A DNA stretch of 64,000 bases from assembly GCA_963758915.1 (NCBI GenBank), contig CAVWXH010000016.1, positions 128,001 through 192,000 on the forward strand, written 5' to 3'. The notes beneath the pieces were generated by a model. That model was not told the origin of the DNA, searched no databases, and saw only the letters and a list, made by a program, of their open reading frames with translations. The translations under genes were made by a program, and so were the position numbers. How positions within the stretch are numbered: position 1 is the first letter of the stretch; every line of letters begins with the position of its first letter. Of this stretch, positions 1 through 64,000 are shown piece after piece. This stretch comes from an uncultured Methanomicrobiales archaeon. GTDB lineage: Archaea > Halobacteriota > Methanomicrobia > Methanomicrobiales > Methanospirillaceae.

Positions 1-363
1 GCTGGCAAGACTGTGAAGGAGGTAATAATCAATATGAGATGTTGCAAGTTTTACCAGCTGGCCATCAAGGATATGGTCCATATCCTCCCTGGTTTTGACC
101 GCCCACGGTGGTAACTTGGTTGCGATCCGGACGTTATCCCGGTACCCGTCAGCAAGTGCACGACCAAGCAGGGGTTCACTCCGGCCAAGGTGATAGGCAG
201 GTGCTGTATCAAGGTAATTGACCCCGTTATCAATAGCGTAACGAATCTGGTTTATTGCCCGCTTCTCGTCTATCGTATGAGTCCGGGTCAAAGGCAGGCG
301 CATACAGCCAAAGCCAAGGATTGATAACCTATCGCCGGTTTTTGGGACAGTCCGGTAGAGCAT
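1..363 (-). CDS. Aldo/keto reductase family protein (5' part; runs off the window start)
   Basis: Manual translation from ATG at 363: MLYRTVPKTGDRLSILGFGCMRLP...AIDNGVNYLDTAPAYHLGRSE, a typical AKR N-terminus (LGFGxMRLP, GxNxxDTAxxY). Not in the ORF track because it is truncated. Confidence 0.85.
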   Translation of the reverse strand, partial: MLYRTVPKTGDRLSILGFGCMRLPLTRTHTIDEKRAINQIRYAIDNGVNYLDTAPAYHLGRSEPLLGRALADGYRDNVRIATKLPPWAVKTREDMDHILDGQLVKLATSHIDYYLLHSLAS

Positions 364-499
364 TGGTAGTTCCTCAGATGTAATTGAACCCTCACTGATA
401 TCGCCCGGGGGGTTATTAATCGGAACCACCGGGTTAGCCTTTCCCGCTTTAACCATACGGGTATCGGGAAAAAGGAAAAAATGATCCCGGGCAGGAGAC

Positions 500-1738
500 T
501 TATGCGAACATTGCGCCGAACGTGCTGATCATCCGCTGCCGGTCGAAGTCTGCCTCAACTTTTTCAATGGCAGCAATCAGGTCCTCATGGGTAACATGGT
601 CATGCTCTTTCCGTATGGCAAACATCCCCGCCTCCATTACGATCGCCCTGAGGTCAGCCCCGTTTTTACCCTCGGTCAGCCTGGCGACTTCAGAAAGCTT
701 CACCGATTCATCAAGATTCATGTCACGGACATGGACGTTCAGGATTGCAAGCCTGCCGGATGCGTCCGGGAGTGGGATCTCGATGATACGATCGAAACGC
801 CCGGGCCTGAGCAGTGCCCGGTCAAGGATATCGATCCTGTTCGTCGCCCCGATGATCTTTACATCACCCCGGCGTTCAAACCCGTCCATTCCTGCAAGGA
901 GTTGCATGAGTGTCCTCTGTACCTCACGGTCTCCTGATGTTGTTGCCTCTGTCCGGGACGCTCCGATTGCATCTATCTCATCAATAAAGATGATTGTCGG
1001 GGACTTTTGCTTCGCCAGTTCAAATAGCTCCCGGACAAGCCGTGCCCCTTCACCAATATACTTCTGGACGAGCTCCGACCCGACAACCCGTAGGAAATGG
1101 GCATTTGTTTCATGTGCAACTGCACGTGCCAGCAGGGTTTTTCCTGTACCCGGTGGTCCATGGAGAAGTACTCCTTTTGGTGGATCTATCCCGATTTTCT
1201 CGAACAGGTCGGGTCGTTTAAGGGGGAGTTCAACTGCCTCTTTAATTTCAGTAATCTGTTGCTCAAGACCCCCGATATCACTGTAACTTTCCATCGGGGT
1301 CTCCACGATCTCCATACCATAGACCTGTGAATCAAAACTGCTCGGCAGAATATCAACCACTGCAAGTGACTGCTGGTTCAGGGTACACCGTGAACCCGGT
1401 TTGAGCTTCTCCTGGTCGATGCAGAGCGAGCTCCTCACAAGAAAACGGGGGCCCGCACTGCTCCTCACGATAACCCGGTTATTATCAATGATATCCGTAA
1501 TTGTCCCGACTACCAGCGGAGGGCTCCGGAGCTGTTCGATCTCGCTCTTTAACTTCCTTACCTCCCGCTCGTAGCGTATTTTCTGGGTCTCAATATATCG
1601 TTTATCTGACTCAATCTGGCGCAGCTGCTCACGAAGCTCCAGGTTGCGTGATTCCATGCTTGTTACCCGTTCCAGCAGGTACCGGTATAATTCTTCAGGG
1701 TTTTGCGGCTCCGGTGGCTGGCGGGCAGTCTCTGCCAT
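500..1738 (-). CDS. pan: Proteasome-activating nucleotidase (AAA+ ATPase)
   Basis: N-terminal coiled coil, OB domain, Walker A GPPGTGKT, Walker B IIFIDEID, second region of homology [11 protein letters not shown]-terminal HbYX-like MFA. Confidence 0.97.
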
Positions 1739-1793
1739 TTGTGTGCCTCAAATAGATATATAGGGAAAAATGACTATAAAGATGTTTGCGACT

Positions 1794-2297
1794 ATGCAGT
1801 GCGAATTATGTGGCGCAAATGCGCGCGCTTTGAAAAATGTCAGGGTCGAGAGCGCGGAGCTCCGGGTCTGTCCCCAGTGCGAACATTATGGTGTTGAAAT
1901 CCAGCAGCCCCATAGGACTACCCCGAGACCTGGTACTGGTCGCCGGCCGGCAAATGCACCCCCGGTTCCCCACCCTGTTGCAAAAACACGACGTGATATG
2001 TTTGATATGATAGAGGGGGAAATCGTCGATGACTATGGTGAGCGGATCAAGCATGCCCGTATGCAAAGGGGCTGGTCTCAGAAAGACCTCGCTATGGAGT
2101 TGAAAGTAAGGGAACTTTTAATTAAAAAGATTGAAAACGGAGACCTGATCCCTGAAGATGACGTGCGGAGGATGCTTGAAAAAACACTTGATATCCGCCT
2201 CCTTGACATTCCGGAAGATGAGAGTGGAAAGAAAAAACCCGGGACCGTAGTGCCGACGCTCGGGGACGTCATATCTATAAAAAAAGTTAAAAAATAA
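1794..2297 (+). CDS. Archaeal multiprotein bridging factor 1 (aMBF1; Zn ribbon + HTH)
   Basis: MQCELCG...CPQC zinc ribbon, Cro-type HTH (GWSQKDLA), TLGDV C-terminus; divergent from pan. Confidence 0.92.
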   Translation: MQCELCGANARALKNVRVESAELRVCPQCEHYGVEIQQPHRTTPRPGTGRRPANAPPVPHPVAKTRRDMFDMIEGEIVDDYGERIKHARMQRGWSQKDLAMELKVRELLIKKIENGDLIPEDDVRRMLEKTLDIRLLDIPEDESGKKKPGTVVPTLGDVISIKKVKK

Positions 2298-2418
2298 TTA
2301 TTTTTGGTGATTCATCAATTGGAACCACCACAATACATTTTTATTCGTTAAATCAGGAGAGAATTGTATCCGGTTTAGGTAATCCTGTCATTTTGAGACC
2401 TTTCAACAGTCCAGGAAC

Positions 2419-2468
2419 TATCCCAATTGGGTGTTGCCGTAGCGGCGGGGGCAATGCCCCCAAGAGCG
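2419..2468 (+). repeat. Partial copy of intergenic module A (tandem-hairpin core)
   Basis: TATCCCAA..GTTGC-CGTA-GCGGC GGGGGC-AAT-GCCCCC AAGAGCG matches the 3' core of copies at about 3037, 23551, 44558, 52284 and 60266. Confidence 0.7.
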
Positions 2469-2649
2469 TCTTATTTTCCAATTCTAACTACATTTTTTTG
2501 AATTGGTTATGAGTCTGAAAAAATTGGGTGGCGTTTGTTGACGAATCACCTTATTTTTAATTTTTTGGTCTTGAATAAACGGGCCAGACCAGACCAGATT
2601 GACCCAAATCCTGGCATGACGTTTTTACAGGATTTTATATCAATGCGAC

Positions 2650-2757
2650 TTGGATGAAACACACATGAACGGGAAGTTCACACCCGGACGATTGAAAATG
2701 GTTCGTTAAAAATCTCCTTATATTGGAGTCTGTTCAGGCATTTCCAATAAAAATCCC
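2650..2757 (-). repeat. Intergenic module B, inverted copy
   Basis: 2655-2687 is the exact reverse complement of 52442-52474 (33 nt); similarity extends to about 2757. Confidence 0.9.
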
Positions 2758-2810
2758 ATCGACAATTTCATTGTTTATGCCCGACAGCAGGGCGGTCACA
2801 GGCGGTTAAT

Positions 2811-2877
2811 ATGAAAATCCCAACTGGCATTTTCATTTTGTATGCGTGTGACCTTTTGGCATCATGCCTGTTTTCAT
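2811..2877 (+). repeat. Intergenic module C (67 bp, ATGAAAA...TTTTCAT ends)
   Basis: Closely similar, same-length copy at 23707-23773. Confidence 0.9.
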
Positions 2878-2886
2878 GGGAAGCCC

Positions 2887-3143
2887 TGAATTTTAAAACG
2901 AGGAAGAAATATGTAGACAGGAGGGGGTTTCACCCTGAGTTTCACCCCCTCCCTGCCCCACCCCCGATAAGATATTCCCCGGGTAGGGTTAACCGGAAGA
3001 ATCCACCAAAATTTCAGAGATTTAATGACCATTCTCTATCCCAACCGGGATCACCAAAGCGGCGGGCCATGAGCCCAGGGTGCGTGGATAAATTTCGGAA
3101 TACTTCAAAATGGTAATATATTTTAGAGCATTTCAACAAAGCG
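2887..3143 (+). repeat. Intergenic module A, full copy
   Basis: GACAGGAGGGGGTTTCACCC...GATATTCCCCGGG...AATTTCAGAGATT...TATCCCAACC...AAAGCGGCGGGCCATGAGCCC...GGAATACTTCAAAA.GGTAATATA, shared with 23420-23660. Confidence 0.9.
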
Positions 3144-3444
3144 ATAAATGCCATAAACGGGCCACTCTATTTAAATACTGGCAATGCTGAAATAATTTAC
3201 AATGTGTGGTGAATGTTTTTTTGCCCGGGAGTGTTTTTATCACGACCAGCAGAGCACATACACGATGCATGAAATCCGGTAGTCCTGTTCAGGGACCCTG
3301 TTTTAATCAGATTATTCAACCAGCAGGTGCTTTGGAAAAATTATCAGCAATTCCTGGTTATTATCGTTATTATTTTAGTTTTAGGTATCTCCCATACTGA
3401 ACGGATCTGGTTTCTGACCGTTTTGGCAGGGGAGGAGGATTACT

Positions 3445-4233
3445 ATGAGAGGGAAAGATATTCGTCTTGAACGCATCATGAACCGTAACACAAGAAAGAC
3501 CATCATTGTCCCGATGGACCACGGTGTCACGAACGGGCCGATAGATGGCCTGATCGATCTTGGTAACGCAGTTGACCAGGTGGCGGAAGGGGGAGCCAAT
3601 GCCGTGCTGGGCCATATGGGCCTCGCATTATACGGCCACCGGAAAACAGGCCGTGATATCGGGCTCATCCTCCATCTCTCGGCAAGCACGTCGATAGGAC
3701 CTGACCCCAATGAAAAAGTACTGATCAACACAGTTCAGAACGCATTGAAAATGGGGGCCGACGCGGTGTCGATGCATGTGAACATCGGGGCCGATTCTGA
3801 GGCGGTAATGCTTTCAGACCTGGGAAAAATTGCGGTTGACTGTATGGAATGGGGAATGCCGCTCCTCGCAATGATGTACCCGAGGGGCAGGAAGATCATT
3901 GATGAACATGGTGTGGAGCAGGTGAAACTGGCTGCCCGTGTGGCTGCCGAACTCGGTGCAGATATCGTAAAAACCGTGTACACGGGTGACCCTGACAGTT
4001 TCCGTGAAGTGACCCGGGGTTGCCCGGTACCCGTGGTGGTAGCCGGAGGCCAGAAAACCGATGACCGCTCGACATTGGAATTAATTGAAGGAGCAATGGA
4101 AGGTGGTGCAGCCGGGCTCTCGATTGGAAGGAACGCGTTCCAGCACCGGACTCCGGCACGATTTGTACATGCGGCGGCAATGATCGTCCATGAACGAAAA
4201 AGTGTCGATGAAGCACTTCAATCGCTGGTATAA
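3445..4233 (+). CDS. aroA': 2-amino-3,7-dideoxy-D-threo-hept-6-ulosonate (ADH) synthase, archaeal class I aldolase family, paralog 1
   Basis: [23 protein letters not shown] (Schiff-base Lys), GRNAFQ motifs; first gene of the shikimate cluster. Confidence 0.88.
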
Positions 4234-4329
4234 GTCATCCGGAATACCGGATGTGATGGATTAACAAAATGGAAAAGACCAACAAAGGATTAGAACGTTA
4301 AACCGGAAGGAAGGGAGAGGAACAACATT

Positions 4330-5115
4330 ATGATTGGGAAGGACATCAGGATAGAAAGGATAATGGACAGGAATACGGGAAGGGGGGTCATTGTACCGAT
4401 GGACCACGGGTTTACCCTCGGCCAGATCGACGGTCTTCTTGACATGACTAAAATCATATCCGAGGTATCTGAAGGCGGGGCAAATGCAATCGTCCTGCAT
4501 AAAGGACTTGTTAAACGGGGTCACCGGAAAAGGGGTCGCGATATCGGGCTTATCGTCCACCTCTCGGCAAGCACCTCCTTAAACCCGGACCCGAATGACA
4601 AGGTCCTCGTCTGCACGGTTGAGGAGGCTGTTGCACTCGGAGCAGACGGGGTATCAATCCATATTAACCTTGGTGCACCGCAGGAATCGAGAATGATCGA
4701 GTCTGCCGGGAAGATCGTGAAAGACTGCAACCGCTGGGGTATGCCACTGCTCGTCATGATTTACCCAAGAGGCAAGGGTATCGATCCCAATTCGCCGCAG
4801 GCTATCGGGCACTGTGTCAGGGTAGCCGAGGAGCTCGGTGCAGACCTGATCAAGACAAATTACCCCGGAGATCCGGTTTCATTCAGAAAGATTACTGATG
4901 CCTGCTCAGTCCCGGTACTGGTTGCCGGTGGTGAGAAGATGGGGGACCTCGAGTCGCTCCGGATGATCCGTGAATCAGTCCATGCCGGGGGTGCCGGTGT
5001 TTGTGTCGGCCGTAATGCGTTCCAGAGGGTTTCTCCCGGTGCATTTGTGAAAGCACTCGGGCGCGTGGTCCATGATGACCTGGAGCCTGCCCTGGCATTG
5101 GAGCGGTCCGGATGA
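4330..5115 (+). CDS. ADH synthase / class I aldolase family, paralog 2
   Basis: Same motifs (IVPMDHG, MIYPRG, ELGADLIKT, GRNAFQ); stop overlaps the aroB' start. Confidence 0.88.
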   Translation: MIGKDIRIERIMDRNTGRGVIVPMDHGFTLGQIDGLLDMTKIISEVSEGGANAIVLHKGLVKRGHRKRGRDIGLIVHLSASTSLNPDPNDKVLVCTVEEAVALGADGVSIHINLGAPQESRMIESAGKIVKDCNRWGMPLLVMIYPRGKGIDPNSPQAIGHCVRVAEELGADLIKTNYPGDPVSFRKITDACSVPVLVAGGEKMGDLESLRMIRESVHAGGAGVCVGRNAFQRVSPGAFVKALGRVVHDDLEPALALERSG

Positions 5116-6098
5116 AGGAGTTCTGGGTGGACTGCAGGCCCTGGAACAAGGCGATTGCGACAACAGCAATTGAAAGCGGTGCAGACACCCTGGTGCTTGA
5201 CCAGGCCCGGTCAGGTCGTGAACTGGGGAGGGTCAGGACCGTTGCACCTGACGGTGACCTTGTCCCGGACAATGATGTATTCACCTGCAGGATAAGGGAT
5301 AAGGCAAGTGAAAACGAGGCTGTTGCACTGTCACGGAAGGGATACGTGATCGTTGAAACCGAAGACTGGAACGTGATCCCACTCGAGAACCTTGTTTCAT
5401 TGTCAGACCGCATCATTGCACTCGTGCATGACCTGGAATCAGCAGAACTGGCCCTGAATGTTCTTGAAAAGGGAGTCTGCGGGATTCTTCTGTCAACAAC
5501 GGAACCTGCAGTTGTCAGGAAGGTTGCGTCACTTCTCAAGTCAGGGTCCCAGCCGGCTGAAATTGTTCCCCTTACTATCACAGGGGTAACTCCCGCCGGA
5601 ATGGGTGACCGGGTCTGCGTGGATACCTGTTCACTATTGTCTGACAGTGAAGGGATGCTTATAGGTAATACTTCGGCCGGTGCATTCCTCGTCCACGCGG
5701 AAACGCTTGAAAACCCGTATGTTTCACCACGTCCATTCCGCGTAAATGCCGGGGCAGTTCATGCCTATGCAACAATGCCCGGGGGAAAAACTGCATACCT
5801 GTCAGATCTTAAGGCCGGTGACCGGGTATTGATTTCGGATTCCCAGGGAAGGACAAAAGAAGCAACAGTGGGCAGGGTAAAAATTGAACTACGCCCGCTT
5901 CTGCTCATCGAAGCCGAGTGCGGGGGGAGAAAGGTGAGTGCCATTCTCCAGAATGCCGAGACTATCCGCCTGGTCCGTAAAGACGGGAGTGCCTGCTCTG
6001 TTGCCTCCGTAAAGACCGGTGATATCGTGATGGGGACGGTAACAGAAAGCGGCCGCCATTTTGGCGTTGCCGTGAAAGAGCATATTATAGAAAAATGA
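5112..6098 (+). CDS. aroB': 3-dehydroquinate synthase II
   Basis: WNVIPLENL, GDRVCVDTC, RPFRVNAGAVHAY, GRVKIELRPL, LQNAETIRLV, GRHFG motifs. Confidence 0.95.
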   Translation: MKEFWVDCRPWNKAIATTAIESGADTLVLDQARSGRELGRVRTVAPDGDLVPDNDVFTCRIRDKASENEAVALSRKGYVIVETEDWNVIPLENLVSLSDRIIALVHDLESAELALNVLEKGVCGILLSTTEPAVVRKVASLLKSGSQPAEIVPLTITGVTPAGMGDRVCVDTCSLLSDSEGMLIGNTSAGAFLVHAETLENPYVSPRPFRVNAGAVHAYATMPGGKTAYLSDLKAGDRVLISDSQGRTKEATVGRVKIELRPLLLIEAECGGRKVSAILQNAETIRLVRKDGSACSVASVKTGDIVMGTVTESGRHFGVAVKEHIIEK

Positions 6099-6171
6099 AT
6101 ATGGAATGTACCATGGTAACGAATATGTACCAGTGCTGCCGTTCTGACATAGTATCCCGGGGCCCACCACG

Positions 6172-6996
6172 ATGAAGGTAGGTATCATAGGGGGTACCGG
6201 AAGGATGGGGAGCCTTTTTTCCGGGGTGTTTGAACGGGCTGGACACGAAGTGGCTTGTTCCGGGAGGAATACCCGGGTTAGTGCGATGGATCTGGTATCA
6301 GAATCCGATCTCATCATCGTTTCAGTTCCCATCCATAGCACGGCAGAAGTGATCCGGACTATTGCCCCTGATCTTACGGCATCGCAGGTTATTTGTGACC
6401 TGACCTCGCTCAAGGTATTCCCTGTCAGGGAGATGCTCTGTTCAAAGGCGGAAGTCATCGGGCTTCATCCGATGTTCGGTCCAACCGTCAGGACACTGGA
6501 ACAACAAACGATAATTGTCACCCCGGAGCGGTGCAGCAGGGAGAACCTTGGGAGGCTGACCGATATCTTTGAGACGGAGGGTGCAAGGATAACGATCACC
6601 ACCCCTGAGGCGCATGACAGGATGATGGCAGTTGTCCAGGGGCTGACTCATTTTATCACGCTCAGCATGGCTGAGACCATGCGGAGTATTGGTATTACGC
6701 CCGCTGATACTGAACCTTTTATGAGTCCGGTATACCAGATAGAGACCGGGCTGATGGGGCGGCTCCTTTCGCAGGACCCGGGCTTATACGCTGATATGCT
6801 CAGGATGAACCCCTATGTGCCGGCGGTACTCGAAGCATGTGAGCGTGCAGTCCGTGATGTTAAAAACACCGTATTATCAGGGGAGCGTAGCCCGTTTGAG
6901 CAGATTTTTTCCCGGAATAGCGAACATTTCGGTGATTACTGCAATACAGCGTCATCGCTTACAGATTCCCTGATTGAAGCGATGGTGAAACGATGA
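6172..6996 (+). CDS. tyrA: Prephenate dehydrogenase
   Basis: GIIGGTGRMG Rossmann fold, DLTSLK, HPMFGP, HDRMMAVVQGLTH. Confidence 0.93.
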   Translation: MKVGIIGGTGRMGSLFSGVFERAGHEVACSGRNTRVSAMDLVSESDLIIVSVPIHSTAEVIRTIAPDLTASQVICDLTSLKVFPVREMLCSKAEVIGLHPMFGPTVRTLEQQTIIVTPERCSRENLGRLTDIFETEGARITITTPEAHDRMMAVVQGLTHFITLSMAETMRSIGITPADTEPFMSPVYQIETGLMGRLLSQDPGLYADMLRMNPYVPAVLEACERAVRDVKNTVLSGERSPFEQIFSRNSEHFGDYCNTASSLTDSLIEAMVKR

Positions 6997-7787
6997 CCCT
7001 GTTCGCCCTTGGACCGGAAGGGACGTTCAGCCATGAACTTGCGTGCAAATTAGTCCCCCCCGGCGAGGTGCGGCTCCTTCCGGCCATAGGCACGGTCCTC
7101 TCAACTGTTGAGCAGGGCCTGGGTGACGGGGTGATACCTGTTGAGAATAGCGAAGCTGGCGGGGTCGGCCCTTCGCTTGACGGTCTTTTACGGTACAATG
7201 TTTTTGTAACGGCGGAAATGTATATCGAGATTCATCATTTTCTTGCATCATTCCTCCCTGTTGAAGAGGCTTCGGTTATCTATGCCCATCCACAGACCAG
7301 TGAGCAGTGCAGTGAATTCCTTGATAAACTGGGTATCGAGATAATCCCTACAAAAAGCAATGCGGCAAGTGCTATTGAACTGCTGGGTAACCGCGGGGGT
7401 GCGGCGGTTGTATCAAAGAAGATTTCAGAAGTCTACAATCTGCCGGTAATTATCTCCCATATTGAGAACAACCCTCATAATGTCACGAGGTTTTTCCGGG
7501 TGTCAGATCAGCCGTTGCAGGAACCAGGGCCGGAAAAATGTAGTATTGTTGTTGATCCGGCAACCGACCGCCCGGGTCTTCTCTATGAATTGCTCGCGGT
7601 GTTTGGGAGGCGCGGGATTAACCTCTGCAGGATCGAGTCCCGGCCATCAAAACGGGGTATGGGAAGTTACGTCTTTTTCATGGACATCACGACATCACCC
7701 GGGTACGAGGAGTCCCTTGCTGAGCTTGAAGAGCTGACGGTTATCAGGCGGCTTGGCTGTTATAAACGTCTTGAGGTGAACCTGTGA
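6993..7787 (+). CDS. pheA: Prephenate dehydratase with ACT domain
   Basis: LGPEGTFS, PVENSEAG, NVTRF, DRPGLL, INLCRIESRPSK. Confidence 0.95.
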   Translation: MTLFALGPEGTFSHELACKLVPPGEVRLLPAIGTVLSTVEQGLGDGVIPVENSEAGGVGPSLDGLLRYNVFVTAEMYIEIHHFLASFLPVEEASVIYAHPQTSEQCSEFLDKLGIEIIPTKSNAASAIELLGNRGGAAVVSKKISEVYNLPVIISHIENNPHNVTRFFRVSDQPLQEPGPEKCSIVVDPATDRPGLLYELLAVFGRRGINLCRIESRPSKRGMGSYVFFMDITTSPGYEESLAELEELTVIRRLGCYKRLEVNL

Positions 7788-9052
7788 ATATTACCCTTCC
7801 AAAAATGAAGGAGAGCGAGTTCTGTGTTACCGCCCCGCCTTCAAAAAGTTATACTCACCGGGCCCTCATTGTTGCAGCAATGGCCGATGGCGTTTCCACG
7901 ATAAAAAATCCCCTCTATTCAGGAGATACGCTTGTTACCTGCCGTGCACTCCGTGCACTTGGTGCCGGCATAAGCCAGGAGCCCGGAATGCTTCGTATAA
8001 CGGGTTGTTCCGGGCACTTCTCAGGTGGGAAGATGATGACCCTCGATATGGAAAACTCGGGTACCAGCTTCCGGCTCCTTACTGCAGCTGCGTTGTTATG
8101 CCCACAACCGGTAATTTTTACCGGGAGCCCCCGGATGCAGGAACGCCCTGTCGGGCATCTCGTGGAAGCGCTCAATTCAATTGGCGGCCGGATCAGGTAT
8201 CTTTCAAACGCAGGGTATCCCCCGGTCCTTGTTGAAGGCACGCTCCGGGGCGGGGTTGTTTCAATTCCAGGCACTATCAGCAGCCAGTTTATTTCTGCAC
8301 TGATGATCCCGTCGCCGTATGCCGAAACCGATGTCGAAGTCCTTGTTACCGGGGATATCGCATCACGTTCCTACCTTGATATTACTGCCGACTGCATGGA
8401 GACATTCGGGGTAAAACCCGGGCGGGAGGGATATCACAGGTTCATGATCAGGTCTGGTGCGGGGTACGAAGGTCGTAATTATACCATCGAAGGTGATTAC
8501 TCCTCGGCATCATACTTTTTTGCAATTGCTGCAGTTTGCGGCGGTTCTGTGGAAGTGGCGGGGCTAAATCCCGGATCGGTGCAGGGAGACCGTATGTTTG
8601 TCCAGGCACTGGACCGGATGGGGTGCAGGGTGTCATTTCAGGCAGATAGTGTCAGGGTCGAGGGGACTGGTGTTCTTACGGGAATAACCGTGGACATGTC
8701 TTCATCTCCTGACACGGTACAGACACTTTGTATGGTTGCAGCCATGGCATCCACACCGTCCCACATCAGTGGGATCTCCCACCTGAAATACAAGGAGAGT
8801 GACCGGCTCAAAGCAACGGTTGACCTCCTGAACGGGCTCGGGGGTAATGCGAGAATGACCGGGGATGGGATCACCATCACGCCCGTTCCGCTTCATGGTG
8901 GCGAGGTTGACCCGGGAGACGACCACCGGACTGCGATGAGTGCTGCGGTACTGGCACTCACACGGGGGGATATCATTATCAGAAATGCAGAATGCGTTGA
9001 CAAGTCGTTCCCACGTTTCTTTGAAATTATCAGGGGGATTGCACCGGAATGA
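7784..9052 (+). CDS. aroA: EPSP synthase (3-phosphoshikimate 1-carboxyvinyltransferase)
   Basis: PPSKSYTHR, NSGTSFR, RMQERP, SSQFISAL, KESDR, DHRTAM, DKSFP. Confidence 0.96.
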   Translation: MNITLPKMKESEFCVTAPPSKSYTHRALIVAAMADGVSTIKNPLYSGDTLVTCRALRALGAGISQEPGMLRITGCSGHFSGGKMMTLDMENSGTSFRLLTAAALLCPQPVIFTGSPRMQERPVGHLVEALNSIGGRIRYLSNAGYPPVLVEGTLRGGVVSIPGTISSQFISALMIPSPYAETDVEVLVTGDIASRSYLDITADCMETFGVKPGREGYHRFMIRSGAGYEGRNYTIEGDYSSASYFFAIAAVCGGSVEVAGLNPGSVQGDRMFVQALDRMGCRVSFQADSVRVEGTGVLTGITVDMSSSPDTVQTLCMVAAMASTPSHISGISHLKYKESDRLKATVDLLNGLGGNARMTGDGITITPVPLHGGEVDPGDDHRTAMSAAVLALTRGDIIIRNAECVDKSFPRFFEIIRGIAPE

Positions 9053-9087
9053 TGTGGTACGATGTAGTGGAAATGGAGGATTAGTGT

Positions 9088-10476
9088 ATGGTAAGAATAG
9101 TTCTCACCGGGTTTCGGGGGACAGGTAAGACAAGGGTCGGGGAACTCCTTGCACACATGCTCGGCGTGCCGTTTATTGATACTGATGCCCTGATCGAGGA
9201 ACGTGCCGGAATGACAATATATGAAATATTCCAGAAACACGGGGAGGAATATTTCCGGAAGAAGGAATGTGCAACAATCAACTCCCTCGAGATAGCTGAT
9301 TCCGTGGTCAGTACGGGAGGAGGGGCAATAATGGACCCGTCCAACGTGGCTGCAATCAGGCGCGGTAGTACCGTGTTCCTTCTCACGGCGGATGACCGGA
9401 CCATTGAGCAGAGGATAGCTCGCACAGAACGCCCTTCCCTTACAAGACTTCCGCTCAGGGAGGAGATCCACGAGCTCCAGGCTATCAGGAGACCGTTTTA
9501 CATTGCATCAGCAGATTTTTGCGTTAGTACAACACGGAAAGACGCAAATGAGACGGCCATGGTCATACGGCATATTCTGGCAGGTGGGAATTCAACCAGT
9601 AAGGATGCAGCAGGTTTCCTGTCATTTGTGAGGAAAACTTTAATTGAACCGGAAGAGGCTGATGCACTCGAATCCGCTATTGCATCTCCCGGCCGGGATC
9701 CCCTTACCCGTATCTACGCTGTTGCAGGGAACCCGTGTACCCATAGTCTCTCTCCACTCCTCTTCAACCGCCTGTTCTCTGAATACCGCATGAACTGCCA
9801 TTACACAAGGCTATGCTGGCCTGACTTCGGGGAAATTATCAGGGAGGCGAAAAAAATTGGCATCCGCGGGATTTCCGTCACTATCCCCTTTAAAACCGGG
9901 GCGCTGGCATATATCGATGAAGCTGATGACCATGTAACGGCAATCGGTGCGGCGAACACTCTTGTGATGTGTGAAGGCACAACCTTCGGGTTCAATACCG
10001 ACTGGACCGGGATTAAGGACCCCCTGGATCACCTGAAAGGGTCACGGGCTGCTGTGATCGGGGCAGGGGGAGCTGCAGCCGCAGCGGTGTATGCATTGCA
10101 GTCCCTGGACATGGACGTCACAATCCTTACCAGGAAACCTTCGAATGCAGAGGAACTTTCAGCAAGGTTCGCGGTCCCGGTCAAACCATTGTCCGGATTT
10201 TCAGAAGTCAACCCGGATGTTGTCATAAACGCAACCCCGGTTGGCATGGGGTCTGACATGCGGTCATTAGTTGATACATCACTGCTGAAACCCGGTATGA
10301 CCATTTATGACCTGGTCTATACCCCTGCAGACACCCCACTGATCATCGCTGCCCGGAAAGCAGGCTGTACCACGATACCCGGCACCGAAATGTTTGTGCG
10401 CCAGGCCTGTGCCCAGTTCCGCTGTTTCACCGGTATCGAGGCGCCACCGGCGATTGTGCGGGGGTATGTCATATGA
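9088..10476 (+). CDS. aroE: Fused shikimate kinase (P-loop AroK type) - shikimate dehydrogenase
   Basis: N-terminal [16 protein letters not shown]; C-terminal HSLSP, VTIPFK, GAANT, NTD, GAGGAA, INATPVG, DLVYTP. Confidence 0.92.
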
Positions 10477-10537
10477 ATGGAAGTACCTGGTTTTTTCCCT
10501 GCTCCGGGCTGGGCATCCCTGGAAGGTGGTGTCACAA

Positions 10538-11557
10538 ATGAATACCTTTGGCAATAATTTCCGCTGTACCACGTTCGGAGAGAGCCACGGAAAAGCGCTT
10601 GGTGTAGTTATAGACGGATGCCCCGCAGGTATCCCGCTAACCGAATCAGACATCCAGCCACTCCTTGACAGGCGACGTCCAGGCCAGTCAGACCTGGCAT
10701 CGCAGAGAAAGGAAGAAGACTGTGTGGAGATACTCTCCGGGATATTCGAGGGAACAACCACCGGCACACCGATCGCCCTTATCATCCGGAATATGGATAT
10801 GAAAACCGAAGATTACGTTCCCCTCAAGGACATATTCAGGCCCGGTCATGCGGATTTTACCTACCTGCAAAAATATGGCATCCGGGATTTCAGGGGGGGG
10901 GGACGAAGTTCCGGGAGAGAAACGATCTCACGGGTTGCGGCAGGAGCCGTCGCTATGAAGGTGCTTGGCTATGCAGGGGTATCACTCTCGGGAAGGGTTA
11001 TTGAAGTCCATGGAAAAACTCTTCCTGCTGAAATGGAAACAGAGATCCGGGCTGCAAGAGACGCGGGAAATTCTGTAGGTGGAATTGTCGAGGTTGTAGC
11101 GAAAGGCACACCCCCGGGTATTGGTGACCCTGTGTCCGGGAAACTTGATGCTGCAATCGCCCATGCCATGATGGGGATTGGATCGGTGAAAGGTGTGGAA
11201 ATTGGTGAAGGATTCCATGCAGCTGCGTTGTTCGGGAGTGAAAATAACGATGAAATGGCCGCTGAAGGATTTTTGACCAACCATGCAGGGGGTATTCTTG
11301 GCGGTATCAGCACGGGTTCAGATATTACCGTCCGCATCGCTGTAAAACCGACACCATCAATTTCAAGGGAACAACAGACGGTGACCGCTTTCGGCATGCC
11401 TGTAACGATCTCGGTTCAGGGAAGGCACGATCCCTGCATAGCCCCACGGATCGTCCCGGTAGCGGAGGCAATGATCGCGCTGGTGTTGGTGGACGGGCTT
11501 CTTGAACAGCTGAAGAATTCAGGGTTTCAGGCCCTCCTGAAGAATACCCACGCCTGA
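10538..11557 (+). CDS. aroC: Chorismate synthase
   Basis: [48 protein letters not shown]; start placed at ATG 10538. Confidence 0.96.
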
Positions 11558-11654
11558 TTCCCGCTCTTTTTCCTGTAGATGAAAAAGGAAACCCCTGGAG
11601 ATATCGGGGTTCTGATGAACACCGTGTGCCATTCGCGGCGTTTTGTTCTGCAGA

Positions 11655-12314
11655 TTATTGCTGGTTATTATCCGACCTGTATTCCTGCAGGAGGCGGGCA
11701 TATATCTCCTGAAGGTCGCGGATATGGTACTGGCCCGCAGCGGTAGCCTCACCTGCATGCCCGAATATCCACTCCGAACCAAACAGGGGGAGTAGCGGGC
11801 GCATATGCCGGTAATGTTCTCCCATAATACTCGTTATTACAGGTTTTTCTGCATGGAGAGTAAATGAAAGGAAGATGATAATGTCATGTTCATCTGATGG
11901 TGTGACGACAATTTTCAGAATATCTCCGTATTCACGGAGAGCGTCATCGATTGCGGCCAGTTCCTCTATTGATGGCATCCGTTTCATGTGATATGAAGCG
12001 ATGATGCTGACTCCCTGCTCCCTGATGAACCGGGCATGAGAGGAAAACCGTTGTTCAATATCGACATAGGACGCGTAGGGAAGAAGCGGCGTAATGGTCT
12101 CGATCCAGAGGTCAGAATCGCCGGAAAATGACCCCCCTTCCTGTTCACTCCGGAGCGTCAGGATTAATGGAATTTCTGTCTTCGCATACCATTCCTGGAC
12201 AATTACAGGTAAGTCCCCCCTCAACAGGTCCAGACGAATTTCAATCAGGTCAGGATTATACTGGAGCAGGGTAGTCCCGCCAGGTCTCTCACCGGTTGAT
12301 ACGACAATCTTCAT
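11655..12314 (-). CDS. aroD: Type I 3-dehydroquinate dehydratase
   Basis: IEIRLDL, ILTLRSEQEGG, YVDIE, IIASYH, ILKIV, ISIMGE-like, AAGQ motifs. Confidence 0.9.
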   Translation of the reverse strand: MKIVVSTGERPGGTTLLQYNPDLIEIRLDLLRGDLPVIVQEWYAKTEIPLILTLRSEQEGGSFSGDSDLWIETITPLLPYASYVDIEQRFSSHARFIREQGVSIIASYHMKRMPSIEELAAIDDALREYGDILKIVVTPSDEHDIIIFLSFTLHAEKPVITSIMGEHYRHMRPLLPLFGSEWIFGHAGEATAAGQYHIRDLQEIYARLLQEYRSDNNQQ

Positions 12315-12372
12315 CTGCCGGGTACCTCCCGATAACATATTCTCCCGGGGTTCTTATATGTTAACAACAATC

Positions 12373-12912
12373 ATGACCGGACAAGGTCACCCTGCAGGGG
12401 GGATATCCAGGGATTGCGTCATTGCGCTTTTCATTGGAGGAATATCACCGTTTATTGCCGGTTTTTTCTTCATGGTCCCCCCGGGATCTGTCCTTGCCCT
12501 GATGTCAGCGACCATCGTACTTGAGTATGGAGCCGTTTTCATCGGTACTGCGCTTGACATGCGTAATGCCATCACCTTTATCATTGTATCACTTGTAGCG
12601 ACCGGAATTATATTCTTCCAGTTATCGTTATTTGACCATTTCGGGAAAATTTCACCACGGGTGGGCCTGTTTCTTGATCGGACACGGGTGAAATACGGGT
12701 CATCACCATTTGTGAAAAAATACGGGGTCTTTGCCCTGGTTCCCGGGATGCTGGTAGTTGGTTTTTTTGTCTGCCCTGCAGTAGCATGGCTCATGGGATG
12801 GGAGCGAAAGATCGCATTCATGGTAATGATGGGAACATTCTGTGCGGCTTCAGCATTCCTCCTCCCGGTTAGTGAAGGACTTATTCACTGGATATCCGGC
12901 CTTGCGGGTTAA
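12373..12912 (+). CDS. Small multi-pass membrane protein (possibly small multidrug export-like)
   Basis: Several hydrophobic segments, KKYGVFALVPG...AWLMGW; start uncertain (12358 or 12373). Confidence 0.65.
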   Translation: MTGQGHPAGGISRDCVIALFIGGISPFIAGFFFMVPPGSVLALMSATIVLEYGAVFIGTALDMRNAITFIIVSLVATGIIFFQLSLFDHFGKISPRVGLFLDRTRVKYGSSPFVKKYGVFALVPGMLVVGFFVCPAVAWLMGWERKIAFMVMMGTFCAASAFLLPVSEGLIHWISGLAG

Positions 12913-13061
12913 CCTTTATGGTCACGGATGGCGGCAGGTACCTTAAAAAAACAGCATTAAGAACACAGTTTACCTATTCTTATTTCAGGTGTACGATCAA
13001 TGCGGAGGCACGATACTATGGTGATGCATAACCCCCGGGATGCGGGGGGCCGGGGTTTCGA

Positions 13062-15677
13062 ATGAAAGTCCCGGAACTCCTGGCGCCTGCAGGCTCAACA
13101 GAATCGCTTGTAGCCGCAATCGATGCGGGAGCTGACGCTGTATATCTCGGCGGAAACCGTTTTAGTGCCAGGAACTTTGCGGAAAACTTTAACCCGGCCT
13201 CAATTGTGAATGCCGTGCAGTATGCACATTTACGGGGCGTTAAGGTGTATGTCACGGTCAATACGCTTGTCCGTGATTCCGAACTTCCCGATACGGTTCA
13301 ATTTATATTGTTTTTATACCAGGCTGGCATCGATGCCATCCTTGTCCAGGACACTGGTGTCGCTTCAGTTGCACGGGAGATAGCGCCCGGACTACCCCTG
13401 CATGCCTCAACGCAAATGACTATCCATAACCGTGAGGGTGTGGCATGGGCAGGGGAACTGGGATTTACAAGGGTGGTTCTTGCAAGAGAACTCTCCCTGG
13501 AAGAAATAGCTGGTATCGCATCCGCCCCGGAGTGCCAGGGGGTGGGGCTTGAAATTTTTGTACATGGGGCACTGTGCTATTCGTACTCAGGGCAGTGTCT
13601 CCTTTCATCAGTGATAGGAGGGAGGAGCGGGAACCGGGGGATGTGTGCGCAGCCCTGCCGGAAACCCTACCATTCTGTCAGTGGGCCGATGGACAAGTAC
13701 GGACGACCTGCATCTCTTTCCAAAACCAAGTGGGACGAGGAGTACATCATGTCAACAAAGGACCTCTGCAGTTACCGGGACCTTGAATCCATTGTCCACG
13801 CTCCCGTAGAGAGCTTAAAAATTGAGGGGCGGATGAGGTCGCCCCGCTATGTCTCCACCGTGGTATCTGTTTACCGGAGGGCGATTGATGCAATCGCCTT
13901 GGGGAACTGGAGCCCTAGGGATGACGAAGAGGAGGAACTTGCACTTGCCTTCAACAGGGGTTTTACCCGTGGATACCTCAAAGGTGCGCGTCATGGTGAG
14001 ATAATGGGCCGGGACCACCCTGATCACAGGGGTATCATGGTAGGGACTGTCATTTCGTATCATCCCCGGGTGAATCAGGCACGGGTCAGGCTTTCAGGGG
14101 ATACGTTCCTTTACAAGGGGGATGGAGTAGTATTCCTGGACCCGTGCACCGGTAGTGAAAACGGGATGATCCTCTACGGGATGCCTGTCAGGGATGCTGA
14201 CGGACTCCTCGTCCCGGTTTCAACTCCGGTAAAATCCGGGGACCTCCTCTATCTTACCCGCCGGAAGGATCGGGGAACGGCGGGTAAAAAGGATAAACCC
14301 GGTGAAAAGGGGAAACAATTTCAGATCCCCCTTGATCTCGTCATCACCTGGGATGAAGAACGACGTCCCGTGGTAAACGGGGTTATACCCGGTAAAGACG
14401 GCATTCCGATCAAATACAGCTATACTGGTCAGCCCATGCAGGTTGCAGAAAAAACTCCTCTCACCGCCGAGCAGATTGCCATGCAGGTCAGCAGGACCGG
14501 CGGTACACCATTTGTCGTCGGTAACATCGTTGTCCATTACCCGGGAGGGCTCTTCACACCTGTGTCCGTATTGAACCAGCTCAGAAGAGATTTCCTTGAG
14601 GGTGCGGAACTGGCAATTACCTCTTCATGGAGGCCAGGGCAGGTTGAATTATCATCTGCTGAAAAACAGGCCGGATTGGTTATCGCATCACTTTCAGCGA
14701 CAACCACTTCCAGGCCTCCCCTGTGCCCCGGATCTATGAAAATCTCTGTTTATGCAAATTCCTCAGAAGTAGCAGTTGCAGCTCTGGAAGCCGGATGTGA
14801 CCGTGTATATTTTGAACCAGAGGTCGGAACGAAGACCTGCCGGTGCCGCAAAACGGCTATCGTTCCAATGGGGCAGGGGCCTTTTCCGGAAATTGTTGCC
14901 CTGGTCAGGGATTTGCTTGTGCGTACGGCAGGGAGCAGCCGGCAGATATTCTGGAAATGGCCGTCAATCCCCGAAAGGGATTATATTGATAGGTCACTGG
15001 CAGTCCTTCCGGAATTGCTTGAAATGGGGATTGGCGGTATCATGGTTGACAGCGCCGGTCTTGCAGGAACGGTCCGTCGGTTATTTCCTGCACTGAAGAT
15101 ATGCGGTGGGGCCGGCCTGAATATTTTCAACCATGTTGCAGCCGGTTCATTACCTGGCTTTTTCAGCCTTACCCCGTCTCCCGAGCTGTCCCACGATGAT
15201 ATTTCAGCACTGGCGGCATGGTGTTACCACGGTGAAACCCCCCTGTTTGAAGTAATTGTCCAGGGAAATCTTGAAGTCCTTACCAGCAGGGACTGCATAC
15301 CTGCAGGTATGCCCCAAGGGAAAAGTACCTGCGGTGGGCTGAATGAAAGCCTCTTCTCTGGCCTGCAGGATGCTACCGGCAGGATCTTTCCTTTCAATGT
15401 TGACCCCTGGTGTCACACTCACATCAGGAACTCCAATGAAATCTGCCTGATCGATAGCATCCCGGGACTTATTGCTTCGGGTGTATCTTCGGCAGCCATT
15501 GACGCCCGTCATAAGACTCCTGCCTATGCAAAGGAAATGGTATCGTTATACAGGGAAGCAATCAGGCGTTCCGGTGAGCCATCAGGGCAGGAACAATTCA
15601 CCGATCTCCTCGCTGCGGTGAAAAGGATCTCGCTCGGTGGCATCACATCTGCATCCTTCCGGGGTAATCTTCTCTGA
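13062..15677 (+). CDS. Peptidase U32 family Fe-S hydroxylase with DUF3656-like extension (RlhA-like)
   Basis: PELLAPAGS, GADAVYLG, HASTQ, EIFVHGALCYSYSGQC...NRGMCAQPCR, LKIEGRMRS; long C-terminal extension. Confidence 0.88.
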   Translation: MKVPELLAPAGSTESLVAAIDAGADAVYLGGNRFSARNFAENFNPASIVNAVQYAHLRGVKVYVTVNTLVRDSELPDTVQFILFLYQAGIDAILVQDTGVASVAREIAPGLPLHASTQMTIHNREGVAWAGELGFTRVVLARELSLEEIAGIASAPECQGVGLEIFVHGALCYSYSGQCLLSSVIGGRSGNRGMCAQPCRKPYHSVSGPMDKYGRPASLSKTKWDEEYIMSTKDLCSYRDLESIVHAPVESLKIEGRMRSPRYVSTVVSVYRRAIDAIALGNWSPRDDEEEELALAFNRGFTRGYLKGARHGEIMGRDHPDHRGIMVGTVISYHPRVNQARVRLSGDTFLYKGDGVVFLDPCTGSENGMILYGMPVRDADGLLVPVSTPVKSGDLLYLTRRKDRGTAGKKDKPGEKGKQFQIPLDLVITWDEERRPVVNGVIPGKDGIPIKYSYTGQPMQVAEKTPLTAEQIAMQVSRTGGTPFVVGNIVVHYPGGLFTPVSVLNQLRRDFLEGAELAITSSWRPGQVELSSAEKQAGLVIASLSATTTSRPPLCPGSMKISVYANSSEVAVAALEAGCDRVYFEPEVGTKTCRCRKTAIVPMGQGPFPEIVALVRDLLVRTAGSSRQIFWKWPSIPERDYIDRSLAVLPELLEMGIGGIMVDSAGLAGTVRRLFPALKICGGAGLNIFNHVAAGSLPGFFSLTPSPELSHDDISALAAWCYHGETPLFEVIVQGNLEVLTSRDCIPAGMPQGKSTCGGLNESLFSGLQDATGRIFPFNVDPWCHTHIRNSNEICLIDSIPGLIASGVSSAAIDARHKTPAYAKEMVSLYREAIRRSGEPSGQEQFTDLLAAVKRISLGGITSASFRGNLL

Positions 15678-15733
15678 CATTTCCGAAGCGTGCAGTTCTT
15701 TATCAAATGATACATATATGGGGATGAAAGAAC

Positions 15734-16402
15734 ATGGCAGCCCCGTTCATCCTGATTAACCTGAAGACATACCGTGAAAGTATCGGACAGCACGCGCACC
15801 GGATTGCATCCATTGCACAGGCTGTAAGCGCTGACAGCGGTGTACTCATTGGTATCGCGCCTTCATATCTCGATATACACCCGATATCGCGGCATTATGA
15901 AATTCCCGTATTTGCCCAGCACGTCGATGGTCTGGAACCCGGGGCCCATACGGGGACTATCACCGCAGAAGCACTGAAACAGGCGGGGGCGAAAGGTTCC
16001 CTGGTAAATCATTCAGAACGGAGACTCACACTCGCCGATATTGATGCAGCGGTTTCAGCCCTCCGTGCAGCGCATATGGTATCTGTAGTGTGTACCAACA
16101 ACGAAGCAGCCAGCGCAGCAGCTGCAGCCCTTTCACCTGATTACGTAGCGGTTGAACCTCCAGAATTAATCGGGAGCGGTGTATCGGTTGCAAAGGCAAA
16201 CCCAGAAATAATAAAAAAGACTGTGGAAGCTGTCCGGTTGGTAAATCCAAAAGTTCTGGTGTTAACCGGCGCAGGGATACAGACCGGGGAGTGTGTCAGG
16301 ACTGCAATTGATCTTGGGACTGATGGTGTACTTCTCGCCTCAGGCGTTGTCAAGGCAAAAGACCCCGAAGCAGTACTTCGTGACCTCGTCTCAAAAATCT
16401 GA
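15734..16402 (+). CDS. tpiA: Archaeal triosephosphate isomerase
   Basis: [39 protein letters not shown]. Confidence 0.97.
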
Positions 16403-16460
16403 ATGAATCATTGGTTGAAGGTGATTACCGGGAATCTTTTCAGGAGCCCCCGGGCCGCGC

Positions 16461-17021
16461 CTATGGGCGGACTATCAGGGATATCAGGTCATGTTTTGTT
16501 ATCACCCCCTGGACACGCCCGCCTTCAAGAACAAGCACTGCATGGTGGTGCTGAAGGATTGATACCACCGTTTCCACGTCGGTATCAGGAGGGACTGTAG
16601 GAAACCCGGACTCCATGAAGTCATTCGCCGAATATATGTGACTTTTATGGAGCCGCTGCTCTTCAATGGCATTTACAATGGCAGTCTCTGAAATACATCC
16701 GACTGGTACACCGTTTTCTATCACCGGAAGCTGGGAGATATTGTTCTTGTCCATTATTTCAACAGCAGTGGTGATGGGGTCGATTGGTTTTACCGCGAAA
16801 ACAGGTGTATGCATCACATCTGATGCCGTAACCCGGTGCCTTACTGCACTGTTCAGCACGTTCAGTATCCGGGTTAAGGTACTGACACGGGGGTCGACAC
16901 TCCCTGCTTCAATGCGGGCGATCATTGACTGGCTGACTCCCGCCCGCCTGGCAAGTTCAGCCTGCCGCATCTGGAGCACTTCCCTCCGTGACCTGATCTC
17001 TTCGGGAGTAGGGATATGCAT
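16461..17021 (-). CDS. HTH (XRE) + CBS-pair transcriptional regulator
   Basis: QAELARRAGVSQSMIARIEAGSVDPRVST followed by two CBS motifs. Confidence 0.9.
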   Translation of the reverse strand: MHIPTPEEIRSRREVLQMRQAELARRAGVSQSMIARIEAGSVDPRVSTLTRILNVLNSAVRHRVTASDVMHTPVFAVKPIDPITTAVEIMDKNNISQLPVIENGVPVGCISETAIVNAIEEQRLHKSHIYSANDFMESGFPTVPPDTDVETVVSILQHHHAVLVLEGGRVQGVITKHDLISLIVRP

Positions 17022-17081
17022 AATTATTACTGATGGTGATATTTCCTTAAATTAACTTCTCATATCACGGTTAGAAGAAGT

Positions 17082-17429
17082 GAGTGGGAGGAGTAAGCCC
17101 CCTTCTGTTCATTGCGGCATTCAGCTACGCGCCTACCTGGGCAGGTACTGAGCTACCCATCTGCCCTGTTCCGGCTTGCACCCGCAGGGATTCACCGTTT
17201 CATCGTATCCTGTCCCTACGCTCTGCGAGTTATCTCGTGCGTGACGCACTTCTCGCACGGGGGGATTGAACCCCCTTGCTCGGTCGCATCATTGCTAATG
17301 ACAGGCCGTGCCGTTTCTGTGCCATTGCCGTGACTCTCGCCACCCATACTTGCATATGGCTGCGTGCTCAGTAGGTGGGGGGACTTTCCTCAGCAGCATA
17401 AAGCCACCGTCGGCCGCACTCTCCCTCTC
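17082..17429 (-). ncRNA. rnpB: Archaeal RNase P RNA
   Basis: Minus strand has GAGGAAAGTCCCCCCACC near the 5' end and ACAGAAGGGGGCTTA near the 3' end (P4 signature); termini GAGAGGGAG / CTCCCACTC pair as P1. Confidence 0.95.
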
Positions 17430-17464
17430 ATATTATAATGGGGAGAGCGCATTATTTACTCTTA

Positions 17465-18031
17465 ATGGATATGCTAACTGCTGATGAAGGCACGATGGCT
17501 GTTAAAATGGCCCGGAATACAATAGAGGCCGTGGTTCGCGGCAGACCTGTCCCTTCAGCCAGTCTACCGCCGGTATTTTCAGAAAAACGAGGGATATTTG
17601 TGACAATTACCCGTTCTGGTGAGTTACGGGGGTGTATCGGGTATCCCTATCCGGTACTCCCGCTGGGGGAGGCGATACGATCCGCTGCAACGGGTGCGGC
17701 GCTCGAGGACCCCCGGTTCCCCCCGGTGCCCCTGTCCGAACTCGACAGGATCCGGGTTGAAGTGACGGTGCTCACGCCGCCCGAACCACTTGATGTGGCG
17801 CCAGAGATGCGGCCTCATGCCGTGATAATTGGGAAACACGGGTTAATTGCACGCAGTGGAGGAAGAAGCGGGCTCCTGCTGCCACAGGTGGCAACCGAAT
17901 ATTCATGGAATTGTGAAGAATTCCTGTCCCATACCTGTATGAAATCCGGACTGCCTGCCAATTGCTGGAAACGATCCGAAACCGAAATCCTCACGTTTGA
18001 AGGGCAGATTTTTCACGAGCAGGTATCTTAA
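17465..18031 (+). CDS. AMMECR1-domain protein (TIGR00296)
   Basis: [26 protein letters not shown]. Confidence 0.92.
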
Positions 18032-19488
18032 TGGCAATCTCATTTGAAATTCTTGAGGAGGATATATTTGGCCGGACGGGACGGTTAAAAGTCGGGGAAA
18101 AAGTCCTGAAAACACCTGCACTTCTTCCTGTCGTAAACCCTCACCTGCCACTCATTACCCCCGCCGAGATGAAATCGCTTGGTGCGGGGGCCCTGATCAC
18201 CAATGCATACATCTTCTACCGGAGCAAGGAGTTCCGCGAGCCGGCCCTTGCAAGGGGTCTCCACGATCTCCTTGGATTTGACGGGATAATAATGACCGAT
18301 TCGGGATCCTTCCAGCTCTCGGTATACGGGGACGTCGAGGTATCCAATTCAGACACGCTCCTGTTCCAGCGATCCATAGGGAGCGATATCATCGTCCCGC
18401 TGGATATCCCCACACACCCGGATACCAGCCGGGAGCAGACTGAAAATGAGCTGGGGATTACCATGGAGAGGCTCAGGGAAGCAGGCGAACTCCTCGGGCC
18501 CGGTGCCCCGCTGGCAGCCCCCATCCAGGGGGGCTCATTCCCTGACCTCCGGGAAAAAGCCGGACGTATGGCAGGGGAGATGGGATTTACGTTCACACCG
18601 ATTGGAGCGGTCGTCCCCCTGATGGAATCGTACCGGTACGAGGACCTCGTCCGGGTTGTCCTCGCCGCAAAAAAGGGTATCCCCTCCTCTGCCTGTGTCC
18701 ACCTGTTTGGAGCAGGACACCCGGTGATGTTTGCACTTGCCGTGGCAATGGGTTGTGACCTCTTTGACTCGGCTGCGTATGCATTGTACGCGAAAGAGGG
18801 GCGCTACCTCACGACGCACGGGAGTAAAAAACTGGCCGAGTTGTCCGAATTACCCTGCAGTTGTGAAGTTTGCAGGGGCCATTCTGCCGACGAAATGCGG
18901 CAATCCCCACAAAAAATCAGGCTCCTTGCGCGGCATAACCTGATTGTGACGCTAACGGAGATTGCCCGGATCCGACAGGCGATTTCTGACGGGGTCCTCT
19001 GGGAACTCGTAGATGAACGTTGCCGGAGTCACCCAAGGCTCCTCCGTGGTTACCGGACATTGCTTTCTCATAGCGAAGAACTCGCCACGAGGGACCGGAT
19101 TTCAAAACGCCGTTTTTTTTACCGGGGTGGTGAAAGTTGCCGGCGGACAGAAGTACTACGGTACCAGATGATGATACCAAGGTTTTCTGTCGGCCGCCGC
19201 GTGCTGGTTACTTTTGACCGGCTCCCTCCGGATGGTGCAGCGGGGTATGATACGGTACTCCTCTTCAGGCCACCGTTTGGTCCTTACCCTGTTGAATTAA
19301 AGGAAACTTTTCCGATTGGGCAGTGTGAACTTCCTGAATGGGATGAGCAGATGGTAGTAACCGGGTGCGACGGGATAAGGGCATTAATCGATGCGAACCC
19401 CGGTACCTCTGTCAGCGTCCGGTGTGGTCCTGAATGGGAGGTCATTGTTGGCAGGAAATTACCTGAGGTGCAAATTGAACAGCGTTGA
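18031..19488 (+). CDS. tgtA: Archaeosine tRNA-guanine(15) transglycosylase
   Basis: [38 protein letters not shown] zinc site. Confidence 0.95.
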
Positions 19489-21118
19489 AGTAAAACGGCG
19501 GGACGGACTGGCCAGGTCCGGAACTTACCGTATCGAAGGGACCAGTATCGCATTCCCTGCCGCGGTTGATACGCTGATAGTATTTCCAGGCCTTAAGCAG
19601 GCGGCATTATCAAATATACCACTTTCTGCAGGACCTGAGTTTGTTGTAAAATACTGGCCTGACGGACCGGGTATTCCGGTGATGATCCACCCTCATCATA
19701 CATCGGGGCCGTGTTCAGGTGATTGTGTGATGGTGCCCGGGTGGCATACCGTCCTTAACAATCCGAGGAATTATGTGACCTGGCTCACCGCGATGAAAGC
19801 CCTGGTACCTCCCGATACGCTCTGGTATGCCCCGGGTGCTGCAGTACCTTCGAATGCCCATATCCTCTGCTATTCCGGGTTTGACCTGTTTGATTTCATT
19901 GCCTGTGATCTTGCGGCGGCGCAGGGGGTCTTCCTCCTTCCGGAAGGGGAGTTTGACCGTACCTGGATGGATGCAGGGGTATGTAATTGTGAAGGCTGCA
20001 GGTCTGCCGACCTGAAATTGCATAACCGCACGGCATTGACGAAAGAACTGGCCCTTGTGTACCGGTTTATCGCAGCATCCCGCCTCAGGGAATTTGTTGA
20101 GTCCCGGTGCAGGATGCATTCAGCGCATGTCGCTATTATGCGGCACCTCGATTCGATGTATGATGTAATGGAACAGGTGGTTCCGGTTGCACGAGATGTC
20201 GCGTTCGGTGCGACAACCGGTGAGACGCTGAACCGTATTGAGATCCGTCGTTTCGCACGGCGTGTCGTGGACCGTTACATACCCCCTCAGGCAGACACGG
20301 CGGTTATGCTACCCTGTTCTGCACGGAAACCCTATTCCCTTTCCCAGAGTCATAACAAATTTACCCGCTCGATACAGGGGAGGGCCCACGAATTAATCGT
20401 GACCTCCCCGGTGGGACTCGTCCCAAGGGAACTTGAACTGGTGTACCCTGCTGCCCATTATGATGTCCCGGTGACCGGGTACTGGGACCGGGAAGAGAAG
20501 GCCTTCATATCTGGAGTCATCGGGGAATACCTCCAGAAAAACCGCTACCGGCGGGTAATTGCCCACCTGGACGGGGGTGCCCTTGAAGTGGCAAAGGCTG
20601 GTGCGGAAATTGCAGGGATTGACCTTGAATACACCTGCTCCGGGCGGAGACCTACCGACGGGGGCTCTCTCGCGGCCCTTGATGCTGCACTGGAAGGGTG
20701 CCGGAGGGTGAAGCAGGACCTCATCAGGGGAATTTGTTCCTGGCAGTTCGGGACTGCCCCTGACACCGCAGGGTTGATGCCACGGGGGCGGTACCCGGCG
20801 GTGAAGTATTCGCGGAACCGTGTCCAGATGTTCTCTCTTGACACCGGAACCGGGCTGGTAAGACCTACGTTCGAAGGCTGGAAGCTGCTTGGGGAATGTT
20901 ACAGGGTACAGATATCTGATTTTGTCCCGCAGGGAGATATCCTCGCGCCGGGTATCGTGAGTGCTGACCCCTGCATTCGGGAAGGGGATGAGGTGCTTGT
21001 TGTCGGTCCCAGGGTTTCAGGCACAGGCAGGGCTGCAATGGGTGCCCGCGAGATGACGCATTCGAAACGTGGTGTGGCGGTGCGGGTGCGTAAAATAAAG
21101 ATGTGTACCGACCAATAA
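19475..21118 (+). CDS. arcS: Archaeosine synthase alpha subunit (with PUA domain)
   Basis: [40 protein letters not shown]-terminal PUA; probable TTG start overlapping tgtA. Confidence 0.9.
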
Positions 21119-21174
21119 GTACGATACGCCAGACCGGGAAGGTTGTTCCGGCAGTACCAGAAGGTGTAATATCG

Positions 21175-22014
21175 TTGTACAGGGTTTTAAAGGCTACACA
21201 ACTTGCTGAACGGGTCTTTCAGATGTGGGTATTTGCACCGCACGTGGCCCACCACGCAGAAGCCGGCCAGTTTTTAATTGTCAGGGTCCATGAGTCCGGG
21301 GAACGGATCCCCCTGACTATATCTGCTGTAGACGGTGACGCGGTAAGGATTATTTTTATGGCCGTTGGCAAGACTACAGAACTCCTTGCGTCACTGCGCC
21401 AGGGTGACATGATCCGGGATATTGCCGGCCCACTCGGTCGCCCGAGTGATGTATCGAAGTATGGTACCTGTGCTGTCATCGGGGGCGGTGTTGGTATCGC
21501 GAGTGCCCCGATCATCGCAAGGGCTGCTAAATCCGCTGGGAACCACGTCATAGGCATCATTGGCGCGAGAAATGCCGGGCTCCTTATCCTTGAGGACGAG
21601 ATGAGGGCGAGTTGTGATGAACTGTTCATTACAACCGACGATGGCAGCAAAGGGATCCACGGGTATGCAGCAGACGTCCTGAAGGCAGAGCTTGGAAAAC
21701 GTACCATCGATTGTGTATGGATCATAGGTCCGGCAATAATGATGAAGGTGACATCCGGGGTTACCAGGCCTTACCACGTGAAGACGTTCGTGTCATTGAA
21801 CCCGATAATGGTGGACGGTACGGGTATGTGTGGATCATGCCGGGTGCAGGTGGGGGGAGCGACCCGGTTTGCCTGCGTGGACGGGCCTGAATTTGATGCC
21901 CATCTTGTTGATTTTGACCTCCTGATGCAACGGCAGCGGACATACCAGCCTGAAGAACGCGAGGCTCTTGAACAGTACCATGAGCACTCATGCCATTGTC
22001 ATGGGGGTGAATAG
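21175..22014 (+). CDS. nfnA: NfnA/SudB-type FAD/NAD-binding [2Fe-2S] subunit
   Basis: ERIPLTI, GPLG, GGGVG, TDDGSKG, MVDGTGMCGSCRV..CVDGPEF; probable TTG start. Confidence 0.85.
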   Translation: MYRVLKATQLAERVFQMWVFAPHVAHHAEAGQFLIVRVHESGERIPLTISAVDGDAVRIIFMAVGKTTELLASLRQGDMIRDIAGPLGRPSDVSKYGTCAVIGGGVGIASAPIIARAAKSAGNHVIGIIGARNAGLLILEDEMRASCDELFITTDDGSKGIHGYAADVLKAELGKRTIDCVWIIGPAIMMKVTSGVTRPYHVKTFVSLNPIMVDGTGMCGSCRVQVGGATRFACVDGPEFDAHLVDFDLLMQRQRTYQPEEREALEQYHEHSCHCHGGE

Positions 22015-22016
22015 TC

Positions 22017-23360
22017 ATGGAAGACCGTCCCGCCGGGCAGAGAGTACACGATTTCTTTGAGGTATCACCCGGTCTCTCCCCGGATGAGGCCATGCTTGAG
22101 GCAGAGAGGTGCCTGCAGTGCAAGAAGCCGAAATGCGTGAGCGGCTGCCCGGTCTGTATTGACATTCCTTCGTTTATTGCCGAGATTGCGCTGGGAAATT
22201 TCCGCAATGCCGCAGTTATTATCAAGGCCGATAATATGCTCCCGGCTGTATGCGGCCGCGTCTGCCCCCAGGAGACACAATGCGAAGGGGAATGTATCCT
22301 GTCAGGCAAGGAACGGCCAATCTTAATCGGTTCACTTGAACGGTTTATTGCGGACTGGGAGCGTGCGCATGGCACGAGCGTACCGGAGAAGCAGGCCTCT
22401 ACCGGGCACCATGTGGCTGTAGTCGGTTCGGGTCCGGCCGGCCTGACCGCGGCAGCAGAACTGTCCAGGCTCGGGCACAAGGTCACCCTGTTCGAGTCCC
22501 TGCATGAAGCCGGGGGCGTGCTGATGTACGGGATCCCTGAATTCCGGTTACCGAAGGAGATTGTAAGGGCGGAAGTGGAACAGGTGCTTGCAATGGGTGT
22601 AGAAATCAGGCTCAACCATCTTGCAGGAAGAAGTATCACGGTCCAGGAACTGCAGAAGTTCGATGCGGTCTTTCTTGCTACCGGTGCAGGACTCCCCACC
22701 TTTATGGGTATACCCGGGGAGCAACTGAACGGGGTCTATTCAGCCAATGAATTTCTGACACGGGTGAATTTTATGCATGCTGACCAGTTCCCTGTTTTTG
22801 ATACCCCGGTTAAAAAGGGTAGTCGTGTCGTTGTTGCAGGTGGGGGGAACGTGGCCATGGACGCAGCACGGGTGGCAAGACGCCTCGGTTCCAGGGTAAC
22901 ACTGGTCTACCGCCGTCGCGAGGAGGACCTCCCGGCAAGAATTGATGAAGTAATCCATGCAAAGGAAGAAGGTGTTGAGATCCTTGCCTGTGCCAATCCA
23001 ATCCGTGTTATCGGGGAATCGTGTGTAACCGGGGTTGAATGCATACAGATGGAGATGTGCATGCCGGATGAAACGGGAAGGCCGGCTGCCCGCCCGGTAG
23101 AGGGGTCGTCCTTTATTATCGATGCGGATATGTTTATTGAAGCAATCGGCCAGGGTCCAAACCCCCTTTTAATATCTGAAATTAAAGGGCTGGTACGGGA
23201 GAAGAAGGGAAACGTCAAGGTCGACGGAGAAGGAAAGACCTCTGTCCAGCGTATTTTTGCAGCCGGTGATGTGGCAACAGGTGCCGCAACCGTAATATGG
23301 GCAATGGGTTCTGCAAAAACAGCTGCCAGGGCAATAGACCGGATCTTACGCGAAGAGTAA
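22017..23360 (+). CDS. nfnB: NfnB/SudA-type (GltD-like) NADPH oxidoreductase
   Basis: RCLQC..CVSGCP, CGRVCPQETQCE, VGSGPAGL, YGIPEFRLPK, GGGNVAMDAAR, VYRR, AAGD. Confidence 0.85.
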   Translation: MEDRPAGQRVHDFFEVSPGLSPDEAMLEAERCLQCKKPKCVSGCPVCIDIPSFIAEIALGNFRNAAVIIKADNMLPAVCGRVCPQETQCEGECILSGKERPILIGSLERFIADWERAHGTSVPEKQASTGHHVAVVGSGPAGLTAAAELSRLGHKVTLFESLHEAGGVLMYGIPEFRLPKEIVRAEVEQVLAMGVEIRLNHLAGRSITVQELQKFDAVFLATGAGLPTFMGIPGEQLNGVYSANEFLTRVNFMHADQFPVFDTPVKKGSRVVVAGGGNVAMDAARVARRLGSRVTLVYRRREEDLPARIDEVIHAKEEGVEILACANPIRVIGESCVTGVECIQMEMCMPDETGRPAARPVEGSSFIIDADMFIEAIGQGPNPLLISEIKGLVREKKGNVKVDGEGKTSVQRIFAAGDVATGAATVIWAMGSAKTAARAIDRILREE

Positions 23361-23419
23361 AATAACTACAATATTCATGCCTTTTTTTAACTCTGTTGTC
23401 ATCCATTGTCATGTCAAAA

Positions 23420-23660
23420 AAAAACCGGAATTATTTGGACAGGAGGGGGTTTCACCCGGGTTTTACCCCCTCACCCAATAAGATATTCCCCGGGGCAGGG
23501 TTAAACAGAAGAATTTATGAAAATTTCAGAGATTCAATGACCCTTTTTTTTATCCCAACCCGGGTCGACAAAGCGGCGGGCCATGAGCCCCGGGAGCGTT
23601 GTTAAATTTAGGAATACTTCAAAACGGTAATATAATTTTATAGCATTTCCCATGTAAATG
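23420..23660 (+). repeat. Intergenic module A, full copy
   Basis: Closest relative of 2887-3143; ends at junction AGCATTTCCCATGTAAATG. Confidence 0.9.
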
Positions 23661-23815
23661 ACAAAACGGACCCCAATATATGGGAATTCTGGACGAGGCA
23701 TTTAATGTGAAAATCCCCACTGGTATTTTCATTTTGTATGCATGTGGCCTTTTTGCATCATGCCTGTTTTCATAGCCCTGGTGTGGACGTCCCGTTCATG
23801 GGTGTTTCAACAATG
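23642..23815 (+). repeat. Module B interrupted by module C (23707-23773)
   Basis: Left part matches 52373-52435, right part matches 52436-52478, insert matches 2811-2877. Confidence 0.85.
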
Positions 23816-24006
23816 CGGGAAATCAGTAAAATCCGGTTAAAGGACTGATATAGAGCTGGAATGACTTAATTCACGCGAAGATAGGGAAAATTTGAACAAA
23901 GCCTTAATTTTCATGTTTCGCGGGATAAGGTCTGCTATTGACCGTCGTTTCGTTGTATATCTGATAAAAACATTCTGATGATCTGATTGCCATTAATAGC
24001 CGGTAT

Positions 24007-25185
24007 TCAGTCACAACCGGCTGCAAAACCCCTGATAATCCCTTCAAAGACCGAAGTAACCTTCGTAAGTGATTCGATGGAAACCCTTTCGTTTACCGCA
24101 TGAAGTGAAGTAATTTCCCCTGGTCCGTACTCGACAACCCGGAACCCCTCAGTCCTAAGGTACCTCGCATCGCTTGCAGCCCACTGGACAATTGGCTGGG
24201 CAGGTAATCCATAAACCCGGGAGATTTCTCTGCAGGTGACTTCAACAAGCCTGCAATCCGGGGATGTCATCGACGGGTTACTGATGCTTACCTCTTCGAC
24301 GGTCGCACCTGGTGAATGCCTGGCAATATCTGCGATAAGGTCAGGGATTGAACAACCCCACGGTACCCGGATATCAAGCTGAAGGTCGCAATGCTGGGCG
24401 ACGATGTTGGCTTTTTCCCCACCCTCAATCCTTCCGGGGTTGAACATGACACGCCGCAGAACGTGTTTTGCCTCGTCAACGGCGAGGATATCCCGGAGCA
24501 CTGCGGAAGACTGCTCGATGATTGCGTCAACAGCCCCTTCCACATGGTACTCATGCCGGTGCACAGTACGTAAATAATCGAGGGTATTATACGCCTCCAT
24601 AACCGCACTCACACCACGGGTAGGATATAATGAACCATGGCCTGGTTCTCCCCGGAAATGCAAATTAATCCTGCAAAGGCCTTTCTCCCCGATATTCGGG
24701 TTCAGTTCAGGGCATGGTTCTGCTATGAGGACATCGCACGGACGGAGGAGATCCTTGGAAAGAACGCACCTGATACCATAGGTACCGCTCGTCTCCTCAT
24801 CGCATACGAAAAGGAAGTCTGCATCAGGTTCCTTTCCCGAGTCGAGGAGCCGCTTGTACGATGACAGGAGTGCAGCACACCCTCCCTTCATATCGGTGGA
24901 ACCCCTCCCGTAAAGGTACCCCTCCTCGATCTCGCCTGAGAAAGGCGGGTGCCGCCAGCCCTCTGCCATTGCCGGCACTACATCGACATGACCACAGAGG
25001 AGCAGGTGATGGTTACGGTGTGCACTGATAAGGTTGTCCCGCCCTCCCCGGTTCCTGATCACATCGGTCCGGACACCGAGACTGTCCAGAAATCCCTTGA
25101 TATAATGAATGACTTCCTCGGTATTTCCAGGTGGGTTTTCGCTTTTTATCTTTACGAGTTCCCTGGTGAGGTGCACAACGTCCAT
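24007..25185 (-). CDS. M20 metallopeptidase (DapE/ArgE family)
   Basis: SENPPG, CGHVDVVP, YGRGSTDMKGG, DEE, SDAR, HAVNERV. Confidence 0.92.
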   Translation of the reverse strand: MDVVHLTRELVKIKSENPPGNTEEVIHYIKGFLDSLGVRTDVIRNRGGRDNLISAHRNHHLLLCGHVDVVPAMAEGWRHPPFSGEIEEGYLYGRGSTDMKGGCAALLSSYKRLLDSGKEPDADFLFVCDEETSGTYGIRCVLSKDLLRPCDVLIAEPCPELNPNIGEKGLCRINLHFRGEPGHGSLYPTRGVSAVMEAYNTLDYLRTVHRHEYHVEGAVDAIIEQSSAVLRDILAVDEAKHVLRRVMFNPGRIEGGEKANIVAQHCDLQLDIRVPWGCSIPDLIADIARHSPGATVEEVSISNPSMTSPDCRLVEVTCREISRVYGLPAQPIVQWAASDARYLRTEGFRVVEYGPGEITSLHAVNERVSIESLTKVTSVFEGIIRGFAAGCD

Positions 25186-25186
25186 G

Positions 25187-25705
25187 TCATTTCCCGGTGG
25201 TGATTACGTCCCGTTTAAATTCTTCAAAGAGCATGCTGAGTGATGCATCGCTGTAGAGGCTCTTTAAAAAATCATTATTGAAAAATTCATCGACTGCCTT
25301 TGCAAAGAAAGCAGCAGGCAGTGGACTGGTCTGTTCAGGGTCAATTACGATACGAAAACTCCTGTAATCCGCCCTGGTATCACGGTCGTAGATAACCTGC
25401 CAGAGAAAGGGGAGTCGTTCAAACCTGTCCGGGTGGGTCTCTTTTAACCAGTTGATGAACGTCCTGAAATGAGCCCGGTCTCCTTTCTTCTCCTCGTCTA
25501 TCCTCCACCTGAGGTATTCCCCTGACATGACATTCCGGGGTGATGTATAGGTATAGGTCAGGAGGCCGAGGGTGTAGTCTATATGGGCCAGGGCATCGAT
25601 AAAAAAAAATCTCAGGACCGGGTGGAACATCGTGGTATCATGAAGGACCAGGTTCTTCGTATAGAGGTATTCCATGATGTTTGCATATTCTTTTACATCA
25701 CTCAT
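25187..25705 (-). CDS. Hypothetical protein
   Basis: 172-aa ORF ending 1 nt before the M20 start; no motif recognised. Confidence 0.75.
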   Translation of the reverse strand: MSDVKEYANIMEYLYTKNLVLHDTTMFHPVLRFFFIDALAHIDYTLGLLTYTYTSPRNVMSGEYLRWRIDEEKKGDRAHFRTFINWLKETHPDRFERLPFLWQVIYDRDTRADYRSFRIVIDPEQTSPLPAAFFAKAVDEFFNNDFLKSLYSDASLSMLFEEFKRDVITTGK

Positions 25706-25813
25706 GAGCTTGCTATTAGCCTTTGAAATTGTATAAAAATACCGGATTTTCCCGGGTCAACCGCAGAAACAACAGGTCACTGTGAACGAGGATATCTGAG
25801 TCAGGGTTCTTCG

Positions 25814-26692
25814 TCACTGGTAAAAGGGAGCCCGTCGTTTAACCGCTTCAATAAATGCATTTTCAAGATCGATCCCTGTTTTGCCCCTGATATTGACATG
25901 GTTATCTGCCCTCAGGAGGCATGGCTTAAGGTTCCCGTCCGAGGTGACACGTAACCTGTTGCAGAATGCGCAGAATTCAGTGTTATGGAGCGGCCTGACC
26001 ACTTCAACTTCGGCCCCGTCGAGGCAGTATTTTTTCCGGTGGTGCATCCTCCGTGTTAGGATTACTTTTGACCTCCCGGCAAGTTCCTCTTCAAGGGCTG
26101 ACAGGTCAGAATGACATTCACACCCCCCGAGGCTCATAAGTTCTATTACCTGGAGAATAAGGTTACGGTTGTTCCTGATATAACCGTAAAAATCCTCAAG
26201 CTCATGATCATTGATACCCCGGAGCATTACCATATTCAGTTTGATCGGGGTGAGACCTGCCTCGAGGGCGGCCTCAATACCTGAAATTACATCAGAAAGC
26301 CGGTCGCTGCCGGTGATTTTTTTATAGGTCTCCGGGTTGAGACTGTCTAGTGAAATATTTACCCGTGACATGCCGGCCTGTTTTAATTCAGCGGCATAAT
26401 CAGCCAGGAGAATACCGTTGGTGGTAATCGAACTCTCCATCGAATCCGGGACCAGTCTGACAATATCGGTGAGGTCTTCCCTCAATAATGGCTCCCCACC
26501 CGTGAATTTTACACTTCTGATGTCGAATTTTGCCGCGGTTGAAAGGACATTGCCAATCTCCCTGGTACTGAGCGGATCCGTTGGTGCCTTCTCTCCCTCG
26601 CGGTGGCAATAGATGCAGGAAAGGTTGCATTCCGGGGTCACACTCACGCGAAGGTTGCTTACCGGCCTGTTATACGGGTCCTTTAGTCTCAT
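25814..26692 (-). CDS. moaA: GTP 3',8-cyclase
   Basis: LRVSVTPECNLSCIYCH, FTGGEPLLR, FCAFCNRLRVTSDG.LKPCL. Confidence 0.96.
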   Translation of the reverse strand: MRLKDPYNRPVSNLRVSVTPECNLSCIYCHREGEKAPTDPLSTREIGNVLSTAAKFDIRSVKFTGGEPLLREDLTDIVRLVPDSMESSITTNGILLADYAAELKQAGMSRVNISLDSLNPETYKKITGSDRLSDVISGIEAALEAGLTPIKLNMVMLRGINDHELEDFYGYIRNNRNLILQVIELMSLGGCECHSDLSALEEELAGRSKVILTRRMHHRKKYCLDGAEVEVVRPLHNTEFCAFCNRLRVTSDGNLKPCLLRADNHVNIRGKTGIDLENAFIEAVKRRAPFYQ

Positions 26693-27308
26693 TGGTGCAG
26701 TTATTCAGGGTTTCGTTGTTCCATTCGCGTCCTATAAAGTTTTTTGCAACGATATAGATCTCGGTACTGCCCTTTCGTGTTGAATGAGGACGGAACGTCC
26801 TGGCGGAGAGGAAATGATCCCTGACCAGGTTAATAAGGGTATTAAAGTCCTGTCCCTGGAATGACTTGACAACAAAATTACCGCCAGGTTTTAAGATTTT
26901 CTCCGCGAATGACAGGGCATTCTCTCCGAGTTCTATTGCCCTTGCCTGGTCGTAGGTCTTCTGGCCTGATAGCTTTGGTGACGCGTCGGATAACACAACG
27001 CTGGTACATGGCATGAGTGGCCGGACTGCTTCAAGCGTATGGGCGTGTGTAAAATCCCCCATAATAGTGATGACATTGTCTATCGGAGGGATATACGAGA
27101 GATCAATGCCCACAACAACCCCTGCTGTGAGTTCCCGCTCTACCTGGAGCCAGCTTCCTGGTGATGCCCCAAGGTCCACGATATTATCTGTTTCGCGGAT
27201 AATGTGATACCGCTCCTGTATTTCCCGCAGCTTGTATGCTGCACGTGAGCGGTAACCCTCCTTCACTGCCCGCACATACACCTTGTCCCTGCTCCATTGT
27301 GAACCCAT
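26670..27308 (-). CDS. rlmE: 23S rRNA 2'-O-methyltransferase RlmE/FtsJ
   Basis: GYRSRAAYKL, DLGASPGSW, VLSDASP, FVVKSFQG, STEIY. Confidence 0.95.
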   Translation of the reverse strand: MGSQWSRDKVYVRAVKEGYRSRAAYKLREIQERYHIIRETDNIVDLGASPGSWLQVERELTAGVVVGIDLSYIPPIDNVITIMGDFTHAHTLEAVRPLMPCTSVVLSDASPKLSGQKTYDQARAIELGENALSFAEKILKPGGNFVVKSFQGQDFNTLINLVRDHFLSARTFRPHSTRKGSTEIYIVAKNFIGREWNNETLNNCTNETKGPV

Positions 27309-27405
27309 AGTGTCCGTCCATGTCTGCCCTCTTTAAGGGCTTAAAACTAAATCAGATATTATTAAAAATATGAGCGATAGTTTATATTAGAGATATTCGG
27401 GGTGC

Positions 27406-28152
27406 GTGATGTTAAAAGCAACGATTGATGCAGATATCCTTAAAGAATCTATAGATGCCATCTCGGCACTGGTTACCGAGTGCAGGCTCCATACTGACGA
27501 GAATGGGATCAGCACACGCGCGGTTGATACAGCAAACGTCGCAATGATCTCCCTGCTTCTGAAAAAGGAGGCATTTTCATCTTTTGCAGCGACCAGGAGT
27601 GAACTTGGGATAGATATTGCAAAGATGAAAAATATTTTCGGGATGATGGCAAAGAACGATCTGATTACCCTTGAGCTTACCGATGATATCCATAAGCTTC
27701 AGGTCAGTTTCCAGGGGTACAAATATTCAATTACCCTGCTTGATGAGAATACGATACGGAAGGACCCGAACCCTCCTACGATCGAACTGCCCGGAAAGGT
27801 GGCAATACCCGGATCAGAACTTAATTCAGCAATTAAGGCGGCAGCGGTTGTATCCGATAAGATAGCGCTTGGCATAGATGCTGCAAAGCAGATTTTCTTT
27901 ATGGCTGCCGAGGGTGATACCGATCATATCAGGCGTGAATTCGGAAAGGATGAAGTCAACTTTATCAACGGGGTTGATGCCAAATCCCTCTTCTCCCTGG
28001 ATTATTTAAAGGATATGGGTAAAGTGATGAGCCGCACTGATGAAGTGGAAATCCACATCGGGGTCGATCATCCTGTCAAGTTTTCTTTCAATGTCGCCGG
28101 TGGTAACGGCCATGTCGAGTACCTCCTCGCCCCGCGGATTGAGGCCGACTAA
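27406..28152 (+). CDS. pcn: DNA sliding clamp PCNA
   Basis: RAVDTANVAM, SLFSLDYL, C-terminal YLLAPRIE. Confidence 0.96.
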   Translation: MMLKATIDADILKESIDAISALVTECRLHTDENGISTRAVDTANVAMISLLLKKEAFSSFAATRSELGIDIAKMKNIFGMMAKNDLITLELTDDIHKLQVSFQGYKYSITLLDENTIRKDPNPPTIELPGKVAIPGSELNSAIKAAAVVSDKIALGIDAAKQIFFMAAEGDTDHIRREFGKDEVNFINGVDAKSLFSLDYLKDMGKVMSRTDEVEIHIGVDHPVKFSFNVAGGNGHVEYLLAPRIEAD

Positions 28153-29319
28153 ATGCGGGTCAGAATAGATGAAAAAGATTTTATTAACTATCCATTTTTA
28201 AAAGAGTCCCAAAATTTTGTGAGTGGTTACGCGGGTTCTCCTGAACGCTTCCTTTGTACATCAACAGGTAAAGCAGCCCTTGCCCAGGCGAAAGACAGAA
28301 TTTTATCTGCGATTGCCGGAAAATCCGGTCCGAAGACAGATGCCCGTCCGGCACTTCCGACCGATAGTGATGGTGTCAAGGTGATAGTCTCCGGGTATGC
28401 ACTAGCCCGGGTGATTATCTCCTGTATGAAAGACCGGATGATTATTGACCGCTTCACCCGTAGCGAGGCGCAAAAAGCTTACGAGTGCCTGATAGACGAG
28501 GAACCGGGCAAAAAGGTTTTCATTGCGACCAGTCTTGGAATTGACATAGGCGCTGATGAGGTGCCTCTTGTTCCCTATGTTGAACTATCTGCAGGGATGC
28601 GGGAAGAACGATGGAGACTGGTGAACCGGGATATTGAACACGGGATGGTGAAGGTGAAAAAAAATGAGACTGATGAAATACTCCGGGAATGTATCAGGGT
28701 TACCATCAGCCGGAACCTCCCGCTTCCCGTCCCGTCGGGAATTTGCGAGGTTCTTGCACCGGTCGTGAAAGAAATCAGCGCGGCAGAGCAGCAGCACCTG
28801 CTGGAGCAGTTTGGTTCTGTTGAGGAACAATGTTTCCCCCCGTGCATGCAGGCATTGATTCTTGCACTTTCCGCGGGAACAAATATCTCGCACCCCGGGC
28901 GTTTCGCACTTACTGCGTTTCTCCACAATATCGGCATGAATTCTTCTGACATTATTGGCCTCTATTGCCGGGCCCCGGACTTCGACCTCAGCCGTACGAT
29001 GTACCAGGTTGAGCATATATCCGGGCGTGGTGGCACAGAATATACTGCGCCATCATGCGCGGCCATGAGGACAACCGGTGTCTGTGTGAAAAAAGACCTG
29101 CTCTGTGAACGCGTAAGTCATCCGCTGAATTATTACAAGCAAAAGAAAAGAAAAGAAAAAAAGAATGCCCCTGTTCCATCAGGTAATATGCTTGTTGATA
29201 GTAACGCCGGCGGCGCTCATCGCGAGAAGGAAGCAGGCAATAGCGAAAATATACGCGATCCCCGCGGGCATCATCAGGGGGAGCATGATCAGGAGGACAA
29301 TAAAAAAAACCAGGCCTGA
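28153..29319 (+). CDS. priL: DNA primase large subunit
   Basis: YPFL, WRLVNR, FPPCM, HPGRFALTAFL, YQVEHI, YTAPSC..C..HPLNYY Fe-S domain. Confidence 0.93.
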   Translation: MRVRIDEKDFINYPFLKESQNFVSGYAGSPERFLCTSTGKAALAQAKDRILSAIAGKSGPKTDARPALPTDSDGVKVIVSGYALARVIISCMKDRMIIDRFTRSEAQKAYECLIDEEPGKKVFIATSLGIDIGADEVPLVPYVELSAGMREERWRLVNRDIEHGMVKVKKNETDEILRECIRVTISRNLPLPVPSGICEVLAPVVKEISAAEQQHLLEQFGSVEEQCFPPCMQALILALSAGTNISHPGRFALTAFLHNIGMNSSDIIGLYCRAPDFDLSRTMYQVEHISGRGGTEYTAPSCAAMRTTGVCVKKDLLCERVSHPLNYYKQKKRKEKKNAPVPSGNMLVDSNAGGAHREKEAGNSENIRDPRGHHQGEHDQEDNKKNQA

Positions 29320-29355
29320 TAAGCCCACGACTATGTCAAGAAGTCTTGGATCCAT
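29179..29355 (-). CDS. Small two-TM membrane protein (58 aa), antisense to the priL tail
   Basis: Manual translation MDPRLLDIVVGLSGLVFFIVLLIMLPLMMPAGIAYIFAIACFLLAMSAAGVTINKHIT*; below the ORF-track cutoff. Confidence 0.65.
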   Translation of the reverse strand: MDPRLLDIVVGLSGLVFFIVLLIMLPLMMPAGIAYIFAIACFLLAMSAAGVTINKHIT

Positions 29356-29462
29356 ATATGATATTCATCCGGGCGTCCTATATCTTTAACCATGGGCAAT
29401 CCTGATGTGGACCGGATGGGGCGGTATCCTTCATGGTCTTCTGTGTGCCTGGGGACCGAATT

Positions 29463-29990
29463 ATGATCAACGATGAAAAGGCTGACATTCTTCAGAAACT
29501 ATCCCATGCTGCCTCACTTCTTGCTGGTGTCATCCGCGAGGATCTCGTTCCCGCCGGTGGTGTGCAGCTGGCGTATGCGCGGAAAGGGGCAAGGGATGAT
29601 ACCGGTATTGCCTTCGTCCGTGGAGGACTGTGCCTTGAAAGCGTGGGTTTTGATACACCTCAAGTCGGATTTGGTGGCGGAGGAATGATTGCTACCGTCC
29701 TTCTTACTGCAATGAAATTTGACCCGCGTATCAGGAGCGCAGCGATTATTGCCTGCACACCTGCGGCGGTTAAAACGATGGACGGGAGATTTTTAGAAAT
29801 TTGTTCATTTGATCCCAGCCGGGAACCCCCCGGAATAAGGACAATGGACTGGGGTGTTGCCCAGTGCTGCCGTGATGGTGTACCGGATGCGATTTACAAC
29901 AGGCGCACCGGTGATACCGGGGCAATTATAAGGCTTTTTGGAGAAGACCCACAGGGAATTGCAAATAATATTCTTATGCTATCAGTGTGA
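29463..29990 (+). CDS. Thiamine-phosphate synthase (ThiN-like) domain protein
   Basis: MKFDPRIRSAAII, SFDPSREP, MDWGV, VPDAIY, IRLFGEDP. Confidence 0.75.
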   Translation: MINDEKADILQKLSHAASLLAGVIREDLVPAGGVQLAYARKGARDDTGIAFVRGGLCLESVGFDTPQVGFGGGGMIATVLLTAMKFDPRIRSAAIIACTPAAVKTMDGRFLEICSFDPSREPPGIRTMDWGVAQCCRDGVPDAIYNRRTGDTGAIIRLFGEDPQGIANNILMLSV

Positions 29991-30022
29991 ATAATATTAG
30001 CACAAACCTGAGGTATGTTAAC

Positions 30023-30214
30023 ATGGGAATCAAGCCGTCATATATCAAATCAACAGGAGCCGAGCTTATTACGAGATTCGGCGATAAAATGTCCAATAAT
30101 TTTGATGAGAACAAGCAGGTCGTCACTGATATGACTTCGATATCCAGTAAACGCGTAAGAAACCGGGTGGCCGGATACATTACACGGAAAATAAATACGG
30201 GAAGACACTCATAA
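30023..30214 (+). CDS. rps17e: 30S ribosomal protein S17e
   Basis: MGIKPSYIK...FDENK...SKRVRNRVAGYITR. Confidence 0.96.
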   Translation: MGIKPSYIKSTGAELITRFGDKMSNNFDENKQVVTDMTSISSKRVRNRVAGYITRKINTGRHS

Positions 30215-30222
30215 CCCCTATT

Positions 30223-31098
30223 ATGTTTGAGGGAGTTCTTCCTGCAATTATAACCCCTTTTAAAAGAAATTCTACGTTGGATCTTGACCTTGAGGGTCTG
30301 AGATCAAACATTGCATTTCTCCTGGAGCAGGGTGTACACGGTATCGTACCTTGTGGTTCGACAGGCGAATCAGCCACGCTCAGCTTTGAAGAGCATGAGC
30401 AGGTAATCGAGGTCACGATAGATGAAGTTGATGGCAGGGTTCCGGTCCTTGCAGGTACCGGGTCAAATAACACTGCTGAGGCAGTCAGGTTCACTGAAGC
30501 TGCCAAGGACCTCGGAGCAGATGGGGCACTCGTTATAAGCCCGTATTACAATAAGCCTAACCGGTCAGGGCTTGTAAAGCATTACACAAGGATTGCCGAT
30601 ATCGGAATCCCCATAGTAATGTACAATGTTCCCGGGCGCACAGGGCAGAACCTCCTGCCTGATCTCGTGATTGAACTTGCACGTCATCCGAATATCGTTG
30701 CGATCAAGGAGGCGAGCGGGGATATCGGTCAGGTATCCCGCATTATCGAAGGTACTCTTGATGAGGACTTCATGGTGATATCCGGTGATGACGGTCTCAC
30801 CCTGCCAATTCTCTGCCTGGGTGGGAGTGGTGTAATATCGGTCGCAGCGAATGTTGAGCCGGCCCTGATGGTTAAAATGTTCGACCATTTCTGTGAAGGG
30901 GAAATCGAAGAGGCGCTGGACCTCCATTACGCATTATCACCTCTTTTCCGTGGCCTGTTTATCGATACCAACCCGATACCCGTTAAGAAGGCGGTCGCAC
31001 TGTGTGGTATGGCAGGGGGCCCGGTACGGCCACCACTTGATGACCTGGATGCTGAAAAGACTAAAAAACTCCAGGAGGTCCTCGATATCTATGCCTAG
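30223..31098 (+). CDS. dapA: 4-hydroxy-tetrahydrodipicolinate synthase
   Basis: AIITPF, GSTGES, PYYNKP, YNVPGRT, IKEASG, NPIPVK. Confidence 0.97.
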   Translation: MFEGVLPAIITPFKRNSTLDLDLEGLRSNIAFLLEQGVHGIVPCGSTGESATLSFEEHEQVIEVTIDEVDGRVPVLAGTGSNNTAEAVRFTEAAKDLGADGALVISPYYNKPNRSGLVKHYTRIADIGIPIVMYNVPGRTGQNLLPDLVIELARHPNIVAIKEASGDIGQVSRIIEGTLDEDFMVISGDDGLTLPILCLGGSGVISVAANVEPALMVKMFDHFCEGEIEEALDLHYALSPLFRGLFIDTNPIPVKKAVALCGMAGGPVRPPLDDLDAEKTKKLQEVLDIYA

Positions 31099-31870
31099 CG
31101 TCGTTGTGTGCGGGGCACTCGGGCGAATGGGCATGACTATCGGGCGAATGGTGAATGAATCGGCAGACCTTGACCTTGTCGGGGGGATTGATCTCAAACC
31201 CGGGTCATTTTTTGGGGCCGATGTTGTCGAATCATCGCAGCTGGCAAGGCTGCTTGAAGAGAAGCGTCCTGATATACTGATAGATTTTACCGTAGCAGAT
31301 GCGGCCGTCCAGAATGTGAAGACAGGAGCGAAAGCCGGCACTGCCCTTGTTATCGGTACTACCGGTTTCACTCCCGCCCAGCGGGCTGAAATGGCCGCCG
31401 CGATAAATGGGAATGTAGCGGCGGTTATCTCAAGCAACTATAGTATCGGGGTGAACATATTCTGGCAGCTCATCCGTGATGCAGCGCCATTGCTCGCCGA
31501 TTATGACATAGAGGTTACTGAAGCGCACCACCGGTATAAGAAGGACTCTCCGAGTGGTACTGCCCGGACAATCCTGCAAATCCTTGATGAGGAACTCGGG
31601 GAACGCAGGAAACAGTATGGCCGCGAGGGAATGAAGGAGAGGGAAAAATCCGAGATAGGTGTACATGTTATCAGGGGCGGGGATATTGTCGGAGACCACT
31701 CGGTGATGTTTTCCGGCAATTTCGAAACGATTACACTCTCCCATCGTGCATATGACCGGTCGGTATTTGCACAGGGTGCGCTCCGGGCGGCACGATGGGT
31801 CGTCTCCCGGGGGCCCGGCATCTACGGGATGGACGAAGTCCTTAACCTTAAACGAAAATCAGCCAACTAA
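31091..31870 (+). CDS. dapB: 4-hydroxy-tetrahydrodipicolinate reductase
   Basis: GALGRMG, IDFT, GTTG, EAHHRYKKDSPSGTA, RGGDIVGDH. Confidence 0.96.
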   Translation: MPSVVVCGALGRMGMTIGRMVNESADLDLVGGIDLKPGSFFGADVVESSQLARLLEEKRPDILIDFTVADAAVQNVKTGAKAGTALVIGTTGFTPAQRAEMAAAINGNVAAVISSNYSIGVNIFWQLIRDAAPLLADYDIEVTEAHHRYKKDSPSGTARTILQILDEELGERRKQYGREGMKEREKSEIGVHVIRGGDIVGDHSVMFSGNFETITLSHRAYDRSVFAQGALRAARWVVSRGPGIYGMDEVLNLKRKSAN

Positions 31871-31945
31871 TCGTATTTTTTTGGTAATACCGATACGTTA
31901 TTTATATTTTTAATGCCCATATTAAAGGACAAAGTGATACTATCC

Positions 31946-32119
31946 ATGACTGCAATTGTTGACGAAGGAAAATGTACTGCCTGTGAGACATGTGTCGATG
32001 AGTGCCCGGCCCAGGCAATTTTAATGAATAATGAAAAGGCAAAGGTTGACAAGGAACTGTGTGTTGATTGTGGTTCCTGTGTCGATGTATGTCCATCCGA
32101 GGCAATCCACCTCGAATAA
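31946..32119 (+). CDS. 2[4Fe-4S] ferredoxin
   Basis: CTACETCVDECP and CVDCGSCVDVCP. Confidence 0.93.
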   Translation: MTAIVDEGKCTACETCVDECPAQAILMNNEKAKVDKELCVDCGSCVDVCPSEAIHLE

Positions 32120-32165
32120 AAATCAAACGATTTAATTACTCCAATGATATAGCTATTTTCTATCT

Positions 32166-33182
32166 ATGATCAATGTTGGAGTATTAGGCGCGACGGGCGC
32201 TGTAGGTCAGCGGTTTGTACAACTTCTTGCTGACCATCCCTGGTTTCACCTCAAGGCTCTCACTGCCTCGGACAGGAGTGCAGGAAAGTTATACCGGGAC
32301 GTTGTAAACTGGCGGGTGGATGTGCCATTTCCTGAAAAATTTGGTGATATCCGCATAAGCCCTACTACCACAGAGAGCCTGAAAGGTGTTGACCTGGTCT
32401 TCTCTGCATTACCGGCAGAGATTGCCGGGAGTGTGGAGACGATGTGCGCTGATGCTGGTATCGGGGTCTGCAGTAATGCAAGCTCACACCGTATGGAGAA
32501 GGATATCCCGCTTGTCGTTCCTGAGGTAAACCCTGATCACCTGGGCCTTATCGATGTCCAGCGGGATAATGGCAGAGACGGGTTTATCGTCACCAATCCT
32601 AACTGTTCAACAATTATGCTTGTGATGTCTCTTGCCCCCCTCAGGTCCTTTGCATTCTCAGATGTTAGGGTGGCAACCATGCAGGCGATTTCAGGTGCAG
32701 GTTTCCAGGGTGTTGCTGCCATGGCGATCTATGACAACATAATTCCCTACATCGGCGGGGAAGAACAGAAAATGGAAACTGAGTCCCTGAAGATTATGGG
32801 GGCCCTTGAAGGCTCTGAAGTGAAGAATGCACCGTTCACGGTGAGCGCGAGCTGTCACCGGGTACCGGTAATCGATGGTCATACCATGGCGGTCTGGATC
32901 GATATTAAGGAGAAGGTGGAGAAGGTCATCGAATCTTATAAACTCTATAAGCCCCCTATCAGCGGTCTTCCTACCCAGCCATTACAATCCGTTCACCTGT
33001 TTGACGAACCCGACAGGCCCCAGCCAAGACTCGACCGGCTTCGCGGGGACGGGATGACGGTGTCTGTGGGTAGAGTCCGTGAAGGACTGCGGTATGTAAC
33101 GATGGGGCATAATACCGTCCGGGGGGCAGCCGGGGCATCAGTCCTTAATGCTGAATTGATTTACACAAAAAAATACCTCTGA
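32166..33182 (+). CDS. asd: Aspartate-semialdehyde dehydrogenase
   Basis: GATGAVGQ, PEVNPDH, NPNCST, QAISGAG, RVPVIDGH, HNTVRGAAG. Confidence 0.97.
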   Translation: MINVGVLGATGAVGQRFVQLLADHPWFHLKALTASDRSAGKLYRDVVNWRVDVPFPEKFGDIRISPTTTESLKGVDLVFSALPAEIAGSVETMCADAGIGVCSNASSHRMEKDIPLVVPEVNPDHLGLIDVQRDNGRDGFIVTNPNCSTIMLVMSLAPLRSFAFSDVRVATMQAISGAGFQGVAAMAIYDNIIPYIGGEEQKMETESLKIMGALEGSEVKNAPFTVSASCHRVPVIDGHTMAVWIDIKEKVEKVIESYKLYKPPISGLPTQPLQSVHLFDEPDRPQPRLDRLRGDGMTVSVGRVREGLRYVTMGHNTVRGAAGASVLNAELIYTKKYL

Positions 33183-33197
33183 CAGGGGACCACGTAC

Positions 33198-33491
33198 ATG
33201 ATCAAAGACAATACAGTTTTCGTAGGAAACAAACCAGTCATGAACTACGTTCTGGCAGTCGTCACACAGTTCAACAATGGAGCAGAGGAAGTTGCAATAA
33301 AGGCCAGGGGTAAGGCAATATCACGGGCGGTCGATACAGCTGAGATTTCACTGAACCGGTTCCTTGAAGGAGTCAGCAAAAAAGAGATCATCACCTGTAC
33401 AGAAGTGATTGATACCGATAGTGGAAAGACTAATGTTTCCAGTATTGAGATCATCCTAATTTCACAGGGTGGCGAAATAAAAAAGCAATAA
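33198..33491 (+). CDS. albA: Chromatin protein Alba
   Basis: [33 protein letters not shown]. Confidence 0.97.
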
Positions 33492-33629
33492 CAAAATTTT
33501 ATCATTATGTGACATTTTTTAAATTTAAACGCTATTTTACTATTATTATTGCAAATGGCAGGCAATTTTTGGTTCTTGAACCCAACGTTACCAGAAAGGA
33601 TATAAGATGTGCGCCGAAATATAGTACTG

Positions 33630-34076
33630 ATGAGAGTAAGAGTCATCGCCGTTCTTTGTCTAATTATCATGAGTATGGCGATGCCGGTCCTGGCAGCGAA
33701 TGATGAGCGTTACAGCTACATCAAGATTAATGATATGACTATCAATCTCGAGAAGGACCAGGCGAATATCAAGGTGAATTATACCATTGACCCCGGTACA
33801 CAGCTTATCGTGTACCTTCTTGGCAAACAGGACCTGAAAAATAAATTATTAAAAGTCTTAAACTATGAAGATGCCACGGTAAAAAATGTGGAGATGAACA
33901 GTGCAGAGATCCAGATTAATGATATTTCATATGATTATGGCAAGGGGATCTACTGGTTCCCTGAACATGAATTCAATGTTGTAATCCCAAATCTCAGGGT
34001 TGTTTCTCCACAGGTCACCCGGGAATACCGTAATACTAAAAAGTTCTCTGATGGGATGGGCTTTTTCGACCGATAA
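33630..34076 (+). CDS. Hypothetical secreted protein
   Basis: Signal-peptide-like N-terminus (MRVRVIAVLCLIIMSMAMPVLA). Confidence 0.75.
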   Translation: MRVRVIAVLCLIIMSMAMPVLAANDERYSYIKINDMTINLEKDQANIKVNYTIDPGTQLIVYLLGKQDLKNKLLKVLNYEDATVKNVEMNSAEIQINDISYDYGKGIYWFPEHEFNVVIPNLRVVSPQVTREYRNTKKFSDGMGFFDR

Positions 34077-34198
34077 TTAAGCCAGTCCTGATCAGGCCCC
34101 CGATTTGTTGCATTCTTTGGCTGATCTGAAAAACTCCGGCAGAACAATATGAGAGGCCACCTTTTTATTGCTCATCTATGAGTAAAAGACTCATAGCA

Positions 34199-34384
34199 GT
34201 CTTTGTCGAAACCCTGTACGCTTATAAAAAGGAAGGGAAACTACGCAGACTGGAGGGAAGTTTCAACCCCTTATGGTCCAACCCCCCATACGATATCCTT
34301 TGGGCCGGGTTCAACTACAGTACTCCTGAAAATGTCAGAGATTAAAGGTCATTCCCTATCCAGAGAGCATTTCGACAGAACAGC
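34199..34384 (+). repeat. Internally deleted module A bounded by inverted junction sites
   Basis: Left CTTTGTCGAAACCCT, right AGCATTTCGACAGAAC; interior GAC.GGAGGG..GTTTCA, CGATATCC, TCAGAGATT, CTATCC. Confidence 0.75.
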
Positions 34385-34557
34385 ATGTTATAATTTATAC
34401 GGCAAAAAACCGGTATACCCTCCATTCAAATCCGGGCTTCAAGAGGCGTTATTCTGAATCTTTCTCCAGGAATTCCGGTCAGGGCCTCTACCATCTCAAG
34501 AATGGAATGCCGGTATTCAAAAAGCGATGGTAATCCGGTGCCATGGATTCAGGGGGC

Positions 34558-35694
34558 CTAGACTATTTCGATGAACTCTTCCTCTGGTTGCTGGTCTATG
34601 ATCCAGCGGTTAATGTAACGCTGAATGCCCACTCCTGCAAATATACATGCAAATCCTCCGATTATGCCAAAGAATATATACTGGAGCGCTGTTTCAGACG
34701 TATAGGGGAACTCCGCTACTGCAGATACTGACATGACATAGATACTGGCACCATAGGCGATCAAGCCGATTGCACTGATAAAGAAAGGAAATACAATGAC
34801 CTTTGCAAGTCCTTCCCGTTCGTAAAAGAAATTATCTATGATAATCCCTATAGACGCAACGACGCCCCCAAGAGTGATCCAGAGTACCGAGCCATAGATA
34901 AAGGTCACAAGGTACAGGAGTATTCCAAATGATCCGTCCGAGGGATAATGCTCGAGAATACTCATCAGCCCCAGTACCAGTCCGACAATGAGGAGCAGAA
35001 TACCAACGATATACGTTACAAATGAAAACCTGGCCCTTTTTAATGAGATTTTGAGGGCATTTACAAATCCACTGAATGAATCATCAATGCCAAACCCGCG
35101 ATACAGGAGGTACACTCCGATAACCCCGACAACGATGATTGTTGCGATTTGAGGATACCCGAGAAGGTTTGCCCCGGCATACAGGAGCATGGCAAGCCCC
35201 AGGGGGACCAGGAAAATCCTTGCGATTTTCGGGTCGTTTAAAAGTTTTTTAATTATATAATAGGTGCCTTCAAGGTTTGGGATCTGGGATACCACGACAC
35301 GGCGGATACTTGCTACCTGCAGCTTTGACTGGATAATAGGGATAACAAATTCATCCTCTGCACCATCGGCGATCATGATGCAGCTGGTGACTCCGGTCTG
35401 CTGAACTACCATACCAAGGTGTTCTGCGATACGACGGTCACCTTCTATCATATTCATATGGTTACCGGAAATGAGTGCTACCTCGACGTCCTCACCAGCG
35501 GTTTTAAGTTCGTCGTAGGTCTTGACTGCCTGGAAGATTGCATTCACATCGGAATCTTCAGGATCGGCGAGGCCAAGGGTCACTGCAGCATTGAGGCACT
35601 CTTCACGACCTATTACGGGGCTAACTATACCTGCCTTGTAGCCGATATCATCGTCCCGGTCCACGGAGAGGACCAGTGTTCGCCCCTGTGCCAT
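34558..35694 (-). CDS. DUF373 family membrane protein
   Basis: LVLSVDRDDDIGYKAG, DPEDSDVN, DGAEDE, followed by multiple TM helices. Confidence 0.88.
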   Translation of the reverse strand: MAQGRTLVLSVDRDDDIGYKAGIVSPVIGREECLNAAVTLGLADPEDSDVNAIFQAVKTYDELKTAGEDVEVALISGNHMNMIEGDRRIAEHLGMVVQQTGVTSCIMIADGAEDEFVIPIIQSKLQVASIRRVVVSQIPNLEGTYYIIKKLLNDPKIARIFLVPLGLAMLLYAGANLLGYPQIATIIVVGVIGVYLLYRGFGIDDSFSGFVNALKISLKRARFSFVTYIVGILLLIVGLVLGLMSILEHYPSDGSFGILLYLVTFIYGSVLWITLGGVVASIGIIIDNFFYEREGLAKVIVFPFFISAIGLIAYGASIYVMSVSAVAEFPYTSETALQYIFFGIIGGFACIFAGVGIQRYINRWIIDQQPEEEFIEIV

Positions 35695-35768
35695 TTCAGT
35701 ATAGAAATAGACCACGAATCTATTAAATAATTGCCCGTGCGTTGAAAAAAAGAGGAGATATTTTAAAA

Positions 35769-36629
35769 TTATAGCATTTTTGAACGTTGCAGGAGCAGTA
35801 GATCATCAGTTGTGAGTTTCTCACCTGAACGGAACATCTTGAAGATATGCTCTGCCTCTTTCCTGACAGCTTTCTGCTCTTTGGTAACTTTGACTTTCTT
35901 TGTCTTCTTGCGGAGCCCGGAGATGACTTTGTCGTAGTCACGAAGTTCCTTCTGGCATGCAATGAAGAATTTATGTTCCGCATCGGCAGCTTCCTGCGCC
36001 TCAACAAAAAGCCTGTGTTGTGCATCAGCCTCTTCACGCGACTTGTCAGCTTTGCGGTAGAATTCAACCATCAGGTCATGGTGTTTCTGGGCAAGCTCCG
36101 CCATTTCGGTGACTTTTGCGTGAATGTCGGATGCCTCTTTCCGATATTCCCGTGCAGAGGTGATCTTGGTCTTGATCTCCTTATTCTGCTCTAATTCAGC
36201 CTCCTGCTCCCTCACGGAGGATTTCATCTGCTTTATCTTGTCGATAAGTTCTCGTTCCTTATCGGTGCTGATGACCTCTGTCTGCTGGCGGAATTCGAGG
36301 TGTTCGATCTGTTTCTGGATCTCCTTGATACCCCGGTTTTTTACACCGCCATGCTCCTTTTTGAAGGACTCAATTTCGTCAAAAAATTCGTTGGCCTTCT
36401 CATTCAGGTCATTCCGGAGGTCCTTAAATGACTGTACCTCGTTGTTGGATTTATCCCGGAGGTCCTTGTTGGTCTGCGCCTCCTCCACATACTCCCGTGT
36501 CTTGTTGTTTAAGGCGTTCCGCTCTTTTGCATACTTGCTTGCAGCTGCGTTCAGCTCATTTCTTCTGTTTTTATGCTGTTCAGACTCGGCGAGAATCTTC
36601 TTTCTCTTCTCAATTAATTCGTTCAACAT
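35769..36629 (-). CDS. Archaeal coiled-coil protein (COG1340-like)
   Basis: Heptad-rich, LEFRQQT, AQKHH..M, GEKLTTDDLLLLQ; start placed at ATG 36629. Confidence 0.85.
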   Translation of the reverse strand: MLNELIEKRKKILAESEQHKNRRNELNAAASKYAKERNALNNKTREYVEEAQTNKDLRDKSNNEVQSFKDLRNDLNEKANEFFDEIESFKKEHGGVKNRGIKEIQKQIEHLEFRQQTEVISTDKERELIDKIKQMKSSVREQEAELEQNKEIKTKITSAREYRKEASDIHAKVTEMAELAQKHHDLMVEFYRKADKSREEADAQHRLFVEAQEAADAEHKFFIACQKELRDYDKVISGLRKKTKKVKVTKEQKAVRKEAEHIFKMFRSGEKLTTDDLLLLQRSKML

Positions 36630-37258
36630 GCAATACTCATCCTCGATAATCGATTCCGGTAATACCCTCGGACAGGAAAGACAGGTTTTTGGGATAACGG
36701 TGTGGCAGGATGAGGGAGGAAAGAACAATCAGAGTTTACAATCACGTTGTTTCCCGGTAGAAAAGTAACAGGCATTACCCTTGTAACAATCCGGAGAAAC
36801 GGTAATTTTCGAGTGCAACCTGCGTTGCCCTTGTTCATCTGTCTGTTCATGATGTTCAACTCCCGATACCAATCTGCCATTTGAGCAACCGTGGCGGTTT
36901 ACTCCGGACAGACACCCAGTATTCCAGATGAGGGATTATCTGAAAGACTTTCTAGTATTTAGAAGACACCGGAATTATTAAGCGTTTCGCTGATACCCGG
37001 ATCTCCCTCTACGATACGAGGTAGCTGGGTTGTTATTTACCCTGATAACCTGGCGGGCTTTCTTGGGAAAAATAAGGGTGTAATGGAGTAATCCGTGAAT
37101 ATTCTATTCTTCTGTTTATCAAGGCGCTTATTATTCAGTATCGGAAACCCAGGGACTGTCCAGGGACCCCGGACGGGATTGCATCTATCGCACCTGAAAA
37201 GGACGTTAAAAAACAAATTTCACAAAAGTGGAAGAGTGAGGTTTAACTGTTTTTTTGT

Positions 37259-38413
37259 TTACCCGACCCATTCCAGAAGACTTCCACCGCTTGTCATATC
37301 GCGGGATTTCCTGTTCTTTGGCAGTTCTACCATCTTTGGATTTGCTTTTTTCTGGTCCATATCTGCGATCATAGACTTGTAGGTCTGCCGGTTTCCAAGG
37401 AGTGCTCCTTTTTCGACACCGGTCATGATTGCGAGAACCCGTACCTTGCCTTCCATATCGTTCCGTACACGGGCGCCCCAGATAACATCTGCATGGGGAT
37501 CGAGTTCATACGTGAGCGAAGTGGCAATTTCCTCCGCATCCTGAAGTGTAAGGTCGCTTCCACCCGTTATGTGGATCAGGCTCCCTGTGGCGCCACGGTA
37601 ATCAATATCCAGCATCGGGTTTGAGAGACATTCCCTCACAACACTCTCTGATTTGTTCTGCTGCTTGCTTTCACCTACAAGCATCACGGCGACTCCTCCC
37701 TTGCTCATAATCGCGCGCACATCTGCGTAATCGATATTGATCAATGACGGTTCCGTGATCGTTTCGCTGATACCTTTTACTGTCTCTCCGATCAACTGGT
37801 CCATTACCGAGAAAGCCTGTCCGAGGGGCAGGTTTGGCACGAAGTTCTTCAGTCTGTTGTTGTCAAGGACAATTACAGAGTCTGATGCTGCAGACAGGGC
37901 CTCAAGTCCTTCCTCAGCCCGGATCAGGCGCGCCTTTTCCACCTGGAACGGGTAACTTACCATTGCAACAACGATAGCCCCCTGTTCTTTTGCGATCTGG
38001 GCTACAACCGGTGCTGAACCAGTCCCTGTACCGCCACCCATACCAGCTGTAATGAAACAGAGGTCTGCGGATTCGAGGAGTGCTTCGAGAGTCGGCCTCG
38101 CCATCTCTGCCGCTCTTTTCCCTACATCAGGATAGCCACCTGCACCAAGACCCCTGGTGAGTGATTTGCCAATCAGGACTCTTTTGTCTGCCTGGACCAT
38201 GTCAAGATGCTGTTTATCGGTATTGATCGCGATAGTTTCAGCACCGTTCACTCCCATGTGGTGCAACCTGTTGACGGTGTTGTTTCCTGCGCCACCGCAC
38301 CCGATGATAACGATACGCGGCTGCCCGACAAAATCATCGTCAATTGCACCCCCGTTTTTCATCTCCTTTTCAATCTCTGAATTTTTTAATGCCTCGTTGA
38401 TAATAGTCTGCAT
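37259..38413 (-). CDS. ftsZ: Cell division protein FtsZ (FtsZ2-type context)
   Basis: [27 protein letters not shown] tubulin signature, NIDYADV. Confidence 0.97.
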
Positions 38414-38427
38414 TTCTTCTTACCCTC

Positions 38428-38607
38428 CTAAACCTTGAATGAAACCTGGTCGCTGTCTCTGATTATACGGCCTGCTCGCCGTTCGATGAGTTGACGAACC
38501 GCATCCCGCACTGCTTCTGATACTGTCGGGAACTCTCCGGCATCTACCATCTGCTCTAGCAATTCGATTTGTTGTTCGGGTAACCGGAGTGTGATTCGCT
38601 TCATCAT
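38428..38607 (-). CDS. cdrS: Ribbon-helix-helix regulator, CdrS-like
   Basis: [34 protein letters not shown], directly upstream of ftsZ. Confidence 0.88.
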
Positions 38608-38622
38608 AACTTTCACCTAGTT

Positions 38623-38683
38623 CTGACAATTGACTGACAATTGTCTGACAATTGACAGACAGATAGAACCTATTTGTCTGACA
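38623..38683. promoter_or_regulatory. Putative RHH operator array upstream of cdrS-ftsZ
   Basis: CTGACAATTGA / CTGACAATTGT / CTGACAATTGA in tandem (11-bp period) plus TGTCTGACA at 38675; minus-strand TATA (TTTATATA) at about 38714-38721. Confidence 0.65.
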
Positions 38684-38816
38684 AACCAGATAAACCAGAA
38701 TATTACGTTTATCTATATAAATCTTTTTAGATCCGCCAGGGCCGGAATGAAGAGGCCCGATTCGTAACGAATTTAAGCCCCGATATTCTACATAAACCCA
38801 TAAAGAGGACGAAACT

Positions 38817-39815
38817 GTGGGATCAGGACTTCCGGTAAAAGGAAAGCATGGGGGGATGATAAAAAAATACCTGGAAATGACAGGGGAGAACGCTATTGAT
38901 TTCAGCGCGAGCCTGAATCCTTTCCCACCTGAAATGGAATGGGATTTTCCCCCCCTCCTCCTGGACCATTACCCGGATGATGATTACATTCAGCTGAAGG
39001 AAGTAATTGGCCGCCTGTTCCACCGGGATGTTGAAGAAATTGCAGTAGGAAACGGGTCAATAGAATTAATCCGTTCATTTTGCCAGGCGATCTTCCGAAA
39101 CCACGGGGCCGCAAAAATAGACCCTCCTACCTTTGGGGAATACCTCCTGTCCGTGCAGCTGGCTGGCGGACACCAGATGAAAGAAGGCGAAATCCCCTCT
39201 GCCGCTTTCCTTTGCAACCCTAATAATCCGACCGGGCGGATAACCCGGAAAAAAGATGTTTGCCGGCTCCTGAAGTTATACGCTGACCAGGGCACAGTCC
39301 TGTTACTTGACGAAGCATTTATTGAACTATCAGACCCCGGTGAGAGTCTTGTTGATAAAAGGCACCCTCATATGTGTATCCTTCGTTCGCTGACCAAGTG
39401 TTTTTCGGTTCCCGGTCTTCGGTTCGGTTATGCGTTTGCCGACCCCGACCTTGTATGCGCCCTGGAGGTGTTGCGTTCTCCATGGAGTGTCAATGCATTT
39501 GCTGAACATTTTGCTATCGAGGCCTTTAAAAAATACCATGAACTTGAGGAATCACGAAAAAAAATAACGAATGAACGCAATTACCTTGTAAACTCACTTC
39601 TTGACCTGGGATTCACCGTGACACCTTCTTCCGCCAACTTCATCCTTGTTGATACCGGAATGGACGCCGGTGTCCTTTGTAATTCACTGACCCGTCATGG
39701 AATACTAGTCCGCGACTGTACATCGTTTGGTCTCCCCCGTTCGATCAGGATATCTGTCCGGACCCGTCCCGAGAATACATCTCTCATCGAGGCATTACGC
39801 GCATGCGTGCAATGA
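38817..39815 (+). CDS. cobD: Threonine-phosphate decarboxylase / class I-II aminotransferase
   Basis: HGG, DFSASLNP, GNGSIELI, CNPNNPTG, DEAF, RSLTKCFSVPGLRFGY; overlaps cobY. Confidence 0.85.
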   Translation: MGSGLPVKGKHGGMIKKYLEMTGENAIDFSASLNPFPPEMEWDFPPLLLDHYPDDDYIQLKEVIGRLFHRDVEEIAVGNGSIELIRSFCQAIFRNHGAAKIDPPTFGEYLLSVQLAGGHQMKEGEIPSAAFLCNPNNPTGRITRKKDVCRLLKLYADQGTVLLLDEAFIELSDPGESLVDKRHPHMCILRSLTKCFSVPGLRFGYAFADPDLVCALEVLRSPWSVNAFAEHFAIEAFKKYHELEESRKKITNERNYLVNSLLDLGFTVTPSSANFILVDTGMDAGVLCNSLTRHGILVRDCTSFGLPRSIRISVRTRPENTSLIEALRACVQ

Positions 39816-40402
39816 TTATGGCTGGTGGAGCCGGTTCCCGCCTTGCGCTTGGTGAAAAACCTCTGGTGACAATAAACGGGCGACCCATGATCTCTCTTGT
39901 CCTGTCTGCCTTCGAAAAGACCGGTTATGACGTTGTTATCGTTGCCTCCCCCCGGACCCCGTTCACCATGAACTGGGCGAGGGTCCACGGGTATGACTGT
40001 ATCCGGGCATCAGGGCATGGATATCACCGGGACCTTCTGGAGGCTGTAAAGACCATTGAAGAAACCGGCCCCTTTTTCACCTGTGTTTCAGACCTCCCCT
40101 GTCTTTCTGCGGAGCATGTCACAGAAATCCGCGCTGCATACGAAAGCTCGGGAAAGGAGGCCCTTTCAACCTGGGTACCTGTCCCACCCGGGAGTGAAGG
40201 GGTTGACATAGCTTATGCGGAATGTATTTGCGGGGTTGAAGCATGCCCTGCGGGAATAAATATCATCAGGGGTGACCTTATCGACCGCCCCCAGGAAGAA
40301 GAACAACTCCTCATAATGGACCGGTATCTCGCCTATAATATCAATAACCGGGCAGATCTGGAAAAAGTACGCAGGTTCCTCTCGCTTTCAGAACCGGTAT
40401 AG
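39803..40402 (+). CDS. cobY: Adenosylcobinamide-phosphate guanylyltransferase (NTP transferase)
   Basis: IMAGGAGSRL..EKPL, SDLP, GINI, NINN. Confidence 0.82.
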   Translation: MRAMIMAGGAGSRLALGEKPLVTINGRPMISLVLSAFEKTGYDVVIVASPRTPFTMNWARVHGYDCIRASGHGYHRDLLEAVKTIEETGPFFTCVSDLPCLSAEHVTEIRAAYESSGKEALSTWVPVPPGSEGVDIAYAECICGVEACPAGINIIRGDLIDRPQEEEQLLIMDRYLAYNINNRADLEKVRRFLSLSEPV

Positions 40403-40679
40403 GAAGGTGGCACTGGAACAATATCAGGGTACTCTGCTATGTTGAAACATTAAAAAAAACAGGACATTTCAGTCCTTCAGATCAAAATAACATAAACACG
40501 TCACACTGCCATAATTGAACGTCAGATGAACTGTCCGGTTCTTCCGAACTCTTATAATTACCATGTGATTAGGCACCTGCCTGGCCCCATTGGAACGTTG
40601 AATTGTATTGCTAACAAAAAATTACGACCGGAATTAAAGCAAAAATAAGATAAAATAGCAGCAGAGCCCATATTCTATT

Positions 40680-41917
40680 ATGGAAGCCTCGCGGGAGATC
40701 GAGCTTGAAGGCCATATTATCGACTCGGGCATCATGACTCAGATCTTTGATAAGATCATGGATATGGGTGGTAATTTCGAGATCCTCGTATTTGATGTAG
40801 GAAAACAGAAGACTGACCCAAGTTATGCGCGCCTGAAAGTTAATGCCGCGAGTGATGAACGAGTCGATGCCATCATATCCGAGCTCCACCGCTATGGTGC
40901 CCGCCTTCTTGCAATCGCGGATGTCAGAATAATACCGGCAGAGGCTGACCGTGTTGTCCCAAAAGGTTTCTATTCAACGACCAATTACCCGACATCGATT
41001 AAGTTCCTTGAGTCGTGGATCCCGGTCCAGGCGATAGAGATGGACTGCCTCATTGTGCTCGATACAGAGAGGCTTATCGCAAGGAGCACACCGCTGTCAA
41101 AGCTGAAGAAAGGTGACATGGTAGTCGTCGGCGAGCAGGGTGTACGGATCGTACCCCTGAACGGCCAAGGGAAAAGACCAGCTTTGAATTCATGCACGGG
41201 ACGGTATCTTCAGAGCGTCCCAGTGAAACGATAATCGCGAGAATTGCGAAGGAGATCCTCGAGGTGCACAGGAAGGGAGGAAAAATTGCCCTGGTGGGAG
41301 GACCTGCAATCATTCACACCGGTGCTGACAGGGCACTGGCCGAAATCATCAGGAAAGGTTACATAAATGTCATTTTTGCAGGGAATGCGCTTGCCACCCA
41401 TGATATCGAGTACAACCTGTTCGGTACCTCGTTAGGGATGGACCTGTCAACAGGTAAACCTGTAACCGGCGGGCATAAAAACCACCTGTATGCGATCAGC
41501 GAGGTCATGAGGGCCGGGTCAATTAAAAATGCGGTTGAACAGGGTATCATCACGGGGGGCATTATGTTCGAGTGCGTGAAAAACGATGTACCCTTCGTCC
41601 TGGCAGGGTCCATCAGGGATGACGGTCCCCTCCCCGATGTGATTACCGATATCCTTGTTGCACAGGACCGGATGCGTGACTATACCCAGTCATGCAGCAT
41701 GGTCCTGATGGTGGCAACCCTGCTCCATTCAATCGCGGTGGGTAACTGCCTGCCCTCCTATGTCAAGACAATATGTGTCGACATCAATCCTTCATCGGTG
41801 ACAAAATTAATGGACCGTGGGACTATGCAGGCAATCGGTGTAGTCAGTGATGCCGGCACATTCCTGCCACTCCTGGCAAAACAACTTGATATCCAGAGTG
41901 GATGCAATCAAATCTGA
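40680..41917 (+). CDS. TIGR00300 family protein (LOR/SDH-like, putative ornithine cyclodeaminase); one frameshift at about 41154-41157
   Basis: [20 protein letters not shown], then [40 protein letters not shown] in the next frame; one added C joins a 412-aa protein. Confidence 0.85.
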
Positions 41918-42016
41918 AAATTACTACCGGGTGTACCTTTTTTTTAACAGGGTCAGAATTCCCTCTTTTCCGGGTTTTTAAAAAAAATATACCCATGGAC
42001 AGCCGGTGTACTTTCC

Positions 42017-43003
42017 TTACCGAGCAAGCGGCATGCACCAGGGCATTTCCTGCGAGAGGACAAGCTCCCACTCCTCCCTGCAGGGGCACTCCTGATTGGA
42101 AACAGCTTTTATTACAGACCGATCGCCAGACAGTGAGTAAAATTTTATTGCTTCAATAATATCCCTGTCACATTCACCACAGTTATGGGCCCCGCGTGAT
42201 TGCCCACCCCCGAGCGGATCACAGAGTACTTCCATTGGTGCGGTTGCAAGTACATCGGCTACACTCCAGAGGTATGGCGGGCGATAGGCCCCCTGTTTCC
42301 AATACCGTTCCATATCAGTACCCCTCTGGACTGAGCAGGTGTTCATCGAGACAATATCCGCGATGCCCGAAAGGTCGGTCAACGACTGCTTCATATCTGA
42401 CACTGCCTCTTTTTCTGTCAGGAAAAGGGGTTTCATCAGGAGGTATGCTTTTATTCCGACCCCTGCCTTTCTTGCGGCCCTGACTGCCTGGTTAAAATCT
42501 TCAGACGAAAAACCCTTGTCGATGGACTTTTCCCGGATGCGGTCGTTCGTTGTTTCAAGTCCTATGGCGACATAGAGCGGTTTTGCATTTGTCCCATCAT
42601 CGATACGCGCTATGAAATCTTCTAGAATGTCTTCATTTACGTATTCAGGCCGTGTTTCTGCGATAATAATTTTACCCCTGAATAAGGTCCCCGCTTCTTC
42701 AAGCACGGCATACGGGACTTCGTCGGGATCAAAGAAGCTACCGGAAGTATAGAGTTTTACGATTTCAACGTCTTTTATCTGAATAGTAGTTGCAACAAAC
42801 CGGAGTTGCCGGATGAGGCGGCCCGCAAGCTCTTCTTTTGATAGTCCCACATACCGTTCATGGCGGTAACTGCACATCAGGCAACGGTTCCAGGAACACC
42901 CCCCGGACTTTAAAATTATGGTGAGTGTTTTTTGTTCCCGGCTTTCATGTCGATCGGTCCCCTGCCAGAAGGCAAGTGGCTTTTCCTCCTCATTAGCAAG
43001 CAT
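42017..43003 (-). CDS. Archaeosine biosynthesis radical SAM protein RaSEA (TIGR01210)
   Basis: GCSWNRCLMCSY, KLYTSGSFFD, ETRPEY, GLET, YLLMKP, YRPPYLWS, RGAHNC. Confidence 0.88.
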   Translation of the reverse strand: MLANEEEKPLAFWQGTDRHESREQKTLTIILKSGGCSWNRCLMCSYRHERYVGLSKEELAGRLIRQLRFVATTIQIKDVEIVKLYTSGSFFDPDEVPYAVLEEAGTLFRGKIIIAETRPEYVNEDILEDFIARIDDGTNAKPLYVAIGLETTNDRIREKSIDKGFSSEDFNQAVRAARKAGVGIKAYLLMKPLFLTEKEAVSDMKQSLTDLSGIADIVSMNTCSVQRGTDMERYWKQGAYRPPYLWSVADVLATAPMEVLCDPLGGGQSRGAHNCGECDRDIIEAIKFYSLSGDRSVIKAVSNQECPCREEWELVLSQEMPWCMPLAR

Positions 43004-43028
43004 TAACAGCTTACTAGTTGAACGTTAT

Positions 43029-44147
43029 ATGATGAAAAAGATCCTCATCTTCGCAATATTCTGCTTTCTCCTTACCGGGGTTGCATCCGCATATGAAATA
43101 CGGATTGATGCACCCCAGACCCTTAGATTAGGCGAGATTATTGTGGTGAACGGGACGACGAACCTTCCCGCCGGGGTTACATTTGATATCATGCTCACTC
43201 GTTCAGAATACACAAGTGAGTCAAAAGCAACCAAGCACGTGACAGTCCAGGGGGACAAGAATTTTACCGTCGAATTTCCCACCGCCGGCTATACACGGGG
43301 TATCTATAAAGTCGAGATATTACCTGCAGGGGAGTTCCGGTACCTGGGGAATTCTATCACGATGAGGGTTGTGACACTTGTTGACCGGTCCGACGAAGTC
43401 AAGATAACCTCATTGCCAAGACAATACCTGAACGGGGTGCTCCATCTGACAGGTACTGCAAATAGTGTCAGGAACGATGCTATCGAGGTGCAGGTTGATA
43501 ATCCGGACGGGAGCCTGCTCTTCGGCCCGTCATTCGTCCCTACCAATCTTGACGGGCAGTTCTCAAAAGATTTCATTATAGAAAAAACCGGTATCTACCA
43601 GGTCAAAATCAGCGACCGGAAAGGGTATATCGGCACCTACAATATCAGCGTCCTTGACCAGGACATCAGTACCGTTCCGGTAGTCACCTCCCCTCCAGTT
43701 AGCCAGACTCCTGATACCACGTTGCCCATCCAGTCTGCATCGATGTTTTCGACCCGTGATCAACCTGCTTATTTTTCGGTTGCAACCAAACAGGGGCCCT
43801 TGAAAGTGTATACCTCTACAGGTACTGACTGGGTCATCGAGTACACTGACCTGTCAGGGCAGCGGGTGAAAACAAATACCAAAGGGCCCGGATTCCCTGA
43901 GGATGTCATAATCCAGGGTAACGGGGGGATCCAATATTTCATGGTATACCCGAATAAATATTCAGACCAGGCAAACGTCACCCTGTTTGCAGAGAATGTA
44001 AACAGTATCACGGGAAGCCTTGTCCAGCCCCCGGGTTTTGTTTCTGCCACCACGGTGCCGCCGGCCTCCACAACAAAAGCAACATTTCCGGCTATAATTG
44101 TTATCATTTCCATCGTCCTGGTCGCTCTCCTATGGCAGAGAAGATAA
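43029..44147 (+). CDS. Secreted/surface protein with C-terminal membrane anchor
   Basis: Signal peptide MKKILIFAIFCFLLTGVASA, GTTNLPAG, Thr/Pro linker, TM + RR tail. Confidence 0.85.
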   Translation: MMKKILIFAIFCFLLTGVASAYEIRIDAPQTLRLGEIIVVNGTTNLPAGVTFDIMLTRSEYTSESKATKHVTVQGDKNFTVEFPTAGYTRGIYKVEILPAGEFRYLGNSITMRVVTLVDRSDEVKITSLPRQYLNGVLHLTGTANSVRNDAIEVQVDNPDGSLLFGPSFVPTNLDGQFSKDFIIEKTGIYQVKISDRKGYIGTYNISVLDQDISTVPVVTSPPVSQTPDTTLPIQSASMFSTRDQPAYFSVATKQGPLKVYTSTGTDWVIEYTDLSGQRVKTNTKGPGFPEDVIIQGNGGIQYFMVYPNKYSDQANVTLFAENVNSITGSLVQPPGFVSATTVPPASTTKATFPAIIVIISIVLVALLWQRR

Positions 44148-44284
44148 TTCTTCTTTCACCGGCATGATAGAATCCGCCGTTATTCTTTCGCTGGCAGGTA
44201 TGAAACAAATGGTCAATTCATCTCTACCCCGTCCCCGTCATTTGGATACCTTTTTTACACCGAATCCCCAATAGTATTGAGCGG

Positions 44285-44369
44285 GCCGAGGTAGTCTAGT
44301 CCGGAAAGGCGGTGGCCTTGAAAGCCACTGGTGCCTGGCACCTCAAGAGTTCAAATCTCTTCCTCGGCG
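44285..44369 (+). tRNA. tRNA-Ser(TGA)
   Basis: Acceptor GCCGAGG/CCTCGGC, anticodon arm GTGGC-CTTGAAA-GCCAC, long variable arm, TTCAAAT loop. Confidence 0.95.
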
Positions 44370-44404
44370 TTCTGATAAAAACTCTGAAGATTTTTTCGAT
44401 TTTA

Positions 44405-44666
44405 GGCCCTGTTAAAAGCACTGCGTGTCAGGAAAAATGCAGGGAAAAGAAGTAGACATGAAGTGGTTTCACCCATAACCTGCCCCACCCCCGATAAGGT
44501 ATCCTTTGGGCAGTGTTTCCAGATGTTCATACATTTCCGGGTAAGGAGGGCACACGCTATCCAGGCAGGGGTCGCCATAGCGGCTGGGCGGAGCCCCGCG
44601 AACGCCAGTAAATCTTGGAATACCCCAGTCACCCAGAGAGATTTGAGAGCATGTCAAACCAATCCC
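44405..44666 (+). repeat. Intergenic module A, diverged copy
   Basis: GTAGACA..GGTTTCACCC, CCTGCCCCACCCCCGATAAG, CTATCC, GTCGC-CATA-GCGGC, GGGC-GGA-GCCC, TAAAT..GGAATAC, GAGAGCATGTCAA. Confidence 0.8.
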
Positions 44667-44716
44667 GGTTTTCGTAAATCGCTGAAGTGTACTTAAAATA
44701 AATATGAATTAGCTGG

Positions 44717-45640
44717 TTATTCATTAACAACTTCCCAACCTGCCCCTCCTTTCTGTTTAAGGGAGACACTTGTATAATATGGCGGATACCTGACGATCCC
44801 TTCCTCCCGCACCGGGTCATGGATAACAATATCCCCATTATCCATGCGACTGGCAATCGTGAAGCATGAGTGGTACCTTACCCTCCTGACTGCAGGGATA
44901 TCAGAAATCAGGCCTATATCCTCCTGGGTTACTCCACTGAGTGCAGGCCAGGTCCTGTTTCCTGACTCATACCCGGTCATGAGGTTCACCAATTTCAGAG
45001 ACCATAAATCCTTGTATTTCTCAATTTCCAGCCAGATAAGCGGATTTATTGTTGGAAATGTCATCCCGTTCATTCTTTTCATGGCTGCAATCCGGATAGT
45101 TATACTTATGGCGAGATAGACCAGGAACAGGACCCCATAGACTATGAGTCCCGGGATCCGGATGATTCCTGCAATAAAAAGGATCAAAAAGGCAAGGCTG
45201 ATAGCAATCATGACAGCGCTTGGTCCTGCAAAGACCCCGCAAGTATATTTGGTCTCTTTCCATGGCCAGAGCAGGGGAATACCCGGGCTGGCGAGGAAAT
45301 CAAGAGCAATATGCAACAGGGCCCCTGCAATCACCACGGTGATTCCTGCCAGAGTAACGGTGAAGGGGAGCGTGAAATCCCAAAAAAAAGACACACCGGC
45401 AAGGACGAGTAAGTACACTGTTCCATAGGCTATTACTGCCATTCCCGCCGCCCCGGCAATACTGTGTGCTGCGCCACCGTGTGTGAATATATACAACGGA
45501 GGCCGTTTTGAAGATACAAGGTGGAAGATCAGATCGGCATCAGGTATAACAGCTCCGAGGATTCCAAAAGGGATCAGTTCGGGTGCCCCGATTGCGGTGA
45601 GCAGGGAGGCAACCAGCAGTGCATGCGTGATACTGTCCAC
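44717..45640 (-). CDS. Membrane-bound metal-dependent hydrolase (YdjM-like)
   Basis: DSITHAL, PDAD, HGGAAHS, HIALD, GIPLLWP. Confidence 0.85.
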   Translation of the reverse strand: MDSITHALLVASLLTAIGAPELIPFGILGAVIPDADLIFHLVSSKRPPLYIFTHGGAAHSIAGAAGMAVIAYGTVYLLVLAGVSFFWDFTLPFTVTLAGITVVIAGALLHIALDFLASPGIPLLWPWKETKYTCGVFAGPSAVMIAISLAFLILFIAGIIRIPGLIVYGVLFLVYLAISITIRIAAMKRMNGMTFPTINPLIWLEIEKYKDLWSLKLVNLMTGYESGNRTWPALSGVTQEDIGLISDIPAVRRVRYHSCFTIASRMDNGDIVIHDPVREEGIVRYPPYYTSVSLKQKGGAGWEVVNE

Positions 45641-45947
45641 GGATCATAAGTTATACCCTTGTTTATTAATCATAGACTGTTAAACCCGGGATTCATTATA
45701 AAAATTCAATAAATCCTGGGTATTACAGGTATAACCCCTAAAAACAGCCAGCCGGTTTTGAATTGAATGGATACGTGACCATTTCGTCTCTGCCTGAATC
45801 AGGAAAATTCATTTGGCAGATCATCGGTTATTCATTGCCGGATAGTATTTGAAACTGAGAATAGCGTGCCGTAACTTTTTTGGTATACGATCCCAATTTT
45901 TTTATTTCCTGAATGCTGAACAGTACGTAGATAAACGGAGTACTATC

Positions 45948-46190
45948 GTGTGTATTGCAATTCCCGCTGAAGTAATTGAAATTAAGGAAGGAAATATCGG
46001 TGTCGTAGATTTTGGTGACTTACAACAGGAGATACGTCTAGACCTGGTCGATGTTGAGGTCGGGGAATTTGTTCTGATTCACGTAGGTTTCGCGATACAA
46101 AAAATGTCACGGGAAGAAGGACTCGAGACACGCAACCTGTTCCGCGAAGTGTACTCAGCCATGGAGCAGAAACCCCCGGTAACCCTGTAA
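45948..46190 (+). CDS. hypC: Hydrogenase maturation chaperone HypC
   Basis: GTG start then CIAIPA, VGEFVLIHVGFAI. Confidence 0.93.
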   Translation: MCIAIPAEVIEIKEGNIGVVDFGDLQQEIRLDLVDVEVGEFVLIHVGFAIQKMSREEGLETRNLFREVYSAMEQKPPVTL

Positions 46191-46432
46191 TCCCGTTTTT
46201 TTCTCCATTGTATCGTGCGATGCTTTTTTTTGATATTTCCTGTATGTATCCGGGTACAGGAGGGCAGGAAAAAACTACCGCTACTTCGGCTCAGGTGAGA
46301 CCTGGTATCCATTCGATGAATAATTGCCAGTGCCGGTTGAACGCTAGACTAATATAGATGGGGTAAATATAGGAAAGAGAAAACACCATCTATCATCAGT
46401 ACTTTTTCCCCGGGATTTCCAGGGTGTAAAAA

Positions 46433-48377
46433 ATGGCAGGGAAATCAGGAATAATCTTTGAACTTGGCGAGAGCGGCCTTCTTTTACCTGAGATGGTTAA
46501 TGCCGGGCTGACCGCAAACGACCAGGTAAAATATTTTTTCACCCTTCTCCAGACAGCACAGGTACATTCTGATCATCCGGACCTTGAATGTGTAAACCTT
46601 TCGAGGGAACGTGAAGCCGCCGGTATCGAATCTGACATCTTTGACCATGTCGTTTCAGGAGCTAAAAAGACCGGGCCCCTGTTGTACCAGGTACCGGAAC
46701 TCGTTTCTATTCTTACCGGGATTAGACGTTGTTTCCACGTGATGCAGCTCCCTGTTGCCAAGAACGGCCTCCCGGAAGCGGAAGACTTTGATGAAAGGAT
46801 GAAAAAGCTCCTGGATGAATTGCCCGACTCTCACGAGGATGTTATAAGCGGCAGGGTGATTGAGGACATTACCCGGGGTGACCCAGAGGGACCGGACAGC
46901 CTGCATCTCCTCCTGATGGACATGCATAAGTCGTTAAACAATCTGCAGAAACTGATATCCACTGAAAATATCGCCGGTGCAATGACCTATAACCTCCAGG
47001 AGCAGGATAAATGTCTTATCCTGGCATTTATGTCGGGAGTCAACCGGACATCACCGCTGAAATTCGATCACCCCGGCCTTGGTACAACGGCCACGAGGAC
47101 AAATGGCAGGCTGGTACTCCAGAATGACATCGGGTTAACTGATGCGCACGTCCTTGTCATCCATGTTGAACAAACGCAGATCAATATCACCTATACCGAT
47201 ATCCATATGCCCCGCCTGCAGTTTTTCCAGGGGCTTTTTGATTCCTGGAACATGACCTGGGAAGACACACGCTCGAGAAAAGGCGATGCATCCTTCGAAA
47301 AAAGGCTATTCCACCTTTCGAATGGAAGTTACCATACGAAGGACGAGGAAGAACAGAGGAAATTTCTGGAATTTCTTGGGTCGAGAATAGTTTTCCTGAT
47401 CGACTGGAACCGGGCGAGAAAGCGGTTACGGAGTTTCCTGCCAAATAAAGACTGTGTCACCGTGCTCAGGTGGTCAGCTGAACATGAAGTCGGGCATGTC
47501 GGGTTCCTCCAGCTCGGTGGAGAAAAGCTGATCTATGACGGGCTTGAAATGGCAGCAAGGATCCCGCTACGATATGGCGAGCCCCTGTACCAGATACTTG
47601 GGAGGGAGAAGACCATTGAGTATTTCCAGTGGGTTTTTAACGCAGCAGCGAAAGGCCTGCTGGCAAATCACTCCAGGTTACTCATCCAGGACGAAATTAA
47701 AGCTCGAATTACTCAGGTACTTCCATTCTGCGCACGAGAACCTGATGGAAATCTGCGAACAGCACGCAACCCTGACGGTTGAAGTCGCCATGGTCGTCAG
47801 GGACGCACTCCTTCATATACAGAGAAAGGAAAACAGCCAGTTTATCGAGAGGACTGCAAGGCGCGCAAAAATCTGGGAGAGCGAGGCGGACAACCTCGTC
47901 TCAAAAGTCCGGTCGCTTTCACTCCGCTTCGAAGCTGCACGGGAATATACCGAGCTGATAAACGTGGCAGATGATGCCCTCGATTTTCTTGAAGAGGCAA
48001 GTTTTTTCACGACCCTTGTCCCAAGGAGCACCCATTCTGAAAAGATGTTACAGGAACTTGTCATGCTAGGGGAAATTGCTGTAAAAGGGAGCCAGGGATA
48101 TCTGAAAGCGGTGATTGCATCCCAGTACGTGCATAAAGGATACAGCCGGGAGGAGATGCAGGACTTCATCCGGGCCATCGATAGTGTGATCAGCATGGAA
48201 CGTGAAGCAGACGAGGTACTCAGGACTACCGAGAGGGTGATCCTTGCTGAAACGACTGATTACAAAGAATTACTGGTATTCTTTGAAATCGCACGAATTA
48301 TTGAGGATTCAACGAATTCCCTGATGAAAGCCGCTTTCGTATTGAGGAACAATATCCTCGAGAGTCTGAACTGGTAA
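46433..48377 (+). CDS. Large protein with C-terminal DUF47/PhoU-like helical domain; one frameshift at about 47699-47701
   Basis: N-terminal region with LKFDHPGLGTTATR and QNDIGLTDAHVLV; C-terminal WESEAD...ADDALDFLEE...MEREADE acidic repeats typical of PhoU/DUF47; removing one A gives 647 aa. Confidence 0.7.
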
Positions 48378-48379
48378 TT

Positions 48380-49981
48380 ATGACAAATGACTTATCGCCG
48401 CGTATTGTCTTTTTCGGGCCCGGGGTGCGGGCAGAGATACCTCCTGAAGACTTTGGTAATAAGGCCGCAGGCCTTGGGACGATGTCCTCACTTGGTATGC
48501 CTATTCCCCCAGGTTTTGCATTAAATGTTTCAATCTGTGAAGATTATTATAAAAACGGGATGAAGGTCCCGTCTTCTCTCCCGGACCTCCTCCAGGAAGG
48601 GATCTCTTACCTTGAACATGCTACCGGTCTCCAGTATGGCAGCGGGCGGAAACCTCTCCTTGTTTCTGTACGGTCGGGGGCGCAGGTATCGATGCCCGGT
48701 ATTATGGACACCATTCTTAATGTCGGGCTGAACCATGAAACGATACGGGGAATGACTTTTCTGACCGGGAATCCCAGGTTTGCCTGGGACTCCTACCGCC
48801 GGCTCTTCGAGAACATGGCCGAGATCGTTTTCCGCCAGAACCCACACGATTACAGGGCCCTTTTATCAGAAATAATGGAGGCGGAAGGAATAACTGACGT
48901 GGTTGAAATGGACTCAGCCAGCCTTAAGAAACTGGCCATTCAATACCAGCGATTGTTTTTTTCTATTGAAAACTCCGATTTCCCGGAAGATGTGAAAACA
49001 CAGCTCCTGATCTCTTCAATTGCCGTGCTTCGTTCATGGACAAATCCAAGGGCTGATTCGTTCCGAAGGATGCACCCGGTACATAGCCTTCGTGGTACCG
49101 CCATCACCATACAGGCAATGGTATTTGGCAATATGGGGCTGAATTCAGGTGCCGGAGTTGTGTTTTCCCGGAACCCCTGGAGCGGAGAGAATGAACCTGT
49201 CATTGATTTTAAGTTCGGTGCACAGGGGGAGGATGTTGTATCCGGGAACCAGTCTGCCACCACGCAGGGCGAGTTAAAAAAATCAATGCCTTCTGTTTAC
49301 GAGGACCTGAGGCAGATAGGGAGAACGGTTGAATCGCATTTTCATGATATGCAGGACATGGAGTTTACGGTACAGGAAGGGAAACTCTATATCCTGCAGA
49401 CCCGAAACGGGAAACGTTCCCCCCTGTCTGCAATCAGGATCGCTGTTGATTTGTGGCGGGAAGGGATAATCACGCCCGAAGTCGCGTTATCACAGTTAGA
49501 TGGCCTCGATCTCGAATCGATCAAAGTCCGCTTTGTTTCCACTATGGACTACCCGATTGCGACCGGTACCTCGGCATCCGGAGGTGTGGCGAGCGGCATC
49601 ATGGTATTTACACCTGAACGGGCGTTACAGGAATCCCCGTCAGGACCTGTAATCCTTGTCAGGGAGACTGCATCAACGGATGATATCGAGGGGATACGGG
49701 TCGCTTCGGGGTTACTGACAGCGAAAGGAGCACGGACATCGCATGCGGCAGTAGTTGCCCGACACATGGGGAAGGTCTGCATCGTGAATTGTTCCGGCCT
49801 GGAGATTGACCTCTCCTCCAACAAATGTCACCTGGGTGGTCAGGTACTCCGGGAAGGGGATACTATTTCACTGGATGGGAATTCCGGTTCGGTATATACG
49901 GGGATTGTCGGCACCACCTATGAAAAACCGAGGGAGTTGCTGGATATTGTCCATGGATGGAAAAACATCCCGTCCGGATGA
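48380..49981 (+). CDS. Pyruvate phosphate dikinase-like protein lacking the C-terminal pyruvate-binding domain
   Basis: GNKAAGL, LLVSVRSGA.SMPGIMDT.LN, WDSYRRL, QAMVFGN, QGEDVVSG, MEFTVQ..LQTR, RTSHAAVVAR; stops at 533 aa. Confidence 0.88.
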   Translation: MTNDLSPRIVFFGPGVRAEIPPEDFGNKAAGLGTMSSLGMPIPPGFALNVSICEDYYKNGMKVPSSLPDLLQEGISYLEHATGLQYGSGRKPLLVSVRSGAQVSMPGIMDTILNVGLNHETIRGMTFLTGNPRFAWDSYRRLFENMAEIVFRQNPHDYRALLSEIMEAEGITDVVEMDSASLKKLAIQYQRLFFSIENSDFPEDVKTQLLISSIAVLRSWTNPRADSFRRMHPVHSLRGTAITIQAMVFGNMGLNSGAGVVFSRNPWSGENEPVIDFKFGAQGEDVVSGNQSATTQGELKKSMPSVYEDLRQIGRTVESHFHDMQDMEFTVQEGKLYILQTRNGKRSPLSAIRIAVDLWREGIITPEVALSQLDGLDLESIKVRFVSTMDYPIATGTSASGGVASGIMVFTPERALQESPSGPVILVRETASTDDIEGIRVASGLLTAKGARTSHAAVVARHMGKVCIVNCSGLEIDLSSNKCHLGGQVLREGDTISLDGNSGSVYTGIVGTTYEKPRELLDIVHGWKNIPSG

Positions 49982-50251
49982 CGAAACGGCGGGTTACCAT
50001 TAACCGGTGAAAACTGGGATGTCTTTCCCCATTTGCACTGATGTCAGATCAGTAATTGTCTGATTACGGTTCAGCCAGCTGTGGAAAACCCAGCACATAA
50101 AGGTGCCCGGGTATTTCTATTTCAATGCGGTAACCCTGGTTCCTGACTGTTACGGAGAACAGTTATCGATTTGTATGCAATTGCTGAAATCCGGACTTAT
50201 TAAAACGAAACCCAGTATATTTAATCTAACAAGAAGAATGGGTGTCTACAG

Positions 50252-52112
50252 GTGATTCTTACGAAACTATCGCATCTTGTAATTCTTACCATTATCCTCG
50301 GGATGATGACAACCGGTTTTGTATCAGCTGAAATTCTGCCAGTTGAAAATATTGGTGGTGGAAAGGGATATTATGATATTTCGTCTAATCCGGAAGGTGG
50401 GACTGTCATCTTTGACGGGAAAAACAAGGGGATTACCCCCGTTACCGTTGAAGTGAGTACCTCAGGGACACCCGGGCATACGATCAGCATCTCCAAAGAA
50501 GGGTACCGGACATGGAGCTCGAATCAGCCCGGTAACCCATTCGAGGGCGAAACTATCAGTATTAATGCCGATCTTCTGTTTATTCCCGTTACTGAACCGA
50601 CCACCCTGCCCCCGACTACGATAATTGGCGGAGGAAAGGGGTATTATGATATTTCGTCTAACCCGGAAGGCGGGACTGTCATCTTTGACGGGAAAAACAA
50701 GGGGATTACCCCCGTTACCGTTGAAGTGAGTACCTCAGGGACACCCGGGCATACGATCAGCATCTCCAAAGAAGGGTACCGGACATGGAGCTCGAATCAG
50801 CCCGGTAACCCATTCGAGGGCGAAACCGTGCATGTTGATGCAGACCTCGTGTTTATACCGATAACTCTTCCTCCGACACCAATAGGGGGCGAGAAGGGGT
50901 ATTATTATGTTATGTCCAGCCCCAGTGGCGCAGCTGTCAGCCTTGACGGGACGAACCAGGGAACAACCCCCATAAATCTTGAGGTAAGTTCCACCGGCAC
51001 GCCTGGCCATACCATCGGTGTCGCGATGCCCGGTTACCAGTCCTGGAGCCAGTATTACCCCGGAAACCCACCGGCAGGATCGACGGTAACGGTTAATGCA
51101 GTGTTATCCCCCATGTACCAGAATGGTAATATCCAGGTGATGTCTTCGCCTTCGGGTGCATATGCGGTACTCGACAACGGTCAGAACTCGATGGTCACAC
51201 CCGGGACTTTTTCTTCGGTTTCCGCCGGGTGGCATAACGTAAGGGTAACAAAAACCGGGTATTACCCCTATTCACAAGATGTCCAGGTAAATGCGGGAGG
51301 CACAAGACTCGGTGTCAGCCAACCTTGTCCAGATCTCACAACAGGGGAGTATATCAATCAGCTCAACCCCGAACGGGGCGGGTATCTACGTCGACACAAT
51401 TTACCAGGGAGAAACGAACCAGATTGTCGGCAATCTTGCAACCGGATCCCATACCGTAACCCTCAAAAAAGCAGGGTACCAGACCTGGTCTTCGCAGTAT
51501 TCTGTATATTCCGGTCAGACTACGTATGTAACCGCCCAGCTCGCACCGGTCTTGAACCCGTCCACCGGGGACCTCCTTGTTCTTTCGTCCCCCTCGGGTG
51601 CGGCAGTATATGTTGATGGTGACTACCAGGGTTCCACGTCACCGGGAAGCCCCCTGGATGTTGTGTCACTGTCACAAGGGACTCACACCGTTGTATTGAA
51701 AAAATCCGGGTACCAGGACTATACGACCACGGCGAATATTCGTGCAGGACAAACGGTACAGGTATCGGCAACACTTGTACCCTCGGGGCAACCCGCCACC
51801 ACGGCGAGTGTTCAGATTACGTCAGACCCAAGCGGGGCAGATGTACTCATCAATAATGGTTACATGGGCATTACGCCATTAACCGCCCAGAACGTGCAAC
51901 CCGGTTCGTCCACTATCACAATTACGCTGGCGGGATACAATCCGTATTCAAGCACGCTGCAGATTACTTCCGGCCAGGCACTGCAGGTAAATGCGGCACT
52001 GTCACCCGTTGCAACACCCACGAAGAAAGCCCCGGTAAGTCCGTTCTTGGCGATCCTGGCAGTAGCAATTATTGGTACAATTGCGATGGTTAGGTTCAGA
52101 CCAAAAATGTGA
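50252..52112 (+). CDS. PEGA-repeat surface protein; one frameshift at about 51304
   Basis: Signal peptide, repeated SS.P.GA.V..DG...G.TP....G.H.....K.GY units, C-terminal TM + basic tail; removing one A gives 619 aa. Confidence 0.87.
50351..50826 (+). repeat. Internal tandem duplication of a PEGA unit (273-bp offset)
   Basis: 50399-50553 identical to 50672-50826 (155 bp). Confidence 0.93.
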
Positions 52113-52135
52113 TGAAACCGCGTACCTGATCAATC

Positions 52136-52482
52136 GGTTTTATTGAAACCTTCAGATGTATAAAAAAATGAGGGAATATGTTGGCCGGAGGGGTTTCATC
52201 CCTTCCCTGCCCTATTCAGATACTCCGGGCAGGGGTTTAATCAATTTTTTTACCAGTCCATTCCGTTCTGAAATATGTTCTCTCTCCCAACCGGGGTTGC
52301 CTGAGCGGCGTGGCGGTGCCCAGGGAGTATAACTAAATTTTGGAATTACTTACCCTGCATAATAGATTTAAGAGGGTTTCCCATGAAAGTGCCCGAACGG
52401 TCAGCAATATGAAGAAATTTTGAACGTGGCATTTTCATAGCCCGGGTGTGAACTTCCCGTTCATGTGTGTTTCAACAAAACC
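52136..52482 (+). repeat. Module A followed by uninterrupted module B
   Basis: GGTTTTATTGAAACC left site; GGAGGGGTTTCATCCCTTCC; CCCTGCCC/GGGCAGGG; shared junction GGGTTTCCCATGAAAG; B ends TGTTTCAACAAAACC. Confidence 0.88.
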
Positions 52483-52530
52483 TTTCATTCTTCTTTTTCC
52501 TGGCTAAAAGACCCGATTAAAAGAAAAATC

Positions 52531-52661
52531 GGCAATATTGAAACCCTTCGGTGTTATAAAAAAAGAGGGAAATATGAAAACGGGACCGATACTCCCGGGC
52601 AGGGGTTTCCCGAAGACTCATTAAATTAAGAGTATAGGGGGATAGTCTCTATCCCAACCGG
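52531..52661 (+). repeat. Second, truncated module A copy
   Basis: TATTGAAACC.TTC..TGT.ATAAAAAAA.GAGGGAA.TATG, GATACTCC.GGGCAGGGGTTT and TCTCTATCCCAACCGG repeat 52141-52294. Confidence 0.8.
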
Positions 52662-52773
52662 AACCGGGACCGGTCAGGCAGAAATGTCTGTCCCCGCGTT
52701 CCTTAATCCTGCCTTTCAAATAATATACTATATATCAGATTAACCGAAATTGGGAATATGCTGTGAAATACCC

Positions 52774-55248
52774 ATGAAACTCCAGGAAAAAACTCTTCTT
52801 GTTTTTATCGTCCTGCTCATATCGGTCCTTGTAGTCATCAGCATATTTTTTTCCACCATACTCCTTGCAAGTTACAGCGGCCTTGAAGAGCAGTATATAG
52901 AAAAAGACCTTGGCCAGGCGGTCAGCAAACTCGACGACGAACTGTTTACCATGTCGTCTATCGTGTCTGACTGGGGGCCCTGGGATGATACGGTTGATTT
53001 TGTAAACGGAAATGATCCGGAGTACCTTAAATCAAATCTCCAGCCATATGGCTTTGATAATCTCAACCTGAACCTTATTGTTCTTACCAATACCAGGGGG
53101 GAGGTCCTCTTTTCGGGTGCATACGATCTCGGGGACAAGGTGATGGTCCCGGTTCCGGCTTTCTTTTCCGGAAAACTGGAACTCAACAATCCCCTGATGA
53201 ATATGTCGGACCCCCACCAGATAACAACGGGAATTCTGATGCTGCCTGATGATCCGATGCTTGTTGTGTCGCAACCCATTGTACATTCCGATTTTTCCGG
53301 CCCCCCCCAGGGAGTCGTGATCATGGGGCGATACCTCAACAAGGCAGAAATATCGAGGCTGGGAGAACTCACACGACCCAGTCTTACCTTCACCCGTACC
53401 GATGACCCTGCCTTATCACCAGAGCTGGTTATGCATATCCGGGAGGACAGCGGGTCGGCACCGGGAATTATTGCGCAGCTGAACAGGGATGAGGTCGCAG
53501 GATATGCTCTGATTAAGGATATTTACGGGAATGACGCGCTAGTTCTCCAGATCACTGAAGCCCGTGATATCTACCACCAGGGATTAACTACCACGATGGA
53601 GGTTTTCATGATCATAATCCTGAGCGGGGTATTCCTGGGACTTGTGGTAATTATTCTGCTGGACCGGTTGCTGCTGGAACGTATGAACTCACTGGCTGAA
53701 CAGGTCTATAAGATAGGTAAATCCGGAAGTACCACGGAGCACGTGGAGATCGGTGGGGATGACGAACTCTCCGGGCTTGCAGTTGAAATAAACCGTATGC
53801 TGGATACGATCGAACTGACGCAGGCAAAGGTCCAGGCCAGTGAGGCACGGTTTCGGGGACTTGCGGAGAACCTGCCGCTGGTCATATTCGAGATGGACAC
53901 AACTGGTCGTCTTCAGTATGTTAATAAGGCCGGTGTAGAAATATTCGGGGTTACCGAAGACAAGATCGCACAGGGTATTAATATCCGGTATTATTTATCC
54001 CCTGAAAATATCGGGATGATGGAGCGGGGGCTTACAGCAGTGCTGTCCGGCACCCGGTCTCCCGGAGAGACCTATACCTTAACACGGTCCGATGGCAGCC
54101 TGATGAAGGCCATTGTATATACATCACTCATTTACCGGGAAGAGAAGGTAACCGGTTTCAGGGGAATAGTTATTGATATATCAGGACGGCTTGAGCTGGA
54201 AGAGGCGCTAAAGGACAGCGAGGAAAAATACCGGACGCTTGCCGAAAATTCAGCAGATATCATATTCTCGCTTGATATAACGGGAACATTCACTTATATC
54301 TCCCCGCAGGTATCCCGGTACGGTTACACTCCACCTGAAATTGTAGGTAAAGGGATCCAAATGTTCATACACCCGGATGACCATGCAAAGGTCCTCGATA
54401 ATTACCACCGGGAGATGAAGGACGGCTCTTCCATCGCATCAACATTCAGGATCATAGACAAGCCGGGCGCCCTCCACTGGGTGGAGGAGAACAGCAATAT
54501 AAAATTTGATGACCAGGGAAAGCCGATGGGAATGGTTGGAATCCTCCGGGATGTGACCGACCGGATGCGGGCAGAAGATGCGATAGACCTTGCCAACAAA
54601 AAATTAAACCTGATGAATAATATTACGCGTCATGATATCCTCAATACCATCAGCGGGTTATTAGGGTGCGTGGACATGGCGAACGCTACCTCATCTCCCG
54701 AAGAAAAGACCCGGCTGCTCAATGATATCAGGGACCTCACCCGCATCATTCAGCGCCAGATTGAATTTACCAGGGAATACCAGGAAGTCGGGGTCCACCT
54801 GCCGTTATGGCAGAATGTTCAAAAGGTGATCGACAAGGTTTTGCAGAATTTCGAAAAAACCGACCTTCATTTTTCGATCAATTCCGAGGATATGGAGATC
54901 TATGCGGATCCCCTGCTGGAGAAGGTGTTCTACAACCTGGTTGATAATGCAAAAAGGTACGGGGAGACTATCACGACCATAAGGATATCCACCCAGGCTT
55001 CCGGGAAAGGTACCCTGTTGATTTTCGCGGACGATGGCATAGGAATACCCGTTGATCAAAAAATCCGTATTTTCGAGCGGGGCGTGGGAAGGAATACGGG
55101 TATGGGATTGTTCCTCACCCGGGAGATACTCTCCATTACGGGCATTACGATTAAGGAAAACGGTGTTCCTGGGAAAGGGGCACGCTTCGAAATCTTGATC
55201 CCATGGGGTACATTCAGGTCTGTCAGTGACAGATTGCCACATGGTTAA
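52774..55248 (+). CDS. Membrane sensor histidine kinase (CHASE4-HAMP-PAS-PAS-HATPase)
   Basis: TM, DWGPWDDT (CHASE4), DELSGLAVEINRML (HAMP), two PAS domains, NITRHDILN H-box, NLVDNA, DDGIGI, GMGLFL. Confidence 0.92.
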   Translation: MKLQEKTLLVFIVLLISVLVVISIFFSTILLASYSGLEEQYIEKDLGQAVSKLDDELFTMSSIVSDWGPWDDTVDFVNGNDPEYLKSNLQPYGFDNLNLNLIVLTNTRGEVLFSGAYDLGDKVMVPVPAFFSGKLELNNPLMNMSDPHQITTGILMLPDDPMLVVSQPIVHSDFSGPPQGVVIMGRYLNKAEISRLGELTRPSLTFTRTDDPALSPELVMHIREDSGSAPGIIAQLNRDEVAGYALIKDIYGNDALVLQITEARDIYHQGLTTTMEVFMIIILSGVFLGLVVIILLDRLLLERMNSLAEQVYKIGKSGSTTEHVEIGGDDELSGLAVEINRMLDTIELTQAKVQASEARFRGLAENLPLVIFEMDTTGRLQYVNKAGVEIFGVTEDKIAQGINIRYYLSPENIGMMERGLTAVLSGTRSPGETYTLTRSDGSLMKAIVYTSLIYREEKVTGFRGIVIDISGRLELEEALKDSEEKYRTLAENSADIIFSLDITGTFTYISPQVSRYGYTPPEIVGKGIQMFIHPDDHAKVLDNYHREMKDGSSIASTFRIIDKPGALHWVEENSNIKFDDQGKPMGMVGILRDVTDRMRAEDAIDLANKKLNLMNNITRHDILNTISGLLGCVDMANATSSPEEKTRLLNDIRDLTRIIQRQIEFTREYQEVGVHLPLWQNVQKVIDKVLQNFEKTDLHFSINSEDMEIYADPLLEKVFYNLVDNAKRYGETITTIRISTQASGKGTLLIFADDGIGIPVDQKIRIFERGVGRNTGMGLFLTREILSITGITIKENGVPGKGARFEILIPWGTFRSVSDRLPHG

Positions 55249-55293
55249 ACATATGAGATCACCAAACAACATCATGTAGTATCATCCGGTGAA

Positions 55294-55665
55294 ATGATGG
55301 TTGAAAAATCGATACTTCTTGTTGAAGATGACGATATTATCGCCCGGGTTGCTGACTGGCGGTTGAAAAACCTTGGATATTCTGTATGCGGGCGTGCCAC
55401 AACGGGTGCAGAGGCGATGGAACTGGTGGGGAAGCATAAACCCGACATTGTCCTGATGGACATCAACCTGAAAGGCGACATCGATGGGATTGAGACTGCA
55501 GGGATGATCAAGCAGGGTTTTAACATCCCCGTGATATACGTGACTTCACATTCGGATGGTATCACGCTTGAAAGGGCGAAAGCAACGAACCCTGACGGAT
55601 TTATTGTTAAACCTTTCGATGATACCGACCTTCGCGTGGCAATTGAACTTGCACTGAAAAAATAA
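55294..55665 (+). CDS. Single-domain response regulator
   Basis: ILLVEDD, PDIVLMDINL, DGIE, VTSH, KPF. Confidence 0.93.
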   Translation: MMVEKSILLVEDDDIIARVADWRLKNLGYSVCGRATTGAEAMELVGKHKPDIVLMDINLKGDIDGIETAGMIKQGFNIPVIYVTSHSDGITLERAKATNPDGFIVKPFDDTDLRVAIELALKK

Positions 55666-55808
55666 TGGATCGAAAACACGTTTCCGGCAAGATAACACAC
55701 AATAGCTTCCGACAAGCGCTATTGGAGAAAAGGATGGTGCCCCGGCCGGGATTTAACCTGATTAACTGATTTTCCTGGTCCGGTTATAAAACCTGCGCTT
55801 TTCTTTCT

Positions 55809-55900
55809 GTTTCAACAAAGTGTGCTGTGAGCCTTTGTCTCACAGATGAACATGAAAAGGTTGCCTTTCAGATGTTTTAACGGAGTTTTTCATACCAACC
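55809..55900 (+). repeat. Intergenic module E
   Basis: TCAACAAAG.GTGCT.TGAGC.TTTG.CTCA.AGATGAACATGAA shared with 60357-60452; ends TTTCATA. Confidence 0.85.
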
Positions 55901-55906
55901 AGTATG

Positions 55907-56098
55907 TTACTTAGTTTTTCCCCACATCTCACGAATTAAAAATACCAGAAGGATAACTGAAACCCCGAGCACTGTAAGGGTGATAAACAGACTGATCCAT
56001 GACATAATTCCCTGTCGATAAATAAATGCCGACCAGAGAAACGCTACAAGTGATATAAGGGAATAAAAAATCAACCCCCTATTGTCGATTACGGCCAT
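55907..56098 (-). CDS. Small two-TM membrane protein
   Basis: MAVIDNRGLIFYSLISLVAFLWS...LIREMWGKTK. Confidence 0.65.
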   Translation of the reverse strand: MAVIDNRGLIFYSLISLVAFLWSAFIYRQGIMSWISLFITLTVLGVSVILLVFLIREMWGKTK

Positions 56099-56280
56099 AG
56101 GAGATTGTTGTATCAACCAGGGTTATTATATGTTTCCTCCCGAAAAAACCAGGATTCCATTGAAAATAATGTACATACAGAAAATAAAATAGTACGGTGG
56201 CAAACCATAGTGTCCCGACCTGAATTTGTAGAAACTCAAGATATCAATTTTTTAAAAAAAATCCAAGCTTGAGTGATGGA

Positions 56281-56355
56281 TGCTGCTATGGGGATTCGAA
56301 CCCCAGTCGCGAGCGTGAGAGGCTCGCATGATTGGCCGGACTACACTATAGCAGC
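56281..56355 (-). tRNA. tRNA-Glu(CTC)
   Basis: GCTGCTA/TAGCAGC acceptor, CGAGC-CTCTCAC-GCTCG anticodon arm, GGTTCGAATCC. Confidence 0.96.
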
Positions 56356-56533
56356 AATGTATGAATAACTGCCCAGATACATGGGTAGTGTTGTTACTTA
56401 AATATGTCTGTTATTCGTCGTTTCTCGCACACCCGGCCAGTTTTCCTGGTTAAATTCTCCTAAATGTTTCAGGTCCTCCTGCAATTCCTATACCCACAAC
56501 TATATGTGAATGATCCGGCCAATGATAGAAAGA

Positions 56534-57646
56534 ATGAGTGGCCTCGAAGATCAGATCAAGGAACTGGAGGATGAGCTCCAGAAGACACCTTATAACAAGG
56601 CCACATCCAAGCATATCGGCCGGGTAAAGGCCAAGATAGCAAGATTACGGGACGACGCCGTCAACCGGGCGATGAAGTCCGGGGGTGGCGGTGAAGGGTA
56701 CTCGGTTAAAAAATCCGGGGATGCAACTGTTGTCCTTGTCGGATTCCCTTCAACCGGTAAGAGTACCCTTCTTAACCAGCTCACCGGTGCGGAGAGCGCA
56801 GTCGGTGCCTATGAATTTACCACGCTTACTGTCGTCCCGGGTGCGATGGAATACAAGGGAGCAAAAATCCAGATCCTTGATATCCCGGGGCTTATCGCCG
56901 GGGCTGCGATGGGAAAAGGCCGTGGAAAGGAAGTAATCGGCGTTGTACGAAGTGCAGATATGATAGTGGTCCTTGTTGATGTCTTTAACCAGGGTCATGT
57001 CGACGTACTTATGAAAGAGCTCTATGATGCCGGTATCCGGATAAATAAGCCCAGGCCCGATATCACGATCAAGAAGACCTCACACGGGGGTATCCGGGTC
57101 CACAAGGTCGGTACCCTGGAACTTAATATTGAAGAAATCCGGGCTATCCTGAGCGAGAGTAAAATCATGAACGCGGATATCCTCATCAGGGGAGGTGCCA
57201 CGCAGGAAGACCTGATTGATGAGGTAATGGGTAGTCGTGTATATGTTCCCGCATTTATTGCCGTCAATAAAGTTGACCTGATAGATAACGAACAGGCAGG
57301 TGAGATAGAGGTTACTCTTGAGGAACGTTTCTCGATGCCACCGGTCATGATCTCCGCCCACACCGGCTATCACATGGAAGAATTGAAAGAGGAGATCTAC
57401 CAGAAACTCGGGTTTATGAGGCTCTACCTCCGTCCCCAGGGTGAGGAGGCCGATCTCGAAGAACCCCTTATCATCCGGTCAGGCAGCACGGTTGAAGCCG
57501 TATGCAGGAAACTGCACCGGGACTTTGTCGACCGTTTCAGGTATGCCCGCGTCTGGGGTGATCACGTAAAGCACCCCGGGCAACGGATTGGGCTTCCCTA
57601 TAAACTCCATGACGGGGATATCCTCTCGATAATCATCGAGCATTAA
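56534..57646 (+). CDS. DRG/OBG-family GTPase with TGS domain
   Basis: YNKATSKHIG, GFPSTGKS, YEFTTL, DIPGL, NKVD, TGS C-terminus. Confidence 0.95.
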   Translation: MSGLEDQIKELEDELQKTPYNKATSKHIGRVKAKIARLRDDAVNRAMKSGGGGEGYSVKKSGDATVVLVGFPSTGKSTLLNQLTGAESAVGAYEFTTLTVVPGAMEYKGAKIQILDIPGLIAGAAMGKGRGKEVIGVVRSADMIVVLVDVFNQGHVDVLMKELYDAGIRINKPRPDITIKKTSHGGIRVHKVGTLELNIEEIRAILSESKIMNADILIRGGATQEDLIDEVMGSRVYVPAFIAVNKVDLIDNEQAGEIEVTLEERFSMPPVMISAHTGYHMEELKEEIYQKLGFMRLYLRPQGEEADLEEPLIIRSGSTVEAVCRKLHRDFVDRFRYARVWGDHVKHPGQRIGLPYKLHDGDILSIIIEH

Positions 57647-57736
57647 TAAAAAAATGTTCCGATAAACAATATGCCGGTTCCTGGTCTTTTTTCCGAATAG
57701 AACAGGCCGGAAACCAATCCGGGCAAGTAACTGTTT

Positions 57737-58858
57737 TCAGCATTCCCCTTTTACCGCTTCAAGAAGCCTGGGCAGCGGTGCGGTTGTTTTTACACCGGTG
57801 CCAAGATAATGACACCTGGTAGCGGGAAATCCCATATCATGTATTCTTCCGAGCAGTTCATCCATCGGGGGTGGCGAGCGTCGCTCACGTTTCGCAAGCT
57901 GGTGGTAGTCGTAAAAACCTGCCGTTGGAAGTTCATTCCTGCAGAGTGAAAGCAGTACAGCCAGTTCCCGTGAAGTGGCAAGTTTAAGAAGTGGAAGCTT
58001 TTCAATCATGGCATCGAGGTGCGAATCTGACTGGATCCCCCCCAGCCATAACGGGCCGACCGGAATGAGGCGGGCACCGCAATATTCGCATACCTCATTC
58101 TGTGGCAGCATTCCATGTTGTTCAGTGCGGGAAGGGCATTTTTGGCACTGCAGGATGTACCCGATCGATGAAAGGGTCCGTTCAGCCGCGGGTGCACCTC
58201 TCCTGACCTGCAGGTGCAGCCGGACAAAATGCTCATGGGCAAAGCAGAACTGCGGGACAAGTCCCATATCATATTTCAATGCCTCCCGAACGACGAATCC
58301 AAGGAGTATGCGAAGGCCGGTCTCGCTATGGTACTCGTTGTTCAATGGCTGCGCAAAATATCGCCGCATACCCGCTTTTTTATGAGCGCCGCAGAGTGGG
58401 GCGGTATCAGTCGCCGTGACCATGAGGAAACGGCGTGCACTCCGGATCGCAGCATCAATAAATGGTGCCGGAGTCCCAAATGGGTCAAGGTCGACGGCAT
58501 CAAACCTCTGGCCTGACAGGAGCACATTCACATCGCTTTTTGTCACGGTGACGTTTTCAAGGCCTGAATGGAGAACATTTGTCCGGATCAAGTCAACCGC
58601 ACGTGTATCACGGTCATTGATAGTGACATTAATTCCGCATTCCTGCGCAACCCGGAGCCCCCTGACACCGGTTGCACCCATGGTATCGATATAATCCTCA
58701 GGGTGTACTACCTGGAGCAGGAGTACTGTGGCATCGCGGTTGAGCTCCATGCGCCGGTTATAAAAAACAGGTGCGGTGCCGGGAGGGAAGGCGGAATCTT
58801 CGTCCTGCCCGGGGATAAAAAAACATGTACTCCCCTCTACGGCCTCTATTAATTGCAT
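57737..58858 (-). CDS. trm1: tRNA (guanine-26-N2)-dimethyltransferase
   Basis: VFYNRRMELNRD, ATGVRGLR, DLDPFGTP, TATD, GLRILLG, GPLWLG. Confidence 0.95.
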   Translation of the reverse strand: MQLIEAVEGSTCFFIPGQDEDSAFPPGTAPVFYNRRMELNRDATVLLLQVVHPEDYIDTMGATGVRGLRVAQECGINVTINDRDTRAVDLIRTNVLHSGLENVTVTKSDVNVLLSGQRFDAVDLDPFGTPAPFIDAAIRSARRFLMVTATDTAPLCGAHKKAGMRRYFAQPLNNEYHSETGLRILLGFVVREALKYDMGLVPQFCFAHEHFVRLHLQVRRGAPAAERTLSSIGYILQCQKCPSRTEQHGMLPQNEVCEYCGARLIPVGPLWLGGIQSDSHLDAMIEKLPLLKLATSRELAVLLSLCRNELPTAGFYDYHQLAKRERRSPPPMDELLGRIHDMGFPATRCHYLGTGVKTTAPLPRLLEAVKGEC

Positions 58859-58920
58859 AATCCCTAGTATCATGAGTTTCGTTAACCTTATACCTATCCC
58901 TTGTCAATTCATATAGGCGA

Positions 58921-58995
58921 GGGCGTGTGGCTTAGCCCGGACATAGCGTCAGCCTCCTAAGCTGAATGCCGGGGGTTCAAATCCCCCCACGCCCG
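58921..58995 (+). tRNA. tRNA-Arg(CCT)
   Basis: GGGCGTG/CACGCCC acceptor, TCAGC-CTCCTAA-GCTGA, GGTTCAAATCC, T-run downstream. Confidence 0.96.
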
Positions 58996-59054
58996 TTTTT
59001 CATAAAAAATTTACTTCATCACCTTAATACGGCAGTCCGGAGAAGATCTTCACT

Positions 59055-59900
59055 ATGACAATTATGGGTTACTGGCGAATTATCAGGCCGGTAAATTCTA
59101 TTGTTGCTGGTCTTGCCGCTGCGCTTGCCTACCTGATTGCAACCGGGACCCTCATCCCGTCAGTAATCTTCCTGATTGTCATTGTAATCCTGATTACCGG
59201 AGCCGGAAACACCATTAACGATTATTTTGACCTCCCGATTGACATGGTCAACCGCCCTGACAGGCCTCTCCCATCAGGGACCGTTACCACTTCAGGTGCC
59301 CTCATTTTTGCCGGTATCCTGTTCACCGGGGGGATCTTTGTCAGTTTTTTTACGAACCCCTACTGTGCTTTTTTTGCAGTCATTAATTCGCTCCTGCTTA
59401 TCGCATATGCGAAAAAACTAAAAAGTACACCGCTTATCGGCAACCTGTCAGTCGCGTATCTCGCCGGGAGTATTTTTCTCTTTGGTGGTGCGTTCGCGGG
59501 TATATCGGGTCTTATAAACAACATGGTTATCGCGTTGATTACGATCTTTGCAATGCTTTCCAGGGAGCTCCTGAAGGATGCGGAAGATCTGCCCGGAGAT
59601 ATCGGAGCGGGAGCAAAAACATTTCCTGTCCTGTACGGTATACGCTTTACTGCCTGTCTCTCCATTATTTTTACGATTCTCGCGGTAGCAGTCAGTTTTC
59701 TTCCCTATACCCGGTGGGGTGCCTGGTACCTTGCGGGTATCATTCCTGTGGATGTCATCATCCTTTATAGTGCATGGAGGGCCTCAGGGTGCAGGGATCC
59801 TGAATGTGTAAAAGAAAGCAGTGCAACGATTTACCTGAAATACGGTATGTTTGCCTCGCTTATCGTGTTTACCCTGGCTGCACTTTTATTACAGGGATAA
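59055..59900 (+). CDS. Digeranylgeranylglyceryl phosphate synthase (UbiA family)
   Basis: IIRPVNS, GNTINDYFD..ID.VNRPDRPLPSG, RELLKDAEDLPGD..GAKT. Confidence 0.92.
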   Translation: MTIMGYWRIIRPVNSIVAGLAAALAYLIATGTLIPSVIFLIVIVILITGAGNTINDYFDLPIDMVNRPDRPLPSGTVTTSGALIFAGILFTGGIFVSFFTNPYCAFFAVINSLLLIAYAKKLKSTPLIGNLSVAYLAGSIFLFGGAFAGISGLINNMVIALITIFAMLSRELLKDAEDLPGDIGAGAKTFPVLYGIRFTACLSIIFTILAVAVSFLPYTRWGAWYLAGIIPVDVIILYSAWRASGCRDPECVKESSATIYLKYGMFASLIVFTLAALLLQG

Positions 59901-60149
59901 AAAAAAGTAAAATGTTTTGGAATGTTTAGCACGGTCCCGGCTCTCTCAAGGTCGTGATAGTTACGTGACATTACCGGTGAAAACTGGCAGTTCAGGTCAC
60001 GATACGGGATTCACCTGAATTTTCTGTCCCCTCGTATTTCCCGCACGACAGGATGATTATTCGTGATTGATTGGGAAGATACCCGGTATGCGGGAAAACA
60101 TGGCAATTAAGGAAAAAATTGCACTGCTGACATCACGTATTATTTTTTA

Positions 60150-60452
60150 AAAATAAGCGGAGGCCATTGACCGGAGGGGGTTTCAGCCTGTCCCGTCCCA
60201 CACCCGGGAAAGAGATTTTCCTGGCAGGGCTCATCCTAATTTTCAGTGATTAATGAACCGTCGCTATCCGGGCAGGACCGCCAAAGCGGCTGGGTGAAGA
60301 CCCGGGAGCGTGCGTGACATATCTGGCCTTCTGAAAATCAATACCGTGGCGTAGAAAGGATATCAACAAAGCGTGCTATGAGCATTTGGCTCAGAGATGA
60401 ACATGAATAAGGTGGCATTCTCAGAATGTTCAGCCGGAATTTCATATCAGCC
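60150..60452 (+). repeat. Module A followed by module E
   Basis: GACCGGAGGGGGTTTCA, TTTTCAGTGATTAATGA, TCGCTATCC, CCGC-CAAA-GCGG, GGGT-GAAG-ACCC GGGAGCG; junction GGATATCAACAAAGCG; then E. Confidence 0.83.
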
Positions 60453-60458
60453 AAAAAA

Positions 60459-61175
60459 TCAGAAATGATCGAGCGTATGGTACCAGGGGGATGCCTTCAC
60501 CTCATCAGGGACCGATGCGGGGTCAATGCCCATCAGTGCCACGCCAAAGACATCATCCCAGTTCACCGACGTCTCGACACATCCTTCACGTTCTGTCACA
60601 ACACCGAGGGCCACCAGGCCAAGCTTATCTGACATATCCAGGCCTTCCTTCACTTCAGAGAGACAGCCGACACCGATTATAGCCCTCGGGCGATACTTCT
60701 TCACCATACGCTTGATAAATGAGGACCCCGGGACAATAAAGAGCCTGTACCCGAGCAATTCAAGCATCCGGATCGCATCGGTAACCGTACATTGCCCGCA
60801 GTTGATGCATTTCAGTCCCTCTGGTGTGAGATTTGCAGGGCATTTTGCAGACCTCAGGCATTGTGGAAAGAATATTGCCCGTTCCCCTACCGGGATTGTT
60901 TCAAAAGCTTTCCTGCTCATGGTGTTATGGACCCGGATAAAAAATGTCATCATTTCCCTGTCTTCAATACCAAAAAGGCTGAACAGTGCCCTGGAGAACC
61001 CCTCGACCAGTACCATTCCCGCCTTTAAAAACCCCGGGAAAATTAGTTTGCCTTTCCTGATGGAATAAAATGTGAGGGCAACAAGGAAAAGTGCGAGACA
61101 AAACAGCCCGATGAGTACGATAACTGTGATCTCTCCGATTATGAATATCAGGCTTGAAAGGAGTGAATAATCCAT
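60459..61175 (-). CDS. DUF116 family protein
   Basis: N-terminal TM, FPQCLRSAKCPA, CINCGQC, VPGSSF, IGVGC, GCVET. Confidence 0.88.
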   Translation of the reverse strand: MDYSLLSSLIFIIGEITVIVLIGLFCLALFLVALTFYSIRKGKLIFPGFLKAGMVLVEGFSRALFSLFGIEDREMMTFFIRVHNTMSRKAFETIPVGERAIFFPQCLRSAKCPANLTPEGLKCINCGQCTVTDAIRMLELLGYRLFIVPGSSFIKRMVKKYRPRAIIGVGCLSEVKEGLDMSDKLGLVALGVVTEREGCVETSVNWDDVFGVALMGIDPASVPDEVKASPWYHTLDHF

Positions 61176-61204
61176 TGGTTCAGAGTAAAATGCTTGAAAT
61201 CTGA

Positions 61205-62257
61205 TCACCTTGACGCTCTGTTTTCTGCGGGTTCCATTACCTGCCGGATTTCATATGGTGCGGAAAGGATACCCGTTTCAGTGATGATCGCGCTCACCAG
61301 TGCCAGTGGTGTCGCGTCAAATCCCGGGTTCTTCACCGGCACTCCTTCAGGGATTGTTTCCCGGCCATAAAATGATGCCACTTCGTCCCGCCCACGTTGC
61401 TCGACAATAATATCCTGTTCCATCCCGTTGAAGTCAAACGTGGAAACCGGAGCCGCGACATAAAAGGGAATGGCATGGTATTTTGCACATACTGCATGCA
61501 TATAGGTCCCGATTTTATTGAAAACCGCATCCCGTGTAATCCGGTCAGCACCGACAATTACACTCCCGATCTCGCCTTTCCGCATTAACTGGGCTGCCAT
61601 GGAGTCGGTAATCACGGTTACATCGATACCATCGCGGTCCAGTTCCCATGCAGTAAGGCGTGCGCCCTGAAGAAGGGGTCTGGTCTCGCAGGCGATAACC
61701 CTGATATCTTTACCTGCCTCAACTGCTGAGCGGATGACTCCGAGGGCAGTCCCCCACTCGCTGCATGCAAGGGCACCAGCATTGCAATGCGTGAGGACGG
61801 TACAGCGGTCAGGTAACAATGCCGCACCCAGTTGTCCAATCCTGCGACAGATTATCGCATCTTCACGGGCAACAGCGAGCGCTTCGGAGAGTGCTGCCTC
61901 CTTCGCTTCATAGACTGATCCCGTAGAGATCATGCTGCTGAGCACCCGTTGTATCCCCCAGGAGAGGTTCACTGCGGTCGGTCGCGTAGATGCGAGCCGG
62001 CTGGCATCTGCCTGCACCTGGCTGAAAAACTGCTCGAATGCGGTCTCTCCCGATCGTCTTGCGGCCAGGGCGACCCCCAAAGCACCGGCTACACCTAACG
62101 CCGGTGCTCCACGTATTGCAAGGGTTTTAATCGCAATTCCAAGTTCTGTAATGCTCGTGCATCTTGCGATCTCAAACGATACCGGGAGCCGTGTCTCATC
62201 AATATAGGCAATGCAATCAGTATCCGCTTCATACCACAGGGTTTTTAATTGTTCCAT
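61205..62257 (-). CDS. mtnA: S-methyl-5-thioribose-1-phosphate isomerase (eIF-2B-like)
   Basis: IRGAPALG, TRPTAVNL, LTHCNAGALA, ETRPLLQGARLTAWEL, VGADRI, NKIGTY. Confidence 0.93.
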   Translation of the reverse strand: MEQLKTLWYEADTDCIAYIDETRLPVSFEIARCTSITELGIAIKTLAIRGAPALGVAGALGVALAARRSGETAFEQFFSQVQADASRLASTRPTAVNLSWGIQRVLSSMISTGSVYEAKEAALSEALAVAREDAIICRRIGQLGAALLPDRCTVLTHCNAGALACSEWGTALGVIRSAVEAGKDIRVIACETRPLLQGARLTAWELDRDGIDVTVITDSMAAQLMRKGEIGSVIVGADRITRDAVFNKIGTYMHAVCAKYHAIPFYVAAPVSTFDFNGMEQDIIVEQRGRDEVASFYGRETIPEGVPVKNPGFDATPLALVSAIITETGILSAPYEIRQVMEPAENRASR

Positions 62258-62263
62258 AGTCCG

Positions 62264-63535
62264 TTAGTCCCGGATTGATCCTATAAAGGAACGCATTGCC
62301 GCGGCTCCTGCGACAGCTACACAGTCCGGGATATCCTTCGGGGCTACCGAGGTCCCTGCGATGTAGATGCCCGGCCGGCTGGTCTCAACGATCCCTGTTT
62401 TCTCATCAAGAGACTTGAAGAAACCCGATGTATCCCGTGATATACCCAACTTTTCCGCGATTTCACCAGCTTGTAATGATGGACTGATACCCACAGCGAG
62501 GACAACCAGTTCCGGTTTTAAGTCTTTCAACTCCCCAGTCTCACTGTCCTCAACAATAAGTGACATGTCCCCTTTATCGCCACTGACTTCGCCCGGAATA
62601 CCGCGAAGGAACTGTACTCCTGCTGCCTCTGCCCTTTCACGAAATTCCTCGTAACCTTTACCATATGCCCGGATATCCATGTAACAGATTGTCACATCGG
62701 TATCCGGGGATTTCTCCTTTATAAGGATTGCATTCTTGATCGACGCCATGCAACAGACACATGAACACCATGGCCGGTTGATCGACATATCGCGTGATCC
62801 GACACACTGGATAAACACCACACGTTCCGGTTTTCTTCCATCTGAGAAGCGCCTGATCTGACCGCCGGTCGGACCGCTTGCATTCATCATCCTCTCGAGT
62901 TCCAGGGTTGTTATGACGTCCGGAAATTCCAGGTAACGGAGTTGTTTCTTAACTCCGGGGTCAAATGTCGAATATCCTGTGGCAACTATAATGCTACCGG
63001 CATGGACCTCGATAACAACCGGGTCATCTTTTTTCTTCACCGCATCAAGCAGGCATGCATCATAACAGAGCCCGCATTCCACACAGTGAACCGGGTCTTT
63101 TACGACGAGGTCAGGGGCTGACTGAGGATTTGGTTTATAAATTGCTTTCCGTGTCCCAACCCCTGCATCAAACTCATTGTATATTTCCACGGGGCAGATC
63201 TGGATGCAGTCACCGCAACCATTGCACAGGTCTTCGTGTATATAACGGGGGTTTTTCCTGATTAGTACCCTGAAATTCCCTTCTGATCCTTCAACGCGTT
63301 CAACTTCTGAAAGGGTATAGACCCTGATATTCGGGTGCCTGATTACGTCCACCATTTTTGGGGAGAGGATACACATCGCGCAGTCGTTCGTAGGAAATGT
63401 TTTGTCTAACTGGGACATGTGGCCGCCGATTGATGGCTGGCATTCTACGAGATGAACAATAATACCATGATTGGCAAGGTCAAGGGAAGCCTGGATCCCT
63501 GTCACCCCGCCCCCGATAACGACCACGTCATGCAT
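62264..63535 (-). CDS. hdrA: Short HdrA-like flavoprotein (heterodisulfide reductase subunit A core)
   Basis: VIGGGVTG, LDKTFPTNDCAMCILSP, two ferredoxin motifs, ELERMMNASGPTGG, QCVGSRD..CSCVCC, MDIRAYGKGYE, PKDIPD. Confidence 0.85.
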   Translation of the reverse strand: MHDVVVIGGGVTGIQASLDLANHGIIVHLVECQPSIGGHMSQLDKTFPTNDCAMCILSPKMVDVIRHPNIRVYTLSEVERVEGSEGNFRVLIRKNPRYIHEDLCNGCGDCIQICPVEIYNEFDAGVGTRKAIYKPNPQSAPDLVVKDPVHCVECGLCYDACLLDAVKKKDDPVVIEVHAGSIIVATGYSTFDPGVKKQLRYLEFPDVITTLELERMMNASGPTGGQIRRFSDGRKPERVVFIQCVGSRDMSINRPWCSCVCCMASIKNAILIKEKSPDTDVTICYMDIRAYGKGYEEFRERAEAAGVQFLRGIPGEVSGDKGDMSLIVEDSETGELKDLKPELVVLAVGISPSLQAGEIAEKLGISRDTSGFFKSLDEKTGIVETSRPGIYIAGTSVAPKDIPDCVAVAGAAAMRSFIGSIRD

Positions 63536-64000
63536 TCCTGTACCTCTGTGCCAGTTCCACGTAACTTTCAGCGTTGTGCACAATACTCTGTTTTTGTTCG
63601 GGGGTCGTCGGCCTGATCACTTTTCCTGGAACGCCAAGCACGAGAGAGCCGGGAGGGATATCCGCTCCTTCAGTTACTACCGTGCCTGCACCAAGAATAG
63701 AGTCTTCACCAATAACCGCTCCGTTCAGGACTATGGCCCCCATGCCGACAAGGACGCGGTCCCGGACCCTGCAACCGTGGAGTATCGCACCATGACCGAT
63801 CGAGACCTGGTTACCGATATGGACCGGGAACCCCTTACTTGTATGAATAACTGCATTATCCTGGACATTGGAAGATTCCCCGATGAAAATATCATCTTTG
63901 TCTCCCCTTACCACGGCTCCGAACCAGATACTGGCGTTTTCTTTGAGAGTTACAGAACCGAGGACTGTGGCATTTGGCGCAGTAAAACCAGAAGGGCCGG
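63528..64000 (-). CDS. Gamma-carbonic-anhydrase-like hexapeptide repeat protein (5' end outside the window)
   Basis: VVRGD, SNVQDNAVIH, IGHGAILHGC, LVLGVPGKV. Confidence 0.9.
   Translation of the reverse strand, partial: GPSGFTAPNATVLGSVTLKENASIWFGAVVRGDKDDIFIGESSNVQDNAVIHTSKGFPVHIGNQVSIGHGAILHGCRVRDRVLVGMGAIVLNGAVIGEDSILGAGTVVTEGADIPPGSLVLGVPGKVIRPTTPEQKQSIVHNAESYVELAQRYRNA

Follow-up and report, generated by a model that had tools for sequence, protein, structure and literature searches.

The mosaic repeats that fill long intergenic gaps in the window (the whole stretch of DNA analysed here, 64 kb) very probably consist of two layers of mobile DNA: a miniature transposon, module A, moved by an IS5-family transposase, and short IS110-family units, here called minis, inserted at the ends of A as well as within one another. 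A reading made from the sequence alone had seen non-autonomous units moved in trans and variously ordered, and had not taken them for the decayed remains of a single insertion sequence. That much stands. The kind of system it suggested (BIME/REP mosaics, pdif modules or integron-like arrays, with a tyrosine recombinase or TnpA/RAYT among the movers to look for) does not, and neither mover is implicated. It also thought the family no ordinary MITE, yet the backbone A appears to be just that, an IS5-family MITE; the combinatorial part would lie in site-specific insertions of IS110-family minis.

I propose the following. An IS5-family DDE transposase would recognise terminal repeats of 13-17 bp (GGCTYTGTWGAAA...), move A, and leave 8-bp duplications. 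The minis B, D, C2 and C1 would be internally deleted IS110-family elements, for which a full-length copy would supply recombinase and bridge RNA in trans. The mini, excised as a circle, would then be inserted at the site spelled by the RNA's target loop. B would enter the terminal repeat at its AAA, and D the same repeat three bases from its tip; C2 would enter the ATGAAAA arms of B and D, and C1 the junction at C2's right end. With a repeat at either end of A, and with new targets arising at every insertion, fixed rules would yield many module orders.

The repeats and their loci

That the repeats are real and dispersed, as first claimed, is evident from self-BLAST of the window, which recovers the inter-locus matches at E values of 1e-4 to 1e-55. 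Profile HMMs of four modules find 188 A, 77 B, 46 C and 57 D matches in the source genome (G000; 2.38 Mb in 18 contigs, 94% complete), grouped into 205 clusters, and none for any of the four profiles in the reversed genome. Several C matches overlap B because B and C have common arms. No further high-copy repeated modules were found beside the clusters. Near them lie what may be three decayed minis of a further type.

At the seven loci (Table 1) the modules stand in roughly the order first given, with several assignments wrong. The "A-core" of locus 1 is not A, and has other terminal repeats. What had been called D is the left end of B plus terminal repeat, and the former E is called D here; C comprises two units, C1 and C2. 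The A of locus 3 is internally deleted, as had been seen, with a mini-D at its left end that had been missed. The earlier observation that the window holds no transposase or recombinase agrees, for the four families searched genome-wide (DDE_Tnp_1, Phage_integrase, Transposase_20 and Y1_Tnp), with the lack of any match there. At gathering threshold, Rfam matches in the window are limited to RNase P and three tRNAs, with no module family among them; a relaxed threshold over 2290-3200 gave three matches far under cut-off, taken as chance.

Table 1. Proposed features of the window (positions counted from its first letter).
Feature	Position	Strand	Description
Second MITE (formerly "A-core")	2306..2550	.	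13-bp terminal inverted repeats start GGTGATTC; exact 8-bp duplication TTATTTTT
Locus 1 composite	2647..3143	+	IS5-type MITE A, B inside left terminal repeat
Mini-B, locus 1	2660..2879 (2660-2743 + 2874-2879)	+	Split by C1/C2; full-length relatives L247, L064
Mini-C1, 64 bp	2744..2807	-	At C2's right-end junction; full-length relative L044
Mini-C2, 66 bp	2808..2873	-	Inside B's right-end arm; full-length relative L047
Module A body, locus 1	2880..3134	+	
Locus 2	23389..23817	+	MITE A, left end degenerate, duplication gone; B in right terminal repeat
B of locus 2	23650-23804	-	In right terminal repeat of A
Mini-C2, locus 2	23704..23769	+	Inside internal ATGAAAA arm of B
Locus 3	34119..34382	+	A with internal deletion; mini-D (~34123-34199) in left terminal repeat
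Locus 4	44405..44665	+	A alone, 35 bp downstream of a tRNA
Locus 5	52136..52482	+	A; mini-B (52381-52469, minus strand) in right terminal repeat
Second A of locus 5, truncated	52531..52662	+	
Locus 6	55765..55900	-	Decayed B left end, terminal repeat, mini-D (55822-55896)
Locus 7	60120..60452	+	Degenerate A; mini-D (60373-60448) in right terminal repeat

The second MITE and module A have a G+C-rich core hairpin in common, and another copy of the former, 92% identical, is found at G000:C9:223116-223322. In the locus 1 composite, C1 and C2 sit inside B's right end, and the 8-bp flanks differ at one position.

Module A and its IS5-type ends

Judged by its terminal repeats, shared with IS5 elements, and its 8-bp target duplications, module A appears to be an IS5-family MITE, of a subgroup that may be the ISH1 group. 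Its 17-bp ends are identical to those of the IS5 elements L014 (G000) and L026 (G005), and same-ended IS5 elements with 8-bp duplications occur in G000, G001 and G005. Among 87 elements with both ends recognisable, the duplication is exact in 19 (0.26 with shuffled flanks) and has at most one mismatch in 33 (1.1 with shuffled flanks), and 8 bp is the only length at which there is a peak. The sequence GGTTTTCC is single at the G006 site that corresponds to G000:C9:211807. The IS5 transposase profile NF033579 gives 203 bits for L013 (cut-off 140) and 112 for the broken L014. The IS5 gene of G000 is apparently frameshifted near its start and a second one is broken. The IS5 element at C3 is internally inverted through its own end and an A end, its 8-bp duplication inverted too, which hints indirectly that this transposase may act on A in trans. 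Beyond the terminal repeats, the interior of A matches none of the IS5 loci examined. Like other MITEs of IS5-family insertion sequences, A is gene-less, high in copy number and equipped with common terminal repeats and an 8-bp duplication. It differs from them in the many targeted insertions of a second level that its ends have received.

Could the modules instead be regulatory cassettes (promoter, terminator, small RNA) domesticated by the host, or integron- or pdif-like cassettes moved by a tyrosine recombinase? Their intergenic placement and hairpins would suit such a role, as would A's G+C-rich core, conserved across the genus and present in the second MITE too, and the genome has four tyrosine-recombinase matches. 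The idea is nonetheless extremely unlikely. Of 38 mappable G000 loci, 8 lack any module in G006; in the reverse comparison, 14 of 45 G006 loci are module-free in G000. No module matches L017-L019, the loci around tyrosine recombinases, no Rfam family reaches threshold, and the A copies of L016 belong to a neighbouring IS5 locus. Integron and pdif cassettes were rejected on these recombinase loci and on the junctions, which IS110 ends and guides explain. BIME/REP-RAYT units and IS200/IS605 PATEs were also set aside, given no PF01797 match in G000 and the presence of 8-bp duplications.

Minis with IS110-type ends at fixed insertion points

By their ends, B, C1, C2 and D are best classed as gene-less derivatives, 64-90 bp long, of IS110-family elements, whose recombinases are RNA-guided (bridge recombinases). 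About 150 minis of the four kinds were found, and all that they keep is the left end (~45 bp, as far as an internal ATGAAAA arm) plus the right one. In relatives, the same arrays hold each of them at full length, complete with recombinase and a predicted structured RNA upstream. Left-end identity between mini and full-length element is 39/43 for B (L247), 38/41 for D (L046), 40/44 for C1 (L044) and 41/52 for C2 (L047). The parent recombinases, 410-425 aa long, carry PF01548 and PF02371, and the six longest IS110 reading frames score 236-283 bits with NF033542 (cut-off 140). D12, E59, D95, D98 and S294 are invariant in five aligned recombinases, which thus have the DEDD residues, the C-terminal Tnp domain and the serine of the family. 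A short core, AA(A), or GC for D, is repeated at both element ends.

The parents are not all intact. No full-length B with both ends in an intact repeat was seen (L247 stops at a contig end, and the left flank of L064 is degenerate), and just one D bears a gene, in two separate reading frames and with the right end missing. The notion that D is captured flanking DNA with a cryptic end was dropped on finding this parent and the repeated GC core. Searches of the G000 assembly by Pfam, tblastn, nhmmer and covariance model found no IS110 gene or RNA, so the helper has been lost there or is unassembled.

The minis lie at fixed points. Of 75 B copies, 68 have the left end within a terminal repeat, and for D the figure is 46 of 52, each against a background of 1.5%; 23 of 24 C2 ends lie at the expected motif. 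Insertion by the IS110 parents is site- and orientation-specific, with a short repeated core. Nor is A the only host: B sits in the repeat of a full-length IS5 element (L031) whose sister (L022) is without it, and D in the terminal repeat of an IS5 element of G000. Two A copies with 2 differences in ~245 bases otherwise differ by a clean B.

Comparison of filled and empty orthologous sites, a check that the sequence-only reading had put forward, shows both in relatives, and differing B, C and D content besides. At four sites, compared by eye, G000 and G006 have the same A insertion with different content of this kind. The A insertion of locus 4 bears B and C2 within the left terminal repeat in both G006 and G010, whereas G009 has an empty site. 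In G006, the site of locus 2 has only a 97-bp A remnant and that of locus 3 no module. On a tree of 92 A copies, presence of B at the right end requires 18 changes for 24 copies, at least nine of them on well-supported branches. An inversion of A acting as a switch is unnecessary, because B can enter either end, and in L002 both are filled.

These data bear on a simpler view, that there is one modular IS5 MITE family, in which a few joinings, by microhomology deletion or flank capture, were afterwards copied whole by the IS5 transposase, the link to IS110 being historical. Composites do retain 8-bp duplications, identity between A+B composites at unrelated sites reaches 90-93%, and B-free copies cluster on the A tree beyond chance. 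In addition, 22 of 102 D-free ends start with C, the base that would be left if the IS5 transposase cut at D's inner end, so movement of whole units probably occurs. Against this, insertion is base-exact in unrelated hosts (both A ends, other minis and full-length IS5), single orthologous insertions have gained or lost modules, the tree calls for many changes, and there are full-length IS110 elements whose ends and guides match. As sole cause, copying of joined modules is contradicted and unlikely; it survives only as a contributing process.

One might also suppose that the minis are true IS110 derivatives, each made in place by insertion and internal deletion and never mobile as minis. An intermediate does exist: the D of locus 6, short in G000, is ~315 bp in G006, where it keeps the predicted guide RNA without a recombinase gene. 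(Its 280-bp interior was considered as a transposase remnant; it has no notable frame and is the guide RNA.) Moreover, no joint of a mini-unit circle was readable as such in three contig sets, and four sequencing runs gave joints between repeat copies, indistinguishable from other loci. But the ~60 near-full copies of B and ~50 of D have each one interior and one length, which independent deletions would not be expected to produce, and spread solely inside moving A composites is opposed by the tree and the orthologous sites. Origin in place is thus very unlikely, and mobile minis acted upon in trans are preferred.

Predicted guide RNA and known systems

The predicted fold of the upstream RNA has two loops and is marked by compensatory changes in 15 of 22 pairs, with covariation of 0.40, compared to 0.17 when shuffled and at most 0.09 when slid. 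Sixty-eight distinct predicted RNAs were found with their natural flanks. The match of a guide to its own flank was compared with that to a swapped partner's, in disjoint nearest-neighbour pairs, and with shuffles as well. Own outdid swapped 18:3 for the left-target and 20:2 for the right-target loop segment, and 9:0 and 13:1 for the segments facing the right end and the internal left-end site. The modelled target and donor loops thus seem to match the flanks, as the IS110 family requires.

The loops fit the junctions. For B and D the match is to two fixed points of the IS5 terminal repeat, for C2 to the ATGAAAA arms that B and D carry, and for C1 to the right end of C2. The two B-type RNAs carry TTGTAGAAA or TTGTTGAAA together with the complement of A's inner right end, and the B-type guide fits B-filled ends better than unfilled ones (p 0.0008). 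D's right-target guide gives D-filled flanks no advantage over D-free ends (2.98 vs 2.93 matches of 6, p 0.38), and 14 B copies lie in A's left end, where the right-target guide fits only ~3 of 6 positions. Inspection by eye revealed no canonical right-donor guide, complementary to bases beside the core. Instead of such bases, what the 5' side of the donor loop matches is a site that lies ~30 bp in from the left end, next to the internal ATGAAAA arm.

Each ingredient seems to have a bacterial precedent in IS4321/IS5075 or MITEPpu9. Partridge and Hall reportedly described in 2003 the insertion of IS4321 and IS5075 into Tn21-family transposons, at their terminal inverted repeats. As far as the accounts of these go, they too are RNA-guided members of the IS110 family (IS1111 group) that enter another transposon's terminal inverted repeat. 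Here, unlike there, an archaeal IS5-family element and its MITE serve as host, entered at two distinct points of the repeat. Most inserts are minis without genes, and these first members are in turn targets for further ones. The RNA is located upstream of the gene, and the recombinases have 410-425 aa. ISPpu9 and MITEPpu9/ssr9 of Pseudomonas putida offer, in the portion of the source consulted, a non-autonomous unit with IS110-type ends in modular arrays that forms circles via the IS110 transposase (PMC12288879). That is eight copies of one mini sharing its parent's REP target (PMC12288879), in contrast to the ~150 minis of four kinds here, whose different guides form a chain aimed at another element's end.

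With IS621 and ISEc11/ISEc21, as portrayed in the parts seen of PMC11208160, PMC13626964 and PMC11187229, the parents share a DEDD recombinase with catalytic serine, an upstream non-coding RNA (here predicted) with target and donor loops, a short core at both ends, and 11 bases between inverted arms in the joined ends. By comparison with the same parts, the core of the parents differs from the CT of IS621 (PMC11208160, PMC13626964), the target loop has the top-strand complement first, which is the IS1111 order and the reverse of IS621 despite the upstream RNA (PMC11187229, PMC11208160), and the donor loop's 5' side matches the site inside the left end, not core-adjacent bases (PMC11208160). 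Upstream RNA and enzyme length fit the IS110 group (IS621/ISEc21 type), with the order of left and right target guides reversed. The IS1111 group, so far as PMC11187229 was seen, carries subterminal repeats of 11-13 bp, 7 and 3 bp from its ends, places its RNA downstream of the gene and encodes an enzyme of 330-350 aa; membership was rejected on the upstream RNA, the 410-425 aa, and arms of 4 bp near the left end and 7 bp ~40 bp inside. Neither a multi-level archaeal cascade nor a donor-loop match ~30 bp inside the left end was found described in the literature searched, with ISfinder/TnPedia and subscription journals outside its scope, and the bridge-RNA catalogues (supplements of PMC11208160 and of bioRxiv 10.64898/2026.10.21.760802) may hold members of the clade.

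A bolder reading falls somewhat short of an even chance: a distinct archaeal branch of bridge recombinases may have formed a chain of hyperparasites, its guides repeatedly re-aimed, from the IS5 repeat to B and D, then C2, then C1, and its donor recognised in a manner so far undescribed, by pairing of one donor-loop strand with a site ~30 bp from the crossover. Every mini would then keep the whole 45-bp left end because of that distance.

If the two-layer account is right, an unexplained mosaic repeat becomes a readable, testable system, and its nesting a natural record of guide RNAs re-aimed at fellow parasites. The minis would define the minimal ends, 64-90 bp, needed by a bridge recombinase, and the predicted RNAs with their flanks would show how guides get reprogrammed, in a clade that differs from IS621 in core, guide order and possibly donor recognition. 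Its members live in methanogens, for which good site-specific integration tools are not known. Composite prokaryotic repeats, it warns, can be stacked targeted insertions, not domesticated cassettes. In ecological terms, RNA-guided elements would be using the ends of other elements as safe landing sites, several tiers deep.

Identity and distribution of module A

The repeat family of the seven long intergenic gaps is real and can be explained mechanistically. A reading of the sequence alone had seen in these gaps a dispersed family of shuffled modules, and self-BLAST of the window (G000:C16:128001-192000) confirms matches among all seven. Profiles of four modules (A, 244 bp; B, 89; C, 127; D, called E in that reading, 97; lengths that take in parts of the terminal repeat) found 188, 77, 46 and 57 matches in the source assembly (G000; 2.38 Mb, archaeal, 94%-complete), in 205 clusters. 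The reversed genome gave none. The order of the modules is constrained, not free: in the G000 clusters, D is always outermost, one end of B always faces outward, and C lies within B or D. The A+B DNA of locus 5 (fifth of the seven gaps) occurs in all 12 genomes searched from the genus, in 2 of 12 others of the family and in 0 of 16 from the order's other families. Archaeal RNase P and lipid genes lie within the window, and named methanogen records contain relatives of these elements.

Module A is an IS5-family MITE. The array boundaries are inverted repeats, GGCTYTGTWGAAA, and both ends are recognizable in 87 of the 205 clusters. Nineteen of the 87 are flanked by an exact 8-bp duplication (0.26 expected from shuffled flanks) and 33 by one with at most one mismatch (1.1 expected); every other length from 2 to 11 gives 5 or fewer. 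Two IS5 elements of G000 carry the same ends (Table). The gene of the second is split by an internal inversion between the element's own end and that of an adjoining A, leaving an inverted 8-bp duplication, as expected from one transposase acting on both. Relatives with intact ends and 8-bp duplications are found in two related genomes, G001 and G005. A second MITE family shares with A a G+C-rich core hairpin, which is also A's best-conserved part across the genus.

Insertion of the smaller modules and their IS110 parents

B, C (two units, C1 and C2) and D, gene-less units of 64-90 bp, interrupt the edge of A instead of being joined to it. For 68 of 75 B copies the outward end falls within a terminal repeat, as does the inner end for 46 of 52 D copies (background 1.5% for each), and a TTTTCAT arm follows 23 of 24 C2 ends. 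B sits in the AAA of the repeat, at either end of A; in element locus L002 both ends are filled. It also occurs in the end of a second B and in one full-length IS5 element of G005, the sister of which has an unbroken repeat. D sits three bases from the repeat's tip, and also on a G000 IS5, within its duplication. C2 is found in the right arm of B and in the internal arms of B and D. The tree of 92 near-full copies of A carries automatic B labels, a few of them mistaken. On it, right-end B (24 copies) requires 18 changes, where shuffling averages 21.5, and left-end B (11 copies) requires 9; well-supported branches hold at least 9 and at least 5 of these, respectively.

The filled and empty orthologous sites that the sequence-only reading proposed to look for do exist. 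In a comparison of G000 with the related genome G006 (about 89% identical; 24 segments), 8 of the 38 mappable loci of G000 lack a module in G006, and the converse holds for 14 of 45 G006 loci. One such site, inspected by eye, carries the duplicated 8-mer just once; another call of 'empty' reflects a deletion that runs between the ends. At locus 4 the genomes share one insertion, which in G000 consists only of A and in G006 and a third genome, G010, of B+C2+A, and at least three further orthologous A insertions, among the alignments listed, differ in B and D content. Two A copies with only 2 differences over about 245 bases are distinguished by one clean B.

When the ends of any unit are joined, 11 bases, as read from sequence, separate inverted TCAT and ATGA. 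This is the donor length of IS621 (7+2+2 = 11; PMC11208160), an agreement that prompted a search for IS110. Six of the genus's 12 other genomes have PF02371 matches, and at 6 of 11 loci module matches adjoin the gene. The IS110 genes lie inside arrays, between the arms of one module, and the six longest reading frames score 236-283 bits against NF033542. At one parent locus, L064, two full-length elements are nested, the B type carrying the C2 type in its right arm. D of locus 6 in G006 is a deletion intermediate that has kept the RNA without the gene. A scan of public genomes and metagenomes gave 159 loci of the clade, some of them one element counted twice; at a loose threshold, 47 have a module match close to the gene.

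Of two more IS110 types in this clade, one occupies the AAA site of the IS5 repeat, beside D, and the second an A-tract near A's left end. One or more mini units stand before four C1-type elements (L057, L059, L137, L198), and in L137 and L198 these units belong to the same kind as the element. This suggests that C1-type arrays grow by insertion at the right end of the previous unit. L139, on a metagenome contig, has a D-like left end, and its guide and flanks are an IS5-type repeat at the B site; it is likely a natural case of re-aiming.

Table. Elements, orthologous insertions and other features with their positions
Feature	Position	Observation
IS5-family element, G000	C6:46019-47110	Exact 8-bp duplication; NF033579 203 bits (cut-off 140); apparent frameshift near gene start against a homologue
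Second IS5, G000 (L014)	C3:83226-84487	17-bp ends identical to those of A
C1 parent, L044		Left end 40/44 against mini consensus
C2 parents, L047, L053		L047 left end 41/52 against mini consensus
D parent, L046		Left end 38/41 against mini consensus
B parents, L064, L247		L247 left end 39/43 against mini consensus
Further IS110 types, L241 and L239	G007:C37; G010:C161	
Possible decayed minis of A-tract type	G000:C2:77607, C16:384054, C3:78795	
Orthologous A insertion	C15:63289	D and B added at one end in G006
Orthologous A insertion	C16:54434	B at opposite ends in G000 and G006; D only in G006
Orthologous A insertion	C16:78095	D only in G006
Shared block with one D+B+A array	G000:C12:22233-23258; C13:3450-4604	98-99% identical; C only in C13 copy, a one-unit difference; duplication or strain variant
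PAS histidine kinase gene (with locus 5 repeats)	Window 52750-55248	Missing from G006 syntenic place (window 52192-55118); gap begins within A
Second MITE family	Window 2306-2550; G000:C9:223116-223322	Other terminal repeats, 8-bp duplications
PEGA-domain repeats	Window 50252-52112	Span overlapping frames 50252-51616 and 51291-52112; surface-protein gene, frameshifted or split
Tandem paralogues	Window 3445-5115	DNA 66% identical; first is ADH synthase
200-bp intergenic stretch	Window 55935-56137; G000:C16:228967-229172	80% identity; unrelated to modules

A putative guide RNA upstream of the IS110 gene

A 137-nt region upstream of the IS110 gene is present in 155 loci. Its predicted fold, from 64 distinct copies, has a closing stem and two loop-bearing arms, with compensatory change in 15 of 22 pairs and a covariation of 0.40, against 0.17 when shuffled and 0.06-0.09 with partners slid. 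Four RNA segments track DNA. Over the 63 distinct RNAs, of 68, that could be parsed, some mis-parses remaining, mean matches are 4.16 of 6 at the left target (2.68 shuffled; n=56), 4.06 of 6 at the right target (2.76; n=51), 2.69 of 3 at the element's right end (1.11; n=51) and 6.06 of 8 at a site inside the left end (4.27; n=63), and in all four the observed match was reached in 0 of 5000 shuffles. Because kin are not independent, disjoint nearest-neighbor pairs were also contrasted: own partner beat swapped partner by 18:3, 20:2, 9:0 and 13:1, respectively.

The guides can be read by type. B-type RNAs contain TTGTAGAAA or TTGTTGAAA, the IS5 repeat, together with ATGGGAAA, the right end of B, and a segment complementary to the inner right end of A. 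D-type RNAs contain TACAGAGC or AACAAAGC, identical to their own flank in each case, C2-type RNAs CATGAAAA, and C1-type RNAs the right-end junction of C2. Within G000, 42 B-filled sites have 7.7 of 9 matches to the left-target guide, and agreement with the right-target guide is better at filled than at unfilled ends of A (p 0.0008, or p 0.007 among right ends only). Fourteen B copies in G000, however, occupy A's left end, a poor match to the right-target guide, and D flanks in this genome show no preference for their guide.

Movement of the arrays and their present state

IS4321 and IS5075 are reportedly IS110-family elements aimed at the terminal repeat of another transposon, and MITEPpu9 is a known IS110-dependent MITE (PMC12288879). 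The present system differs from these in that the host is an archaeal IS5, the minis number about 150 and are of four kinds, the targeting chain reaches three tiers above the host, the RNA lies upstream with an IS1111-type guide order, and a strand of the donor loop matches a site lying about 30 bp in from the left end. Stem sequence makes up part of this last match, which may be a relic or a feature of RNA folding and is a lead at present. A literature search, with ISfinder and the supplements of two surveys outside its scope, found no account of the system, nor do the accessible portions of the archaeal IS survey (PMC13343696) and the bridge-RNA survey describe it.

According to PMC11187229, PMC13626964 and PMC12288879, IS110 elements leave as circles and insert by RNA-guided recombination, their RNA acts in trans, and mini elements consisting only of ends can be moved. 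For the present family, sequence shows that insertion points are fixed and ends are shared, that alleles occur both filled and empty, which family the enzymes belong to, and that the RNA has a fold and guides that covary with the flanks. I propose that the minis were moved by circle excision and RNA-guided insertion, with the RNA supplied in trans. The composites would additionally have been moved by the IS5 transposase, because A+B copies at unrelated sites are up to 90-93% identical and because the first base of 102 D-free ends is C in 22, T in 5 and A in 2. The C is the base that would remain had the transposase cut a D-filled repeat at its inner end. Of the alternative that the family is one modular IS5 MITE assembled through rare joining, the IS5 component stands and the rare joining does not.

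In G000 the system may be dormant, since no IS110 helper was found in the 94%-complete assembly and many module copies there are decayed. G010 and G006 still contain the B, C1 and D types. Elsewhere, a single member is present in one named Methanoregula genome in about 16 full-length copies that are nearly identical (L078-L096, L105, L120); it would have expanded recently and is a good candidate for activity.
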